Position numbers and translations under genes: made by a program
Notes under the pieces: generated by a model
Database searches by the model: none
Seen by the model: only the letters and a program-made list of their open reading frames with translations
Told to the model about the DNA's origin: nothing
In this document: piece by piece, positions 1 through 64,000 of the stretch
Layout of the letters: each line of letters opens with the position of its first letter
Numbering within the stretch: position 1 is the stretch's first letter
Assembly (NCBI GenBank): GCA_965219415.1
Contig: CBDCNP010000002.1
Location: 3,008,001 to 3,072,000, forward strand
DNA length: 64,000 nucleotides
From: Candidatus Marinacidobacterales bacterium
GTDB taxonomy: Bacteria; Acidobacteriota; Vicinamibacteria; Marinacidobacterales; DATDRI01
Direction of reading: 5' to 3'

Positions 1-861
1 CACCGTCTGCTGGATAATCTTGCTCTCCCCGAGGGCGCTCCGCTCGATGTTCTCGAGGTGAACCAATTCGAAGTGTACCAGGGCCTTCCGGACGGACTCG
101 TAAAATTCATAAAATAGGCCGCTCTCTACCTTCCCACGTGCGATCCACCTGCAAAGTGTCTCTGGGGTTATGCCAGCGGACTGCGCTGCATCCTTATAGC
201 TCATCCCTGCTCGAACGCACCCGAGGATCTTCTCTTGGCGCTCGGGGGTGAGTTTAGTTTTCCGCCCAGCCATGCTTGGGGGAATCTTAAAATTCACGGA
301 ATTGTCCGCTCTTGCCCTCTTTCCTGGCAATTGCGCAGTTTTATTCTCCCCCATTCGGCGCACACGTCCATTATCCGGTAGGAGCCAAATGACGGTGGGT
401 TGTCTATCGCGAGCCTCTCCTTCGTGAGCTTCTCCTCTTGCTCGTGGCCCCCACCTATCGGGGAACCGCCGCGCGAGCAGCCACGCCGACCTCTTCCAGT
501 TCCGCGGGCGAGACTTCGTCGCGGTCGTAGCGTACTTGACCTTCCCGTCTTTCAACTGGCCGTTTAGGATTTCGCCGACCTCGTATCTCAGCGTCTGCCG
601 GGTGATCTTGCTCTCCCCGAGGGCGCTCCGCTCGATGTTCTTGAGGTGAACCCATTCGAAGTCTGCCAGGGCCTCCTGGACGGACTCGTAAAATTCATGA
701 AATAGGCCGCTCTCTACCTTCCCACGTGTGATCCACCTGCAAAGTGTCTCTAGGGCTATGCCAGCAGACTCCGCTGCCGCCTTATAGGTCATCCCTGCTC
801 GAACGCACTTGAGGATCTTCTCTTGGCGCTCGGGGGTGAGTTTGGTTTTCCGCCCAGCCAT
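1..861 (-). CDS. Tandem two-domain HTH protein resembling phage terminase small subunit; copy 1, runs off the left window edge
   Basis: ATG at 861 (MAGRKTKLTPERQEKIL...). Near-identical to 35176-36036. Motifs GRKTKLTPE...LETLCRW and AWLLARRFPDRWG resemble TerS-like HTH proteins. Confidence 0.6.
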   Translation of the reverse strand, partial: MAGRKTKLTPERQEKILKCVRAGMTYKAAAESAGIALETLCRWITRGKVESGLFHEFYESVQEALADFEWVHLKNIERSALGESKITRQTLRYEVGEILNGQLKDGKVKYATTATKSRPRNWKRSAWLLARRFPDRWGPRARGEAHEGEARDRQPTVIWLLPDNGRVRRMGENKTAQLPGKRARADNSVNFKIPPSMAGRKTKLTPERQEKILGCVRAGMSYKDAAQSAGITPETLCRWIARGKVESGLFYEFYESVRKALVHFELVHLENIERSALGESKIIQQTV

Positions 862-1500
862 TTTTGGAATTCTACCATAGGTTTCGCTCTTGATAAAATT
901 GACGATATAGGCCACTCTTGGCCTGCTCCCCACGCGCGAAACAGGCGTAGAACTTGGCCTTATTGACGCCTGCGACGTCTGCGACCTACCCCCGGCATCC
1001 TTAGCCAGAACGCACTCCAGGATGGTTTTTTGGCGCTCGGGGGTCACTTTGTGTCCATTATTCTCTGTGAACTCCCTGTTTTTCACGGTTGCCAGCCGAG
1101 ACCGGATAGCTCCAAACTGCACTATCCGCCACCCAGTCTGTCCAATTGTGGCACTGCAGAGACGGGTGAGATTTTCCGCGCCGTTGGCGCGGTTTTGCAG
1201 GATCAGGTGTCACCAGAGACGCGCTAGAAGGGCTGAACTGGCCTCATTTTCGGTTTTCGTCTCTAATCTCGATTTTCGAGTGCCACGTTCGCGCCAAAGG
1301 GGGGAGCGGGCCGCTGACAGGGCCGTGCAGCGTCGGAAAAGAGGCTACCCGAGGGGTCCAGAATCGAGGCCAGGGCTACCTTGGCGTAGCCGACTAGCAT
1401 GTTCTGGTCCAGGTGCGCCTAGGCCTCCTTGATGCCCTTATCTTGTCTCGAATTGGGCCTCAGCCAGGGGTCCGCCAAGGCTTGAGCAAAGCTTCCTCCC
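1..1500. repeat. Direct repeat of about 1.5 kb with 35176-36660 (offset 35,175 bp)
   Basis: Colinear by eye, with high identity over the gene and divergence towards the 1360-1500 end. The 1360-1500 part has a third diverged copy at about 10425-10560. Confidence 0.9.
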
Positions 1501-1729
1501 GCAAAGCCAAGCTTTGAGGACCCTGTTCTCCTCAAGCAAATAGACGATAGCGGCCTGTTGGTCACGCTGGACCCGACCAGCGATGACGACCACCAACCAT
1601 GTCAAAGGCTGGATCGGCGTCCTCATAACCGAGGATTTCAGCTTCCATTGGCCAACCAAGCCTATGAACTCTAATCCGAAGCGTCCCGGCGCGCGGGTCT
1701 TAAGTTCGTTTGTGTTTTTGGACACGACG
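1490..1729 (-). mobile_element. Family-F IS left end plus N-terminal rve transposase remnant
   Basis: Terminus CGTCGTGTCCAAAAACACAAACGAAC (rc, ends 1729). Remnant ...IAGRVQRDQQAAIVYLLEENRVLK is homologous to the N-terminus of the 13337-14452 transposase. Confidence 0.75.
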
Positions 1730-1736
1730 GGAGGCT

Positions 1737-2505
1737 TCAGACTGACGGAAGATCCGACAACGATATCTTCTGGAGATCGCCATCAGGGGCGTGAGCCTTC
1801 TCCGCCGCCCGGCGAATAATCGCCTTGATGGCCTCTTCTAGAAATCGGCGGTTCTGATATGTCAGATCATTGTCCTTGCCGCTCGCCTTTCTCGCTTGCT
1901 GGCCGCCTCTCTCCGAGGAAAGGTGGCCGATCTTGTTGAGCACCTCCAACTCTATCCGATACACTTCAGATGCCAACTCCCTACACCTTTTCTTCTTCGT
2001 TGAACGTTCAAGTATGGTCAGACAGAAATAGGCCGTGCTCGCCAAAGGTTCTCTGCCCTGGAGATAACCCATGTAGCGATCATACATGGTCTGCACATCG
2101 GGGATGAGCTTGAGTCCCGATGATGGTGGCGAAGGATAAGGTTTTAAAACGGTAGCCATCACGCTTACCTTCGGTACCCCACTCGTGATGCTCACGGATG
2201 TATCCATCACACCCGGTGTCGGCTTCCGGGTCCTCAATGTGCGCCCTTTTAAACTTTAACTTGAAATGGTTCGGCCCTTCCCGAAGGCTAGCGTCGAACT
2301 CCCAAACGCGGATGTAGTCTTCAATGGCTTCCCGTGCAGCGTCTTTCGTCTCGTAGTGTTCCTTGAATTCAAAGCACACTTGCTCATTCGCGATCTCGAC
2401 ACGAAAACCTGTCTCTTCGTGATCGATTGGCTTCGCCTCACCATAATCAACCCACCGACCATGCTCGATTTGGTAAAGCAATGCGACTACATGAGGGTCG
2501 TTCAT
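1737..2505 (-). pseudogene. Hypothetical protein split by a frameshift (ORFs 2080-2505 and 1737-2237)
   Basis: Two overlapping same-strand ORFs with a plausible join near 2220-2240, bounded tightly by the F end (1729) and the G motif (2522). Confidence 0.55.
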
Positions 2506-2521
2506 TGAACTACCCCGGGAA

Positions 2522-2570
2522 TGCGTGCCGAGGTCCGTGGAAAAAAACGGCGCTCCTCCACTTCGTCATC
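2522..2570 (+). repeat. Family-G end motif (TGYGT...CGTGGAAAAAGAACGG)
   Basis: Recurs at 23307 and 32503, and degenerately at about 33245. Confidence 0.6.
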
Positions 2571-2647
2571 ACGTGGCTCTCGAGTTCCCTTCGTTCGGTT
2601 ATCATGTCTCTATCTTCGAACCATCAGCGGGATCGCTACGCCACAAA

Positions 2648-4348
2648 CTATTGATCCGCAACCGGCGACAGCACCTCGTGTAGGAGGGTGTCAAGCAGGC
2701 GGCAGCGGGTGTTGTCACCGGTGGCGATGTTCGCCTCTAAGCGGTCGCAAAGCGCCATCAGTTCATCGACCTTGGCGACGATGCGGTGTTGTTCGGCGAG
2801 GGGTGCGAGCGGGATCAAGAGACGCCGGAGACCAGAAAGCGGAACGGTCTTTTGTGCGATGCCTGTCGCACAAGCGATTGCTTGCTCGAATACCAGACGG
2901 CTTTCCATCGCACGAGCCAAGAACAACACATCAATGAGTTTGGACGGCCGCAATATTCCAATGTGGCGCTGAACGCAGAAAGGTTGATCGTCACGGACAA
3001 CGATGGGTATCCCATACGACCCAACCAGGGTGTAAAGAAGGTCACCACTTCTTGGGCGGCGAATCGGGTCAAGGGCTTCGTAGTATTCCGGCGACACGAA
3101 TCGTGACCCTGCGAACTCAATCGTTTGGCTACGGACGTTACCGATTACCAGGAAAGGGATTCCACTCTCGGTCTTCGGCGGTGGAAGATGGTCTCCATCG
3201 GTAATCGACGCACACACGGATTGGAGATCGATAATCACCCATCCCTGTGGCACATCCCATCCTGTAATTGAACTGGTCAGGTTGGTCGTCGGTTTGGTCT
3301 TCTTTCTCCCCCCCACCTTCTCTGCAGTAATCCGCTTCAACAGTTCCGACGCCGGTTCGTCCGCTCGATCCTGCTCCACCAGCATGCCGCGCACGGCGAG
3401 GTTGAGGATGGTCTGGCGCAGGCCCTTGATCTGGTCGAGGCGGGTGGTGAGCGGAGCGAAGTTTTCGAGCGCGAAGGCGGCATGGCCCTGAAACACCGAC
3501 GGGTTGGGATCGGGCGCGTTGAGTCGGGCGAGGCTCGCCGCTGCAAGCCGGTCGCGCGTCGCCTCCCGCTCGGCGCGCGCCACCTCCAGCCGGTCGCAGA
3601 GTGCCATTAGTTCGTCGACCTTGGCCACGATGCGGTGCTGCTCGGTGAGGGGCGGGAGCGGGAAAGATGAGTTAGCGAAATACTCAGTAGGCACACGCTT
3701 CTGGCCTGCTGTGCCGGTCATCTTGGGGATGCCAGCTTCAATGAAATGAGAGCATTTCAGAAAAATCAGAATGTAATCAGGATCGACGAAAAGCGGGCGA
3801 ACAATATGCAATTCGGTGGTGCCGCTTCCGAGCCCACCAGTCAAGTTCCGAAAAACTGCCGATTTCCCGTTCTCGAAACACGGTGTGATCTTTGCCAGGC
3901 CGACATCACCTTCGGCGAAGTGGGTATACCCTTTCTTGATCTCACCCCATTGCCGAACTTCATGCTCAATTGGCAAACCGTATCCAGACGCAATCAACGG
4001 CATCGGAACAAATGAAGATTGAACGTCATCGTCTACATTGTTTCGAGGACTTAACACGCCGATTTCTGCGATTTGGCTCCACCGCCAATTGACAGGCAAT
4101 GGGCATGGCATGTCTTGTCCAAGAAGAGTTGGAATTATCTTTTGTTTCTTGATCTTCCCCGTCTTCACCAACCGCGCCTTCTCCGACGCGATCCGTTTCA
4201 ACAGTTTCGACGCCGGTTCGTCGTTCAGGTCCTGCTCCACCAGCTTGCCGCGCACCGCCAAATCGAGAATGAAGCGGCGAAAGCGCACAATCGCATCCGG
4301 AGCGTCGGCGATCCGTTCGTAATGGGCCAGCAATCGATCGGCGTTCAT
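2648..4348 (-). CDS. hsdS: Type I restriction-modification specificity subunit
   Basis: Two TRDs, repeated P(P)LxEQHRIVAKVDELMALCDRLE conserved regions, LAVRGKLVEQD motifs. Overlaps hsdM by 4 bp. Confidence 0.95.
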   Translation of the reverse strand: MNADRLLAHYERIADAPDAIVRFRRFILDLAVRGKLVEQDLNDEPASKLLKRIASEKARLVKTGKIKKQKIIPTLLGQDMPCPLPVNWRWSQIAEIGVLSPRNNVDDDVQSSFVPMPLIASGYGLPIEHEVRQWGEIKKGYTHFAEGDVGLAKITPCFENGKSAVFRNLTGGLGSGTTELHIVRPLFVDPDYILIFLKCSHFIEAGIPKMTGTAGQKRVPTEYFANSSFPLPPLTEQHRIVAKVDELMALCDRLEVARAEREATRDRLAAASLARLNAPDPNPSVFQGHAAFALENFAPLTTRLDQIKGLRQTILNLAVRGMLVEQDRADEPASELLKRITAEKVGGRKKTKPTTNLTSSITGWDVPQGWVIIDLQSVCASITDGDHLPPPKTESGIPFLVIGNVRSQTIEFAGSRFVSPEYYEALDPIRRPRSGDLLYTLVGSYGIPIVVRDDQPFCVQRHIGILRPSKLIDVLFLARAMESRLVFEQAIACATGIAQKTVPLSGLRRLLIPLAPLAEQHRIVAKVDELMALCDRLEANIATGDNTRCRLLDTLLHEVLSPVADQ

Positions 4349-5802
4349 CGCATGAGCGCCGCGGCCAGGATCGCCTTCAAGCGGTCGCGCAAGGCCGCCG
4401 TTTCAGCCTCGGCAGCAGTCAGTTCCTTCAGCAGTTCCTCCGGCTCGCCGTGGTCGTCGCCTTGCACGTGCGGGTTCTTGATGTCGAGGTTGTAGCCACG
4501 CGCTTTGACCCCATCGGCCGTCACCTTCCAGGCACGCTCCGTCTCCTTCCGGCCCTCACGGTCCCTCCCACCCCACCAATCGATGCAACCTTGCAAATGC
4601 TCCAGCCGGATCGGCCGGGTCATGGAGTAGGCCTTCTGGCCCTCTGGCACGAGATGTTCGTAAAACCAGATGTCCCCGGTTGGCTCGCCCTTTTCGAAGA
4701 ACAGCAGGTTAGTGCCGATGGAGGCATAGGGCCGAAACACAGAATTGGGCAGGCGGACGATGGTGTGGAGGTTGCACTCCTCCATCAGATGTTCCTTGAG
4801 GCGTGTCTTGACGCCCTCGCCAAATAGCGAGCCGTCGGGCAGCACCACGGCGGCGCGACCAGTCGGCTTCAACAAGCGAATGATGAGAGCGAGGAACAGG
4901 TCTGCTGTCTCCCGCGTGCGGAAATGTTGCGGGAAGTTCGACTCGATGCCGTCCTCCTCCTTGCCGCCAAAGGGTGGATTGGTAAGCACGATGTCCACCC
5001 GGTCCTTCCGCTCCCAGCTGATATAGGGACGGGCCAGGGTGTTGTCGTGGCGGACGAAGCTCGGGTCCTCGATGCCATGCAGTAGCATGTTGGTGACACA
5101 GAGCATGTGCGGAAGCTGCTTTTTCTCCACTGCGCGCAACGCCGCCTGCATGTTCTGCTCATCCTCAGGTCGCTTGACGTAGCGCTCGCGCATGTGACGC
5201 AGCGAACAGGTGAGGAATCCTCCGGTGCCACAGGCGGGATCGAGCAAGCTCTCGCCAAGCTTCGGGTCAATACGGTCGACCATGAAGGCGGTGACGGCGC
5301 GGGGCGTATAGTATTCGCCGGCGTTGCCCGCCGATTGCAGGTCGTTGAGAATCTGCTCGTAGATGTCTCCGAAATGCTGGCGTTCGGTCAGGTTGTTGAA
5401 ATCGACCCCGTTGATCTTGTTGACCACCTGGCGCATCAACTGACCGGATTTCATGTAGTTGTGGGCGTCCTCGAACACGGCGCGGACGACGCGGCGTCGG
5501 TCGCCGAGATGCCCGGTCATCCGGAGGTTCTTAAAGGCCGGGAACAGGTCGTCGTTGATGAAGGCAAGCAGTTCTTCACCGGTGATGCCCTCGGGGTCCG
5601 CCGCCCAAGCGCGCCATTGGTAGCGCTTGGGGATCGGCGAGGCGTAGCCGGGCCGCATCAATCCTAGTTCCTGGTCTTGATCACCGATGATCTTGAGGAA
5701 GAACATCCAGCACAACTGGCTGATGCGCTGGGCGTCGCCATCAACGCCGGTGTCCTGGCGCATGATGTTCTGGATGGATTTGACAAGGGTACGGACGGAC
5801 AT
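4345..5802 (-). CDS. hsdM: Type I RM N6-adenine methyltransferase (EcoAI/type IB-like)
   Basis: GEYYTPR, LDPACGTGGF and NPPF motifs; N-terminus IQNIMRQDTGVDGDAQRISQL. Confidence 0.95.
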   Translation of the reverse strand: MSVRTLVKSIQNIMRQDTGVDGDAQRISQLCWMFFLKIIGDQDQELGLMRPGYASPIPKRYQWRAWAADPEGITGEELLAFINDDLFPAFKNLRMTGHLGDRRRVVRAVFEDAHNYMKSGQLMRQVVNKINGVDFNNLTERQHFGDIYEQILNDLQSAGNAGEYYTPRAVTAFMVDRIDPKLGESLLDPACGTGGFLTCSLRHMRERYVKRPEDEQNMQAALRAVEKKQLPHMLCVTNMLLHGIEDPSFVRHDNTLARPYISWERKDRVDIVLTNPPFGGKEEDGIESNFPQHFRTRETADLFLALIIRLLKPTGRAAVVLPDGSLFGEGVKTRLKEHLMEECNLHTIVRLPNSVFRPYASIGTNLLFFEKGEPTGDIWFYEHLVPEGQKAYSMTRPIRLEHLQGCIDWWGGRDREGRKETERAWKVTADGVKARGYNLDIKNPHVQGDDHGEPEELLKELTAAEAETAALRDRLKAILAAALMR

Positions 5803-5805
5803 GGG

Positions 5806-7048
5806 CTAAGCAGTCTCCCGATAAAGGGCCGATTGAAGCTCGTGGACGGCCTCGATGAAACCCGCTCTCCCGCCGAAGACCTCGACCAACTGCACCGGCG
5901 TGCCGAGTTGGGTGAAAGGTGGGATGCGCAGCACGGTGACATCGTCGAGGTTGAACACACCCTCGTCGGCGTACTTGGCGAGCAACGCGTCGAGCACAGC
6001 GCGGGCCTGGTCTCCGTACTTGTTGAACACGTTCCGCTTCTTGACGCTGTCGGCCCGCTCGCGCCGGGTCAGCGGCTTAGCGTCGAAGGCGACATGGCAG
6101 ATGAGGTCGAAGGGGTCGAGGTCCTTGCCCAATTCCAAGGCGATGAGGTCGAGCGGCAAACCCCCGGCCTCCAACTCCTCGACGATCGCCTGCTTGCGTT
6201 CGGCGGCTTCCCAGCGCTTCAAGAAGTCGTCGAGGCCGACGAAGTGCTTCCTCAGCGCCTTTTTGGTGAAGTCGCGCAGGGATTCGGTGACGAGCTTGCC
6301 GTTCTCATCGAGATATTCCACCCTTTCGGCGACGATGGTCGCGGCGACGCCGTCCACATAGACCTTGCGCACTCCACTGGTATTCGGCACGGTGATGTCG
6401 GGCGGTTTGTCAACGCCGGTTTCGTCATCGCCCGGTTCCGGCGGTATGGGGTCATCGCCGGCGACGGTGGGCGAAGTATCTTCGGGCGGCAGGATGGGGT
6501 CGCCGTCACCCGGTTCGTATATCTGCACCGGTTCGCCGTCGAAATCCGGGTCCGCGAAATAGGTGGTTGCGCCCCGAAAATCCATCAAGGTGAAGTAGAA
6601 CTTGCGGGTGTCCTCATGTACGCGCGTCCCCCGCCCGATGATCTGCTTGAACTCGGTCATGGAGCCGACCTCGCGTTCGAGCACGATGAGCCGGCAAGTC
6701 TGCACATCGACACCGGTCGATAGCAGCCGTGATGTCGTGACCAACACGGGGTATCTGGATTCCGGGTCGATGAAGTTGCTGAGTTGCTTCTGCCCCTCAA
6801 GGTCGGCGCCGGTGATGCGCATGACGTAGCGGTGGTTCTTTTCCACCAGGTCGGCGTTTTCGTTGATGAGTGCCTGGCGCACGCGAGCAGCATGTTCCTG
6901 GTCGACACAGAAAACGATCGCTTTCTGAAAACGGTCTCCACTTTCCTTCAAGAACGCCGTGACCTTTCGGGCCACGAGCTTGGTCCGCTCATCCAGGACC
7001 AGCGTGCGGTCGAAGTCCTTGATGTTGTAGATGCGGTCCTCGACCTCC
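5806..7048 (-). pseudogene. hsdR: Type I restriction subunit, C-terminal part only (5' part removed at an IS-C terminus)
   Basis: LLSTGVD and FKQIIGRGTR helicase motifs plus EcoEI-R-like C-terminus. The frame abuts TGTGCATCGTC at 7049. Confidence 0.9.
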
Positions 7049-7350
7049 TGTGCATCGTCAAAACTGCTCCGCCCACGAAATCAAGGACTTACGCTCCGCT
7101 TGAATTCCGGGCCGAAGACGGCGAAACTCCGCCGCTATGCTCGACGTTGTTGTCTTCCTCGTCTCACTTTGGCGTCCGTGCCATTCGGGCGATGTGTCGG
7201 CACCGCGCCGACCTGGTGTTGGAGAATGTCGCTTTGCGGCAGCAAGTGACGGCGCTGAAGAAAGAGCGCCCACGCCCACCGCTCGACGACACGGAACGGG
7301 CTTTCTGGGTTGCCCTTCGAGGTTCGTGGCCCGTGTGGGCGAGCCGCCTG
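7049..7350 (+). mobile_element. IS-C left end with truncated transposase start
   Basis: Matches 54960-55260; terminus TGTGCATCGTCAAAACT. Confidence 0.9.
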
Positions 7351-7500
7351 AAATAGCCGCGCCCACGTGCGTCGGGTCGATGCCGAGATCGCGACGTTCA
7401 GGAACAGGTCCGCATTACCCGTCGCGGCGATGGCATCACGCAGCCTATGGTCGTAGGTCTGGCGAACTCGGAGGGCTCTCATCATGCCCAAGCATGGCAG
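7351..7500 (-). pseudogene. N-terminal remnant of another probable transposase (RQTYDHRLRDAIAATGNADLF)
   Basis: Resembles N-termini of rve-type transposases from memory; fragment only. Confidence 0.4.
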
Positions 7501-7611
7501 GGAGAAAGTCACCTGGCTAGCCGGACCCCTTGAATGCCCCCGGTATTTACAGACGTGTCGAACGTTCGCTCTCCCCACTCCAGAAGGATCGTACGAACAG
7601 CACTGCTGATC

Positions 7612-9891
7612 TCAACTTTCAGAAGGCACCTCATCGGAAGGAACGACGGGTTCCACCGACTTTTCCTTCACGGGTAACGGCCTAGGTGAATTTTCCTGAC
7701 GGAATGTATTCAAGAAGTTCATGCGGTCGTTTAGTCGAATGAGAACAGGATTGTGGCAAGTCGATGATTTACCGAACACAACGGCATGCCGCGCCTCCAA
7801 GCTGGACAAAACAGAGGCGTAGTCCCCGCCGATATAGTTCGACAGAAAAGATTTTCCCGTGTCGTCGAAGATTCGCATTGCGAAGATTGTGTTGCACTGG
7901 TTCAGAATCGTCTTTGTGACGTTCGCGGTCCGCTGGGTAACCAAGAGACACCCTAAGCCGTATTTCCGCCCCTGAAGAATTGCGCGCGCAGTTGCTGCCG
8001 TGGCTGCTTTATCGCCCTCCGCCGCGATTGAGTGCCACTCCGGGACCAGGGAGTGCGCCTCTTCGTATACGAGGCAAATTCGGGCCGTATCAGTCATGCC
8101 CATCTCCTGGGCGATCTCAAGGGCGCACTCCGAAATAATGGCCGTTATCTCACACGGTGTCAGAGATGCCATCGCAGCAGACCCCTGATATTGCCCTCCG
8201 GTCTGCTGCCAGACATCGTATTGGGTGGGGCTACACACGCGAAGGTACCTGCCGCTGTTAGGGTCCAGAAACTCACGCAGTTGCTCAGCCACCTTTGCCT
8301 TGAACTCCTTCTTGGTGCCGCCCTCCTCTTTGTCTTGATGTGATGCTCCTCGGCCACCAGTTGCGTTCAATTCGCTAAATTTCTGTTTCTCATAGTCCGA
8401 GTCGAGAAAGTCAGGCAGTTGCTCAGCGTATTGATTGGTAAGATCGAGGCAGATGACTTTGATGCTGGCTGCAATCATCCGCTCGACAAGTTCTATGGCC
8501 AGGAAGCTCTTACCGATTCCGAGGACGCCCAAGATCGCCGTGTTGTGGGTTACTGCTTCCGATATGTCGATTCCGACCGTGTAGGCCGTGCCGGGTAAAT
8601 GTCCGACAGCTTCCACTGTCGTCGCTGTTTCTTCGGTCCCCTTAAGCAGAACAGGTGCGTTTATGCGAGGCAGCCACCTGGCAGCTTCGAACTTCGTCGC
8701 ATCAGGGTTCCAACGGCCGATCTTTCGTGCTCTGGCTCTGGCATACCCGTACTTGTTTTTCTGTTGGACGATCTCCTCACGCGTGATTCCTTCAATCACC
8801 TGAAATAGTACTGGCTCACCAGCTATCTCAGCTTCGACCAAGCACCCCTCCGCTAGATCACGATCCTCGATAACCTCGAACTGCAGAGATTCGAGCGTGG
8901 TTCCTTCGTCCACAATTCCACAAAACTGTCCCATGCGTTTCAAGATCGAGGCGGAATCACTATCCGGAATATCGTGAGCGTCACGTTCTGAAATCTCAAG
9001 ACCGACGGCAACTCCGACGCCAACCGCAGCGAGTGATTCATCGATTCTCGGCTGAAGGTTCGCTGGCACCGGAAATGTGAGCGACCGAAGCAGATTGCCT
9101 TCGTCGCGACCCACATAGTTGAGGGCAACGGCCAGTGTCTGCGAACCATGGTCGTCCAAGATAAGGAGAGGCGTGCCGCTTTCTACGCTGCCAGCATCAG
9201 GTTGTCGAATTAGCACTATGCCGGGGGACTGATGCGCAGCGATCACGCCGACGATACCGCTCGACCACTTTCTTGCCACCAGACCGTGTACGATACGCAA
9301 AAGCCGCAGTGCCCCCTCGACCGGGCCAAGCGCCACAATCACTGTCCACGTCCCGAGGATAGCGAAGACTTCCATCGGTCGCTCAATGTGGAACAGCCAA
9401 ACAGCGGCGAGGATCACGGTCGTGTAAATCACCGTCGGGCTGCCGAGTGTGCGCACTATCTTGTCGAGCCCAATCAACCACGGCCGCGCCCTTAGTCCAG
9501 CGGGGGCCCGAACTAACAGGACAAAGATGGATGTGAGCAGCACGACAGCACCGAACAGACCTACGATTACGACAACTGCAACGTCAGCCGAGGCTGGAGT
9601 GATTGCCAATGACGCGGCTAGCATCGCAAGGATAACGAAAAAGCCATTGGTGGCCGCGCCGGATGGCGGAGTGAAGTGCGGATTCAGCAATCGGCTACCG
9701 AAGAGCAGGCTCGCGGTTCCGTTGTAGAACCATAGAACTTTCGCAGACGGAAGAAAGCTTGGTTGGACCACAAAATAATGAACTACCATCAAGGTGATCG
9801 CGTAGAGAACCAACGCGATCACTCGGTGTCGGGCTGTGGCTTCAACCATAATTGTTACCAAATAGGTGACGACGACGGACCAACGTACCAC
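7612..9891 (-). CDS. HerA/DUF87-family P-loop ATPase with N-terminal multi-pass membrane region
   Basis: Walker A GVLGIGKS, Walker B LVYEEAH, GRKYGLG and VTQR motifs, HAS-barrel-like region, about 6 hydrophobic N-terminal segments. The start may be 9849. Confidence 0.85.
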   Translation of the reverse strand: MVRWSVVVTYLVTIMVEATARHRVIALVLYAITLMVVHYFVVQPSFLPSAKVLWFYNGTASLLFGSRLLNPHFTPPSGAATNGFFVILAMLAASLAITPASADVAVVVIVGLFGAVVLLTSIFVLLVRAPAGLRARPWLIGLDKIVRTLGSPTVIYTTVILAAVWLFHIERPMEVFAILGTWTVIVALGPVEGALRLLRIVHGLVARKWSSGIVGVIAAHQSPGIVLIRQPDAGSVESGTPLLILDDHGSQTLAVALNYVGRDEGNLLRSLTFPVPANLQPRIDESLAAVGVGVAVGLEISERDAHDIPDSDSASILKRMGQFCGIVDEGTTLESLQFEVIEDRDLAEGCLVEAEIAGEPVLFQVIEGITREEIVQQKNKYGYARARARKIGRWNPDATKFEAARWLPRINAPVLLKGTEETATTVEAVGHLPGTAYTVGIDISEAVTHNTAILGVLGIGKSFLAIELVERMIAASIKVICLDLTNQYAEQLPDFLDSDYEKQKFSELNATGGRGASHQDKEEGGTKKEFKAKVAEQLREFLDPNSGRYLRVCSPTQYDVWQQTGGQYQGSAAMASLTPCEITAIISECALEIAQEMGMTDTARICLVYEEAHSLVPEWHSIAAEGDKAATAATARAILQGRKYGLGCLLVTQRTANVTKTILNQCNTIFAMRIFDDTGKSFLSNYIGGDYASVLSSLEARHAVVFGKSSTCHNPVLIRLNDRMNFLNTFRQENSPRPLPVKEKSVEPVVPSDEVPSES

Positions 9892-9906
9892 GGCGAACAG
9901 CAGCTG

Positions 9907-10151
9907 GGTGCTTCCGCCATCAAGTGTTGCTACGCCGTGTTTGAATGCTAGTGTCAGCTGGCCTGCCTGTGTCGGCGAACGCCACTAATAAGGATGTTGG
10001 CGTGCACACGAAGGCGTCTCTGAACGTCAGGCACCGTGTGGTCAGCCCAGCCCGCATCGCCGAAAGAACTGCGTCTCTCGAAATCGGGCCCCAAACTCTA
10101 GCACACGAGCGGGTTACGCGGCAGCCACCAACACTTGATGGCGGAAACACC
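9907..10151. mobile_element. MITE B1 (245 bp, TIR GGTGCTTCCGCCATCAAGTGTTG)
   Basis: Inverted ends GGTGCTTCCGCCATCAAGTGTTG / CAACACTTGATGGCGGAAACACC. Second copy at 41796-43486 is interrupted by IS110. Confidence 0.85.
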
Positions 10152-10243
10152 CTGAGAAGGAAAGGCTTGAGCGAGAGCTCGGCCCGCGCCGCCCACCTAG
10201 AGTGGCCGTCGCTACCGACGAATGATCTGCTGCTTCAGGAGCG

Positions 10244-10421
10244 CGTCCTGTGCCAAAACTCGGCCCTTTTGAAATAGCCCATAAATCAGCAACTTAGTGT
10301 CTGTGTTTGCGGCCGTGCCAAGGGCCGAGCGCGAACAAACGACGAGATCATGCAGGCATGGTCCCGGGAGACCGGAGACCGATCAAGTTCGGGGCGCGCG
10401 GATGAATAAATAGAAGGCACA
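10244..10421. mobile_element. Hybrid MITE A-H
   Basis: Starts with the IS-A terminus CGTCCTGTGCCAAAACTCGG and ends GGATGAATAAATAGAAGGCACA. Copy at 15000-15176. Confidence 0.85.
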
Positions 10422-10704
10422 ACCGATCCAGAATCGAGGCGCGGGGCTGACCGCGACGTAGCGGGCCAGCATGTTCTGGTCCAGGTAGACTTGGGCCTCC
10501 TTGATGTCCTGACTTGTCTCGGATTCGCCCTCAATCAGGGTCCGGCAACGCTTGAGAGCAATCCTATTCCTCGTCGCTCCTCGGCTCGTTCTTGATGGCC
10601 TTGAGCCAGGCATAGTCTATTCAGCTCGATGATGATCTGTGCGCTACAAGCGCCGCCCGGCGTTTCCGGTCCTTGTGCTAATTCAGGCGCGTGACATCCG
10701 GTGG

Positions 10705-10926
10705 TCATCGCTTTTCGACTTGCCTGGCTTTCATCTGCATCAATTCATCGAACTGTTTCCAATTCATGCGGCAGCCGTAGGAAACACCCTTGGGAAACCA
10801 AACCACGGATCCTTTCGATATCGTCATAGTTCCGAACATTTCACCATCGCGCTTGATCTGAAACTTCACATCGCTGCGGCCTAAACTTCGTGCCGGCAGT
10901 TCGAAGGTCACATCGTGCATCGCCAT
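10705..10926 (-). CDS. Small hypothetical protein (73 aa)
   Basis: AGAGGAG RBS upstream; globular beta-rich-looking sequence. Confidence 0.65.
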   Translation of the reverse strand: MAMHDVTFELPARSLGRSDVKFQIKRDGEMFGTMTISKGSVVWFPKGVSYGCRMNWKQFDELMQMKARQVEKR

Positions 10927-11299
10927 CTTTATCTCCTCTGGTTAGGTCGCCACAGTTCCATGAACGTTTCCCACATTGCGGCCAGCCGGAACGTCTCCAA
11001 CCTCGCCGTATGGCCCGCGCCCTGGTCGGCACGCCCACCTGACCTGACCCCACGACTTGGGTGGGAAGGAGCTTTCCAAAAAAACCTTTGGGATGTCATC
11101 GGCGGATTTCTCCGCCGAATTCAACCTCTTCTTGGAAAAACCTCTTGCCGATCAATTGGCCATACTTCCCAAGTATAATTAGCTCTTGTGGACGTGATCA
11201 AAAAGCTCGTGGCCCTCTCCTCGTCAAGCGCGGCTCTAATTCTGCCTGGTCACACACCAATCTATCCGCAAAAAGAGATGACCTCAACTCGTTTCAGGG

Positions 11300-12584
11300 T
11301 GTCCATCATCATTATTTGTCCGGGACTGGACTCTAGGCCCGGACCGCCCTCGAGCACATGCTGGAGAGCGTGGTCAGCGCGCGAGGGAAGGTGCTGAGGA
11401 CGAACTTCTCGGCGACCAGCCGAGTAACGCGAGCGACCAAGCTGACTCAGGCTGCCTCTCGCCACTCGTATCGATGGTGCAATCCACCGACTCGCGGCAG
11501 TGCGACGACTTTCGCCGTAGGAGACGGTCGGTGCGTGACCGCTCTCAAGCTCGGTGTGTCCTTGTTCAGCCCCAAGTGGCAACGGTCCTCGTGATAGTAG
11601 CTGATGTAAGCTCGCACGAGCCGGATGAGATGACATGCACCGAGAACCACGACGTGCTCGAGGAGCTCGCGACGGCAGCTGCCGACCCACCGCTCCGCAG
11701 TTCCGTTTTGCCATGGGCTGCGAAACGAAGTGCGAACGGGTTTTGTGCCCGTTGCTTTGATGAACTCGATGACCGCAGCGCTAAAGATGAAGTCGCGATC
11801 GAAGATGAGATATTTCGGAGCGGTGTCGTAGGGAAACGCCTCACGCAGTTGCTGAATAACCCAAGCAGACGTCGGGTGGAACGTGGCGTTGAAGTGAACG
11901 ATGTGCCGACGGCCGTGCTCGATGACGAAGAAGCCGTACAGCAGCCGGAGCGAAGCGGTGGGCACGGTGAACAGATCCATGGCGACGATATCGTCTTTAT
12001 GGTTGCGCAAGAAAGCCATCCATCGTTTCAGTTGGTCGGGCTCCGCGGGACGCCGCGGCAGGTATCGCGACACCGTGCTCTCGGAGATGATGAAACCGAG
12101 CTTGGTGAGCTCAGCATGGATGCGTGGCGCCCCCCAGCCGTCTTGCGCCATCGTGCGGACGAGGCGACGAATCTCGGGATCAATCCGAGGTCGACCGGGA
12201 TGGCGGCGCTGCGAGATCTTTGCCCAGTACCGTCGGAATCGGTCGCGATGCCAACGGGCCACGGTGTCCGCGTGGACGATGAGCAGGCGGCTCGCCCACA
12301 CGGGCCACGAACCTCGAAGGGCAACCCAGAAAGCCCGTTCCGTGTCGTCGAGCGGTGGGCGTGGGCGCTCTTTCTTCAGCGCCGTCACTTGCTGCCGCAA
12401 AGCGACGTTCTCCAACACCAGGTCGGCGCGGCGCCGACACATCGCCCGAATGGCACGGACGCCAAGTGAGACGAGGAAGACAACAACGTTGAGCATAGCG
12501 GCGGAGTTTCACCGTCTTCGGCCCAGAATTCAAGCGGAGCGTAAGTCCTTGATTTCGTGGGCGGAGCAGTTTTGACGATGCACA
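11300..12584 (-). mobile_element. IS-C, complete copy (1285 bp)
   Basis: Imperfect TIRs TGTGCATCGTCAAAACT / TGTCCATCATCATTATT around an intact transposase; no TSD. Confidence 0.92.
11447..12496 (-). CDS. rve/DDE transposase (integrase core domain), 349 aa
   Basis: HTH WGAPRIHAEL, DLFTV...DRD...SPWQNGTAERWV, C-terminus GGLHHRYEWREAA. Confidence 0.92.
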   Translation of the reverse strand: MLNVVVFLVSLGVRAIRAMCRRRADLVLENVALRQQVTALKKERPRPPLDDTERAFWVALRGSWPVWASRLLIVHADTVARWHRDRFRRYWAKISQRRHPGRPRIDPEIRRLVRTMAQDGWGAPRIHAELTKLGFIISESTVSRYLPRRPAEPDQLKRWMAFLRNHKDDIVAMDLFTVPTASLRLLYGFFVIEHGRRHIVHFNATFHPTSAWVIQQLREAFPYDTAPKYLIFDRDFIFSAAVIEFIKATGTKPVRTSFRSPWQNGTAERWVGSCRRELLEHVVVLGACHLIRLVRAYISYYHEDRCHLGLNKDTPSLRAVTHRPSPTAKVVALPRVGGLHHRYEWREAA

Positions 12585-12591
12585 CGCAAAG

Positions 12592-13105
12592 ATGATGACT
12601 CCTCCACTGAGGCCCGGCATGGTACCGCGGTTTCACGAAATCGGCCATGACGTCTTTGAGGACCTGTGTCGAGAATTGGTGCAGGAGGAAGATAACGTCA
12701 CAAGCGCCGAGCGCTACGGAACGCTCGGGCAAAGCCAATTTGGAGTCGATCTACTGATTGATTACAAGGACGGCTCGCTGGGGGCCGGACAATGCAAGAG
12801 TCATCAATCCTGCGATGAGGCGCTAGTGAGGGAGGCCTGCGATGATTTCCTAAAGCATGCTGCCCATTGGAGAAGGGAGGGCATCCGAACATTCATTCTA
12901 TTCCTGGCCGCCGACACGCGGCGGACACAGTTGCACGACGAGAGGCTCAAGCAACGCGCCAGACTGGAGCAGGAGGGATTCTCGCTCCAGGTTTGGTCCG
13001 CGGCTGTTCTCAAAAAGAAGCTGCGCAAGCAACGTCAAATCGTCCGTCATTTTTTCCCTTGGCTTGAGGACTACATCTGCGGCCCTTCGGCGGAACTCGA
13101 CATCC
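12592..13105 (+). pseudogene. N-terminal PD-(D/E)xK restriction-endonuclease-like domain of a larger protein, truncated at the IS-A end
   Basis: FEDLCREL...YGTLGQSQFGVDL...GQCK pattern; the frame runs into the IS-A terminus at 13106. Confidence 0.7.
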
Positions 13106-14536
13106 CGTCCTGTGCCAAAACTCGGCCCTTTTGAAATAGCCGATAAATCAGCAGCTTAGTGTCTGTGTTTGCGACCGTGCCAAGGGCCGTAGGCTCTACA
13201 ATCGTCTTGGGCGGACGGGTCGTCACCATGCAGACGACCACCTGGTCGAGAGCGAATATCCAAGCGTGTTACTGAAGCTGTGTTTCCACACTACGCCGGT
13301 CTAGCCCACCGAGGGGCGACAGTCGCCGACGACAATCTATGCGGCACGGTAGTAGTAGTTGAGAATGCCTCCAAGTCGCTCTCGCGACACGACGGGGCCA
13401 GCGTCCTTCACGCTTGCCGGCAGAGGTGTGATGAGCTCGTTGCCGATGCCTTGGTGGTTCCGTTCTGTGTGATAGTGCACTACGTATTCGGTTACCGCTG
13501 TGCGCAGGTGTCGCTCACTGAGAGGTACGAAGCGGTCGAGACACTCTCGACGTATGGAGAGAACGAATCTTTCCGCGTATGCGTTCAGATTCGGACTATT
13601 GGCGGGAAGGCGCAGGGGCTTCACGCCTGAATCTCTCAACAGCCCACGTACCGCCTCGGTGAATAGCGGGTCCCGGTCGTGGATGAGGTATCGCTTGCCA
13701 AGGAGGAAACCATCCCACATGTCAGTGAGGTTTCTTGCCACCTGCTTCATCCACTCCCCGTTGGGGGCCGACGTTATCCCACCGATGCACACGCAGCGAG
13801 TGGCAATATCGATGACAAACAGGACATGGTAGCGGACGAGGCCGAACGGGTTCACCACCTCGACGGTGAACAGGTCTGTCGCAGCGATAGCGCCCCCATG
13901 AGCCTTGATGAAGGTGCTCCACGACATGCTCTTGCCCCGCTCCGGGGCTGGCGCGATACCGTGCTCGGCGAGGATCCTCTTGATGGTGTTGCGTCCGAGT
14001 TCATGTCCGAGGTTCTTGAGAGCGCCCTGCAGGCGCGTATATCCCCACGTCGGGTTCTCTCGCGCCACGCGCACAATGAGTTCACGGATGTCCTTCGCCG
14101 TCGGAGGTCGGCCTGAACTCCGGTTCTTGCTGCCATCGTACTTGGCTGCGATGAGGCAGCGGTACCAACGCAGCAGCGTAGCGGGTGTGGCAACGGACGC
14201 AATCTCGGCCAGCACCTCGCGGCCCAAAGCCTGAGCCTTGACGGCGAGCCTGCGCCGGTCGTCGTCCGAGAGCCTGAGACGCTTGCCCCGAAGCCCGCCT
14301 CGGAGCACACGGTTCTCCTCTCGCAGGTAATCAATCACATCCTGCTGCTGGCGGTTGACCCATCCAGCCAGAACGAGCAGTAAGAATTGCACGTGGTACG
14401 TCATGATGGCTCCGAAGATAACACCCTCGGGCCAGACGATTGTGAAGCCCACGGCCCTTGACTCGGTCGCAAAACACAGACTCTAAGCTGTTGATTTATA
14501 GGCTATTTCAAAAGGGCCGAGTTTTGGCACAGGACG
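13106..14536 (-). mobile_element. IS-A, complete copy, with about 100-bp terminal inverted repeats
   Basis: 13106-13207 is the near-perfect reverse complement of 14434-14536; termini CGT...ACG; no TSD. Confidence 0.92.
13337..14404 (-). CDS. rve/DDE transposase ([10 protein letters not shown]...)
   Basis: [20 protein letters not shown]...HDRD...[18 protein letters not shown] motifs. Confidence 0.92.
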
Positions 14537-14582
14537 GGGTAAGGGGAGTAGCTGTTACCGGCGGCTTTCGCCAAGTGCCGGT

Positions 14583-14678
14583 TGTGATTCGCAAAAAAGA
14601 AGATCGACCAGAAGCACCCGACCATAAGCAGGTCTAAAATGGCGCAATCAACGCTGGATCGACTTTTTGAAAAGCACA
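14583..14678. mobile_element. MITE J (96 bp)
   Basis: TGTGATTCGCAAAAAA...TTTTTGAAAAGCACA. Related copies at 25519-25573, 28392-28417, 33071-33153 and 63226-63320. Confidence 0.8.
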
Positions 14679-14751
14679 GCTCCCTGCTGGGTGTCTTGGT
14701 CATTTCTCCGCCGTTTCCGGCATGCGGAATCAATCATCGCCGCGTCGGCCA

Positions 14752-14999
14752 TCACTCTGGACCCATCACCAAGTCCTCTAGAATCGCCACCGCGCTGCCG
14801 TGCTCGGTCGCTGCCACGGCATTCGCGAAGCGCGTATCAGCCGTCGCCAGCGTGGCGCCGATGCGATGCGCGAGCGCCAAGTAAACGCAATCGTAGACCG
14901 GCCTGTCGAGCGCAAGTGCAAGGCGGACCGCGTCCGCACAGATGAGCTCATCATCGGACCAGCGGATCGGCATTTCACGAACGGCAGCAGCCAGCACCC
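14752..14999 (-). pseudogene. PIN-domain (VapC-like) toxin, C-terminal fragment
   Basis: ALDRPVYDCVYLALA...LATADTRF motif; the 5' part is replaced by the A terminus at 15000. Confidence 0.8.
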
Positions 15000-15176
15000 C
15001 GTCCTGTGCCAAAACTCAGCCCTTTTGAAATAGCCCATAAATCAGCAACTTAGAGTCTGGTTTGCGGCCGTGCCCAGGGCCGAGCACGAACAAACGACGA
15101 AATCATGCAGGCATAGTCCCGGCAGATCGGAGACCGATCAGGTTCGGGGCGCGCGGATGAATAAATAGAAGGCACA
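15000..15176. mobile_element. Hybrid MITE A-H, copy 2
   Basis: Colinear with 10244-10421. Confidence 0.85.
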
Positions 15177-15232
15177 GGACTTACCGCGAGTTGAGCGTTC
15201 CGTGGATTGTGACGAACGTCTTGAGCGAGTGG

Positions 15233-15345
15233 TGACCTGTCCCCCGAAAACTGGTTCAAATCTGAGTTAGAATCGGAACCGAGATAATGACCGTGAAGAG
15301 GAGCGGTCATGAAACGAACCCGTTTCACGGAGGAGCAGATCTCGC
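15233..15345 (+). mobile_element. IS3-family left end and orfA start remnant
   Basis: TGACCTGTCCCCC end, then RBS and MKRTRFTEEQI at 15309. Confidence 0.7.
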
Positions 15346-15348
15346 ACC

Positions 15349-15819
15349 GTGAGCTTGATAGCGGCCGTACTCGTTGCTTTTGGTTTAGGTTTTGACGCCC
15401 CGGCGGAGTGGGTGTCGAAGCCGTCGTCTTCTTCGATGCGCGTCGCCGTTTGGGAGCTCACCGGCGACGACGCTCCTGCCGAAGTCGTGATCTTTTATTT
15501 CGGTGAGGGGTCTGGAGGCGGTGTCGAAGCCAACCTCGCGCGTTGGTTCGGCCAGTTCGAGCAACCGGACGGCTCGAGCACGCGCGACAGAGCGACCATC
15601 ACCGAGCGCACCGTGAACGGACTCAAGCTCACTGTCGCAGACATGCGCGGGACGTTCGTTGCTCCGGTAAGGCCGGGAGCGCCGCAGCGCAACAACCGTC
15701 CTGGATACCGGATGATCGCTGCCATTGCTGAAGGAGGCGCGGGCCCGAAGCGACGGTGGCGAAATGGGAAGCGAGCGTCGAGGATTTTCTCTCGTCGCTC
15801 CGCCTCGAATAGACGTTAA
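15349..15819 (+). pseudogene. Hypothetical exported protein, probably 5'-clipped and frameshifted near 15745
   Basis: SSSMRVA...YFGEGSGGGVEANLARWFGQF pattern; the C-terminal sequence degenerates. Confidence 0.5.
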
Positions 15820-15895
15820 GGCGACTGGAATTTGAACCGAACGACAACTGATGCGTTCAACGACAACGCAGCCAGGCTGAGTGTGCCACGAACAT

Positions 15896-16201
15896 ATGAC
15901 CGCTAACAGTGAGAACTTGAAGCGCGCCATTCGCGGCAGCCACGCCTATCTTAACGCCAGCCCTCGAGTCGGCATAGACTACATCAGGCAGGTCATTAGA
16001 CCTGCCCTTCGTGATGCCATGAAGGAAGTCAAAGGCACTCTCTTGTCGCAGCACAATGTCGACCCCAAGGATACTAACGATGTCGTTCACTACACGAGTC
16101 TTCAGGTGCTGTTCGCCATGTTGCTCGGCAGAGCTGAGCCGAGCGGTCTTTCTGACAGATGCGGAAGTTTAAATCTCTGGGACAAGCGCAACGATTCTTG
16201 A
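15896..16201 (+). pseudogene. Hypothetical fragment, possibly a DUF2971-like N-terminus (VVHYTS)
   Basis: HYTS motif only. Confidence 0.35.
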
Positions 16202-16390
16202 CCGTGCATGGACTCGTTCAAAACCGCTTTCGCGTCGGACGGCATTTGTTGCAAGCCCGTCATCATCGGGAGCTAAGAGGCCGCGCTTTCATTGCTTGGC
16301 GCGAGGTAACGTGTGCCTGACGAAATCGCGAAGCGCAACAGTCAACAGGGACCAGTCTGGCTACAATGACACCAACTTGACAGTACCGTT

Positions 16391-18088
16391 ATGAACGTTG
16401 ATTTGATACTGGATATGGGTTTTCACGTAGTCGGCGGCCTGGGCATTTTCTTGCTCGGCATGAAGTTCATGCAGCAGGGCCTTCAAGTCATCGCCGGCTC
16501 CCGAATCAGACGCTTGATCAGACTGGTCACGTCCAACCGATTCCTGGCGGTGGGCATCGGGCTTTTCATCACGACCCTCGTTCAATCGAGCTCCGTCACC
16601 TCGGTCATGGTGATCGGTCTCGTCAATAGTGAATTGATGGTGCTCACCGAAGCCATCGGCGTCATCATCGGCGCCAATATCGGCACGACCATCACCGGAT
16701 GGATATTGGCGCTTAAGATCGGGCAATACGGCCTTCCGCTGCTCGGACTGGCTGCCTTCGGGTGGCTTTTCCTCAAGGCCGAAAAGCCGCGTTACTCGGC
16801 GCTTTCGATACTCGGGATCGGGATGGTCTTTTTTGGTCTCGAGCTCATGAAGGACGGTTTCGCGCCCGTTCGAGACCTTCCCGATTTCGCCGCCTTGTTC
16901 CATCTGTTCGAGGCGGTCGACTACTTCGGTGTCCTGAAATCTGCCCTCGTGGGCTGCGTCGTGACGCTCATCGTTCAGTCTTCGTCCGCCACTTTGGGGA
17001 TAACGATAGCCCTCGCCAATACGGGCGTGATCGATTTTCAAACTGCCGGGGCCTTGGTGCTGGGCGAAAATATCGGCACGACGATTACGGCCTATTTGGC
17101 GTCGCTCGGGGCGGACGACATCAACGCGAAACGTACCGCCTATTTCCACGTTCTCTTCAACGTTTCAGGCGTAGCCGTGAGCACGGCCCTGTTTCTTCCT
17201 GTATACCTGCCTTTCATCCAGAACGTTATCCTGGGCGGTGTGGATCCGAATATCCAGGACGTGGAGGGAAGCTTTCCTTACATGACGGCGGGGATCGCCA
17301 CGGTACACACCACGTTCAATGTGCTCGCCACGCTCCTGTTCCTTCCTTTCGTGACGCCCATCGCGAGCGTGCTAAAGAGACTCGTCAAAGACAAGCCCAA
17401 ACCTCCAAGAGCGAATTTGACCCATCTGAATTCCAATCTGGTCAGCTCGCCGTTGACCGCGATCGAGCAATCGCGCCATGAGATTCAGCGGACGGATCAA
17501 CATGTGAGGGACATGCTGAACGATTTGCGTCAAGTGATTTCTGACGATAGCAGCGACCGAAGCCTGGCCGACAAGATATTCGAGGAAGAGAATACGATTG
17601 ACGTCGTTCAGATCGAGGTCACGACCTTCTTGACCGACCTGCTTTCTGAAGAGCTGAGCCATGACATTGCCGAGGGGGCGCGGGCTCAATTGAGGTTGGC
17701 GGACGAGTTTGAATCGGTGAGCGACTACGTTTCGAACGTCCTCAAACTCTATCTGCGATTGCGAGAGGCCGACGTGCGGTTCACGGGCCCACAGCAAGAC
17801 GAGCTACTGGGGTTACATGACCTGATTGCCGGCTATTACGACGGCGTCCATGTGGGTCTCGAGAATCCATCCGCTGACTACTTGTCCGAGATTCGTCGAA
17901 GAAGCCGCGACATCACCAATGAAATAAGAGAGCTCAGAGATCGTCACTGGAATCGATTGTCCGAGGAAACGGTGGATCCATTGATCAGCACCTCCTATAT
18001 GGATATCGCGAATTCTTATCGCAGAATAAAGGATCACCTCCTGAACATCGGTGAAGCCGCCGTCGGCGGCAAAATCGTCAGGCGATGA
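16391..18088 (+). CDS. Na+/Pi cotransporter family protein with PhoU-like C-terminus
   Basis: Two repeats VQSSS...GANIGTT / VQSSS...GENIGTT, multiple TM helices, helical C-terminal domain. Confidence 0.95.
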   Translation: MNVDLILDMGFHVVGGLGIFLLGMKFMQQGLQVIAGSRIRRLIRLVTSNRFLAVGIGLFITTLVQSSSVTSVMVIGLVNSELMVLTEAIGVIIGANIGTTITGWILALKIGQYGLPLLGLAAFGWLFLKAEKPRYSALSILGIGMVFFGLELMKDGFAPVRDLPDFAALFHLFEAVDYFGVLKSALVGCVVTLIVQSSSATLGITIALANTGVIDFQTAGALVLGENIGTTITAYLASLGADDINAKRTAYFHVLFNVSGVAVSTALFLPVYLPFIQNVILGGVDPNIQDVEGSFPYMTAGIATVHTTFNVLATLLFLPFVTPIASVLKRLVKDKPKPPRANLTHLNSNLVSSPLTAIEQSRHEIQRTDQHVRDMLNDLRQVISDDSSDRSLADKIFEEENTIDVVQIEVTTFLTDLLSEELSHDIAEGARAQLRLADEFESVSDYVSNVLKLYLRLREADVRFTGPQQDELLGLHDLIAGYYDGVHVGLENPSADYLSEIRRRSRDITNEIRELRDRHWNRLSEETVDPLISTSYMDIANSYRRIKDHLLNIGEAAVGGKIVRR

Positions 18089-18100
18089 AGGTCTAGTGGC

Positions 18101-18180
18101 TGTCCCTTCCATTTAATCGATCCGAATGGATTTAGAGCCCGACCTCGGTAGGGTCTAGGGCTGGCGCGGTGCAAGGATGC
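18101..18180 (+). repeat. Family-I end (TGTCCCTTCCATTTAATC)
   Basis: Second copy at 27571-27689. Confidence 0.7.
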
Positions 18181-18210
18181 GAATCGATGGCTGAAAGCAG
18201 CACACCATCC

Positions 18211-19641
18211 CGTCCTGTGCCAAAACTCGGCCCTTTTGAAATAGGCCATAAATCAGCAACTTAGTGTCTGTGTTTGCGACCGGGCCAAGGGCCGTGGGCT
18301 TTACAATCGTCTTGGGCGGGCGGGTCGTCACCATGCAGATGACCACCTAGTCGAGAGCGAATATCGAAACGTGTTCCTGAAGCTGTTTCCACGCTACGCT
18401 GGTCGAGCGCACCGAGGGGCTACCGTCGCCAGCAAACATCTACGCGGCACGGCAGTAGTAGTTGAGAATGCCCCCAAGTCGCTCTCGCGACACGATGGGG
18501 CCAGCGTCATTCGCGCTTGCCGGCAGAGGTGTGAGGAGCTCGTTGCCGAGACCTTGGTGGTTCCGTTCTGTGTGATAGTGCACTACGTATTCGGTTACCG
18601 CTGTGCGCAGGTGTCGCTCACTGAGAGGTACGAGGCGATCGAGACACTCTCGACGTATGGAGAGAACGAATCTTTCCGCGTATGCGTTCAGATTCGGACT
18701 ATTGGCGGGAAGGCGGAGGGGCTTCACGCCTGAATCTCTCAACAGCCCACTGTACTGCCTCGGTGAATAGCGGGTCCCGGTCGTGGATGAGGTATCGCTT
18801 GCCAAGGAGGAAACCATCCCACAGGTCAGTGAGGTTTCTTGCCACCTGCTTCATTCCACTCCCCGTTTGGGTCCGAGGTCATCCCACCGATGCACACGCA
18901 GCGAGTGGCGATATCGATGACAAACAGGACATGGTAGCGGACGAGCCCGAACGGGTTCACAACTTCGACGGTGAACAGGTCTGTCGCAGCGATAGTGCCC
19001 CAATGAGCCTTGAGGAAAGTGCTCCACGACATGCTCTTGCCCCGCTCCGGAGCCGGTGCGATACCGTGCTCGGCGAGGAGCCTCTTGATGGTGTTGCGTC
19101 CGAGTTCATGCCCGAGGTTCTTGAGTGCGCCCCGCAGGCGCGTATATCCCCACGTCGGGTTCTCTCGCGCCACGCGCACAATGAGTTCACGGATATCCTT
19201 CGCCGTCGGAGGTCGGCCTGGGCTCCGGTTCTTGCTGCCATCGTACTTGGCTGCGATGAGGCAGCGGTACCAGCGCACAAGCGTAGCGGGTGTGGCAACG
19301 GACGCAATCTGGGCCAGCGCCTCGCGGCCCAAAGCCTGGGCCTTGACGGCAAGCCTGCGCCGCTCTTCGTCAGAGAGCCTGAGACGCTTGCCCCGAAGCC
19401 CGGCTCGGAGCACACGGTTCTCCTCTCGCAGGTAATCAATCACATCCTGCTGCTGGCGGTTGACCCAGCCAGCCACAACGAGTAGTAAGAACCGCACGTG
19501 GTACGTCATCATGGAGCTGAAGATAACACCCTCGGTCCAGACGATTGTAGAGCCTACAGCCCTTGGCCCGGTCGCAAAACACAGACGCTAAGCTGTTGAT
19601 TTATCGGCTATTTCAAAAGGGCCGAGTTTTGGCACAGGACG
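18211..19641 (-). mobile_element. IS-A copy 2, transposase (18440-19512) frameshifted
   Basis: Same long TIRs; ORF broken near 18750 and 18855. Confidence 0.9.
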
Positions 19642-20124
19642 GGGTCGAGCCGATCTGCCGGATGCTCCCGATCGCCCCGTCGACCTATTACGAGCAGAAA
19701 GCGCGAGAGAAGGGCCCAAGCCGCCAGTCAGTCAGCGAGAGCGAAGCGCGACGTCCAACTCTGCGGCGAGATTCGTCGTGTACGGCAAGACAACTTTGAC
19801 GTGTATGGCGTGCGCAAGGTCTGGCGTCAGCTTCGCTGTGAGGGCCGCGACGTGGCTCGATGTACGGTGGCCCGTCTGATGCGTGAAATGGGTCTCCAGG
19901 GGGCGGTCCGTAAACGTCGATTCAAGACGACGAAGCCGGATTCGAGCGGCGCTCGCCCGATGGACCTCGTGGAGCACGACTTCAACGCCACACGCCCGAA
20001 CGAGCTCTAGGTCTCGGACCTGACCTACGTTGCCACGTGGCGCGGCTTCGTGTATGTCGCCTTCGTCATCGACGTCTTCGCTCGACTCATCGTCGGTTGG
20101 CGAGCGACGACATCGTTGACTGCC
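19642..20124 (+). pseudogene. IS3-family orfB fragment clipped on both sides
   Basis: GVEPICRMLPIAPSTYY, YGVRKVWRQL, DLTYVATWRGFVYVAFVIDVF; internal stop at 20008-20010. Confidence 0.88.
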
Positions 20125-21410
20125 TGTCCATCATCATTATTTGTCCGGGACTGGACTCTAGGCCCGGACTGCCCTCGAGCACATGCTGGAGAGCGTGGTC
20201 AGCGCGCGAGGGAAGGTGCTGAGGACGAACTTCTCGGCGACCGGCCGAGTAACGCGAGCGACCAAGCTGACTCAGGCTGCCTCTCGCCACTCGTATCGAT
20301 GGTGCAATCCACCGACTCGCGGCAGTGCGACTACTTTCGCCGTAGGAGACGGTCGGTGCGTGACCGTTCTCAAGCTCGGTGTGTCCTTGTTCAGCCCCAA
20401 GTGGCAACGGTCCTCATGATAGTAGCTGATGTAAGCTCGCACGAGCCGGATGAGATGACATGCACCGAGAACCACGACGTGCTCAAGGAGCTCGCGACGG
20501 CAGCTGCCGACCCACCGCTCCGCGGTTCCGTTTTGCCATGGGCTGCGAAACGAAGTGCGAACGGGTTTTGTGCCCGTTGCCTTGATGAACTCGATGACCG
20601 CAGCGTTAAAGATGAAGTCGCGATCGAAGATGAGATATCTCGGAGCGGTGTCGTAGGGAAACGCCTCGCGTAGTTGCTGAATAACCCAAGCAGACGTCCG
20701 GGTGGAACGTGGCGTTGAAGTGAACGATGTGCCGACGGCCGTGCTCGATGACGAAGAAGCCGTACAGCAGCCGGAGCGACGCGGTGGGCACGGTGAACAG
20801 ATCCATGGCGGCGATATCGTCTTTATGGTTGCGCAAGAAAGCCATCCATCGCTTCAGCTGGTCGGGCTCCGCGGGATGTCGCGGCAGGTATCGCGACACC
20901 GTGCTCTCGGAGATGATGAAACCGAGCTTGGTGAGCTCAGCATGGATGCGTGGCGCCCCCCAGCCGTCTTGCGCCATCGTGCGGACGAGGCGGCGAATCT
21001 CGGCATCAATCCGAGGCCGACCGGGATGGTGGCGCTGCGAGATCTTTGCCCAGTACCGTCGGAATCGGTCGCGATGCCAACGGGCCACGGTGTCCGCGTG
21101 GACGATGAGCAGGCGGCTCGCCCACACGGGCCACGAACCTCGAAGAGCAACCCAGAAAGCCCGTTCCGTGTCGTCGAGCGGTGGGCGTGGGCGCTCTTTC
21201 TTCAGCGCCGTCACTTGCTGCCGCAAAGCGACGTTCTCCAACACCAGGTCGGCGCGGCGCCGACACATCGCCCGAATGACACGGACGCCAAGTGAGACGA
21301 GGAAGACAACAACGTCGAGCATAGCGGCGGAGTTTCGCCGTCTTCGGCCCGGAATTCAAGCGGAGCGTAAGTCCTTGATTTCGTGGACGGAGCAGTTTTG
21401 ACGATGCACA
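20125..21410 (-). mobile_element. IS-C full-length copy with frameshifted transposase (20272-21322)
   Basis: Both TIRs present; +1 insertion near 20699. Confidence 0.9.
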
Positions 21411-21565
21411 CCCGGCAGCGGGCCGGGAAAGCCGACGCTGCCCCACTGCCGCTGGCGGGGAGTTCGACGCGGCCAGTGTCGCGGCCGGCGACCAGATGCG
21501 AGTCCTGCGGCTTCGAGCACCGGGCGCTGACGCGCTGTCCCCGCTGCGGCGCGCCGCGGCGCTGA
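21411..21565 (+). pseudogene. C-terminal zinc-ribbon fragment (CESC...CPRC)
   Basis: Two CxxC motifs before the stop; 5' end replaced by IS-C. Confidence 0.45.
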
Positions 21566-21586
21566 GACCGCGCGGGGGTGCGGCTT

Positions 21587-23248
21587 CTACGTCGACTCCG
21601 CGCCGTCCTCATCGTCGAGTGGTTCGAGTTCGGCGGAGAGTTCCGCGTCCTCGGCTTCAATCTCTTCGGTGAGCGCCGGGAGCTCGAGAATTCGTGCGGC
21701 CTCGCCGTCGGGCATCCGCTCGACGGTACGAAGCTTTCGCTCCATCGCGCGGCTGCGAACACCCGTCTGCTCGATCGTGCGGCTGGCGCTGTTGAGCTGG
21801 CGCCTGACTTTATCGAGAACGCCGCCGAACTTGTCGAACTCGGTTCTCACGGCGCCCAGGATTCTCCACACCTGCGCGGCGCGCTGCTCGATGGCCATGG
21901 TCTGAAAACCCATCTGCAAGCTGGTGAGGATCGCCGCCAGCGTCGTCGGTCCGGTGATCATAACGCGATAGCGTTGCTGGAGCTCACCAACGAGATCGGG
22001 CTGGCGGAGGACTTCGGCGTAAAGACCTTCAGTGGCAAGGAACATGATCCCGAAGTCGGTCGTGGCTGGTGGTTTCAAGTACTTCTCGTTGATGGCCTTC
22101 GCCGCCGCTCTGACCGTGCGCGAGAGTGCGTCTATGGCTCTAAGCGTTGCATCGGCGTCGGCCGCTTCTGCAGCATCCTGTAAGCGCAGATAGTCTTCCT
22201 GCGGGAACTTGGAGTCGATGGGAAGCCAGACACAGGAGGTTGGATCGTCCTGCGGGCCTGGCAGGCGCACGGCGTATTCGACGGTCTCGGTTGAGTCGGG
22301 TGCGGGACGAACATTCTTTTCATACTGACCCGGAGCGAGGACCTGCGCAAGAATTGCGCCGAGTTGGACTTCACCCCATGTGCCGCGCGCCTTGACGTTG
22401 CTCAGGACTCTTTTCAGGTCGCCCACGCCGCTTGCCAGGGTCTGCATTTCACCGAGGCCCTTATGGACTGATTCGAGACGCTCGCTGACCAGCTTGAAGG
22501 ATTCGCCAAGCCGCTTTTCAAGTGTGTCGTGGAGTTTCTCATCGACGGTCTTGCGCATTTCACCGAGCTTTCTTTCGTTGCCCTCCTGCAACTCCTTGAC
22601 GCGTGTATCTAGCAGATCGCGCACCTGACGCATGCCGGCGTGGTTGGAGTCGGTCATCTCCTTGAGCTGCGCTGTCATCGTGCCGAGCTTCTCATCCAGG
22701 CTTGTCCGAATCTCGGAGAGCTTCTTCTCGTTGCCTTGCTGCAGTTCCTTGACACGCGCATCAAGCAGGCCGCGCAGCTGCTCCAGCGTGGCGTGGTTTG
22801 CATCGGCCGTCTCTTTCAGCTGGGTTGTCATTGCGCCGAGCCGCTCATCGAGGCTGGCGCGGATCTCCGAGAGCTTCTTTTCGTTGCTCTCCTGGAGTGC
22901 TTTGGCCTGAGACTCGGCGGCCGCGCGGATGCGCTCGAGCGATGCCTGGCTCGAGTCGGTCAAATCCTTCAACTGCGTGGTCATGCCGGTGAGCTGGGTC
23001 TGCTGAAGAGCGCCCATGCTCTTCAGCGAGCGGACAAGCGTCTCGTCGCCGGCTTTGAGGCCGGCAACCAGTTCCTCGCGGAGCCGGGCGGCGGTCTGCT
23101 GCGCTTCCTCGCGGCCCATCCTGAGCTCGTCTCGCACCGTGCCGGCGGCACTGTCGAATGCGCGGGATTGGCGTACGAGAACCATGGCCACGAGAACTAT
23201 GGTGGCGATGATGCCGAGGAGACCCAGTACGATGAGGCCGTTGCTCAT
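21587..23248 (-). CDS. rmuC: DNA recombination protein RmuC
   Basis: N-terminal TM, coiled coil, RGTWGEVQL, LPIDSKFP, TTDFGIMFL, GPTTLAA motifs. Confidence 0.93.
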   Translation of the reverse strand: MSNGLIVLGLLGIIATIVLVAMVLVRQSRAFDSAAGTVRDELRMGREEAQQTAARLREELVAGLKAGDETLVRSLKSMGALQQTQLTGMTTQLKDLTDSSQASLERIRAAAESQAKALQESNEKKLSEIRASLDERLGAMTTQLKETADANHATLEQLRGLLDARVKELQQGNEKKLSEIRTSLDEKLGTMTAQLKEMTDSNHAGMRQVRDLLDTRVKELQEGNERKLGEMRKTVDEKLHDTLEKRLGESFKLVSERLESVHKGLGEMQTLASGVGDLKRVLSNVKARGTWGEVQLGAILAQVLAPGQYEKNVRPAPDSTETVEYAVRLPGPQDDPTSCVWLPIDSKFPQEDYLRLQDAAEAADADATLRAIDALSRTVRAAAKAINEKYLKPPATTDFGIMFLATEGLYAEVLRQPDLVGELQQRYRVMITGPTTLAAILTSLQMGFQTMAIEQRAAQVWRILGAVRTEFDKFGGVLDKVRRQLNSASRTIEQTGVRSRAMERKLRTVERMPDGEAARILELPALTEEIEAEDAELSAELEPLDDEDGAEST

Positions 23249-23306
23249 GACTCGCTCCAGATTGGCAAAAGTTGCGCGCCGTTGGGTAAAGAACGCTCAC
23301 TCGGGA

Positions 23307-23474
23307 TGTGTCCCGAGGTTCGTGGAAAAAGAACGGCGCCCTCCACTCCGCCATTAGGGTATCAGATCGGGCGGCAGCCTCCGCGTGTTCGAGAACCTCG
23401 CTCAGACGTTGGTAGCCGTCGATGTGGGAGACTAATCAAGTTCGGGGCGCGCGGATGAATAAATAGAACGCACA
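23307..23474. mobile_element. Hybrid spacer G-H
   Basis: G motif at left, H terminus ...GGATGAATAAATAGAACGCACA at right. Confidence 0.7.
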
Positions 23475-23539
23475 ACCAGCAACGGCGATAATTCACCAAA
23501 TTCCTCACGCTGGAGTCGGACCTAAGTTCGGGGGAAGGT

Positions 23540-23604
23540 CAAAGAAGCCTTTGGAAAGGTGCAAACTGCTGACCCGCTGGGCGTTCGAGTATTTTGACCA
23601 GACG
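23540..23604 (-). repeat. Family-D (IS-D left) end
   Basis: rc CGTCTGGTCAAAATACTCGAACGCCCAGCGGGTCAGCAG; also at 26005, 34135 and (degenerate) 31256. Confidence 0.75.
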
Positions 23605-23624
23605 GGTTCCGTTCTGTGTGATAG

Positions 23625-23790
23625 GGTGCTTCCGCCATCAAGTGTTGGTGAGATGACGCTAAGACTTTACAGTGCATTAAGTTACAGTCAAAATAGCGCT
23701 TGTGACCTTCGCCGCGCGCTAAATGGAGCGTAAGTGCCCCTTTTGCAAAGGGATACGTACACATCACCAACAGTAAACAGCGGAAGCACC
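23625..23790. mobile_element. MITE B2 (166 bp)
   Basis: GGTGCTTCCGC...GCGGAAGCACC. Same-length copies at 27690-27855, 40200-40365 and 62886-63051 (inverted). Confidence 0.88.
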
Positions 23791-23832
23791 CATCGGATAG
23801 AGGCGACACAGTCGAAAGCACGGAGGCAAATC

Positions 23833-24087
23833 GTGAGCGACATGACACCGGAAGAAATGCAGAAAGAACTGGAGCGCTTGCAAGCTGAGAATGAAACGCT
23901 CAAGAAGCGCAGTGAAAGAGAGCTCTCCCTCAAAGTCAGCCAGAAGGGCGGCGTCTCCGTTTACGGACTGGGCCGTTTCCCGGTGACCTTATATAAGGAG
24001 CAGTGGGAGAAACTGCTCGAGATGACAGATGACATCCGCGCCTTCATTCAAGAAAACAAAGCACAGCTCAAGACCAAGGATTCGTAA
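23833..24087 (+). CDS. Small conserved hypothetical protein (coiled coil + SLKVSQKGGVSVYGLGRFPVTLYKEQW)
   Basis: GGAGG RBS at 23822 and GTG/ATG start; the longer ORF extension lies inside MITE B2. Confidence 0.8.
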   Translation: MSDMTPEEMQKELERLQAENETLKKRSERELSLKVSQKGGVSVYGLGRFPVTLYKEQWEKLLEMTDDIRAFIQENKAQLKTKDS

Positions 24088-24256
24088 CTCGTTTTCTTGA
24101 GACCGCAGGCCGGCACCTAGGGTCGTCTCGGAGCGTCAGAGCTGGCCTTCGGCAAGTTGGTGCTCCGGAAACGCTCGCTGGCGCACGGAGGCAGCGGGGC
24201 GTAGGTGGACGCGTTGACTTGGATCGCTGGCGTAGATGGCTGCCAAGGTGGGTGGG

Positions 24257-24308
24257 CGTGAGGTCAAAATACTCATGCGGCTTCCCGACGGTAGAAACGT
24301 GGCAACCC
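24257..24308 (+). repeat. Family-E (IS-D-type right) end containing the transposase stop (...YHREAA*)
   Basis: CGTGAGGTCAAAATACTCATGCGGCTTCCCG; also at 25070, 25388, 27404 and rc at about 34190. Confidence 0.8.
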
Positions 24309-24362
24309 TCCTCTCCTTCAGTCTCCATCTTCTTTCTGCATGGCTCGTTCTTCCATGCGCTC

Positions 24363-24668
24363 TTATTCGCTGAGCACACGCACAACCGCCTCGGGGTCGC
24401 GGTCGATGACGGCTAACAAGACGCGGGCGGCGCGATCTGGAACACGGCGCCCCTGTTCCCATTCCTGCACGGCACGCGCGTCGAGGCCGAATCGGTCCGC
24501 GAACTTCTGGCGACTCAACTTCATACGCTTCCGTAGCGCACGAATATGCTCTGCGGCGGGATCGTCGACAATGCGGCGCGGCAGGTCCACTTCGCCACGC
24601 ACATGGGCAAGAACCTCGCCCAAGGCTGCCTCTACCTCCCGGCCCATCGGGGTTCGTTCCTTCGTCAT
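24363..24668 (-). CDS. HigA-like XRE HTH antitoxin
   Basis: LSRQKFADRFGL...VQEWEQGRRVPD; overlaps the toxin by 4 bp. Confidence 0.9.
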   Translation of the reverse strand: MTKERTPMGREVEAALGEVLAHVRGEVDLPRRIVDDPAAEHIRALRKRMKLSRQKFADRFGLDARAVQEWEQGRRVPDRAARVLLAVIDRDPEAVVRVLSE

Positions 24669-25018
24669 CGGATTGCCTCCTCTTTTTTGATCGCGGCCAC
24701 CAGCCGCGACAGAATTTTCCTGTCCACTGGAGTCAGGTCATCACGGTCGGCCTTCGCATAGACTGTCAGCATGTAGATTGCTTCCGGTCCCGCGTGATGG
24801 AAGTAAATCGTCCGGATTCCACCTCGCTTTCCCCGTCCCGATCCTGTCCAACGTAACTTGCGAATACCTCCCGTTCCCCGGAGCAAGGGCGCTCTGTCGG
24901 GATCGGCAACGATGGCCGCCTCCATTTTCTGGCGGTCCACTTCCGACATGAGCTTGCGAACGGCGCGCTCGTAAGTTCTGGTGGCGAAGATTCGCACAGA
25001 CCTTAAATTATGCGGCAT
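24665..25018 (-). CDS. RelE/HigB-family toxin
   Basis: GTGGIRKLRW...GKRGGIRTIY...YAK motifs. The true start may be about 24997. Confidence 0.9.
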   Translation of the reverse strand: MPHNLRSVRIFATRTYERAVRKLMSEVDRQKMEAAIVADPDRAPLLRGTGGIRKLRWTGSGRGKRGGIRTIYFHHAGPEAIYMLTVYAKADRDDLTPVDRKILSRLVAAIKKEEAIR

Positions 25019-25069
25019 TGCCGCATCGTAATCAAGAGTGGTCTCACTGACCTGCCCCCCTGAAACGGG

Positions 25070-25459
25070 CGTGAGGTCAAAATACTCATGCGGCTTCCCG
25101 ATGGTAGAAACGTAAGCAACCCGCCAAGCCGTTCACGGGAGCGCACCTGGCGCTCGGACCGAGGTAACGGGTCGCTGGCTGAGAACAGCAGCAGATTCTC
25201 CTTGCCTTGATGATTCCTCTCACGGTGATGGTAGATGACGTACTCCCTAAGCGCATGACGGAGCGACTTCTCGCCGAACAGGATGAGCTTTGAGAGACAT
25301 TCCTCTTTGAGTGAGTTTACCCAGCGCTCCGCAAACGAGTTCAAATCCGGGCTCCGTGCGGGCAGCTTGACGGGCGCGACGCCAACCCGTGAGGTCAAAA
25401 TACTCATGCGGCTTCCCGATGGTAGAAACGGAGCAACCCGCCAAGCCGTTCACGGGAGC
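25070..25459 (-). mobile_element. Two stacked IS-D-type right ends with C-terminal transposase remnants
   Basis: LPARSPDLNSFAERWV...RERLGG remnant; termini at 25070 and 25388. Confidence 0.85.
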
Positions 25460-25573
25460 TGTGCCTTCTCTTTATTCATCCGCGCGCACCGAACTCGATT
25501 AGTCTCCGGTCTGCCGGCTGTAATCCGCAAAAAAGAAGATCGCGGACCCTGGACCGACTTGTTGCGGAGCACA
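25460..25573. repeat. H end followed by a shortened J MITE
   Basis: TGTGCCTTCTCTTTATTCATCC at 25460; TGTAATCCGCAAAAAAG...GCGGAGCACA at 25519-25573. Confidence 0.75.
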
Positions 25574-25625
25574 ATCGCCTCATTTAGCAGTACTGCGGAC
25601 GGTGCTGCTGTCATACAATGACGAG

Positions 25626-25976
25626 ATGCCAAAACTAACTGTGGAAGGGTATGGCATGTTCGAGGTCGCCGAAGGGAAGCGCCTCGTGAACGCCATCGAA
25701 CACGACGCCAAGGTGGATATCATGCACGCGTGCGGCGGATTTGCACAGTGCACGACGTGTCGAGTGGAATTCATCGACGGAGAACCCCAGCGCTTCACGG
25801 CTGCTGAGAAGCAGCGACTGTCCGATCGGGGCTTGACCGGTGTCCGCTTGTCCTGTCAGATCGTCTGCGACCACGACATGAGTGTTCGAGCAGTCAGCCG
25901 ACTCGAAGGGACGGGGCGTCCAGACCCCGGTGGCACGCCGCAGGAGACGATCACTCCGCCGCCGGAGTGGACTTGA
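25626..25976 (+). CDS. 2Fe-2S ferredoxin
   Basis: HACGGFAQCTTC...RLSCQ. Confidence 0.92.
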   Translation: MPKLTVEGYGMFEVAEGKRLVNAIEHDAKVDIMHACGGFAQCTTCRVEFIDGEPQRFTAAEKQRLSDRGLTGVRLSCQIVCDHDMSVRAVSRLEGTGRPDPGGTPQETITPPPEWT

Positions 25977-25980
25977 GGGT

Positions 25981-26100
25981 CGTCGCGTCCAAAAACACAA
26001 ACGGCGTCTGGTCCAAATATTCGAACGCCCAGCGGGTCAGCAGTTTGCACCTTCCCAAAGACCCGAGGTGGTGAGTTCGTTCGTATTTTTGGACACGACG
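25981..26100. repeat. F end stub + D end + inverted F end
   Basis: CGTCGCGTCCAAAAACAC (25981), CGTCTGGTCC (26005), TTTTTGGACACGACG (ends 26100). Confidence 0.75.
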
Positions 26101-26203
26101 AGGCACAGGGCTGAGTCTTGGAACAGGACGGGGTCAATTCAGTCGGCTCTACTCAACTCAGGGGTAGAGATCCAGAGTGCACCGTAATCACTTGTACCGA
26201 ACC

Positions 26204-26328
26204 CGTCCTGTGCCAAAACTCAGCCCAGCCGGCATCGACGAAAGAACTGCGCCTCTCGAAATCAGGCTAAGACTCTAGCACGCGAACAGGTTACGCGGCG
26301 GCCGCCAACACTTGACTGCGGAAGCACC
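26204..26328. mobile_element. Hybrid MITE A-B
   Basis: A terminus joined to the right part of MITE B1; copy at 34629-34753. Confidence 0.85.
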
Positions 26329-26491
26329 CATCGGTGCATCGGTTGCGTGTCCTTCATCATCATCATAATCGGCACCCTGAGCATCAGCGGGGGAACCGTC
26401 CGGCGCAGCGGGCTTCTGGTCAGGCTCCATCGTTGTCATCCGCCTTGATTCGGCCACGGGTGCTCCGCGATAGACGGGGCGGACACGAACT

Positions 26492-26832
26492 CTATGCAGT
26501 CGGACGCGGATGCCTCGCCGCCGATAGCGTCTTCTGAACTCTCCGCAGAAAATCGGGTGATTTCAGCATTTCGCTACTAAAGTGAGGATCGGAGGGGAGC
26601 ACTAAGTCGCATACACGTCCATTCTTATCCAGTTTGTAGAATATGACAGTGGCTTGTCTATCGGGAGCCTTTCCTTCGTGAGCTTCTCCTTTTGCTTGTG
26701 CCCCCCACCTCTCGGGGAACCGCCGCGCGAGCAGCCACATCGAAGCCTCGCAGTTCGGCGGGCTAAACTTCGACACGATCTCGGCGGACTTGACCTTCCC
26801 GTCTTTCAACCGGCCGTTTAGGATTTCGCCGC
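26492..26832 (-). pseudogene. C-terminal fragment of the TerS-like tandem HTH protein (third copy)
   Basis: Homologous to 34804-35165; clipped by the H terminus at 26833. Confidence 0.8.
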
Positions 26833-26979
26833 TGTGCCTTCTATTTATTCATCCGCCAGCCCATGGGTCGGAAGTCAGCCCTGCGGCGCGAAATAGCCTG
26901 GATTCTGCGCCGATTCCAACGGCGTCTAAGCTGCTGATTTGTGGCCTATTTCAAAAGGGCCGAGTTTTGGCACAGGACG
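26833..26979. mobile_element. Hybrid MITE H-A (second internal type)
   Basis: Inverted relative to 32537-32683; partial copy at 27456-27570. Confidence 0.85.
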
Positions 26980-27072
26980 GGGTCCGGACCGAGTTGGGTT
27001 CATCGACGGGCTCTGCAGTTATCCTCCCACGACAGGTTCTGGTGTATGCTCAGCACAACCGAGAGGGTTTTC

Positions 27073-27403
27073 ATGTCGAAGCTAACAGAGCTTCTTGTGA
27101 ATGGGGCGCGTATCCGCATCGTCGCCGACCCAGACGCCAGCCTCCTGAGTGTATTGCGGGAGCAGACCGACCTCACAGGTGCCAAGTACGGGTGCGGCGA
27201 GGGGCAATGCGGTGCCTGTACGGTATTGCTCGATGATTCCCCAATCCGGTCCTGTCTTATACCGGTTCGCGCCACGGTAGGTAGACAGATCACCACCATC
27301 GAGGGCCTGGAAAACCAAGGCAAGCTTCATCCGGTACAGGAAGCCTTTCTCGAGATGGGTGCGCTGCAGTGTGGGTACTGTACGCCGGGGATGATCCTAT
27401 CCG
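27073..27403 (+). pseudogene. CoxS/IorA-like (2Fe-2S)-binding subunit, 3'-truncated
   Basis: GAKYGCGEGQCGACTV and QCGYCTPGMI motifs; the C-terminal CRC motif is lost at the E terminus (27404). Confidence 0.9.
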
Positions 27404-27855
27404 CGTGAGGTCAAAATACTTATGCGGCTTCCCGATGGTAGAAACGTAGCAACCCCGTCCTGTGCCAAAACTCGGCCCCTTTAGAAATAGACCACAAATC
27501 AGCAGCTTAGACGCCCTTGGAATCCGCGCAGAATCGAGGGTATTTCGCGCCGCAGGGCTGGCTTCTGACCTGTCCCTTCCATTTAATCCATCCGAGCGGA
27601 AATCGATAACCGTGATCGCTCGGCGTCTGGCTGGTCATTCGCCCTGTCCCCGGTAGGGTCGAGGGCTGGCGCGGTGCTCCGTAGGCGCGGGTGCTTCCGC
27701 CATTAAGTGTTGGTGAGATGACGCTAAGACTTTACGCTGCATTAAATTACAGCCAAAATAGCGCTTGCGACCTTCGCTGCGCGCCAAATGGAGCGTAAGC
27801 GCTTTTTTTGCAAAGGGATACGTACACATCACCAACAGCAAGCAGCGCAAGCACC
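27404..27855. repeat. Stack of ends: E, A, I, MITE B2
   Basis: Termini at 27404, 27456, 27571, 27690 and 27855. Confidence 0.85.
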
Positions 27856-27959
27856 CCTTTCTCAACTTGTCTGCACTCACTTCGTAGATGGCCATGGATT
27901 TCTAGAGGCATTTTAAAGCAGCCTGCTGCTAGAATGCTCGCGATGTCGAGAGGGTAAAG

Positions 27960-28328
27960 ATGAACAAGAAGCTCGTTGGGTACTGGGTGACGACCGCTTT
28001 GTTCTGCTTGGTCATGACGGCCGACGGCGTCGCGAGCCTGCTGCGTATCGAGCAGCAGCAAGCCATCATGGAAGTCCTCGGCTACCCGCCATATCTGATG
28101 ACGCTCCTCGGCATCCTCAAGCTCCTGGGAGTCGTCGCTCTTCTCGCACCTGGTTTCGCGCGTCTCAAGGAGTGGGCCTACGCTGGATTCAGTTTCGACC
28201 TCATTGGAGCCGCGTTCTCGTTTGCCGCGGCGGGAGATCCGACCCCGGCGGGCATCGCGCCTCCCTTACTCATCCTGGCCGTGGTAGCTGTGTCCTACGT
28301 CCTGCGACCCGAGTCGCGGCGGCTCTGA
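27960..28328 (+). CDS. DoxX-family membrane protein
   Basis: LGYPPY...LKEWAYAGF motif, 4 TM segments. Confidence 0.9.
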   Translation: MNKKLVGYWVTTALFCLVMTADGVASLLRIEQQQAIMEVLGYPPYLMTLLGILKLLGVVALLAPGFARLKEWAYAGFSFDLIGAAFSFAAAGDPTPAGIAPPLLILAVVAVSYVLRPESRRL

Positions 28329-28417
28329 CCACTGTCTCGGCGTTCGCTTCGACGCCGTCCAGCCGCTAGAATCTTCCCTCCACCCGATTCCGCCGATCTT
28401 CTTTTTTGCGGATCACA

Positions 28418-29462
28418 CCAGAAAAAGACAGTCCAGCGTCGTGACCGAGGCCATCGTCAACGCTGTGGCGCATCGCGACTACACGAGCCACGGCAGTGTG
28501 CAGGTGATGCTCTTCGCGGACCGGTTGGAAGTCTGGAATCCGGGCAGGTTGTCGCCGCAGCTGACACTTGAGAAGCTGCGTGTCGCGCACGGGTCGGTGC
28601 CCGGCAACCCCTTGCTGGCGGAGTCGTTGTACCTTGCCGAATACATCGAACGGATGGGCACCGGAACGCTGGACATGATCCGCCGCTGCGTCGAGACGGG
28701 CTTGCCGGAACCCGAGTTCGCCGTCACCGATGGATTCGTCACGACAGTTCGGCGGGTGCAGCGTCGCGCCGGCATTGTCACGGCGTATTGCGACCACGAA
28801 CCGGTGGCAGACGTCGACATACTGGCACTGTTTCCCAACAACACTTGGACACGCTCAACAACCGACGAACACGGAGAGGCACGTATCGAGTTGTACTCCA
28901 CCTATCTTCCGATGACGGTATTCGTGGCTGCGAAGGATTTCGCCGCACACATTGAGCACGATTGGACACCAGCGGAACGTACACTCTCCCTCGAACTGAA
29001 GGAAGTTGCCGGTGGCGGGGCCGTTATCTTCCCCGAGGCGACCGGCTACCTTCCGGGACTTAAAGGAAGACTTAATCCCATTCGGGATGCGCATGATCGA
29101 ACGTATCTCTACGCTTCCAACATCGCCATCAACGAGGGCCAACCGCAGCCGGTTCACTTCGACCTTAACGAGGATCTGCGCCTCACGGACGCAGACGAGA
29201 ACGAAATGCTTGCGCGCATCATCGATATCGTGGGCCGATCGGTACTGGTGGAATATCGTGCGACGCAGAGTCAAGCTGGGCGGCAGCCAGAGTTACAGCC
29301 AGAGTTACAGCCGGAGTTACAGTCAGAGTTACAGTCAGAGTTACAGTCAGAGTTACAGTCAGAGTTACAGCCAGAGTTACAGCCAGAGTCGCTAGAGGTG
29401 AAAGTGCTCAACCTCCTGACGGGAAGGCAGATGTCAAAGGCCGATCTGTCGAGAAACTTGGG
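28418..29462 (+). pseudogene. ATP-binding (RecG-C/HATPase_c_4-type) regulator-like protein, internal fragment clipped at both ends
   Basis: EAIVNAVAHRDY, NPG, NPLLAE, IERMGTG motifs. Bounded by the J terminus (28417) and the IS-D terminus (29463). Confidence 0.8.
29284..29391 (+). repeat. 12-bp coding tandem repeat (CAGYCAGAGTTA x9; Q[P/S]EL)
   Basis: Read directly from the sequence. Confidence 0.95.
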
Positions 29463-29542
29463 CGTTTGGTCAAGAAATTCGTCCGTCACTTCGATCGCGT
29501 GGCACGACCCGAATACGGGTTGACACGGCCGTGTTACACGAA

Positions 29543-30004
29543 TTACTCCGGCTCAACAAGGCTACGTGTGATCGCCGACCAATACAGGAATAGGCCGACG
29601 ATACTGAGACTGCCGAAAATGAACACCGCTTCAAGGCGCCCAGACAGACCCCAAAACCAGAATGAGTCCTCGGTGCCTTCCAGGTATCGGACCAGATTAT
29701 CGGCAAACGCCGCGAAGAAGAGCATCGAGCTCCAGTAGAGCGGGCCGTGATGCTGACCGAGTGGGTTGACTTCGTCCCGGGAGGGTCTTTCCCTGGCCTC
29801 AGCAAAGGACAGATAGCCAAAGCCCGTGACTATGTAAGCGATATTGAAGCCGACAAAGATCAAGATGGGTAGTGATACTCGCCACCACGACCAGTCGCTG
29901 AAAACGGCCAGCTTAAGGAGTGCCACGATCAAAGTGAGGGCGCCGAAGACAAAGAACCCGGTGGTCTGAATTTCCTTCTCGCCGGCCGTGGCTCCAGTTT
30001 TCAT
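29543..30004 (-). CDS. Hypothetical 4-TM membrane protein, passenger of IS-D
   Basis: ATG overlaps the transposase stop (ATGA); hydrophobic segments, DWSWWRV motif. Confidence 0.7.
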   Translation of the reverse strand: MKTGATAGEKEIQTTGFFVFGALTLIVALLKLAVFSDWSWWRVSLPILIFVGFNIAYIVTGFGYLSFAEARERPSRDEVNPLGQHHGPLYWSSMLFFAAFADNLVRYLEGTEDSFWFWGLSGRLEAVFIFGSLSIVGLFLYWSAITRSLVEPE

Positions 30005-31068
30005 GCCGCCTCTCGGTGGTAGTATCTCAGCAGCCCACCGAGCCTTTCCCGACAAAGGATTGGCCCTTCGCGGGGGCCGCTGCTTTCTACAGACGGAAAG
30101 AGAATGACGTTTTCCTTGCCTTGATGGTTCCTCTCTCCATGATAATGAGCGAGATAGGAAGCCAGACACCGTCTGAATGCTGGCTCGCCGAACAAGATCA
30201 GCTTCGATAGACATTCTTCCTTCACAGACTTCACCCAGCGCTCCGCGAAGGAGTTCAAATTCGGGCTTCTCGCAGGCAGTTTGACGGTCTTGATACCCAC
30301 CTCTTCGAGTGTCCGCTGAAACGACGCGCAGAATTTCGAGTCGCGATCGTGGATCAAGTAGCGGGTCGAGCAAAGAAAGCCGACATCCGCCATGGTCACA
30401 TTCCGGACCACTTGGGTCATCCACCTTTCGTCTGGATAGGGTGTGATACCGGCAATATGAACGCGTCGCGTAGCCAGGTGTATGAAGAATAAAACGTAGT
30501 AGGTGACCAGCCCGGACTTCGTCCACACCTCCGCGGTGAAGAAATCCGTTGCCGCAAGGACGTCCATGTGCGAGCGGATGAACTCGTTCCACGTCGTTGT
30601 CTTTTCTCGCTCCGGCGCGGGCGGTATACTGTGGCGCTTCAGTATGTTGCCGACGGTTTGGTCGCTCGCTCGATACCCGAGGTTCGCCATGGCCCCGGCA
30701 ATGCGATCATAGCCCCACGATCGGTTCTCTCTCGCGAAGCGGATAATCAGCTGTTCGATCTTTTCGTCGATTCGTGGTCGCCCCGGATACGTCCGGTTCT
30801 TGGAACCGTCGAACTTCCTGGCGATGAGCTTGCGGTGCCACCCGAGAATCGTATCGGGCCTGACGATACTCGCTACCTCTTCGAGCGCGCGCTTGCCGAG
30901 CTGTTTTCCGATCTCCGCCAAGGTTCTCCGCTCACCATCGGTCAGGCGCAAACGGCCTTGCAGCTGATCTCGAAGAATACGATTCTCGGTAACGAGGTAC
31001 TCGTTGCGCAGGAGCAGTTCTCGGTCGACCGATCCCGTGATGTACGCCAGCATTGTCTTCCAGTCCAT
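30001..31068 (-). CDS. rve/DDE transposase, 355 aa
   Basis: ENRSWGYDRI, TDFFTAE...HDRD...SPNLNSFAERWV, RERLGGLLRYYHREAA. Confidence 0.93.
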   Translation of the reverse strand: MDWKTMLAYITGSVDRELLLRNEYLVTENRILRDQLQGRLRLTDGERRTLAEIGKQLGKRALEEVASIVRPDTILGWHRKLIARKFDGSKNRTYPGRPRIDEKIEQLIIRFARENRSWGYDRIAGAMANLGYRASDQTVGNILKRHSIPPAPEREKTTTWNEFIRSHMDVLAATDFFTAEVWTKSGLVTYYVLFFIHLATRRVHIAGITPYPDERWMTQVVRNVTMADVGFLCSTRYLIHDRDSKFCASFQRTLEEVGIKTVKLPARSPNLNSFAERWVKSVKEECLSKLILFGEPAFRRCLASYLAHYHGERNHQGKENVILFPSVESSGPREGPILCRERLGGLLRYYHREAA

Positions 31069-31255
31069 TGTGTCTCCCCGGAGAACTAGAGTAAGTACCT
31101 GACCACGACCTGTGATTCAACCGGTCTAACAGACCGAGGCCAAGCCCTCTCAAACTGGCCTACGGGAGCGCGTTTGAGTTTATTGACCAGACGGGTACTA
31201 TCGCGACGCTTGATCCCTAACTCTTAACCTGTCCACGAAAGCGGGGTCACTTCAG

Positions 31256-31470
31256 AACGCGCAGCGGGTCAGCACTTTGCACCTTCCCCAAGGCCGCTTG
31301 AATCCGCTATCGCGGTCGGATACGTATTCCAGTTCAGCGGAAGGAGTCGCGATGGACTGGAAGAGCATGCTGAGCTACATCTCAGGGTCCGTGGATGAGG
31401 AGTTGCTCCTACGCAACGAGTATCTTGTGGCCGAGAATCGAGTTCTTCGAAATCAGCTCAAGGCGAGGAG
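31256..31470 (+). pseudogene. IS-D-like left region and transposase N-terminal remnant (MDWKSMLSYISGSVDEELLLRNEY)
   Basis: Homologous to the start of 30001-31068. Confidence 0.8.
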
Positions 31471-31625
31471 GTTGAGCCAAGTCTTCTTCCCCATAGCAGA
31501 CGTCGATCCTCATAGTCTTCGACGAACTCTCTGGCTGGTACTGTCAAGTTTTCCACGACCTGACGGCCACCCCGAATGAATGAAACGCGGTAGTCTCTGG
31601 AGGTGGAAAACTAGACAATGCCGTC

Positions 31626-32474
31626 TCAAAGGCTGTCGAAGAAATCCTGCCTAGGCTTGACAACTTCAACGGTTTCAGTGCTGATGCCCAATCCGAGCTT
31701 CCTCAGCAGGATGCAAAGATCAATACCGTCGATCAGATCGATAGCCGGTGCTCCGTCCCTCACGGCTTCTCGCTTTGCATCCTGGGTGAACCCTCCTGTG
31801 GTGATGAACAGCCCCTTGTCTGCGCGACCGACCATCGCTCCCCTGAAGTCCCGGATCGCAGACGCACTGACCGAACCCGTGTACCGCTTGCACTGAAAGC
31901 GAACATGAAAGGAGATGAGGTTGACCCGCAACACGCCGGAGCCGTCGATGCCACCGTCGCCAGGGCGGCCCATTACTTCCACCTTCGTAAATCCTGATTC
32001 CCGAAGGACGCGCTGGCAAAGACGTTCAAAGGCGGCAGGCTCCATGCGTCGAACAATGCTCAAAAGGGCTTTTTTCCAATCCTGCTCATCTGTCACATCA
32101 TCTTTGTCAGGTTCGGCGTTCCGCGATCGCCTCGCCTTGTTCTGTTTCGCGCGTCCCAGACGGACTAGATCATGCATTTCCTGCTCCGTCTGAATCCTTC
32201 GGCCAACGTCTGTGATCGTCCAAATGCCACGTGACGTATTGTCGATGGCGCCGGCAAACCGCAGATTAGTTCGCACCCATGCAGCACGATAATCGACTTC
32301 GGATTGTGGGCCATCTTTGTGCGGGACGTCTAAAAGCTTGTCGGGTAGCGCCAGATCGGTAGCCACCTGCTCCGAAAGCTCCTGGATAGAGGCGGAACCA
32401 CCCCGGTCTTTCAATGCTTTGAGGGTTGGCCAATACAAGTCTTTGTCGCTGGGAATTTGGCGCTCGTCAGTCAT
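31626..32474 (-). CDS. mrr: Mrr-family type IV restriction endonuclease
   Basis: Mrr N-terminal wHTH (RGIWTIT) and catalytic FERLC...DGGIDG...QCKRY...FITTG. Confidence 0.93.
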   Translation of the reverse strand: MTDERQIPSDKDLYWPTLKALKDRGGSASIQELSEQVATDLALPDKLLDVPHKDGPQSEVDYRAAWVRTNLRFAGAIDNTSRGIWTITDVGRRIQTEQEMHDLVRLGRAKQNKARRSRNAEPDKDDVTDEQDWKKALLSIVRRMEPAAFERLCQRVLRESGFTKVEVMGRPGDGGIDGSGVLRVNLISFHVRFQCKRYTGSVSASAIRDFRGAMVGRADKGLFITTGGFTQDAKREAVRDGAPAIDLIDGIDLCILLRKLGLGISTETVEVVKPRQDFFDSL

Positions 32475-32502
32475 TCTTCTCGTTCAAATTGTACCACCTG
32501 GA

Positions 32503-32728
32503 TGCGTCTCGACTACCGTGGAAAAAGAACGGTGCCCGTCCTGTGCCAAAACTCGGCCCTTTTGAAGTAGATCATAAATCAGCAGCTTAGACGCCCTTGG
32601 AATCCGCGCAGAATCCAGGGTATTTCGCGCCGCAGGGCTGACTTCCGACCCATGGGCTGGCGGATGAATAAATAGAAGGCACAACCACTACCCGCAGCCG
32701 CGTAGCAACACTTGATGGCGCAAGCACC
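32503..32728. repeat. Stack of ends: G, A-H MITE (32537-32683), B end
   Basis: Recognised terminal motifs. Confidence 0.82.
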
Positions 32729-32796
32729 GGAGAAACAGTAGTATCCTGGGGGCGTCTTTCAATACAGAAGGGGGCAACGCCATTTGGAGGAGAACT

Positions 32797-33060
32797 ATGG
32801 CAAAAGCGCGAGTGTTGACGCGGTTGGAACTAGCCGAGCATTTGAGTGTCGATAAACAGATGGTAACGAAATGGGAGCGGTCTGGGATGCCGGTCCACAC
32901 CAGAGGGCGCGGCGTGGCGTCTCAATTCCGTCTGGGGGAGGTCCGGGCGTGGCTAAGGGTGCGGGAAGCTAAGGCCAAAGCGGCGGAGAAGGCGAAGGTG
33001 CGGGAAGCCAAAGCGGCAGAGAAGGCAGCGAAGGGTACTGTCAAGTTGACGAAAAGCTAG
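32797..33060 (+). CDS. Lambda Nu1-like terminase small subunit / winged-HTH DNA-binding protein
   Basis: GGAGAG RBS. LTRLELAEHLSVDKQMVTKWERSGMPV..RGRG...F...EVRAW resembles the gpNu1 DNA-binding domain; Lys/Ala-rich tail. Confidence 0.65.
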   Translation: MAKARVLTRLELAEHLSVDKQMVTKWERSGMPVHTRGRGVASQFRLGEVRAWLRVREAKAKAAEKAKVREAKAAEKAAKGTVKLTKS

Positions 33061-33070
33061 CTGACCGACC

Positions 33071-33270
33071 TGTGCTCCGCAAAAAATCGATCCGGCGTTG
33101 ATTGCGCGTTTTAGACTTACTATGTCGGCTGCTTCTGGCCGATCTTCTTTTTTGGTGCTTCCGCAATCAAGTGTTGGTGGCTGCCGCGTAACCCGCTCGC
33201 GTGCTAGAGTTTGAGCCTGATTTCCTGACAACCGGCTGAGGATCCTGCCGGTGTAGTGGAAAAAAAGCGC
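33071..33270. repeat. Stack of ends: J (inverted, clipped), B (33154), degenerate G
   Basis: Terminal motifs. Confidence 0.75.
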
Positions 33271-33320
33271 GCAAGGCGTTCGTGAGAGAACTTCGTTGAC
33301 CATCATGGGGAGGCCGCTGG

Positions 33321-33893
33321 ATGGCACGTTCATCTAATCGGACAAGGCAGTGGTCCGAGCTGCTGCACTGGCTCAAGCGATTTCGGGCAGATCCGGACTT
33401 CGAGAAAGGGGAACGGACGTACAAAGTGGCACTTGCCGCCAGAGTCAACGAGGCGCGCAAGCGCATCCGATCAGGACAGGCAGATTGGGAGGACGCGGTT
33501 CGCCGTGCCTTCACCGACAAGGACAATAATCTGACGGGATGGCGGACGCGCTCCAGATTTCTTGAGTGGATGGAACGCGAATCCGACACGTGCAAGGGCG
33601 CGCTGCAGGCCTTGTGGTCGACCACTGGGCCGCCTCCCCCACCGGAAGAGCGCCTACGAGGCTTCTTCGAGCAAGTGCCCGGAAACGTTCTTAAATCGCT
33701 CGGCGAGCGTCTGAACATCGGGTCTTTCCTGATGATGGCGGAGGACCCGGACCGGCTGCCGCCGGTAAAGATCAGCCCATTCCGCAAAGCCTGGAAACTG
33801 GCGGGCCGACAAGTTCGGAGCCGAGCGCGGTCTATGGAGAGATCCTTCGATTCCTGGACGAGCTCGCTGGAGACAGTGCCGGCTGGCCGGCCC
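33321..33893 (+). pseudogene. Hypothetical protein N-terminal fragment clipped by an IS-C end
   Basis: RBS-preceded ORF running into TGTCCATC at 33894. Confidence 0.5.
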
Positions 33894-34765
33894 TGTCCAT
33901 CATCATTATTTGTCCGGGACTGGACTCTAGGCCCGGACTACCCTTGAGCACATGCTGGAGAGCGTGGTCAGCGCGCGAGGGAAGGTGCTGAGGACGAACT
34001 TCTCGGCGACCAGCCGAGTAACGCGAGCGACCAAGCTGACTCAGGCTACCTCTCGCCACTCGTATCGATGGTGCAATCCACCGACTCGCGGCAGTGCGAC
34101 GACTTTCGCCGTAGGAGACGGTCGGTGCGTGACCCGTCTGGTCAAAACACTCGAACGCCCATCGGGTCAGCAGTTTGCACCTTTCCAACGGGAAGCCGCA
34201 TGAGTATTTTGACCTGTGCCTTCTATTTATTCATCCGGGCTGTCCATCATCATTATTAATCCGGGACTGGATCTAGGCCCGGACCGCCCTCGAGCCCATG
34301 CTTGAGAGCGTGATCAGCGCGCGAGGGAAGGTTCTGAGCACGAAATTCTCGGCGACCAGCCGAGTAACGCGAGCGACCAAGCTGACTCAGACTGCCTCTC
34401 GCCACTCGTATCGATGGTGCAGTCCACCGATTCGCGGCAGTGCGACGACTTTCGCCGTAGGAGACGGTCGGTGCGTGACCGCTCTCAAGCTCGGTGTGTC
34501 CTTGTTCAGCCCCAGGTGGCAACGGTCCTCATGATAGTAGCTGATGTAAGCTCGCACGAGCCGGATGAGATGACATGCGCTGAGAACCACGACGTGTTCA
34601 AGGAGCTCGCGACGGCAGCTACCGACCCCGTCCTGTGCCAAAACTCGGCCCAGCCGGCATTGACGAAAGAACTGCGCCTCTCGAAATCAGGCTAAAATTC
34701 TAGCACGCGAACAGGTTACGTGGCGACCGCCAACACTTGACTGCGGAAGCACCGGCGGAAGCACC
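33894..34765. repeat. Cargo-free stack of element ends: C, D-E mini, H, C, A-B, B stub
   Basis: Termini at 33894, 34135, 34215, 34241, 34629, 34753 and 34765. Confidence 0.85.
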
Positions 34766-34803
34766 CCACGGGTGCTCCGCGATAGGCGGGGCGGACACGG
34801 ACT

Positions 34804-36036
34804 CTATGCAGTCGGACGCGGATGCCCGAACTCGCCTACTGGATGACCCGCCGCCAATAGCATCTTCCGAATTCTCCGCAGAAAATCGGGTGATTTCAGC
34901 ATTTCGCTACTAAAGTGAGGACCGGAGGGGAGCACCAAGTCGCATACACGTCCATTTTTATCCAGTTTGTAGAGTATGACAGTGGCTTGTCTATCGGGAG
35001 CCTTTCCTTCGTGAGCTTCTCCTTTTGCTTGTGCCCCCCACCTCTCGGGGAACGACCGCGCGAGCAGCCACATCGAAGCCTCCGCCTTCGGCGGGCTAAA
35101 CTTCGACATGATCGTAGCGTACTTGACCTTCCCGTCTTTCAACTGGCCGTTTAGAATTTCGCCGCCCTTGTATTTCACCGTCTGCTGGATAATCTTGCTC
35201 TCCCCGAGGGCGCTCCGCTCGATGTTCTCGAGGTGAACCAATTCGAAGTGTACCAGGGCCTTCCGGACGGACTCGTAAAATTCATGAAATAGGCCGCTCT
35301 CTACCTTCCCACGTGCGAGCCACCTGCAAAGTGTCTCTGGGGTTATGCCAACGGACTGCGCTGCATCCTTATAGCTCATCCCTGTTCGAACGCACCTGAG
35401 GATCTTCTCTTGGCACTCGGGGGTGAGTTTAGTTTTCCGTCCAGCCATGTTTGGGGGAATCTTAAAATTCACGGAATTGTCCGCTCTTGGCCTCTTTCCT
35501 GGCAATTGCGCAGTTTTATTCTCCCCCATTCGGCGCACACGTCCATTATCCGGTAGGAGGCAAATGACGGTGGGTTGTCTATCGCGAGCCTCTCCTTCGT
35601 GAGCTTCTCTTTTTGCTCGTGGCCCCCACCTATCGGGGAACCGCCGCGCGAGCAGCCACGCCGACCTCTTCCAGTTCCGCGGGCGAGACTTCGTCGCGGT
35701 CGTAGCGTACTTGACCTTCCCGTCTTTCAACTGGCCGTTTAGGATTTCGCCGACCTCGTATCTCAGCGTCTGCCGGGTGATCTTGCTCTCCCCGAGGGCG
35801 CTCCGCTCGATGTTCTTGAGGTGAACCCATTCGAAGTCTGCCAGGGCCTCCTGGACGGACTCGTAAAATTCATGAAATAGGCCGCTCTCTACCTTCCCAC
35901 GTGCGAGCCACCTGCAAAGTGTCTCTAGGGCTATGCCAGCAGACTCCGCTGCCGCCTTATAGGTCATCCCTGCTCGAACGCACTTGAGAATCTTCTCTTG
36001 GCGCTCGGGGGTGAGTTTGGTTTTCCGCCCAGCCAT
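34804..36036 (-). CDS. Tandem two-domain TerS-like HTH protein (410 aa), complete copy
   Basis: Two internal repeats each starting MAGRKTKLTPE and containing WLLARxFPxRWG. Confidence 0.65.
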   Translation of the reverse strand: MAGRKTKLTPERQEKILKCVRAGMTYKAAAESAGIALETLCRWLARGKVESGLFHEFYESVQEALADFEWVHLKNIERSALGESKITRQTLRYEVGEILNGQLKDGKVKYATTATKSRPRNWKRSAWLLARRFPDRWGPRAKREAHEGEARDRQPTVICLLPDNGRVRRMGENKTAQLPGKRPRADNSVNFKIPPNMAGRKTKLTPECQEKILRCVRTGMSYKDAAQSVGITPETLCRWLARGKVESGLFHEFYESVRKALVHFELVHLENIERSALGESKIIQQTVKYKGGEILNGQLKDGKVKYATIMSKFSPPKAEASMWLLARSFPERWGAQAKGEAHEGKAPDRQATVILYKLDKNGRVCDLVLPSGPHFSSEMLKSPDFLRRIRKMLLAAGHPVGEFGHPRPTA

Positions 36037-36828
36037 TTTTGGAATTCTACCATAGGTTTCGCTCTTGATAAAATTGACGATATAGGCCACTCTTGGCCTG
36101 CTCCCCACGCGCGAAACAGGCGTAGAACTTGGCCTTATTGACGCCTGCGACGTCTGCGACCTACCCCCGGCATCCTTAGCCAGAATGCACTCCCGGATGG
36201 TTTTTTGGCGCTCGGGGGTCACTTTGTGTCCATTATTCTCTGTAAACTCCCTGTTTTTCACGGTTACCAGCCGAGACCGGATAGCTCCAAACTGCACTAT
36301 CCGCCACCCAGTCTGGCCAATTGTGGCACTGCAGAGACGCGTGAGATTTTCCGCGCAGTTAGCGGGGTTTTGCAGGATCAGGTGGCACCAGAGACGCGCT
36401 AGAAGGGCGGAACGGACCTCATTTTCGGGATTCGTCTCTAATCCGGATTTTCGAGTGCCACGTTTGCGCCAAAGGGGGAAGTGGGCCGCTGGCAGGGCCG
36501 TGCGGCCGCCCAAAAGAGGCCACCCGAGGGATCCAGAATCGAGGCCGGGGCTACCGTGGCGTAGCGGGCTAGCACGTTCTGGTCCAGGTGTGCCCGGGCT
36601 TCATTGATGCCCTCACTTGCCTCGGATTTTGTATCAACCAGGATCTGGCAAGGCTCGAGAGCATCCCATCCATCGTCGCTCTTTGGCCCGTTATTGATCG
36701 GCCTTTTCTTGGGAAATCAGCCCTTCTGTCCAAATTGCAAGATTTTCCGCAACCGTCGGCTCAGGCCCGTTCGGCCCAAACGTTACACTTGCTAATGACC
36801 ACGCTGGAGCAGGAAGCCGCTGTTATTC

Positions 36829-37557
36829 CTACCACGCCAACCCGGTTCCGCACTGCCGCAGTTCCTCTCGGCGCCGCTCGTAGTCCGGCATAACCCGTCC
36901 GACCGCCTGCCAGTAGTCACGGCCGTGGCCGCGGTGCAGGAGATGCACCAACTCGTGGACGACGACGTAGTCGATGAGCCGCATCGGGGCCTGGATGATG
37001 CGCCAGTTCAGCCGAATCGTGCCACGGTGGTTGCAGCTTCCCCAGCGTTTCTGTTGGTCCGCGACGATGACCCGGGGCATTGGAGTACCCACCTTCGAGC
37101 GCCATGCCTCCACCCGTTCCGGGAGCCGTTCGGCGGCGTGACGGCGGAACCACGACACCAAAGCGGCTCGCACATGGGCGGTCTGATGCGTTTCCCCCAG
37201 CGCGGGTACGTGCAGCCATCCGCCGCGCAGCTTTGCCTCACCGGTCGCGCGCGGATCGACCTTCAAGCGGTAGTGCCGCCCCAGGTACAGGACACTCTCC
37301 CCGCTGACGAACTCGCGCGGCGAAGCGGGCGGAGCCTGGCCTTCCGCACGCCGGAGGCGCCGCACGATCCATTCCGCCTTGCGGGTCACAATTGCGTCGA
37401 GTCGGTCGGTGGCGAGGCGTTCCGGAGCGATCACCAAGACACTCCCGGTGGGCTCTACCGTCACGGCCACCGTCTTCTTCCGACGGGCGCTGCGGCGGAT
37501 AGTGTAGGACACTCGCCTGCTTCCCCAGACGATGGCAGAGGTCTCCGGGGCTGTCAT
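36829..37557 (-). CDS. M48/SprT-like (YgjP/DUF45) metal-dependent hydrolase
   Basis: RWGSC, IDYVVVHELVHL; coupled to hsdR as is common. Confidence 0.92.
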   Translation of the reverse strand: MTAPETSAIVWGSRRVSYTIRRSARRKKTVAVTVEPTGSVLVIAPERLATDRLDAIVTRKAEWIVRRLRRAEGQAPPASPREFVSGESVLYLGRHYRLKVDPRATGEAKLRGGWLHVPALGETHQTAHVRAALVSWFRRHAAERLPERVEAWRSKVGTPMPRVIVADQQKRWGSCNHRGTIRLNWRIIQAPMRLIDYVVVHELVHLLHRGHGRDYWQAVGRVMPDYERRREELRQCGTGLAW

Positions 37558-40199
37558 CTGCCGGTTCTCACCTTGGCCAAGTCCACAATTTCCGCCGCCA
37601 GCGATTCCACTGCTTCGGCGGAGATGCCGCTGGCACGTAGCTGCCGCTTGATCTTGCTGCGCATCTGCCGCTGCAGGTCATCCTTCTGCCACCAGTCGAC
37701 CAGCTCCGTGAAGGGTGTCACGGCCTCGTCGATGAGCGATGCCAGGTCGCGGTTGGCGGCGTTGTACGAAGTGGAATCTCCCCCTTCCGCCATCGGACGT
37801 TGCCGCTCCAGCAGCCCGTAAATGGCAAAGCCACGCCCGTCGAGCCCCATGTCCTGTGCCCGAGCCTGCTCGCCCTTCAGTTCTTCGCGCAGGCTGCTCA
37901 GAAGCGACAGCTGCTTGGCGGCATCGAGCCATTCCAGCCGCCGCTGCTCAATAATCTCTTCCAACCGTTCGCGCAGCGACTGATAGAAGGCTGGGTTTTC
38001 TTCCACGCGGACGTTGATCTCGTGACGGATGGCGTGCTCCATCTCGCTCGCCTTCGCCTCGTCGGTCTTGAGCGCATCGACCTTCTCTTCAAACTCCGGC
38101 GAGAAAAGCTGGACCTTCGTGACCAGGATCTGGATGCCGTCCGCGACTACGGCGTCGGCAATCAGCTTCCGCACTTTCTCGCCGCAGCCCGATAGGTCGA
38201 GCCGGTCATCCCGGTAGCGGGCGCGCGCGGTTCCGCGAATCTTGCCTAGCCAGCGCAGGTCGGCGTTATACGCGAGGGCGCGCTGGTCCGGCAACAGCAT
38301 GTCGATCGATTGGCTGAAGCGGCGGAACGCGAGGTCGAACTCCGCGCGGACATCCTTCGGCTCCAGCACCCGCACACAGGCTTCCAAGTCGTTCTTGTCT
38401 TTGACCATCCGGAAGAACTTCGTCGCCGCCGCGTGTCGGCTCTGAAGCCGCGGCAACTCGTCCATCTTCGGCGTGAGCGCATCCTGGATGTGCGTGGTCG
38501 AGAAGACAGCGAGCGCGTCCTGTAGCTTCGCCGACACGCCCCAGTAGTCCACGACCAGACCGTAGGTCTTCTCCTCCCCGAGCGGCCGGTTCACGCGGGC
38601 GATGGCTTGTAGCAGCGTGTGTTCCTTGAGCGGCCCATCAAGATACATGACCTGCTCGACCGGCGCGTCGAAACCGGTCAGCAGCATGTCGCACACCACC
38701 AGAATGGACAGCGGGTCGTTCCGGTCCTTGAACCGTTCGATGAGCCGGTCTTGTTGCTCCTTGCCCAGATGCCAGCGCGCAAGCCGCTCCTCGTCGTTGT
38801 TGCTCGACGACACGATCAGAGCCGATTCAGGGCCGTTCAGCCGGTCCAGGGTCTCCTTATAAGTTACTGCGGCGTGGCGGCTCGTGGTCACTACCTGGGC
38901 CTTGAATCGATTCGGGGCGATGAACCCGGTGAAATGGTCAATCAGGTCCAGGCAAATCGTCTCGATGCGACGCGGTGCGCTGGCAATCGCTTGCTCGGTG
39001 GCAAACCGCTGCTTGATAGCGGTCCGTTCGTCCTCGGTGTAGTCGGCAAATACACGATCGAACACCTGATCGATGGTCTGTCCGATGATTTGCAGCTCGG
39101 GGAGCCGGCCTCTCATAGAAGATGGGCACCGTCGCCCCGTCCTGAACTGCCTGCTCAATGGTGTAGGTATCGATGTAAGGACCGAACGTCTGCAGCGTGC
39201 TGCGGTCCTTCTTATCGATTGGCGTGCCGGTGAAGCCGAGAAAGCAAGCGTTGGGCAGCGCCTGTCGCATATTCGCAGCCAGGCTCCTGTACTGCGTGCG
39301 GTGGGCTTCATCCACCATGACGAAGATGTTGGTGGCCTCGGACAGGGTCGGGTGGACCGCTCCCCGTTGGTCGGCGTCGGTGATCTCCTGGAATTTCTGG
39401 ATCGTGGTCATCACCGTCCTGCCGGTCGGATGTTCCAGGATTCGCCGCAGATCGCGCACGCTGTCTGCCCGTTCGGGATTCGGGAACCCGCATGCGGTGA
39501 ACACGCCCGCGATCTGCCGATCGAGCTTCGTGCGGTCGGTGACGATCACAATGGTGGGTTGCTGCTGGGCGGCGTCGCGGCGCAGCTTGAGCGCCAGCCA
39601 GAGCATCGTCAGGCTCTTGCCCGAACCCTGCGTGTGCCAAACGATACCGCCGCGCTCGCCAGGCTTCCGGGCCGTCTGAATCCGGCCCATCGCCTCGTTC
39701 ACGGCGATGAACTGCTTATAGCGTGTCAGCTTGCGGACGCTCCGGCCGCCTTCGACCTCGAACACGACGAAGTTCCGCACGATGTCCAGCAGATTGCGCG
39801 GCTTGAGGAGTCCGTACAACAAGACGTCCTGTGGCGTCGGCTTGCGCTTGAGTCTCTCACCGAGCTGCTTCACGGTCAGCGGGTACGGCTCCTTCCATTT
39901 CAGGAAAAACCGCTCTGGCGTGCTGACCGTTCCGTAGACGGCCCGTTCGCCGCAGGTTCCGACGAGAATCTGCGTCGCCTCGAAGAGCTTCGGCGCTCCC
40001 TGGTCCTTCCACTGCGTGCCAGCCTCCTGGTACCGGTGGAGCTGCTGGATCGCCTTCGCCTTCCAAGCATCGCCGATGGTGGGGCTCTTGCATTCAATGA
40101 CGGCGAGCGGGAGGCCGTTGACGAACGCCTCGACATCCGGGACGACGTGCTTCTTCGACCCGAGCACCTTGTACTGTCGGGTAACGATCCATTCGTTGC
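37554..40199 (-). pseudogene. hsdR: Type I restriction subunit, frameshifted near 39110 and 5'-clipped by MITE B2
   Basis: VNGLPLAVIECK, WHTQGSGKS, DEAHR, FTGTP, MLLTGFD and QAIARVNR across two ORFs. Confidence 0.92.
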
Positions 40200-40365
40200 G
40201 GTGCTTCCGTCATCAAGTGTTGGTGATGTGACGCTAAGACGTTACGGTGCATTAAGTTACAGCCAAAATAGCGCTCGTGACCTTCGCTGCGCGCTAAATG
40301 GAGCGTAAGCACCTCTTTTGCAAAGGGATGCGTACACATCACGAACAGTAAACAGCGCAAGCACC
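40200..40365. mobile_element. MITE B2 copy
   Basis: 166 bp, TIRs as at 23625. Confidence 0.88.
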
Positions 40366-40366
40366 C

Positions 40367-41740
40367 CTATCTGTAAAACCGGCCATCCTTGATCACATGA
40401 AGGACCCCGTGCTTGAGCAGCGTGATGTCCTGCAGGGGGTCGCCATCGACGACGATCAGGTCGGCAAATTTCCCTACCTCGATCGTTCCTAGATCGGCGT
40501 CTACCCCCTGCATCTGTGCCGCTCGTAAGGTCGCGCTCTGTATCGCCTCCATCGGAGACAATCCCACCTCGACCAAGTTCGCGAGTTCTCGAGGCAACGG
40601 AACGTGGAAGTTGACGGGCGTTCCCGAGTCACAGCCAGCGACGATCTGCTCCCGGCCTCCTGCCACGATGAATCGACGGAACTTTTGCTTGACAACCTTC
40701 ATTCGCTCACGCGCACCGATCGCCCATGGAATGGACTGAGGACTACTCCAAGACCGGCGCATATAATCGTAAATGTCTGGAGGAAACTGCTTCCGGAAGC
40801 GAGGGTGATCCAGAATCTCTGGAAAATCCAGGACACGGACGTAGGACTGGCGCATCTCCATCGTAGAGACGAAGTAGGGACCGCGGAGAATGTTCGACGA
40901 GGGACCCAGGGCCACCGGCTTCGCACCCCGTACGAGTAGCCTCATGTCCTCGTCGCTGTACTCGGATAATGGACTGGCTGCGAAGACAACGTGCAGTCTG
41001 TCAACACCGGCCCGAACCGCGGTGCGCATGGCGCTCACGTGCCGCGCCTCGGCGTCCACTCCAATGCCAGCCCGATGGGCGGCATCCACCAGCGCCTCCA
41101 ACACCGGCAGTTTCCAAAATCCCCCGATTTGGATCTGATCGATGTTTGATGCGATGAGCTGTTCCGCGGCCTCGCGCGCCGCTTGTGGAGTCGTCAACCG
41201 ATAGAAGTTCGAAACGCCGTCCGCGGCACGATCGCGTTCGGGGTGATTCTCGATGCTTCGCCCTGTCAGGTAGAGACGAGGACCGAGTCTCTTCCCCGAT
41301 TCGATCGCCTCGCGAAGCTGCTTCTGTTCCTCGAGTGGACCGCTCGCATTCCGGAAGCTTGTGACACCGGCCATCAGATTGAGCTCCGCTACGATGGCCA
41401 TGATCTCCGTCTTCCGATCCGCGAAGTGGGAAACGAACTCGCCAGGGTTCCCGGCTCCTATGTGAAGGAGATGACCGTGCGACTCCCAGAGTCCGGGCAT
41501 GACCGTCATGCCATTGGTGTCGATGACCCGCGCGCCAGAAGGAATGGCTATCGCTCCGACCCGGCCGATTGCGTCGATTCGACTGCCCTTCACCAAGACG
41601 ACGGCGTTGTCGAGAGGTGGACCTCCGTACCCGTCGACGAGCCTCCCCCCGGCTAGGGCAAGGGTTTCCGAGCGGGCATCTGCTGATGTGGTAAGCACAC
41701 AAGCGATAAGAACCGAGGCCGCCGATGTCGAGCGGATCAT
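40367..41740 (-). CDS. Secreted amidohydrolase-family protein
   Basis: Signal peptide, PGLWESHGH, GCDSG, GTIEVGKFADLIVVDGDPL. Confidence 0.9.
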   Translation of the reverse strand: MIRSTSAASVLIACVLTTSADARSETLALAGGRLVDGYGGPPLDNAVVLVKGSRIDAIGRVGAIAIPSGARVIDTNGMTVMPGLWESHGHLLHIGAGNPGEFVSHFADRKTEIMAIVAELNLMAGVTSFRNASGPLEEQKQLREAIESGKRLGPRLYLTGRSIENHPERDRAADGVSNFYRLTTPQAAREAAEQLIASNIDQIQIGGFWKLPVLEALVDAAHRAGIGVDAEARHVSAMRTAVRAGVDRLHVVFAASPLSEYSDEDMRLLVRGAKPVALGPSSNILRGPYFVSTMEMRQSYVRVLDFPEILDHPRFRKQFPPDIYDYMRRSWSSPQSIPWAIGARERMKVVKQKFRRFIVAGGREQIVAGCDSGTPVNFHVPLPRELANLVEVGLSPMEAIQSATLRAAQMQGVDADLGTIEVGKFADLIVVDGDPLQDITLLKHGVLHVIKDGRFYR

Positions 41741-41896
41741 CGGGTCACACTCGCTCCATTATCGTCACCACGCCCTGACCACCACCGATGCAGAGGGTGC
41801 TTCCGCCATCAAGTGATGGAATGGACTCCTCCACTGACATAGACGGCATCGATGTGCCAAAGTCAGTCGAATACGCATCGAAAAGGAGGAGTCCAA

Positions 41897-42928
41897 ATGA
41901 AAGATACGACAATCGCTGTGGATCTTGCAAAGAACGTCTTCGAGATTGCCATCTCGGGAGAAGCGGGGAAGGTGTCCAAGCAACTCCGTGTGAGTCGACC
42001 CAAATTGGTGTCGTTCTTTGCCAAACAGAGCGCTGCCACCGTGCTTCTCGAAGCCTGCGGCTCGGCTCACTTCTGGGCAAGGACGTTCCGAAGGTTGGGA
42101 CACGACGTCGTCCTGCTCCCACCTCACCTCGTGAGGCCGTATCGACGCGGGAGCAAGAACGACCGCGCCGACACGAAGGCGTTGCTCGAGGCCTACAGGA
42201 ACGAGGAGCTTCTTCCCGTACCCATCAAGTCCGTGCACCAGCACACCCTCGCTGCGCTCCATCGCCTGCGCTCAGGATGGCTCTCCACACGGACCGCACG
42301 CATCAATGCCGTACGCGGGCTCCTGCGCGAACTCGGATTCATCATCCCAAAGGGCGCTCACTTCGTCGTGCCCGCCCTCTTCGAACTCGTCGAAGACGCT
42401 GATTCTGATTTGCCCGACGTGCTCCGTTCGCATCTCCGTGATGCCTGCTCCGAGATTCGAGAACTCAAGGACAAGTGCGCTAGCATCGAGCACGAGCTCA
42501 AGGCGCTCACCAAGCAGCTTCCTGAAGTCCAACGACTTCTCGCCATTCCCGGCATCGGACTTCTGGCCGCGACCGCCATCGTGGGCTTCGTCGGCGATCT
42601 TCGCCGCTTCCCATCGGGGCGCCGCTTCTCGAGCTACCTCGGCCTAGTTCCCAAGGAAAACTCCAGTGGCGACATTCGCCGCCTCGGACGCATCACCAAG
42701 CGTGGCGACTCCTACCTCCGTATGCTCCTCACCCAGGGCGGGCGCGCCGTGCTCCGCGCGGCGAACGTCAGCAAGAGCCCGCCCGACAAGCTCCGCGCCT
42801 GGGCTCGGAAGGTCCACCGCTCGCGGGGACACAACAAGGCCGTGATTGCTGTCGCCAACAAACTCGCCCGGATCGTCTGGGCCGTCTCCACCCGCGAGAG
42901 TGAATTCCAGTCGCCGGTGGCCGCTTAG
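41897..42928 (+). CDS. IS110 DEDD recombinase/transposase
   Basis: AVDLAKNVF, LEAC, KNDRAD, LVPKENSSG, AVANKLAR; strong RBS. Confidence 0.95.
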   Translation: MKDTTIAVDLAKNVFEIAISGEAGKVSKQLRVSRPKLVSFFAKQSAATVLLEACGSAHFWARTFRRLGHDVVLLPPHLVRPYRRGSKNDRADTKALLEAYRNEELLPVPIKSVHQHTLAALHRLRSGWLSTRTARINAVRGLLRELGFIIPKGAHFVVPALFELVEDADSDLPDVLRSHLRDACSEIRELKDKCASIEHELKALTKQLPEVQRLLAIPGIGLLAATAIVGFVGDLRRFPSGRRFSSYLGLVPKENSSGDIRRLGRITKRGDSYLRMLLTQGGRAVLRAANVSKSPPDKLRAWARKVHRSRGHNKAVIAVANKLARIVWAVSTRESEFQSPVAA

Positions 42929-42984
42929 ATTTAGAGGCTCCACTTTCGTGTTTTCCTTTTTCCCTTCCAAAAGAGGCTGCGACG

Positions 42985-43160
42985 ATACCCATCCAACTGA
43001 TGGCGTACCGGTCGGACCGGCGCGGGGTCAAGCCAATAGCAACACTGGCCCTAAGAGGTCGTTCAAAGTGATTGGCTCCTCGCGCGCGGATTTTCCATCA
43101 TGGCCCGGAGCACCCAAGACGCTCCTCACTGAGGCCGAAGATACGTTTGCAGTCTGACCC
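42985..43160 (+). ncRNA. Putative bridge/seek RNA of the IS1111 element
   Basis: Two internal-loop hairpins whose loop strands match the target (AGCAACA / AAGTG) and the donor junction (TTCCATCA / AGATA). Boundaries approximate. Confidence 0.75.
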
Positions 43161-43486
43161 ACTCGTCACGACGCGATGGATGCGCAGCTTCGATGGAAGA
43201 TTTATTAAGAAAGGGGCGTGACTAGAAAGAAAGGGGCTTGACTAGAGGAGTCCAGATATGTTGCTACGCCGTGTTTGAATGCTAGTGTCAGCTGGCCTGC
43301 CTGTGTCGGCGAACGCCATTAACAATGATGTCGGCGTGCACACCAAGGTGTCTCTGAACGTCAGGCACCGTGTGGTCAGCCCAGCCCGCATCGTCGAAAG
43401 AACTGCGTCTCTCGAAATCGGGCCCCCAAACTCTAGCACACGAGCAGGTTACGCGGCAGCCACCAACACTTGATGGCGGAAGCACC

Positions 43487-43681
43487 CAATGACTCCGGTG
43501 TGGTCGAGAGCGAGAAACCAGGGACCGGAAGGCCCTGTCGCTGAGAGGTGGATGGTCCCCTTCGCAGTGGTGGAGTCGTAGCGCACCCACCCAGCCTCTT
43601 CTCCCAAGGGGCGGCGATAGCCGTTCTGCCAGGCGGCTTTCCGGCATTCCTCAGCAACAACGAAGCCTTGAGGTATTTCGA

Positions 43682-43685
<4 letters not shown>
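43487..43685 (-). pseudogene. N-terminal fragment of the fourth operon gene (possibly an HNH endonuclease), clipped by MITE B1
   Basis: GTG overlaps the MTase stop. FVVAEECRKAAWQNGYRR resembles N-termini of HNH proteins from memory; no catalytic motif is visible. Confidence 0.45.
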
Positions 43686-47683
<3,998 letters not shown>

Positions 47684-47686
47684 GGC

Positions 47687-50452
47687 TCACGCCTCGCTCG
47701 GCAACAGAACGAAGAGGCCGATGACGTCAGGGGGCTGGACGCCTTCCACGCTCACGCGCGATGCCGACCCTGCAGCCGCCCGCAGTCTGGCATGGTCTTC
47801 CGCAAGCTTATCAGCACGCACGCGTACGAACTCGCCGATGGGACCGGCCACGAGGTCGGGCAGATCTTCCTGCGCGCGTTGGATGAACCGATCCCTTGCC
47901 GTTGGAGCCAGATCGGCAGCGGCGGGTGTGTCGAGGAGCGTCTTTGCGGCATCGCCCGATGCGACAATGGTGCCGTCGTGCAAGGCGACCAGCGCGGCTT
48001 CTTCCGCGAGCAGCAGGCGTTCCTTTCGGGCATGGATTGTGAGCTTGAAGCGAAGCCTCAGAAGCGCGATCCACGTCACGCGTTCAACGGCTGGGGTCGG
48101 CCATGCACCCACACGACCGATTCCAAGGTTGGCGAGCGTTTCGGGGTCGAGCGATGCCTCGACAAGCGCCTCCGCAAGGGTTGCGGTGAGGGGGTGGGTC
48201 CGTGTGAGAAGCGCTGTCCCTGAGGGGGCTGGCTCGGACGGGGCAAGCCGCACAGACCGGGACATACCTTGTTGCGCCAGGCGCTCGCGCAGTCCGGCTT
48301 CGAGCGCATGAACGTGGGCCACGAGGACCGACCTCCGTGGCTCCAGGGGGACGCCAAAACGCGACATGGTGCGTTCGATGAAGGTGCGAGCTGCCTCCGG
48401 CGAACCGAGGAAGCTTGCAGCCTTTTTCCATTCGGGAGCCACTTCTTGCGGCTTCATAGCGTTCTGGGCGAAGCGAGTCCGGGAGCGTTTCTCCTTCTCC
48501 GAGACGTCGCGCCAACGGGTTTCGACGAGGCGAGCACCGTCCTTGAGACGCAGATCGAGTGTCATCTGCTCCCTACCGCCCTGGCGAAGCATCATCGAAG
48601 CCATGAGGGCATCGGTGACGGGACCCCGTTCGTCCGGGAGGGGCACGGTCACGCCAGTCACCTTACGGATCTCCTCGGCCTTGCGCAGGATGACGTCCAG
48701 GACGGCACCGTCGATCGCGCTCGCCGGCGAGAACATCATGATCGAATGGACGAGTTCGGCGGGCTGGCCGAAACGGTCGACGCGACCCTCCCGCTGCTGA
48801 TGGCGGGTCGGATTCCACGAAAGATCGTAATGAACCACCGTGTCGAAGAGCTGCTGGAGATTGATCCCCTCCGACAAGCAGTCGGTAGCGACCAGAATAC
48901 GCTGGACCTCTTTCTCGTCTTCCGCAGGCGCCATATCGGCGACCCGGTCCCGTCGCTCGTCCGGTGTGAGCACTCCGGTGATGGCCTCGACGCGCAACTT
49001 CGGGAAGGATTTCCGCAGGCCGTTGCGAACGTGCTCTGCCGTGGCAAGATACCGGCAGAAGACGACCGGGTTCGCGCCCTTCTTCAGGAGGGGAGTGAGG
49101 ACACCGACCAGCGCCTCGAGCTTCGGATCGGGCTCCTTCGTCAGGCGTTCAGCGTGCCGGACAAGGCTCAGGAGGGCAGGATCCGCATCGAACGCCACGC
49201 TCGGCTCGATGTCGACGGCGTCCTCGTCATCCCCATCCTCGTCGTAGATCTGAGACTCTAGACGCTCGGCTTCATGCGTCATGCGGTTACGCAGTGCGCT
49301 CAGAGCTGCGGTAGGTGACGAGCCGACGCAACGCATCAATGCCAGCGTTCCCCAGAACGCCAGTCGGCGCTCGCGCTGGCTGGTTCCTGCACGGGAGACC
49401 ACGCCCAGGCAATAGTCGAGGACGGCTTCCTGGAAATCGAGATAGGCTTTTGACAGTGGATAGGGCGTCTCCGTAGTTTCGTGCTTCGGGAAGGCACGCT
49501 CCTCACCCCACTCGCCAGATACCAAATCGATTCTTCGCCGCTGCACGAAGTGACGGGCCAGGCGCTCCCGGTAACGGGCGTCGTCGAAGCTCATGGAGGC
49601 AAATTCCAGGTCGACCAGGGACAGAAGGCGTGAGAACGCCTCCTCATCACCCGAATGCGGCGTGGCTGTCAGCAGGATCATGCGCCGTTGCGGATCGCGG
49701 GCGAGACCTTGGAGAAGTGCAAACCGCTGCTGCTTACCTTTATGAGTGCCCACGCAGGCATGGGCCTCATCCACGATCACGAAGTCGGGACAAGCCCGGG
49801 CGAATCCCTCTCGCCGCTTCTCAGCCTTGATGTAGTCCAGGCTGACCACCGTGTAGGGATAGGCATCGAAAAGCGTCTGCGCAACGGGCAGGCCACGCTC
49901 CAGGCGCGCGGCCGAGCCCGATGTGACCGCTACGGGGTCAATACCGAAGCGGGATTTCAGTTCGAGCACCCATTGTTCGACGAGGTGAGGCGGGCATAGG
50001 ACCGAGAAGGCATCGACCTCGCCGCGATCCAAGAATTCCCGAAGGATGAGACCAGCTTCAATCGTCTTGCCGATGCCCACGTCATCCGCTATCAAGAGGC
50101 GAGGCACTTGGAGGCGAAGCGCCATCAGCAGCGGCACAAGCTGATAGGTCCGTGGCTCGAAAGCGAGCTGCGCTGCTGAGCGGAAAGGACCGGCCCCGCG
50201 CCGGAGAGTGAGGCGAAGCGCATCGGCAAGAAGAGCCGCCTTCGACTGGACCGTTGGAACGGCGTTTTCGGGCAGGTAGAAGCGGGCAGGTCCGACGGGC
50301 TCGCTCTCGAGCCGGGGGTCGAGAAGAACGGTGTCCTTCTCGTTGCCGGAAAGGGGGCGAAGCGCGAGTAGGTGGTCTCGGGGTGCTGGTAAGGCAACCC
50401 ATTCCCGACCCCGGGCACGGACAAGGTCGCCTGGAGCAAAGGAAAGAGGCAT
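47687..50452 (-). CDS. SNF2-family helicase (DrmD-like)
   Basis: LIADDVGIGKT, DEAH, LTATPH, SEGINLQ, QREGRVDR. Confidence 0.92.
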   Translation of the reverse strand: MPLSFAPGDLVRARGREWVALPAPRDHLLALRPLSGNEKDTVLLDPRLESEPVGPARFYLPENAVPTVQSKAALLADALRLTLRRGAGPFRSAAQLAFEPRTYQLVPLLMALRLQVPRLLIADDVGIGKTIEAGLILREFLDRGEVDAFSVLCPPHLVEQWVLELKSRFGIDPVAVTSGSAARLERGLPVAQTLFDAYPYTVVSLDYIKAEKRREGFARACPDFVIVDEAHACVGTHKGKQQRFALLQGLARDPQRRMILLTATPHSGDEEAFSRLLSLVDLEFASMSFDDARYRERLARHFVQRRRIDLVSGEWGEERAFPKHETTETPYPLSKAYLDFQEAVLDYCLGVVSRAGTSQRERRLAFWGTLALMRCVGSSPTAALSALRNRMTHEAERLESQIYDEDGDDEDAVDIEPSVAFDADPALLSLVRHAERLTKEPDPKLEALVGVLTPLLKKGANPVVFCRYLATAEHVRNGLRKSFPKLRVEAITGVLTPDERRDRVADMAPAEDEKEVQRILVATDCLSEGINLQQLFDTVVHYDLSWNPTRHQQREGRVDRFGQPAELVHSIMMFSPASAIDGAVLDVILRKAEEIRKVTGVTVPLPDERGPVTDALMASMMLRQGGREQMTLDLRLKDGARLVETRWRDVSEKEKRSRTRFAQNAMKPQEVAPEWKKAASFLGSPEAARTFIERTMSRFGVPLEPRRSVLVAHVHALEAGLRERLAQQGMSRSVRLAPSEPAPSGTALLTRTHPLTATLAEALVEASLDPETLANLGIGRVGAWPTPAVERVTWIALLRLRFKLTIHARKERLLLAEEAALVALHDGTIVASGDAAKTLLDTPAAADLAPTARDRFIQRAQEDLPDLVAGPIGEFVRVRADKLAEDHARLRAAAGSASRVSVEGVQPPDVIGLFVLLPSEA

Positions 50453-50457
50453 TTCGG

Positions 50458-53400
50458 TCAGTCTCTCAATGCCGCAATCAATTCGGCCGGCAGGCCTTCG
50501 GATGAGTCGGCCGGCAGTTCGAAGAGGCTCCATCCCCGGTCGTCCGCTGCGGCCTTCACCGCCTCCGGAATAACGCCCGCTCTCGCGGCAACGTAATGGC
50601 TATGCCAGGTGAAAGGGAACGAAACATCGGCAAGGGTTAGATGCCTTGCGTCCGGCGCGGGGATGCCATGTTGGTCGAAGACCTCCGACCAGCCGCCCTC
50701 AGTCACAGTGCCTTCCGGCGCAGTCGCGAGCACGACCTTTCCTCGCGCGAGATCAATCAGCAGCTGCTGTACCGCGACGCTGGCACGGTCGATCAACTCG
50801 TGATCGGGCTGGTTGAAATAGGACAGAAGACAACGATAACAGCCCCGCACGCAGGCTTCTTCGCGTTCCTTGAGAAGGTTCGGGTCGTCTGCGGCGATGG
50901 CGGCATCGACCTCGTCGAAATGCATAAGTTCGAGGGCTTGCCTCGCAACCTGGTTCAGTGCATCCGGATCTTCAATCAGGCGGCTCAGCACGCCCGCACC
51001 GCCCTCGCTTGCCTCATAGGCAAAGACAGCGCGCCGGTTATCCCGGCTGGGTAATGGCTCTCCAAGAATTTCGCCTTCCTCAAGCTGGAAGACCACCGCG
51101 ATACCCCGCATCAGGGCATGCTGGAGTGTGGCGATGGTGCTCTGGTCATGGCTATCTTCGAACCGAAACAAGAGGGCATTTTTCCGATCCCGAACAATCG
51201 GAACGATCCGCACCAGCCTGACCACATCGGGCCGAACCTCAACGTCCTCTGGATCCTCATCCTCAGTCTTGGCCCAGTATCCCGTGCGGGGATCGATCAC
51301 GAATCCGAGCACAGTCTTGTTGCGGCGCCGCTTCAAGCCTTTGTTGATCCGACTTATTTCTGCGCTGTTGGCGTATTGCAATTTCATCAGAGGCGTATCC
51401 CCGACTTGAAATTCAGCCTCAGTGACCTCGACACGCCCGTGCTTTCTCGGCCATGCGAAAACGGTCTGAATCTCGAAGCCCTGGCGAATCCGTTCCTCGT
51501 CATTGGCGGTGATACGCTCGGTCGGAGCCGCTTCGACATTGTCGATCCTGAGCGTGCGTTTGACCGGCATCGCTCCAGCCATCGGGAACTGGCAGGCGTG
51601 ACAGCGCTCGACTTCGCCATTGTGAGCTCCACCACAGTTCGGACAGATCACGATGTCCTGCGTCGCAAGCTGCTGACCATCAGCGGTCCGGACTTCGGGA
51701 GGCAGTTTCGCCTTGACGACCCGAAATGCGCGGCCTTCATGATAGATGAGACTGCGAGGGCCGAACTCGGAGATAGCAAGAAAGCGGGAGCGCTGCAGGT
51801 AGGAACCCGACTTGCCCTCGCCCGGAATGAAGGCGTAAAGCGGCAGCCTGGGAAAATTGTAGCCGGGAAGAAACCCTTCGGTCGCAAGGTAACGGTAAGA
51901 ATAGAAGTCCGAGCCGTGGGTTGACTTGCCTCGTTCAAGAAGGGTGATCTGATCCGTGGCCTGCACCTGTGCAGCCTTGATCTTGCGCCGCTCAGCCCCG
52001 GATAATCCTGTCATCTCAGACCGCTTGTTGGCCTCAGACAGTTGCGTGCGCGCGGAGTGATAGAGTTCACGCCATCGGTCGAAGGCGCTGTTGAATTCGG
52101 CCGGTGCCTGGGTAGCAACCTCCTTTACATAATCATCCGGGTCATCTATCCAGAGAGGCTTCCTCTCACCGACTGATGTGAGGATTTGCTCAAGGACACG
52201 GCGCAGCCGGGCGCAGGCCTTGTCCACCAGGGCGGGATCCCGGATGACCCCCAAAATCTCGTCCCTGAGGGGATAGCCTGGTTTCTGGAGGTCGAGGATT
52301 TCGGGAATGTCCGGCGACAGAGCCAGCCCCGCTGTGGCAAGCCAGACCGCCTGTAGATGAGAAGTGATTAGGTTCTTGTTGGTGATGTCGAGTGCTGGCG
52401 GGCGAACCGCACCGGCCACCATGTCGATGCGCCGCTCGAAAAAATACTGATCATGCGGCGACTGGGCCGCACAGTAAGTGAAGATCAAGGCCGCCTGTCC
52501 TGACCGGCCCGCACGGCCCGCACGCTGCACATAATTGGCGGGCGTAGGCGGCACATTGCGCAGATAGACCGTATTCAACGCCGAGATATCGACCCCCAGT
52601 TCCATGGTCGGCGTACAGAACAACGCGGGGAGAAGCTGTTTCGACTCCCCGCTGGCCTTGATTTCGGCTTCGCACTCCGCGATCCGTGCTCGGTCGTCGG
52701 CTTCAAAGCGGAAACGCCATTCCCGCCATTCCCGTTGCTTATAGTTCACCTGGGCCGTATGCTCCCGGCTCTCCATGCCGAACAACGAGCTGGTGTTTGC
52801 CGCGAGATCGTTGGCAACTCGGGTATAGAGGCCGTGGAAGTATGGATTGCCGACAGCCGCTGCGCTCCGAGTAGCTTTACCTGCAATCAGTCGAATGGCT
52901 GAGGGTGATAGACGCCACCCTTGAAGTTCGCCTTCACTGGCCGTCAAAGTCACAAGCCCTTCTGCGGCCAGGATGCCAAGGAGATTGGTAAGGAAGGTGA
53001 TGTAGTCGTCCCCACCAAGCTTGGTACCGATGATGCTCTCATGGTTAATGAGGCGCGCTATGCGCGAACGCGGACCCGCGCGAAGGATCATCCGTTCTTC
53101 ACGCAGACTGGTAAGTTTCTTGCCAGGGGCTTTCAGGAAGAGGGTGGTGCGCTCCCGCGTTGTTTCCTTGTCATCGATGCTCCAGGGAGCCCGCAGGACC
53201 GACCGCGATCTCTGGGCAACGGTGTCCAGAACGGCAAGATCGAGCGCCTCGGTATCAACGGCCAAGCCTTCGAGCATGGCGGTTAGCAAAATCCTGATGA
53301 CCTTCTTGCGAGCGTCATGATCCAGAGAGTCGAGTTCAGGCAGAATAGCCGCGAGTCTCTCCACGTCTGCGGCCACGTCGTCGAGCCCAACGAAGTCCAC

Positions 53401-54959
53401 CTCGATCAACTTCAATGTCGACAGGTTCGGATTGGTGAAACGCCAACCCCGACGCAAATCAATCCAAACCCGGTGCGCGAGCACCTTGGCTAACGCCCGC
53501 TCTGCGTCGCTGCGAACCACGGCCCCTGCCTCCGGGCTCAACATCCAGTGCACCCGCAGCGCCGTGTTCGCACCCGTAAAACCCAAGGCCCGCTGAACAC
53601 GGAAGCCAAACTCGTCATCCCGCAGACCATCCTCACCGGCATCGAGAACAGCTCGCAGGATGGCTCCACGCAGAAGACTCACGAACAGAAAATCGTTGAA
53701 ATGCCCCACTTGAAGCGCAGCGTCCTGGCGGTTGTCGGTGAAACCAAGCAGTTTCCGCTTATCCTCGGGAACCGCATTGTTGGATTGGTTCAACCACTCG
53801 AGAGCGCTCGAGACGAGAAGCGTAGTCGCCGAGCTTCGCCCTTCGGCGGTAAGACCCGCAAGCTTGCTGCGCTCGCGCATGCGGCCTTGCGGTTCGTCGA
53901 GACAACGGGCACAAAAGCCGAATTTGCCGGGGATGAACCAGAAGGGCTCACCGTCGTCGTCGAGATGACCGCTACCCGCGACTCTCACCTTCCTCGGTAC
54001 GCGGTTTTTCCGGTACGGCCGCAGTTTGAGTAGCTCCTTGCGCTCTTCCGTCCAGCCTTCCGGAAAGTTCTCGAGCGTGCCGTCGAACCGGTAGTCCGGA
54101 TCCCCGAGACCGGCCGGCGTCAGATACCCGGCAACTTCCGTATCGTCGTCTCTCTCGATTGGAATGTCTTCGATATTGCGCGGCAAGAAGAGCACACCAT
54201 CTTCCTGCTCCGTTCTCGTCACCACGTAGTACTCCTGACCGCACTGGCGGCAGAAGCGAATGGGATAGAGCCGGGTTCCAGGAGCATCGGGATCCTCGAG
54301 CTGTCCCTCGAGCAAAACGGTTCGCTGCTTCAAACGCAATGTTGCGAAGATGTCACCTGCTCCCGCGATGAAACGATGCAGCTTGAAGGCCATAAACGCG
54401 TGTTCGCCACTACCACCCCGATCCTTATCAGGGAGGCTGATGCGAGTCAGGAAGTTCTCCAGCACCTCACTGCAGCGCTTGGGGTCGATTCCGCTATCCT
54501 GGGCAAGCAACTTGGTAGCTTCGACAAAAGTTATTGGCCGTCGCCGCTTGAGAATCTGGCCATCCTCCAGACCGAGCACCAGTTCCACCCAGACCGCCAG
54601 CGGATGAGTGACTAATTCTGCATCGGTCAGCCGTTCGGGAAGGTCTCTCTCGAGTACATTCGCGAGCTTCGGAACAACGTCTGCGCGCGCGAGACGATCA
54701 TCCGTGGCCCGGCGCAGCGACTCGTCGATCACTCCGTCTGGGCCGATCGAGGTTCCAAACAGACGTGAAACCACCTTCGAGACTTCCAAGGCACGGCTGG
54801 CACCACTGCCTTCGCTGGACATCGTCGCAGAAGTCCCTATACAAAGTGGAGCCTTGTTAGGCGTACAGCGATCGCGTAGCCGACGAACAAGAATGGCAAC
54901 GTCAGCGCCCTGGCGGCCGCGGTAGGTATGCAACTCGTCCAGGACGATGAACTCAAGCC
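50458..54959 (-). pseudogene. Large DEAD/DEAH helicase with C-terminal DUF1998-like Zn domain, 5'-clipped by IS-C (Walker A missing)
   Basis: Begins at LEFIVLDELHTYRG; TSAT, TMELGVD, QRAGRAGR, CVRGCYRCLLSY. Confidence 0.88.
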
Positions 54960-56245
54960 TGTGCATCGTCAAAACTGCTCCGCCCACGAAATCAAGGACT
55001 TACGCTCCGCTTGAATTCCGGGCCGAAGACGGCGAAACTCCGCCGCTATGCTCAACGTTGTTGTCTTCCTCGTCTCACTTGGCGTCCGTGCCATTCGGGC
55101 GATGTGTCGGCGCCGCGCCGACCTGGTGTTGGAGAACGTCGCTTTGCGGCAGCAAGTGACGGCGCTGAAGAAAGAGCGCCCACGCCCACCGCTCGACGAC
55201 ACGGAACGGGCTTTCTGGGTTGCCCTTCGAGGTTCGTGGCCCGTGTGGGCGAGCCGCCTGCTCATCGTCCACGCGGACACCGTAGCCCGTTGGCATCGCG
55301 ACCGATTCCGACGGTACTGGGCAAAGATCTCGCAGCGCCGCCATCCCGGTCGGCCTCGGATTGATGCCGAGATTCGTCGCCTCGTCCGCACGATGGCGCA
55401 AGACGGCTGGGGGGCGCCACGCATCCATGCTGAGCTCACCAAGCTCGGTTTCATCATCTCCGAGAGCACGGTGTCGCGATACCTGCCGCGGCGTCCCGCG
55501 GAGCCCGACCAGCTGAAACGATGGATGGCTTTCTTGCGCAACCATAAAGACGATATCGCCGCCATGGATCTGTTCACCGTGCCCACCGCGTCGCTCCGGC
55601 TGCTGTACGGCTTCTTCGTCATCGAGCACGGTCGCCGGCACATCGTTCACTTCAACGCCACGTTCCACCCGACGTCTGCTTGGGTTATTCAGCAACTACG
55701 CGAGGCGTTTCCCTACGACACCGCTCCGAGATATCTCCTCTTCGATCGCGACTTCATCTTTAACGCAGCGGTCATCGAGTTCATCAAGGCAACGGGCACA
55801 AAACCCGTTCGCACTTCGTTTCGCAGCCCATGGCAAAACGGAACCGCGGAGCGGTGGGTCGGCAGCTGCCGTCGCGAGCTCCTTGAGCACGTCGTGGTTC
55901 TCGGTGCATGTCATCTCATCCGGCTCGTGCGAGCTTACATCAGCTACTATCATGAGGACCGTTGCCACTTGGGGCTGAACAAGGACACACCGAGCTTGAG
56001 AACGGTCACGCACCGACCGTCTCCTACGGCGAAAGTAGTCGCACTGCCGCGAGTCGGTGGACTGCACCATCGATACGAGTGGCGAGAGGCAGCCTGAGTC
56101 AGCTTGGTCGCTCGCGTTACTCGGCTGGTCGCCGAGAAGTTCGTCCTCAGCACCTTCCCTCGCGCCCTGACCACGCTCTCCAGCATGTGCTCGAGGGCGG
56201 TCCGGGCCCTAGAGTCCAGTCCCGGATTAATAATGATGATGGACA
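54960..56245 (+). mobile_element. IS-C complete copy
   Basis: Both TIRs; intact ORF. Confidence 0.92.
55048..56097 (+). CDS. rve/DDE transposase, 349 aa
   Basis: Nearly identical to 11447-12496. Confidence 0.92.
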   Translation: MLNVVVFLVSLGVRAIRAMCRRRADLVLENVALRQQVTALKKERPRPPLDDTERAFWVALRGSWPVWASRLLIVHADTVARWHRDRFRRYWAKISQRRHPGRPRIDAEIRRLVRTMAQDGWGAPRIHAELTKLGFIISESTVSRYLPRRPAEPDQLKRWMAFLRNHKDDIAAMDLFTVPTASLRLLYGFFVIEHGRRHIVHFNATFHPTSAWVIQQLREAFPYDTAPRYLLFDRDFIFNAAVIEFIKATGTKPVRTSFRSPWQNGTAERWVGSCRRELLEHVVVLGACHLIRLVRAYISYYHEDRCHLGLNKDTPSLRTVTHRPSPTAKVVALPRVGGLHHRYEWREAA

Positions 56246-56247
56246 GC

Positions 56248-56508
56248 CTAAGGGAGTGGATCGATCCGACCGGGAGCCTCGAAACTTCGGGCTCGCTTCC
56301 AAGCTCTCATGAGCTCATCCTGATGTTGAGAGGCCCACTCCACAACGAGACCGGTCGCGCGAGCGGGAAGGCGGCCTGCCGTCAGCGATAGCGTCTCGAT
56401 GGCAAAGAGAGCCTCGTCGGACCCGTAATACGCATGGAAATGAGGAGGGGCATGATCGTTGAAGAACATCCGCACGACGATGCCATAAAACCGGCTTAGC
56501 TCAGGCAT
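56248..56508 (-). CDS. DUF4160-family protein (putative TA toxin)
   Basis: MPELSRFYGIVVRMFFNDHAPPHFHAYY...WA..HQDEL...IDPL. Confidence 0.88.
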   Translation of the reverse strand: MPELSRFYGIVVRMFFNDHAPPHFHAYYGSDEALFAIETLSLTAGRLPARATGLVVEWASQHQDELMRAWKRARSFEAPGRIDPLP

Positions 56509-56785
56509 CTACATCGGCGACCGATATTCGAGGGAAAACCTCCTCCGGCTTCTTTCCGGTTAGCTCGAGGTAGATGCTGTCCGGGCATAGCTCGATGTCT
56601 TTGTTCCACGCGATGCTTCCGTGGGGGCTCACGTGGACGGTCTCGAAGAATGCAGGATCACTCCACGACGAGAATATGCCCTTGCCGACGAAGGGAATGA
56701 GGTCCACCTCGCCTTCGGTGCCATCCTCGTAACGCACCCAAATCTGGTATTTGGGCAGCGCTCGAACTTCGCGAACCTTCAACAT
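56501..56785 (-). CDS. DUF2442-family protein (putative antitoxin)
   Basis: YEDGTEGEVDL...F..V......IAW...IELCPDSIY. Confidence 0.85.
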   Translation of the reverse strand: MLKVREVRALPKYQIWVRYEDGTEGEVDLIPFVGKGIFSSWSDPAFFETVHVSPHGSIAWNKDIELCPDSIYLELTGKKPEEVFPRISVADVDA

Positions 56786-56867
56786 GCCCACATTGTAGCA
56801 CCTCCCGGGCATGTCGAGAGCTGAGCGCGGCGGTGCTATTTCCGAGACTGGATCCTCCGAGATCCCC

Positions 56868-57146
56868 CGTGGTGTCCAATAACACAAACGAACTCAAGAC
56901 TCTTGCGCCACCTTGGCCCGATCTCAAACATAGACACTAAGCTGCGGATTTATGGTCTCTTTCAAAAGAGCCGAGTTTTGGCACAGGACGGGATCGGCGT
57001 CCTCATGACCGAGGATTCTAGCTCCCATCGCCCAACCAAGCGCATACACGTCTATTCCGAAACATCCCGGCGTGCCGATCTTGAGTTCGTTTGTATTTTT
57101 GGACACGACGGCGTACACGTCATCAACAGCAAACAGCGCAAGCACC
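56868..57146. repeat. Stack of ends: F-A hybrid (56868-56990), F left region (to 57110), B2 right stub
   Basis: Terminal motifs; 56991-57110 is homologous to 1611-1729. Confidence 0.8.
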
Positions 57147-57182
57147 CGTGGCGGCAGGCTCGGGTGTGCCGCCACCGAACCA

Positions 57183-59768
57183 TCAGAACGAGACGGTTGT
57201 GGTCATCGACACCGTCCGCGGCGCGCCGAGCCAGGCGGCGTTCTCGGTGATGGCTGAGAGGTAGGCGCTGTCGAGCAAGTTATTCACCACAATCGAGAAC
57301 TCCGTCGATCGGAGCAAATTGCTCAACGCCTCGCCCGAGAAACTGATGTAGGCGTCCACCAGCCAGTAGGCGTCCGCGTACCAGTCCGCGGTCAGGCTGA
57401 CACGCCGCGACGACGTGTACTTGGCGGTAAGTCCCGCGCCGAGCGGCCCGCTACGGTCAAGCGAAACGACCCACAGCCGGGCCGGCACCCCGGTGACGTC
57501 AGTGCCCGCCACGATGCCCTGGTTCGCGTCGACGAGTGAATCGCCGCTCCCGATGTACTCCGAGTCATTGAACGTGAAGGCGGTGTAGAAAGACGTCCGA
57601 TGCGGCATCTGCACTGTCGCCGAAAGCTCGATACCGCTCGTGTCGATACCGCCTGCGTTGAAGTAGGCTCCGCCTCCTGGGATGAGGTAGTTGGGACCGG
57701 CAGGCGTTTGCGGGCCGAGGTAGAAGATCCGGTTCTCGAAATCGATGGTGTACCAGGTGGCGCTCAATGCCACCCGGTCCCCCGAATACTGCAGCCCGAT
57801 ATCGATGTTCGAAGCGGTTTCCGGTTCGAGCAGGTCAAGACTCCGGCCCGGCACCTCAAGCAGCGTGCTGCTGAACGCCTTGAAGTTCTGGGCATAGCCC
57901 GCAAAGAAGTCGAGCCCTTCGACCGGCGTATCATATGTGACGCCACCGGAGAAGAGCAGGTCCGAATCGGAATCGACGGTCAGGTCCGGGTCGACATTGA
58001 ACAAGTCCTCGCGCGACACGCCCACGAGGAACTGCTTGACGCCGCCGCTCAGCGCGAACGGGCCAGCGTAGATCGTCTCCTCGACGTACCACTTGAAGAC
58101 GTTCTGCGGGAAATCCCACTCGTACTGGTGCCAGTAGGCTTGCTCATCCCACTTGAAGCTGAGCGTCGGGTCCAGCATCCGGTGCCAGTCCCGGCCAAGG
58201 TCCCGCCGCGAGTCTTCGTACCAGATGCCGGCGCGCAGCGTGCTGCCGGCGTCGCCGATGGTAGTGAACCACTCCTCGTCGAGCGTCACGCCGACACGGT
58301 CCTTCCCGTAGTGGCTGTGGCGGTACGACTGCACCGCAGTAGCGCCGGGGTGGCACACCGGGTCGACCTCCGGACCTCCCGAGCCGTAGTAGTTGAAGAT
58401 GTAGGACGACGTACATCCGGGCATCGGCCCGACAGCAACTCCGTTCCGGTTCACGAACCGGATCAAGCCGAGCTGCGCACCGCCCCGGACTGGTGTCCCG
58501 CCCATCAACTCCGACTCCGGCCCGCCGTCGTCGGTGACGTCGACGATGTAAGGGGGCAGCCAGTCGCCGCGGCCCCGGTTGCGATGAAAATAGGCGCCCA
58601 AGCTCAGCGAGGTGACGTCGCTGAACGACCAATCCGCCTTCAGGTAGCCGAACGTGTTGTTCCGCCGGGTCTGCCAGCCGGGCCGGTAGAACTGGTTCAG
58701 GTATGGCACACCGGGCCAGTCGCCGACCAGGCGGTCCCACCGCGGGTTGGCCCTGAAGTCGGCATCGCTGTAGATCCGCTGGTAGGTGTCCTCGTGGATG
58801 CTGTCGTACGAGATGTAGCTGGTCAGATCGAGGCGTCCGTGCGACGAAACGAGCTTGGCGGCGACGTGCTCCCGCTCGTTCCGCGCGGAGCCCTGCACCC
58901 AGTCGGTCGCCTCCTGACGGACCGTGGCGAGCCAGGCACGCGTCTCACCACCGAACAACGATCCGGTGTCGACCCGCATCGAGAACCGCCTGCCGTCGTT
59001 CTCGCCGATCGTGGCCGACGCGGTATAGGTCCGCTCCGCCGCCGGATTGTCCGTCAGGTAGTTGAAGGTGCCACCCAGCGCCTCGACCGATCGGGAGGCT
59101 ATGTCGGCCGTCCCCTGAGACACCTCGACACCTCCGAGGTTCATCGGGTCGATGAACCGGTTCGCCTTGGCACCGCTCCAGTAGTCGGAGGTGCCGTTCG
59201 GAAAACCGTCGATGGTTGTGCCGATCTGCGCGTCGTTGATGGTCACCTGAAAGCCGCGCATGGCGACGTTGCTCGACCAGTCGTCGAAGCCGTAGGCGTC
59301 CCCCTCCTGGACGGATACACCGGGGAGGTTGTCCACCACCGACGTCACGCTGGTGATGTTTGACTGCTGCAGCATCATCGGTTCGGCGACGACGTTGCGC
59401 GCGAAGGTCTGGGGCTCCTCGGCGACGACGCTGACCGTTTCCAGCAGCCGCGTGACCTGCAGGCTGACGTTCACCGTCGGCGCGGACGCGGCGGCCAGCT
59501 CGACGGTACGCGCCAACTCCTCGAAGCCTGGCAGTGTGAACGTAATGGTGTACACGCCCGGCGGCAGCGCCTCGAACACGTAACTTCCGTCCCCATCGGT
59601 TACAACCACGTACGGGCCGCCGGCCAGCGCGGGTCCCGCGGCTGCGACGGTCACGCCGGGCAGCACACCGCCGGTTTCGTCGGTGACCGTGCCCGCAATT
59701 CGGCCGTCCTGCGCACTGGCGGCGCACGGGGCTACCACCAAGCATGTCACAATCAGAGCGATCTTCAT
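57183..59768 (-). CDS. TonB-dependent receptor with carboxypeptidase-regulatory-like N-domain
   Basis: Signal peptide, GTVTDETGGVLPGVTV, plug (LPGV...RGF...IDG), C-terminal NLLD...GAPRT...F. Confidence 0.93.
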   Translation of the reverse strand: MKIALIVTCLVVAPCAASAQDGRIAGTVTDETGGVLPGVTVAAAGPALAGGPYVVVTDGDGSYVFEALPPGVYTITFTLPGFEELARTVELAAASAPTVNVSLQVTRLLETVSVVAEEPQTFARNVVAEPMMLQQSNITSVTSVVDNLPGVSVQEGDAYGFDDWSSNVAMRGFQVTINDAQIGTTIDGFPNGTSDYWSGAKANRFIDPMNLGGVEVSQGTADIASRSVEALGGTFNYLTDNPAAERTYTASATIGENDGRRFSMRVDTGSLFGGETRAWLATVRQEATDWVQGSARNEREHVAAKLVSSHGRLDLTSYISYDSIHEDTYQRIYSDADFRANPRWDRLVGDWPGVPYLNQFYRPGWQTRRNNTFGYLKADWSFSDVTSLSLGAYFHRNRGRGDWLPPYIVDVTDDGGPESELMGGTPVRGGAQLGLIRFVNRNGVAVGPMPGCTSSYIFNYYGSGGPEVDPVCHPGATAVQSYRHSHYGKDRVGVTLDEEWFTTIGDAGSTLRAGIWYEDSRRDLGRDWHRMLDPTLSFKWDEQAYWHQYEWDFPQNVFKWYVEETIYAGPFALSGGVKQFLVGVSREDLFNVDPDLTVDSDSDLLFSGGVTYDTPVEGLDFFAGYAQNFKAFSSTLLEVPGRSLDLLEPETASNIDIGLQYSGDRVALSATWYTIDFENRIFYLGPQTPAGPNYLIPGGGAYFNAGGIDTSGIELSATVQMPHRTSFYTAFTFNDSEYIGSGDSLVDANQGIVAGTDVTGVPARLWVVSLDRSGPLGAGLTAKYTSSRRVSLTADWYADAYWLVDAYISFSGEALSNLLRSTEFSIVVNNLLDSAYLSAITENAAWLGAPRTVSMTTTVSF

Positions 59769-59890
59769 TGCCAGCTACCCCCCCTCCACGTTACTCGAGG
59801 CTACGAACACAACACGACGCTCACACGCCGCCACCGAGTCACGGCCGTGAGAGAACGTTTACACTTCTACATCATTTTATGTGACATTTG

Positions 59891-59968
59891 GATGCTTCCG
59901 CCATTAAATGTTGGTGAGATGACGCTAAGACCCTACGGTGCATTAAATTACAGCTAAAATAACGCTCA
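59891..59968 (+). repeat. MITE B2 left half
   Basis: GATGCTTCCGCCATTAAATGTTGGTGAGATGACGCTAAG. Confidence 0.75.
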
Positions 59969-60074
59969 CGAAACGCTTGAGTCGATAGCTCGGAAGCCAT
60001 GCTTCGAGAAGCCGATGGTCGGGAAGTCGAGGACCTGAACAGGCGGGTCCGGGCCGTGCTGAGTCACGCCGTCG

Positions 60075-60263
60075 CCGCTTCACCGTGTTCGGCGCGATCT
60101 TGTGGCCCAGGTTGGCCATAGCTCCTTGGATTCGAGCGTAGCCCCAAGACGGGCTCGACTTGGCCATGCGCACGACCAACTCCTCGATTTCCGACGAGAT
60201 GGGCGGACGCCCCGTTTGACGACGAGGGTACGTCCATTGCCTCGCGATGAGCTCACGGTGCCA
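60075..60263 (-). pseudogene. rve transposase HTH fragment
   Basis: WHRELIAR...GRPP...SPSWGYARIQGAMANLGH. Confidence 0.8.
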
Positions 60264-62885
60264 CACGAAGGACTTGACGGCGATCGGGCGGTTCGGGATC
60301 GGCTTCAAGTCGGTCTATGCCTTCACGGACCGGCCCGAGGTCCACTCCGGCACGGAAGCCTTCGCCATCGAGAGCTTTGTCTGGCCGGTCGCCACATCGG
60401 AGGTCGCGCGTGACCCAGAGGAGACTGTCATCGCCATCCCCCTCAAGGCTACTGACGAATCCGGGCATGACGAGATTGCTCTCGGACTCGGCAGCCTCGG
60501 TGCCTCGGCGCTGCTGTTCCTGCGCCAGATCGAGGAAATTCGCTGGAGCGTTGAGGGCGGTCGGTCGAGGCGCTACCTCCGGGAATCAAAGGAAATCGAG
60601 GCCGGCGTTCGGCGCGTGACCGTAATTGACCAGGAACAAGATCAACCGGACTCTAGTAAAGAGTGGCTGGTCATCTCGCAAGCCGTGACCGCGGAGGATG
60701 GCGAGCCAGCGGGGCATGTCGAGCTCTCGTTCTCACTGGCTAGAGACAAGAGCTCCCAGCGAGAGCGCATCCAACGCGTCGAACGTTCCCCGCTCGTGGT
60801 ATTTTTCTCGACAGTACTGGAGACGCACCTCGGCTTCCTTGTTCAGGGCCCCTACCGGACGACCCCAAGCCGCGACAACGTGCCGCACAGCGACACTTGG
60901 AATCAGAGCCTCGTAGGGCAGACCGCTTCGCTCCTCGGGGAAGCCCTCTGCTGGCTGCGGGATAACGATCTCCTCGACACGGCGGGGCTCCGGTGCCTGC
61001 CGCTTGATCCGGTGAAGTTCGGAGAATCCAGCATGTTCGCGCCGCTCTACGATGCTACGAAGTCGGCGCTCTCGTCAGAGTGTCTGCTGCCGCGTTTCGA
61101 CGCCGGACATGTGACAGCCACTTGCGCACGGCTCGGACGCACGCAGGAACTGCGCGAGCTGTTCACGCCGACACAGCTCGCAGCGCTCTACGGAGAGGAG
61201 AACCAGCTCGTCTGGCTGAGCGAAGACATCACGCAGGATCGGACGCCTGAGCTTCGCCGCTACCTGATGCAGGAGCTGGACGTCCCGGAATTCACGCCGG
61301 AGACCGTCATCCCGCGTCTCGATCAAGGATTTCTTGAGGCACAATCCGACGACTGGATCGGGAAGCTCTACAAGTTCCTCAACGGGCAGCCCCGATTACG
61401 GCGACAGTTCCAAGTTCTGCCACTAATCAGGCTTGATGACGGTAGGCACGTCTCGCCGCGCTCGGACGGCCAGCCCCAGGCGTTTCTGCCGGGTCCGATC
61501 GAGACGGGCTTCCCGGTTGTGCGCGCCGCAGTGTGCGTCGGCGAGACGTCGTTCGAGTTCTTGCGGTCACTGGGGCTGATGGAGCCCGACCCAGTGGATG
61601 ACATCGTCCGGAACGTTCTCCCGAAGTACCAGCAGGACGAGGTCGATGTGAGCGATGCAGATTATGAAGCGGATATTCGTCGGATACTTAACGCGTTTGG
61701 CACGGATTCGAAGAAGCGACGAGAGAAGCTGGTGGCTGCACTGCGCGGGACGGCGTTCGTGAAGGCTATTCACGCGGGCGATGGATACAAAGCGGTCAAG
61801 AAACCGGGCGAGCTCTATCTAGCAACGGAACGCCTCAAGAAGCTGTTTGCCAGCGTTGATGGTGTGTTTCTCGTCAACGACGCCTACGCATGCCTGCGGG
61901 GCGAAGACATCCGCGAGCTACTCGAAGTATGCGGTGCCACGCGGTCTCTGCAACCGGTTCCCGTCGAGTGCCACCTGTCATGGAGGGAACGGACCGAGAT
62001 CCGGCGGACTCAGGGCCTTGAGCGATCGACGTGGGAGCGGCGAACCGACGACAAGACACTTCGTGGGCTGGATGCGCTGTTGAGTCTGCTGCCGAGCGTC
62101 GGACCGGCTGAACGGCGACAAAGGTCGGCTCTGCTTTGGAAGGCCCTCGCAGATGTCGAGAGCCGTCAAGGCTCTCGAACGTTCGAAGTCGAGTATACAT
62201 GGAGCTATTCGCACGAGATGAAAACGGCCACGTTCGACGCCGCCTTCGTTAAACAGCTTCAGGAAAGAGCATGGGTCCACGATGCAGACGGTAACCTGCT
62301 CGCCCCGGAGCTGGTCGTTTTCGACACGCTCGGTTGGAAGCCGAACCCGTTCCTCCTCTCCAAGATTCGCTTCAAGCCGCCGATCGTCGACCAACTCGCC
62401 AAGGAGGCGGGGATCGAGCCGGGGGTGTTGGACCTTCTCAAGAAGCATGGCATCACCAGCGAAGCTGACCTGCGCGAGCGACTCGGGGTGAAGGAGGAAC
62501 CCACATCCGACAACGTGGTCAATCCAGTTGCCATTGATGACGCGTTGAAGAGCCTGCTCGGCGACACACCGTCGCCGACACCCCCCGTTCCAGATCCCGC
62601 CGGAGTGGACCCTATGCCTCCAAGCGGCGGCGAGGGTAGCGGTAGCTGCACGTCGAGAAGCGCGGGCGGACGGCGGTTCATTTCATACGTTGCAACGCAT
62701 CCCGATGGCGAGGACTCTGACCCCGATGGCTTCGATCAAGCCGCGCATATGGCGCTTGAGGCGAAGGCCATCAAGTTCATCCTGTCAAAGCCAGGGTGGC
62801 AGCGAGCACCGACGCACAACCCGGGCTTCGATCTCTACGAGAAAGGACCGGATGAGCAGCCGACGCGGTGGTGTGAAATCAAAGC
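60264..62885 (+). pseudogene. Sacsin/NOV-like HATPase protein with C-terminal DUF3883-like nuclease, clipped at both ends
   Basis: IGRFGIGFKSVY GHKL motif at the start; NPGFDL...EIK cut by MITE B2 at 62886. Confidence 0.8.
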
Positions 62886-63051
62886 GGTGCTTGCGCTGTT
62901 TGCTGTTGGTGATGTGTACGTATCCCTTTGCAAAAAAAGCGCTTACGCTCCATTTAGCGCACGGCGAAGGTCGTGAGCGCTATTTTGGCTGTAATTTAAT
63001 GCAGCGTAAAGTCTTAGCGTCATCTCACCAACACTTAATAGCGGAAGCACC
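62886..63051. mobile_element. MITE B2 copy (inverted)
   Basis: 166 bp. Confidence 0.88.
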
Positions 63052-63174
63052 GCTTTATGCTCGAAGCGTGAGGTTTGGGGCCGTCCCGTCGGCTTGCTGC
63101 AACTGCCCGACGGATCGCTTCTCGTGAGCGACGACGGTGGCGGGAAGATCTGGAGGATTACCTACCGCGGTTAG
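63052..63174 (+). pseudogene. C-terminal fragment of a PQQ-dependent sugar/sorbosone dehydrogenase
   Basis: Manual translation WGRPVGLLQLPDGSLLVSDDGGGKIWRITYRG*. Confidence 0.75.
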
Positions 63175-63225
63175 GGCTTGAGCGCCGCGGGTTCCTGCAG
63201 GGCGACGGCTAGCTCTCGCAAGGGT

Positions 63226-63383
63226 TGTGATCCGCAAAAAAGGAAGATCGGCCAGAAGCAGCCGACCATGGCGAGTCTAAAACGCGCAATCAACGCTGGA
63301 TCGACTTTTTGCGGAGCACACCACTGACATTAGCATTCAAATGCCTCTAGCGGCGTAGCAGCCTTTGATGGCAGAAGCACCAC
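63226..63383. repeat. MITE J (63226-63320) plus degenerate B1 end
   Basis: Terminal motifs. Confidence 0.8.
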
Positions 63384-63395
63384 CTGCTAGCATCC

Positions 63396-64000
63396 TGTCC
63401 ATCATCATTACTTGTCCGGGACTGGACTCTAGGCCCGGACTGCCCTCGAGCTCATGCTGGAGAGCGTGGTCAGCGCGCGAGGGAAGGTTCTGAGGACGAA
63501 CTTCTCGGCGACCAGCCGAGTAGCGCGAGCGACCAAGCTGACTCAGGCTGCCTCTCGCCACTCGTATCGATGGTGCAGTCCACCGACTCGAGGCAGCGCG
63601 ACGACTTTCGCCGTAGGAGACGGTCGGTGCGTGATCGCTCTCAAGCTCGGTGTGTCCTTGTTCAGCCCCAAGTGGCAACGGTCCTCATGATAGTAGCTGA
63701 TGTAAGCTCGCACGAGCCGGATGAGATGACATGCGCCGAGAACCACGACGTGCTCAAGGAGCTCGCGACGGCAGCTGCCGACCCACCGCTCCGCGGTTCC
63801 GTTTTGCCATGGGCTGCGAAACGAAGTGCGAACGGGTTTTGTGCCCGTTGCCTTGATGAACTCGATGACCGCAGCGCTAAAGATGAAGTCGCGATCGAAG
63901 ATGAGATATTTCGGAGCGGTGTCGTAGGGAAACGCCTCACGCAGTTGCTGAATAACCCAAGCAGACGTCGGGTGGAAGGTGGCGTTGAAGTGAACGATGT
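63396..64000 (-). mobile_element. IS-C copy running off the right window edge
   Basis: Right TIR at 63396; transposase 3' part 63543-64000. Confidence 0.9.

Follow-up and report, generated by a model that had tools for sequence, protein, structure and literature searches.

The 64,000-nucleotide stretch of DNA analysed here (the window, C3:3008001-3072000 of assembly G000) lies in the 8.05 Mb metagenome-assembled genome (MAG) of a sponge-associated Acidobacteriota. Its dense alternation of transposon ends and unrelated genes raises the question of whether a gene-capture device or the activity of the mobile elements themselves has assembled it. A preliminary description had counted about 30 cargo segments alternating with more than 50 copies of about 10 terminal motifs. 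The current analysis agrees, with about 27 cargo blocks (neighbouring low-copy blocks being merged by eye) and 46 exact ends, which exceed 50 when mismatches are permitted. The exact ends comprise motifs A (12), B (6), D/E (4), F (3), G (2), H (5), I (2) and J (2) and 10 occurrences of the IS-C end TGTSCATCRTCA; the D/E motif has 8 matches at up to 2 mismatches. For the two patterns tested in shuffled sequence, D/E and the IS-C end, a mean of 0.02-0.03 matches is expected. Comparison of the window with its own genome by BLAST reveals high-copy blocks (5 to ~450 copies) alternating with blocks that are unique or present in 2-4 copies, and the earlier proposal that the IS ends are true joints of the mosaic is borne out. 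The features are collected in Table 1.

Table 1. Mobile elements and cargo identified in the window
Position	Strand	Feature	Remarks
2648..6975	-	Type I restriction-modification: hsdS 2648-4348, hsdM 4345-5802, hsdR C-terminal fragment 5806-6975	Pfam, PADLOC
7049..7350	-	Solo IS-C right-end fragment	IS-C positions 985-1285
7612..9891	-	HerA/DUF87-like ATPase	Unique in genome; Pfam, PADLOC
9905..10156		254-bp B-ended element, IS110-free form of the 41796-43488 carrier	Repeat families D16, D18, D20; copy numbers 41-101
10238..10602	+	A-type end or MITE piece	Without partner end
11300..12584	+	IS-C full copy, TGT...ACA termini	349-aa rve_3 ORF intact at 11447-12496 (-); duplication absent; two flanks unique and unrelated
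13104..14540	+	IS-A full copy	371-aa transposase intact (HTH_32 + rve_3) at 13337-14452 (-); duplication absent
14996..18292	+	Solo A end, Na/Pi cotransporter-PhoU gene (16391-18088), next A end	Three genome copies, 98.4-98.6% identity
18209..19646	+	Second IS-A copy	Broken transposase frame
20125..21410	+	IS-C full copy	Broken transposase frame
21587..23248	-	RmuC-family cargo	99.1% copy at C3:4944498
23625..23790	+	MITE-B, 166 bp	Also 27690-27855, 40199-40365, 62886-63051; partial 59890-59971
30001..31068	-	IS-D transposase ORF, 355 aa	HTH_32 + rve_3
31626..32474	-	Mrr-type restriction endonuclease	
33894..34628	+	Two solo IS-C left-end fragments	33894-34134 (positions 1-241), 34241-34628 (positions 1-389)
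36829..40167	-	YgjP-like gene 36829-37557; hsdR as two overlapping frames 37554-39311, 38938-40167	93.7% copy at C3:4511920
41796..43488	+	IS110-family element within B-ended carrier; transposase 41852-42928	NF033542, 302.6 bits against cut-off 140
43491..54959	-	Defence block: DrmMI-like methylase 43682-47683, DpdE/DrmD-like SNF2 helicase 47687-50533, MZB-domain helicase 50458-54987	
54960..56245	-	IS-C full copy	Intact transposase 55048-56097 (+)
56246..56879		634-bp fragment	99.2% identity to C3:5599495-5600129
56911..56995	-	Solo A end	
57183..59768	-	TonB-dependent receptor	99.6% copy at C3:4879925
60247..62976	+	TmtA-like ORF	PADLOC
63396..64000	+	IS-C left-end fragment (positions 1-718)	Extends off window edge

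The transposases of IS-C, IS-A and IS-D are encoded by a single ORF with an HTH and an rve_3 core (E 3e-8 to 5e-6), in elements of ~1.3-1.45 kb. Their best NCBIfam models are IS481 and IS3 (E 1e-23 to 3e-28), at scores below the curated cut-offs (84-99 bits against 224 for IS481, 59-86 bits against 160 for IS3), and none of the window transposases matches an IS6 model. The terminal inverted repeats of IS-C, TGTCCATCATCA ... TGACGATGCACA in 48 copies, are of the TG...CA type. The closest relatives in RefSeq plasmids are annotated just as 'integrase core domain-containing protein'. These families are best read from their sequences as a divergent IS3/IS481-like clade of predicted DDE transposases. 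IS3 and IS481 elements are known to generate target-site duplications (TSDs) of 3-15 bp.

Of the four two-ended copies with intact rve transposases described earlier, two IS-C copies and one IS-A copy stand. IS-D has an intact ORF with a single D/E-type end nearby (31176-31193, 2 mismatches); the opposite end was looked for beside the ORF and was not found. MITE-B is short, non-coding and bounded by inverted repeats, with 149 full copies. The IS110-family transposase contains both the DEDD_Tnp_IS110 and the Transposase_20 domains. A duplication is absent in 10/10 IS110/B copies, the outer flanks of the carrier vary, and its empty form at 9905-10156 would fit a specific IS110 target. IS6-family transposases (PF13610, DDE_Tnp_IS240) have 8 matches in the genome and none in the window, the nearest being at C3:3101585. 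The tyrosine recombinase domain (PF00589) is matched at 13 places in the genome, all of them outside the window, and the 25 large ORFs scanned do not contain it.

Hundreds of end motifs fall within ~26 of the genome's 100-kb bins, with hardly any outside them; counts are zero in most bins and 28-79 in the dense ones. The density in this compartment reaches ~60-80 ends of six families per 100 kb. The dense bins hold 47/48 IS-C, 141/148 MITE-B, 10/10 IS110/B and 9/11 IS-A copies, against 35/130 copies of control IS families. To the question raised in the preliminary description, whether the ends are clustered or dispersed and whether they carry TSDs, the answer is clustering in 26 dense bins without TSDs, and not the even dispersal with normal TSDs that would have counted against the earlier claim. 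The window is best explained as a sample of an IS-saturated plasticity compartment that makes up about a third of the genome.

The absence of TSDs claimed earlier for the rve elements and MITEs of the window extends to the whole genome. At lengths of 4-10 nt, duplications flank 0/48 IS-C, 0/11 IS-A and 1/149 MITE-B full copies; the single case is a 5-nt match, and MITE-B has none at every other length from 3 to 10. At 3 nt, IS-C has 4/48 matches against 2.8 in shuffles. Anchored repeats of 4-60 nt likewise flank 0/48 IS-C, 0/11 IS-A and 0/10 IS110/B copies, MITE-B having only its one 5-nt match. A survey of flanking direct repeats at any offset, covering A, B, D/E, F and H (J and G having no facing pairs), reveals no excess. 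Four control IS families of the same assembly, in contrast, have duplications, nearly all of 8 bp, in 18/31, 30/41, 24/32 and 10/26 copies (38-75%). The absence is therefore very unlikely to be an artefact of assembly or method.

Age bears on this comparison. In the control families the loss of duplications rises with age, 75% being kept at 99.65% pairwise identity and 38% at 98.6%; 18/35 are kept in dense bins against 64/95 elsewhere. With pairwise identities of 97.6% (IS-C), 95.5% (IS-A) and 91% (MITE-B), the duplication-less families are older than the controls, so that their lack of duplications in G000 may have arisen secondarily, in part or entirely. A crude extrapolation of the age trend gives roughly 9/48 IS-C copies expected to carry a duplication.

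Younger copies have been identified in related genomes. G022 encodes two 100% identical IS-C copies (L015, L020) with four different flanks and no duplication. Such identity could also stem from gene conversion instead of recent movement. A young subfamily in G031 has 15 copies, 99.3-99.9% identical to the reference copy, of which 4 have matching 3-nt flanks against 1.3 expected (a hand estimate from flank triplet frequencies); the control families were measured in G000. Some simple insertions with a 3-bp duplication may therefore occur. One of the four (L055) cuts an hsdR gene that does not resume, and open frames across the joined flanks (4/15) are no commoner than in random pairings (32%). 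Among 12 IS-C copies in five other genomes no unambiguous duplication was found, and inspection by eye of ten more distant relatives with recognisable TGT...ACA ends gave none of at least 3 nt.

The flanks were also said to come from different loci, and the 96 IS-C flanks confirm it: for 60 a paralogue continues across the joint into DNA that does not resemble the opposite flank, for none is there an empty site, and for 2 the IS joint itself is shared. A clean pair of pre- and post-insertion sequences with both flanks was not recovered. The missing half adjoins the opposite end of another copy in 1/42 cases for IS-C, 3/222 for IS-A and 5/94 for MITE-B, and none of the 73 one-sided IS-C fragments in the genome pairs with another as a split copy (0/73).

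Among 160 IS-C termini, 87 adjoin unique DNA and 64 lie against the interior of a different repeat; a further 5 are mixed, and only 4 meet another terminus. With 151/160 in ordinary target and so few end-to-end joints, the IS-C joints look like transposase strand transfer into target and not like recombination at attachment sites. Of 82 internal IS-C breaks, 49 adjoin the terminus of another repeat and 29 are away from any recognisable terminus, indicating that deletion unrelated to the termini also acts. For the A motif, 333/473 exact ends have no facing partner within 2.5 kb, a figure inflated by partner ends bearing mismatches.

The cargo is trimmed at these joints. The hsdR fragment at 5806-6975 is without its N-terminal helicase half and stops at an IS-C fragment; the block containing it (4147-7047) has a 93.8% copy at C3:4420045-4422948. 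In the second hsdR (37554-40167) the N-terminus is severed at a MITE-B, the HSDR_N match beginning only at profile position 127. The MZB-domain helicase is truncated at its N-terminus exactly at an IS-C terminus (54959/54960), and the remainder is absent beyond that IS-C copy, in line with the earlier remark that no split gene resumes. Within G000 the helicase continuation is found only as a 92% paralogue at another place. Many pieces of cargo have counterparts of 99-100% identity at distant loci, and the copy of the 634-bp fragment at C3:5599495-5600129 continues there into unique DNA. ORFs lie on both strands of the window.

Four other genomes, G014, G001, G026 and G022, carry the 11.5 kb defence block at 96-97% identity. 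In G014, G001 and G026, the three read at the boundary, the helicase runs uninterrupted past window position 54959, which provides an empty-site case. Relatives hold the untrimmed sequence; the ends erode cargo and do not deliver whole cassettes. In the two of these four genomes that were checked, synteny around the block was not found within 20 kb on either side, so that the expected shuffling of cargo in relatives is upheld for this block. In G001 the block is a hybrid: its first 1.3 kb are 81% identical, the remainder 97%.

Both repeats and cargo show 96-99% identity between members of different genera and families within the order. IS-C copies of other genomes share a median identity of 97.67% with those of G000, against 97.59% among the G000 copies themselves, and for 13/48 G000 copies the nearest relative is foreign. 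A joint of IS-C with a 935-bp repeat is common to G022 and G000 (C3:4492251-4494491), and sponge metagenome runs contain the window stretch. The IS-C copies are best read as a pool common to related genomes at ~98% identity. A de facto role of the region in the exchange of defence DNA between species is conceivable.

At every joint an exact element terminus lies in ordinary target without a TSD, and the continuation of the target is missing across the element and elsewhere in the genome. The leading explanation, to which we give about even weight for and against, is that the elements, a divergent IS3/IS481-like rve clade with its MITEs plus an IS110-family element, integrate without creating a duplication while the target loses one of its sides, that the insertions survive only in dispensable defence-island DNA, and that the elements belong to a pool ~98% identical across related genomes. 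Judged from the end states, insertion itself would be duplication-free, one target side being lost or replaced. The two ends may enter different sites or, alternatively, the element may patch a resected break. Ngan et al. 2024 (PMC11708052) describe de novo movements of IS481 and IS5 that lack duplications and accompany a large duplication or deletion; there, insertion into existing breaks or transposase-driven rearrangement is proposed. Such insertions would be lethal in core DNA and would thus accumulate solely in dispensable, defence-gene-rich DNA. The outcome would be a mosaic in which trimmed cargo stands beside solo ends and recently duplicated fragments, fed by elements moving between related genomes, and the array would be a by-product of element activity and not a dedicated capture machine. 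A more far-reaching version is speculative and rather doubtful: the rve families may form an unnamed clade between IS3 and IS481 whose normal reaction is duplication-free insertion replacing one target side, with ends in separate sites or patching a broken chromosome. Together with its MITEs it may have built a ~2.6 Mb compartment that is continually trimmed and refilled. Pieces of this compartment, ~98% identical, would then pass between sponge-associated Acidobacteriota of different species and families, in effect a yard where defence genes are exchanged in common.

In the main rival account, IS3/IS481-type elements would insert in the ordinary way with a short duplication, and later events would be very common: homologous recombination between copies of one family, removing the DNA between them, and transposase-driven adjacent deletion. 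In DNA free of selection these would wipe out all duplications and second halves, and the region would be a decayed IS nest in a symbiont genome. The same study (PMC11708052) documents that missing duplications stem from recombination between copies and from adjacent deletion, and recombination deletes the reciprocal product, consistent with the missing halves. The extreme density of ends, the loss of control-family duplications with age, which is slightly greater in dense bins, the matching 3-nt flanks in G031 and the internal breaks away from termini all fit. However, control elements comparable in length and copy number still have duplications at half of their copies in dense bins whereas IS-C keeps none, the young subfamily keeps at most 4/15, one of which (L055) is not a simple insertion, and both identical copies of G022 lack them. 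Recombination between full copies also leaves full copies, yet most ends are solo (the A count being inflated). We regard this account as possible but less likely than the leading one. An artefact of a metagenome assembler chaining repeats of several strains or species into false joints is very improbable. G000 is indeed a MAG with an estimated contamination of 8.45%, related genomes contain these repeats at 98-99% identity, and the public runs are short unitigs that stop at repeats and do not span the joints. Against this stand the clean 8-bp duplications of other IS families in the same assembly, the same duplication-less pattern in six other independent assemblies and the recurrence of at least one joint plus flank in another genome. 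A 1.3 kb IS with both flanks also fits in one long read, and the unitig depths of run X9 relative to unique DNA (~27-60x for IS-C, ~390x for A ends) are similar in magnitude to the copy numbers in the assembly, with a contribution from further species in the sample.

The preliminary description itself had favoured a gene-capture platform in which rve transposases stitch an end with its cargo, as circles or translocatable units, into an integron- or IS26-like array. Its premises hold in part: the joints lie at the ends, duplications are absent, flanks are unmatched and the elements are clustered. The unit of an A end, the Na/Pi cotransporter gene and an A end in three copies, the cargo fragments nearly identical to distant loci, the changed neighbours of cargo in relatives, the element pool of several species and the 8 IS6-family transposases of the same compartments also agree with it. 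Stitching is nevertheless improbable, as IS-C meets another terminus in only 4/160 cases, donor-shared flanks, expected for translocatable units or replicative cointegrates, number 2/96, the IS copies are not direct repeats with one copy shared between segments, and cargo is severed within genes of which relatives hold the longer version. The window also lacks a tyrosine recombinase, and no attachment site or promoter arrangement was recognised in it. On this evidence, which supports the earlier claim in part, the region does not work like an integron. Exchange between genomes, in which DNA of co-resident relatives would enter by homologous recombination on shared IS and MITE copies with illegitimate joining at the far side and the transposases play a minor part at present, draws on IS-C copies that do not cluster by genome, on the high identity of repeats and cargo across families, on the hybrid block of G001 and on the joint shared by G022 and G000. 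It leaves unexplained why visible joints fall exactly at element termini and why the loss of duplications is restricted to certain families. As the whole explanation it is therefore unlikely, and it is best seen as a process alongside duplication-free insertion.

TSDs are treated as a hallmark of DDE transposition, on which annotation tools and evolutionary models depend. In the present natural system, entire rve families are without them, in hundreds of copies and in several independent genomes. Since such families occur in one genome with other IS families that do have TSDs, the question of whether some IS movements join unrelated DNA ends, with deletions and duplications as the consequence, in place of simple insertion becomes testable. 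The genome also has two compartments, a clean core and a mosaic. The mosaic amounts to about a third of the whole, houses defence systems and has elements in common with other species, which bears on how defence genes are exchanged and eroded in symbiont communities.

Among known systems, IS26/IS6 elements resemble the window in unmatched flanks, single copies without duplication and cargo bounded by IS copies; they differ in that the window transposases are not IS6, the copies are not direct repeats sharing one IS and many families are interleaved. An IS26-like array was considered and rejected on the +,+,- orientation of the full IS-C copies, the 2/96 shared flanks and the lack of an IS6 transposase in the window. 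Integrons share the dense, unrelated and partly defence-related segments split by recurring short sequences. In the window, however, these sequences are IS and MITE inverted-repeat termini joining arbitrary targets, an IntI-type tyrosine recombinase is not present, and the cargo is truncated (two hsdR, helicase) and lies on both strands with no common promoter or orientation. IS expansions and defence islands of symbionts have a similarly high IS load, pseudogenes, deletions and defence genes clustered with mobile elements, and defence-gene enrichment in sponge symbionts is reported in two studies (PMC5649159, PMC5099237); the sharp split into compartments and the two classes of IS behaviour in one genome set the present case apart. 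MITE-B has the features of a MITE but is TSD-less (1/149). The rve elements share with IS3 and IS481 a lone DDE transposase with HTH and rve_3, repeats starting with TGT and ending with ACA, and the best NCBIfam models; they differ in scores far below the cut-offs, in the lack of a 3-15 bp duplication, in copies bound to a compartment and, from IS3, in having one ORF instead of a frameshift pair. A parallel is found in Ngan et al. 2024 (PMC11708052), who report DDE elements, including an IS481-family member, at novel joints without duplication. Those are rare laboratory events, whereas here whole families are involved, in hundreds of copies and over about a third of a genome.

A BLAST comparison of the window, C3:3008001-3072000, with its own genome (G000, 8.05 Mb in three contigs, 59% G+C, estimated contamination of 8.45%) reveals blocks present in 5 to ~450 copies interleaved with blocks that are unique or occur in 2-4 copies. 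The stretch is also present in sponge-metagenome runs. The terminal motifs A to J listed in a preliminary description are real: 36 exact copies of A/B/D/E/F/G/H/I/J and 10 ends of the rve (DDE) insertion sequence IS-C are identified in the window, the expected number of matches being 0.02-0.03 for the motif patterns tested. The mobile component comprises three full copies of IS-C (transposase frame intact in two), two copies of IS-A (one intact), an IS-D transposase ORF, an IS110-family element within a B-ended carrier, four full and one partial copies of the 166-bp MITE-B and numerous solo ends. The majority of the cargo is defence-related and includes a type I restriction-modification set with a truncated hsdR, a HerA-like ATPase, RmuC, Mrr, a second hsdR that is split and N-terminally cut and adjoins YgjP, an 11.5 kb block made up of a DrmMI-like methylase, a DpdE/DrmD-like helicase and an MZB helicase, and a TmtA-like ORF. 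The other cargo consists of a Na/Pi transporter, an amidohydrolase and a TonB-dependent receptor; other community members probably carry near-identical genes for the last of these in abundance. A repeat-containing ORF family found twice in the window carries 588-bp internal DNA repeats, each coding small HTH domains (HTH_23, HTH_7, HTH_Tnp_1), and no catalytic domain was found in it.

Locations of features in the window, elsewhere in G000 and in related genomes (C1 and C3, contigs; bare numbers, window positions)
Feature	Location	Description
ORF family with 588-bp repeats	1-1122 and 34804-36513 (minus strand)	full copy 569 aa; ~14-49 genome copies
Na/Pi cotransporter-PhoU gene with A ends	14996-18292; C3:3089665-3092986; C3:3491763-3494847	3 copies, 98.4-98.6% identity
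Na/Pi cotransporter-PhoU homologue, core contig	C1:532339-535477	72-77% identical
ORF containing tandem units	28441-29523	match of N-terminal part limited to end of HATPase_c_4 / pAgo-associated domain
Tandem 12-bp units (CAGCCAGAGTTA-like)	29260-29413	at least 10 units
Defence block	43491-54959	
Helicase paralogue	C3:2462692	92% identity
TonB-receptor region	57348-59685	unitig depth 10-60x that of neighbouring unique defence block in metagenome runs (depths mix organisms)
Abutting IS-C pieces	C3:4321244-4323538	full, 57-593, 1202-1285 and inverted 1-389, in direct contact
IS6-family (IS26-like) transposase genes	C3: 3101585, 3327899, 3432954, 3485429, 3592824, 4761176, 4792025, 5472569	8 genes
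IS-C-like cluster, locus L049 of G031	1416-4683	full young copy between 5' partial (first 969 bp) and 3' partial (last 955 bp)
Tandem arrays of G026	C1:7592734-7603675; C1:7977436-7980198	120-bp repeat piece every ~881 bp; long arrays of 881-bp unit

Among the full copies in G000, flanking direct repeats of 4-60 nt are absent from all 48 of IS-C, all 11 of IS-A and all 10 of the IS110/B element. MITE-B shows a single 5-nt flank match among 149 copies, and 3-nt matches occur at chance level. Families A/B/D/E/F/H have no excess of direct repeats at any offset, no facing end pairs were found for J and G, and a search for long or displaced duplications, covering lengths up to 60 nt and flanks of 80 nt, was negative. 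Four other IS families of G000, considered as controls (1.37-1.44 kb; 26-41 copies), retain 8-bp duplications in 18/31, 30/41, 24/32 and 10/26 copies. The absence of duplications claimed earlier is borne out for IS-C and IS-A against controls in the same assembly. The controls show that the test can detect duplications and that IS joints are resolved in the assembly; the two IS classes differ in behaviour.

The flanks of these elements are unmatched, as had been described. For 60 of the 96 IS-C flanks a paralogue elsewhere continues across the joint, its sequence there differing from the opposite flank, numerous flanks are 99-100% identical to distant, uninterrupted loci, no empty site has been found among the 96 and an IS joint is shared in only two. 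The lost halves are nearly never recovered, the continuation lying beside the opposite end of another copy in 1/42 (IS-C), 3/222 (IS-A) and 5/94 (MITE-B) cases. Every one of the 73 partial IS-C copies with 90% identity or more is one-sided. IS-C termini adjoin unique DNA in 87 cases, the interior of another repeat in 64, a mixture in 5 and another terminus in 4, and 49 of 82 internal IS-C breaks lie at the terminus of some other repeat. The joint is therefore an element end set, in the manner of strand transfer, into ordinary target DNA of which only one side remains. Judged by eye, both IS-C ends tend to have G as their outward neighbour and, in a young subfamily, GGY. These IS-C-specific counts are used because a k-mer census of repeat joints throughout G000 (2013 terminus-to-unique, 547 terminus-to-internal, 513 internal-to-internal and 1461 internal-to-unique) has its internal classes inflated by subfamily branch points (MITE versus parent IS) and by diverged copies. 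The census also holds a terminus-to-terminus class, made up mostly of CRISPR-spacer-like gaps of 30-39 nt; ~160 pairs of repeat termini are this far apart, with unique nucleotides between them, as expected of at least one large CRISPR array in G000. The four abutting IS-C pieces suggest repeated hits of IS-C into IS-C.

The defence block could be compared with relatives at 96-97% identity, being whole in G014 and present in parts in G001, G026 and G022. Its helicase gene extends past position 54959 in G014, G001 and G026, and in G000 an IS-C terminus lies at 54959. The continuation is encoded in G000 only as a paralogue, and in the sponge-metagenome run X3 the uninterrupted allele appears as a loose end at that position. 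None of the other low-copy segments of the window occurs within 20 kb on either side of the block in G014 or G001. In G000 the block is therefore a larger island that IS termini have trimmed at either side, rather than a self-ended cassette. The earlier proposal that the ends deliver cargo is not supported; the cargo is eroded instead.

Across G000 the ends number 473 (A), 277 (B), 221 (H), 143 (F) and 139 (D/E); the counts of solo ends are too high because they were made from exact motifs only. The 2.07 Mb contig C1 has only four ends of these families, they are absent from most of the initial 2.5 Mb of C3, and ~26 bins of 100 kb carry 23-79 each. These dense bins, defined by the same motifs whose families were then counted, contain 47 of 48 IS-C copies and 35 of 130 control-family copies, the controls being dispersed; the contrast with the controls is independent of how the bins were defined. 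Tyrosine-recombinase matches lie mostly on C1 (11 of 13). The IS6-family genes all lie in C3 3.10-5.47 Mb, outside the window, and could add replicative rearrangements there.

Of 31 genomes of the order, 18, from two of its three families, encode IS-C-like transposases; the large genomes have dozens of matches, the family of 2.7-4.2 Mb genomes none. No literature was found under the name Marinacidobacterales. In five other genomes, 12 near-identical IS-C copies show no unambiguous duplication by eye, and ten more distant relatives from other lineages likewise show none. In G022 two 100% identical copies have four different flanks. The young subfamily of G031 has 15 copies, 99.3-99.9% identical to the reference copy, of which four show 3-nt flank matches by eye against a hand-estimated expectation of 1.3; one of these four interrupts hsdR, which does not resume. 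Open frames that cross the joined flanks are not more frequent than when flanks are paired at random. For the young copy L052 an empty site was sought in G000, G001, G014, G026 and G031, where the SIR2-like gene beside the copy has no homologue. The cluster at L049 is not a simple self-insertion, because both partials overlap in element coordinates. Relatives on Bradyrhizobium plasmids (~45% identity) have only two near-identical places in the record, too few for a duplication test. Relatives also occur in Streptomyces and Leptospira.

All readings of mechanism rest on end states. Scrambling by copy-copy recombination or inversion is rejected, since reciprocal halves should then lie beside other copies and seldom do. 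Nested insertion is rejected as well, with no split-copy pair among the 73 IS-C fragments within 15 kb, and so is a tandem duplication whose joint holds a new IS; this predicts a flank shared with the donor, which 2 of 96 flanks show. Flank k-mers cross-matched between copies are at chance level against shuffles, a comparison with no power for 3-4 bp duplications. Assembly error behind the joints is unlikely; the joints are read from assemblies, and four public unitig sets break at repeats and so speak neither for nor against any joint. Exchange between genomes probably acts as well. Median IS-C identity is 97.67% between foreign copies and G000 against 97.59% within G000, and the nearest relative is foreign for 13 of 48 copies with no clustering by genome. 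The main alternative is that the elements insert in the ordinary way and that very fast IS-IS recombination and adjacent deletions come afterwards; the age trend among the control families and the IS-C breaks away from termini are in its favour.

The reading we favour is that a divergent IS3/IS481-like clade inserts intrinsically without duplication and that its insertion is coupled to the loss of one target side, which explains the footprint-less young copies and the contrast with the control families. Insertions that remove adjacent DNA would die out in the core and persist in dispensable DNA, and the confinement of the elements would follow because a neighbour-removing insertion cannot survive in the core. 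The analogy drawn earlier with integrons or IS26 fails on their defining features, as only 4 of 160 IS-C termini meet another terminus and only 2 of 96 IS-C flanks are shared with a donor; neither tyrosine recombinase nor IS6-family transposase is found in the window. The window transposases score below the curated IS3/IS481 cut-offs, and their relatives are annotated only as integrase-core proteins. The favoured insertion without duplication also accounts for a published precedent, in which IS481 and IS5 elements are reported to have moved without leaving duplications at the sites of large rearrangements (PMC11708052).

What the first reader, a model, noticed from the sequence alone, without database searches (positions are those of the whole stretch)
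41796..43486. IS1111 whose bridge/seek RNA is visibly programmed against the family-B terminal repeat
Seen: the IS splits B1 at CATCAAG-TG-TTGCTAC (intact site at 9922-9931). Downstream of the recombinase, stem AGCCAAT (43031)/ATTGGCT (43071) encloses loop strands AGCAACACT (reverse complement of target AGTGTTGCT) and GTTCAAAGTG (ending in target AAGTG), with an inner GGCC/GGTC hairpin. A second loop carries TTCCATCA (43093-43100; rc of junction TGATGGAA) and AGATA (43139; junction AGATA-TG). TTGACT at 43238 would form a junction promoter on circularisation. Established: IS110/IS1111 use such bispecific RNAs, and some IS1111 members target transposon TIRs or attC sites. Inference: this is an RNA-guided parasite of the array's own joining sites, implying B ends are abundant and persistent. 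It is also a new recombinase/guide pair candidate.
Basis: partly seen in the sequence, partly recalled or inferred. Interest (0 to 1): 0.8.

Follow-up and report, generated by a model that had tools for sequence, protein, structure and literature searches.

The report
RNA-guided IS1111 targeting another transposon's end
This is an insertion sequence of the known IS1111 type whose own guide RNA matches the end of a second, very abundant transposon family, so it lands almost only there; this is a clear natural example of a mechanism that is already known.

Summary
Window 41814-43258 is a 1,445-bp IS1111-group insertion sequence. It has a 343-aa DEDD/IS110-family recombinase, 10-bp subterminal inverted repeats and a 330-nt non-coding region downstream of the gene.

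That region folds into a two-loop bridge/seekRNA that is conserved in 25 aligned relatives (89.7% of cells paired; 14 of 28 pairs show compensatory changes). The 5' strand of the first loop is complementary to 10 nt of the uninterrupted target. Its 3' strand repeats 5 nt of the left flank plus TG (7 nt if one base is bulged). Across 26 distinct relatives, the guide strands match their own flanks better than any of 20,000 permutations.

In the host genome, 33 of 33 left junctions and 28 of 29 right junctions lie at one position of a 20-bp terminal repeat. Essentially only the TTGCT-type ends are used: 28 of 119 are occupied, against 1 of 359 other ends (p = 2e-17).

The repeat is not an array joint. 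It is the terminal inverted repeat of a 1.2-kb IS1-like element and its MITEs (481 ends in the genome).

This is a new member of a known kind, comparable to IS4321/IS5075 in Tn21 ends and IS1111 in QMITE2. Transcription, circle formation and the junction promoter remain untested.

The parts
41796..41813 (+). Outer 18 bp of the B-end terminal inverted repeat. This is the left half of the target, ending in CATCAAG.
   Evidence: the same 18-20 bp precede the IS at 33 of 33 left junctions in the genome
41814..43258 (+). The IS1111-group insertion sequence, 1,445 bp. The single TG is counted with the left end. It could equally be written 41816-43260.
   Evidence: 26 full-length BLAST matches at 99.3-100% identity, plus 4 near-full copies and fragments; searches give the borders by comparison with empty sites
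41814..41831 (+). Left end: a 7-8-nt terminal extension (TGATGGA/A) followed by the 10-bp subterminal inverted repeat TGGACTCCTC (41822-41831).
   Evidence: conserved as TGATGnnATGGACTCC in the relatives
41897..42928 (+). Recombinase (transposase) gene, 343 aa. It has DEDD/RuvC-like and Transposase_20 domains and the GLVPKENSSG motif.
   Evidence: PF01548 45.9 bits, PF02371 85.5 bits; NCBIfam IS110 family RNA-guided transposase, 302.9 bits, cutoff 140; 46% identity to the ISPa25 transposase; C-terminal domain aligns to ISCro4/IS621
43017..43089 (+). Target-binding module of the bridge/seekRNA. It comprises a basal stem (about 43020-26 with 43079-85), an outer stem (43031-37 with 43071-77), a 5' guide (43037/8-43046), an inner hairpin (43046-50 with 43057-61) and a 3' guide (43062-43070).
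   Evidence: fold; conserved, with compensatory changes; guides track cognate flanks; 10-nt complement, 10 of 5000 shuffles
43086..43150 (+). Donor-binding module. It comprises an outer stem (43086-89 with 43147-50), a 5' guide (43091-43101), inner stems (43101-05 with 43133-37, and 43107-11 with 43121-25) and a 3' guide (43138-43145).
   Evidence: The 3' guide changes together with the IS right end (AGATA, ATACA, ATATA); 0 of 20000 permutations match as well.
43238..43243 (+). TTGACT, a candidate -35 box of a promoter that would be completed only when the two ends are joined in a circle.
   Evidence: TTG at this fixed distance in 24 of 26 relatives, TTGAC in 14 of 26; no complete sigma-70-like promoter in the linear element. 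Function not tested.
43245..43258 (+). Right end: subterminal inverted repeat GAGGAGTCCA (43245-54) followed by a 3-4-nt extension (G)ATA.
43259..43486 (+). The rest of the interrupted 246-bp MITE. It starts with TG TTGCTAC (the right half of the target) and ends with the opposite B-end repeat (43467-43486, minus strand).
   Evidence: an uninterrupted copy of the same MITE lies at window 9907-10151

Best explanation
Window 41814-43258 is an active, or very recently active, IS1111-group insertion sequence of an uncultivated Acidobacteriota genome; its closest relatives are named Candidatus Marinacidobacterales.

How it most likely works:
1. Its DEDD recombinase acts together with a two-loop bridge/seekRNA of about 135-150 nt, encoded in the 330-nt region downstream of the gene.
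2. In the first (target) loop, the 5' strand pairs with the top strand of AG|TGTTGCTA. The 3' strand pairs with the bottom strand of (TC)AAG|TG.
3. The second (donor) loop carries the complement of the element's left end and a copy of its right end.
4. The programmed target is one particular end of another transposon family. That family consists of a 1.2-kb IS1-like element and its MITE derivatives. The end used is the one that carries the TAG stop codon of the IS1-like transposase gene.
5. The IS therefore splits that inverted repeat after base 18, always in one orientation.

Shown here: family membership, the conserved RNA fold, agreement between guides and flanks across relatives, and site and sub-type specificity in the genome.

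Inferred from the published mechanism of the family: that the RNA is made and bound by the recombinase, that a circular intermediate forms, and that a junction promoter operates.
For: Family:
- Pfam PF01548 and PF02371 both match.
- NCBIfam 'IS110 family RNA-guided transposase' scores 302.9 bits against a cutoff of 140.
- The best named relative is the ISPa25 transposase, at 46% identity over 99% of the protein.
- The sequence shows 10-bp subterminal inverted repeats, a 7/3-nt terminal extension reading, and a 330-nt non-coding region downstream against 83 nt upstream. These are the IS1111 features listed in PMC11187229, sections 4 and 6.

RNA:
- In a MAFFT alignment of 25 distinct relatives, 28 hand-drawn pairs are 89.7% paired. 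With the partners slid by 1-3 columns this falls to 30-43%.
- 14 pairs carry changes on both sides, and 0 of 500 shuffles reach the observed measures.
- RNAalifold recovers the same helices independently.

Guides (26 distinct IS):
- The reverse complement of the target-loop 5' strand shares on average 6.65 nt with its own right flank, against 3.64 nt with other elements' flanks.
- The 3' strand shares 4.69 nt with its own left flank, against 3.09 nt with others.
- The donor-loop 3' strand against the element's right end gives 6.00 against 5.14 nt.
- Each of these three is matched by 0 of 20000 permutations.
- Four wrong-strand or wrong-side controls are flat.
- In the window, the 10-nt complement is reached by 10 of 5000 shuffles.
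- The order of the strands (top-strand complement 5' of the bottom-strand match) and their overlap in the target are as published for IS1111 seekRNAs.

Specificity in the genome:
- 33 of 33 left junctions and 28 of 29 right junctions are in the same site and orientation.
- TTGCT-type ends are occupied 28 of 119 times; other B ends 1 of 359 times. Fisher p = 2e-17.

Independence of the insertions:
- IS copies are at least 99.93% identical to one another.
- The 200 nt of host repeat next to them average 85% identity, in two host classes: 11 in the 244-bp MITE and 14 in the 1.2-kb element.
Against: - There is no direct evidence that the RNA is transcribed or processed. Pieces of the element occur in contigs of three libraries labelled RNA, but the tool states that these do not show transcription.
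- No contig showed a circle junction.
- Rfam has no model that matches.
- No complete sigma-70-like promoter was found in the linear element.
- The 3' strand of the target loop matches only 5 contiguous nt.
- The 3' strand of the donor loop has one mismatch to the DNA, at 43144.
- The donor-loop 5' strand does not covary significantly with the left end (2672 of 20000 permutations as good), because both are nearly constant.
- The relatives share descent, so the permutation and shuffle figures overstate independence.
- I dropped one of 26 loci (L066) from the structural alignment because its RNA region was mis-anchored.
- 41 of 79 fetched loci lacked one of my three sequence anchors and were not analysed.
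Confidence: 0.93

Rival explanations
1. The copies did not arrive by targeted insertion. One ancestral insertion into a B element was then spread passively, either by the IS1-like transposase moving the composite element or by segmental duplication.
For: One pair of copies (the window copy and C3:4171992) shares at least 614 nt of identical left flank, so it is a segmental duplication. The composites of about 1,690 bp recur 9 times on C3.
Against: The IS copies are at least 99.93% identical, whereas the adjacent host-repeat sequence averages 85% identity (minimum 60-65%). The insertions fall into at least two unrelated host element classes, plus one off-type end. The insertion separates the outer 18 bp of the repeat from the rest, which should cripple that end. 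Apart from the one pair, all outside flanks differ.
Confidence: 0.04
2. Site choice is made by the protein reading DNA, and the complementarity of the non-coding region to the target is coincidental or a relic.
For: No experiment on this element exists. The 3' strand match is short (5 nt). The single-sequence fold of 43015-43160 is not significantly stable (z = -0.83).
Against: Guide strands change together with the flanks in 26 distinct relatives while the stems stay conserved. Wrong-strand controls show nothing. The discrimination between TTGCT and TTGGT/TTGGC ends lies exactly in the bases covered by the 5' guide. The published family mechanism is RNA-guided (PMC11187229, sections read; PMC11208160, passages).
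Confidence: 0.02
3. The B repeat is a recombination or joining site of a cassette array (integron-like), rather than a transposon end.
For: No target-site duplications flank the B elements, which is unusual for a DDE transposon. Several sub-families with different interiors share the same 23-bp terminus. B ends are clustered in part of contig C3.
Against: There are 26 units of about 1,200 bp bounded by inverted B ends. The one examined (L001) carries a 355-aa ORF with a zinc finger, an HTH and IS1-like DDE similarity: NCBIfam IS1 E = 5e-24, and 27-31% identity to annotated IS1 family transposases. Short 166-250-bp inverted-repeat units behave like MITEs. The ends are dispersed over three contigs in unrelated contexts.
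Confidence: 0.04

Closest known systems
[quoted passage not shown] I saw only its title, in reference lists. The detail that they disable the transposon end is recalled.
   Same: An IS1111-type element with subterminal inverted repeats that inserts at one position and in one orientation inside the terminal inverted repeat of another transposon family.
   Different: The target here is the end of an IS1-like insertion sequence and its MITEs in an Acidobacteriota genome. The recombinase shows only about 41% identity to the enterobacterial plasmid relatives (I did not confirm which named IS those are). Only one of the two ends of the host element is used, because the guide reads bases that differ between the ends.
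IS1111 of Coxiella burnetii inserting in QMITE2 (PMC5896051; abstract and passages read)
   Same: The founding family member also sits almost only inside copies of a MITE (20 of 21 copies). The MITE copies are older than the IS insertions.
   Different: The target there is a GTAG REP-like palindrome inside the MITE, not its terminal inverted repeat. The host phylum and the sequences are different.
ISEc11, ISKpn4, ISPst6, ISPa11, ISPa25 seekRNAs (PMC11187229; sections 4, 6, 9, 10, 13 read)
   Same: The non-coding region lies downstream of the gene. The RNA carries the complement of the top strand 5' of the bottom-strand match, and the two matches overlap in the target. The stems are conserved and the guides are variable between relatives ('natural reprogramming'). 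ISPa25 is the closest named relative of this recombinase (46%).
   Different: Those targets are a linear site, attC sites or REPs. The published short seekRNA (82-96 nt) corresponds to the first module only. Here a second, donor-type module directly follows and is equally conserved.
IS621 bridge RNA (PMC11208160, passages read; PMC11208158 and PDB 8WT6, listing only)
   Same: The RNA has two internal loops, one for the target and one for the donor, each reading both DNA strands. The recombinase is a DEDD type with a C-terminal SG motif.
   Different: In IS621 the RNA lies upstream of the gene and the order of the strands is reversed. Only the C-terminal domain of this protein aligns to IS621/ISCro4 at sequence level (E about 1e-8). 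No solved chain matched this protein over its full length.

Membership tests
IS1111 group of the IS110 family | DEDD (RuvC-like) N-terminal domain plus the PF02371 C-terminal domain | tested here: met
   PF01548 45.9 bits (cutoff 29); PF02371 85.5 bits (cutoff 21.3). NCBIfam NF033542 302.9 bits against a cutoff of 140.
IS1111 group of the IS110 family | GL-P----S(T)G motif in the C-terminal domain; protein of 330-350 aa (PMC11187229 section 6) | tested here: met
   GLVPKENSSG is present in the translation. G249, P252, S257 and G258 are invariant in 18 homologues. The protein is 343 aa.
IS1111 group of the IS110 family | Subterminal inverted repeats: usually 11-13 bp (PMC11187229 section 4), 7-17 bp (PMC11208160) | tested here: met
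   TGGACTCCTC at 41822-41831 is the inverted counterpart of GAGGAGTCCA at 43245-43254, 10 bp perfect. The repeat is conserved in the relatives.
IS1111 group of the IS110 family | Asymmetric terminal extensions, 7 bp on the left and 3 bp on the right, with no target duplication | tested here: met
   If the outermost, imperfect repeat position is counted and the TG is given to the left end, the extensions are TGATGGA (7) and ATA (3). The empty site has a single TG.
IS1111 group of the IS110 family | The long non-coding region lies downstream of the recombinase gene | tested here: met
   330 nt downstream (42929-43258) against 83 nt upstream (41814-41896).
IS1111 group of the IS110 family | Insertion specific for site and orientation | tested here: met
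   33 of 33 left junctions and 28 of 29 right junctions are in the same site and orientation. Occupancy is 28 of 119 against 1 of 359.
IS1111 group of the IS110 family | Full-length similarity to recognised IS1111-group transposases | tested here: met
   46% identity over 99% of the protein to a gene annotated 'IS110-like element ISPa25 family transposase'. ISPa25 is treated as an IS1111-family attC-targeting IS in PMC11187229 section 9. No phylogeny with ISfinder references was made.
Bridge RNA / seekRNA | [quoted passage not shown] | tested here: met
   0 of 20000 permutations for both target-loop strands; structure conserved, 14 of 28 pairs compensatory.
Bridge RNA / seekRNA | A donor loop that matches the element's own ends | tested here: met
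   The reverse complement of the 5' strand equals 8 nt of the left end. It also matches the last base of the right end, as that base would sit in a circle. The 3' strand equals AGATA of the right end. The 3' strand covaries with the right end (0 of 20000). The 5' strand does not reach significance (2672 of 20000) because both are near-constant.
Bridge RNA / seekRNA | The RNA is transcribed, processed and bound by the recombinase, and is required for transposition | not testable with these tools
   Only assembled contigs of RNA-labelled libraries were available. They cover parts of the element but do not show transcription.
Bridge RNA / seekRNA | Match to a curated RNA family model | tested here: not met
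   Rfam 15 search of 41500-43800 at E up to 1 gave only a chance miRNA hit inside the coding region. No bridge or seek RNA family matched; whether Rfam holds such a model I did not establish.
IS1 family (the host element that is targeted) | Transposase with an N-terminal zinc finger, an HTH and an IS1-type DDE domain | tested here: inconclusive
   NCBIfam IS1 transposase 85.3 bits, below the cutoff of 100. IS1/IS1595 zinc-binding domain 20 bits, below 28. Pfam DDE_Tnp_IS1 22 bits, below 24.1. 27-31% identity over 87-94% of the protein to genes annotated as IS1 family transposase.
IS1 family (the host element that is targeted) | Terminal inverted repeats and target-site duplications (8-9 bp; recalled from ISfinder, not checked here) | tested here: not met
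   Inverted repeats of at least 20-23 bp are present. No flanking duplication was found around 26 copies of the 1.2-kb unit, 12 of the 244-bp unit, 4 of the 166-bp unit and 9 composites.

The most novel reading that the evidence does not exclude
The element may act as a sub-type-selective hyperparasite of another transposon. Its guide reads the one end of the IS1-like element that contains that element's stop codon (TTG-CTA-C), a sequence the host element cannot easily change. By splitting the inverted repeat, it has disabled about a quarter (28 of 119) of those ends in a recent burst. On this reading, RNA-guided IS1111 elements can act as natural suppressors of other transposon families.

A second, mechanistic point concerns the IS1111-type pairing scheme. 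In more than 20 relatives, both 3' guide strands end in CG. That matches the uninterrupted target and the integrated right junction, but not the circle junction, which has TG. This hints at pairing with the exchanged strand that has not been described for IS1111 elements and could be tested on this set of 26 natural guide-target pairs.
Probability: 0.3. Interest if true: 0.55.

Novelty: new member of a known kind. Interest (0 to 1): 0.4.

Why it matters
The finding adds a well-documented natural case of bridge/seekRNA-guided insertion from an uncultivated marine Acidobacteriota lineage.
- The genome itself acts as a specificity experiment: 478 near-identical candidate sites differ in a few guide-covered bases, and occupancy is 24% against 0.3%.
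- There are 26 related elements with different guides and known flanks, which are useful for learning the pairing rules of the IS1111 branch. No solved chain matched this protein over its full length.
- It shows one transposon family being colonised, and probably disabled, by another. That bears on how repeat-rich genomes keep transposons in check.
- It does not reveal a new mechanism.

Tried and rejected
Steps that led nowhere or were set aside:
- Rfam scan of 41500-43800: no relevant family matched.
- Single-sequence fold of 43015-43160: z = -0.83, not informative alone.
- Promoter scan of 41700-43400: 0 sigma-70-like sites, so no internal promoter for the RNA could be proposed. The three terminator-like sites are all on the minus strand and within chance (1.6 expected).
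- Own-genome search for paralogues with other guides: only two distant fragments (27-31% identity). The comparative work therefore used other genomes.
- Search for an orthologous empty site in 20 related genomes with the left flank: the best foreign matches were 66-69% identical over part of the flank (short stretches of up to 85%), so no before/after pair was obtained.
- Sequencing runs, all Logan contigs:
  - One RNA-labelled marine-sediment run and one run only guessed to be RNA hold pieces of the recombinase gene at 90-99% likeness.
  - They also hold a contig that keeps the RNA's outer parts (43007-43027 and 43131-43157) but has 99 other letters between.
  - One sponge RNA-labelled run holds 42832-42983 without a difference, and an empty target.
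  - None of this shows transcription, RNA ends or level.
  - No joint matching a circle junction was listed, and contigs would not be expected to show a rare circle.
- Target-site duplications around B elements: none found.
- Structure or complex prediction: not run, because the protein family was not in doubt.
- Supplementary files of the papers were not opened. The supplementary figures of PMC11187229 (long seekRNA folds) and Supplementary Table 5 of PMC11208160 may already list related elements or folds.
- Rows left out:
  - 41 of 79 loci lacked one of my three anchor motifs.
  - One further locus (L032) had too little left flank.
  - 37 loci collapsed to 26 distinct guide sets.
  - L066 was dropped from the structural alignment but kept in the permutation test.
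Full report
**What is at the coordinates**

Reading 41500-43800 and listing ORFs shows a 1,445-bp element. It begins just after ...GCCATCAAG with TG ATGGAA TGGACTCCTC. It ends with GAGGAGTCCA GATA, followed by TG TTGCTAC. Its parts are:
- one ORF of 343 aa (41897-42928, + strand);
- only 83 nt upstream of the ORF;
- 330 nt of non-coding sequence downstream.

The 18 bp before the element and the sequence after it together form a 246-bp unit. That unit is bounded by inverted copies of GGTGCTTCCGCCATCAAGTG (41796-41815 on the + strand, 43467-43486 on the - strand). An uninterrupted copy of the same unit lies at 9907-10151. The caveats are set out in the observation check.

**The protein and the family**

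- The ORF matches Pfam DEDD_Tnp_IS110 and Transposase_20.
- It matches NCBIfam 'IS110 family RNA-guided transposase' at 302.9 bits, against a cutoff of 140.
- Its best named relative in the plasmid collection is the ISPa25 transposase, at 46% identity over 99% of the protein. ISPa25 is treated as an IS1111-family member in PMC11187229 section 9.
- Against solved structures, only the C-terminal domain aligns, to the ISCro4 and IS621 transposases at E about 1e-8. The alignment includes the SG motif region.
- The features that Siddiquee et al. give for the IS1111 family are all met. These are subterminal inverted repeats, 7- and 3-nt terminal extensions, a long downstream non-coding region, a 330-350-aa protein and the GL-P----S(T)G motif.

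**Copies and target in the host genome**

The window is G000:C3:3008001-3072000, in an 8.05-Mb, three-contig assembly.
- BLAST finds 26 end-to-end copies at 99.3-100% identity, four more near-full copies, and a few fragments.
- All 33 left junctions follow the same repeat. Of 29 right junctions, 28 continue TG TTGCTA and one continues TG TTGGCGG.
- The repeat 20-mer occurs 481 times in the genome with up to 3 mismatches: 451 on C3, 26 on C2 and 4 on C1.
- The bases after the repeat fall into classes. Ends that continue TTGCT are occupied 28 of 119 times. All other ends (TTGGTGA, TTGGCGG, TTGGTGG and others) are occupied 1 of 359 times. Fisher p = 2e-17.
- 75 empty sites carry the full CATCAAGTGTTGCTAC.
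- The discriminating bases are exactly those covered by the 5' guide strand.
- Differences between copies are few and none lies in a guide strand. One, at 43059 (T to C, three copies), turns a G-U pair of the inner hairpin into G-C.

**What the target is**

Pairs of inverted B ends bound three kinds of unit:
- 26 units of about 1,200 bp;
- about a dozen units of 241-251 bp (the commonest MITE class);
- further units of 130-375 bp.

One 1.2-kb unit was examined (L001). It carries a 355-aa ORF with weak but consistent similarity to IS1-family transposases:
- NCBIfam IS1 E = 5e-24, though below the curated cutoff;
- zinc-finger and HTH hits;
- 27-31% identity over about 90% of the protein to genes annotated as IS1 family transposase.

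The TTGCTAC end is the end next to this ORF's stop codon. In L001 the repeat starts at 101, the insertion point is after 118, and the ORF on the opposite strand ends at 124. The CTA of TTGCTAC is therefore the complement of the TAG stop.

So the B ends are terminal inverted repeats of an IS1-like element and its MITEs. They are not joints of an array.

One oddity remains: none of these units shows a target-site duplication.

**The RNA**

For comparison I collected homologues, aligned 17 of them with the window protein, and fetched 80 related loci from named genomes. The five closest, at 94-98% identity, are Candidatus Marinacidobacterales MAGs. The rest are mostly Acidobacteriota, followed by Proteobacteria at 39-62% identity.

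The downstream regions align over about 150 nt with almost no gaps. Stems are conserved, and four short segments vary. RNAalifold recovers the basal stem, both loop stems and both inner hairpins.

On the unfitted MAFFT alignment of 25 distinct sequences:
- my 28-pair structure is 89.7% paired, against 30-43% when the partners are slid by 1-3 columns;
- 14 pairs have changes on both sides;
- 0 of 500 shuffles reach the observed values.

**Guides and flanks**

For 38 loci I could locate the RNA, the left end and the right end by conserved anchors. One of them lacked enough left flank, and the remaining 37 collapse to 26 distinct guide sets. The longest exact matches were as follows.

| Comparison | Own (mean nt) | Non-cognate (mean nt) | Permutations as good |
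|---|---|---|---|
| Reverse complement of target-loop 5' strand vs right flank | 6.65 | 3.64 | 0 of 20000 |
| Target-loop 3' strand vs left flank | 4.69 | 3.09 | 0 of 20000 |
| Donor-loop 3' strand vs IS right end | 6.00 | 5.14 | 0 of 20000 |
| Donor-loop 5' strand vs left end | 5.35 | 5.11 | 2672 of 20000 |

- The donor-loop 3' strand follows the right end of the IS through its variants: AGATA, ATACA, ATATA.
- The donor-loop 5' strand and the left end are both nearly constant, so that test has no power.
- Four controls with the wrong strand or the wrong side show no excess.
- For the window element, the 5' guide gives a 10-nt perfect complement of AG|TGTTGCTA in the uninterrupted target. Only 10 of 5000 shuffles of the non-coding region reach this.
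- The 3' guide gives AAG|TG, or TCAAG|TG with one bulged A.
- The order of the two strands, and their overlap on the target, are as described for IS1111-family seekRNAs.
- The presence of a second, donor-type loop in the right end is as predicted for IS1111 elements by Durrant et al..

**Were the insertions independent?**

IS copies differ by at most one base in 1,445. The 200 nt of host repeat beside them average 85% identity within each of two host classes. So a young IS has entered old, diverged repeats many times.

One pair of copies (the window copy and C3:4171992) is a segmental duplication.

Three off-target events fit the same rule of partial matches:
- one insertion in a TTGGCGG-type B end;
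- one copy in a related genome, inserted into another copy's recombinase gene at GTG|ATTGCT;
- one copy whose right end is joined to ...GGCTGCGAC in the non-coding region, which gives a second RNA gene in tandem.

**Promoter**

TTGACT at 43238-43243 lies 15 nt from the right tip. In a circle, the left tip would add TG, one base, then TGGAAT. That makes an 18-nt spacer with an extended -10-like TG but a weak -10.
- A TTG at this distance is present in 24 of 26 relatives, and TTGAC in 14 of 26.
- The linear element has no complete sigma-70-like promoter.
- Junction promoters are documented for the family (PMC11187229 introduction; PMC12288879 passages).
- For this element the promoter is an inference.

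**Expression**

Only assembled contigs were available. Parts of the element occur in RNA-labelled libraries from marine sediment and sponge samples, but that does not show transcription. No circle junction was seen.

One metagenome contig and one RNA-library contig keep the RNA scaffold but carry other letters in the guide region. This suggests sister elements with other guides in the same habitats.

**Comparison with what is known, and verdict**

The element works like the published IS1111-family seekRNA/bridge RNA systems and meets every family criterion that could be tested. Inserting into another mobile element's repeat has precedents:
- IS4321/IS5075 in Tn21-family inverted repeats (title seen in reference lists);
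- IS1111 itself in the QMITE2 MITE;
- attC- and REP-targeting members.

I found no report of an IS1111-type element aimed at IS1-family ends in my three full-text searches. Those searches were narrow and did not cover ISfinder.

The element is a new member of a known kind. Its value is as a clean natural specificity data set and as a case of one transposon colonising another.

Noticed in passing
G000 contig C3, e.g. L001 (C3:4610306-4611705); window 9907-10151: The B-end elements show no target-site duplications at all. This covers 26 copies of the 1.2-kb IS1-like unit and MITEs of about 244 and 166 bp. It is unusual for a DDE transposon family with 481 ends in one genome.
   Followed up: partly
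G000 contigs C1, C2, C3: B ends are very unevenly spread: 451 on C3 (almost all beyond 1.75 Mb), 26 on the 284-kb C2, and only 4 on the 2.07-Mb C1. All IS copies but one are on C3. The assembly is rated 8.45% contaminated, so C1 may be another replicon or another strain.
   Followed up: no
G000:C3:3315126-3316854 (minus strand): In one IS copy the right tip is joined to position about 1161 of the IS. The last 286 bp, which include the whole guide RNA and the right end, are therefore present twice in tandem.
   Followed up: partly
L003 (related Marinacidobacterales chromosome), locus positions about 2501-3927: An IS copy is inserted inside another copy's recombinase gene at GTG|ATTGCT. This self-directed off-target site resembles the real target.
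   Followed up: partly
window 43144; loci L015-L068: In more than 20 relatives both 3' guide strands end in CG. The right junction reads ...ATA+CG and the left junction reads flank+TG. In the window element the target and three of the four guide strands have TG, but the donor 3' strand keeps CG.
   Followed up: partly
window 43206-43245: There is a 20-bp tandem duplication (…GGGGCGTGACTAGA / …GGGGCTTGACTAGA) just inside the right end. It doubles the -35-like box. Two copies in this genome and the relative L003 lack it.
   Followed up: partly
window 43682-54987 (minus strand): Directly right of the interrupted MITE lie very large ORFs of 1,333, 948 and 1,509 aa. The first has N6-adenine methyltransferase-like motifs in its translation, judged by eye and not searched. 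Together with the many B ends, an rve-type integrase ORF (30001-31068) and an Mrr-like ORF (31626-32474), the window looks like a mobile-element and defence island.
   Followed up: no
window 41200-41813 and G000:C3:4171377-4171990: The left flank of the window's IS copy, including the end of the 457-aa amidohydrolase-like ORF (40367-41740), is duplicated at 100% identity elsewhere on C3. The two copies diverge at the far end of the MITE.
   Followed up: partly
run X1 contig loose end at window 43034; run X18 record 22: Contigs share the RNA scaffold but carry a different guide segment. Sister elements aimed at other sites therefore seem to coexist in the same or similar samples.
   Followed up: no
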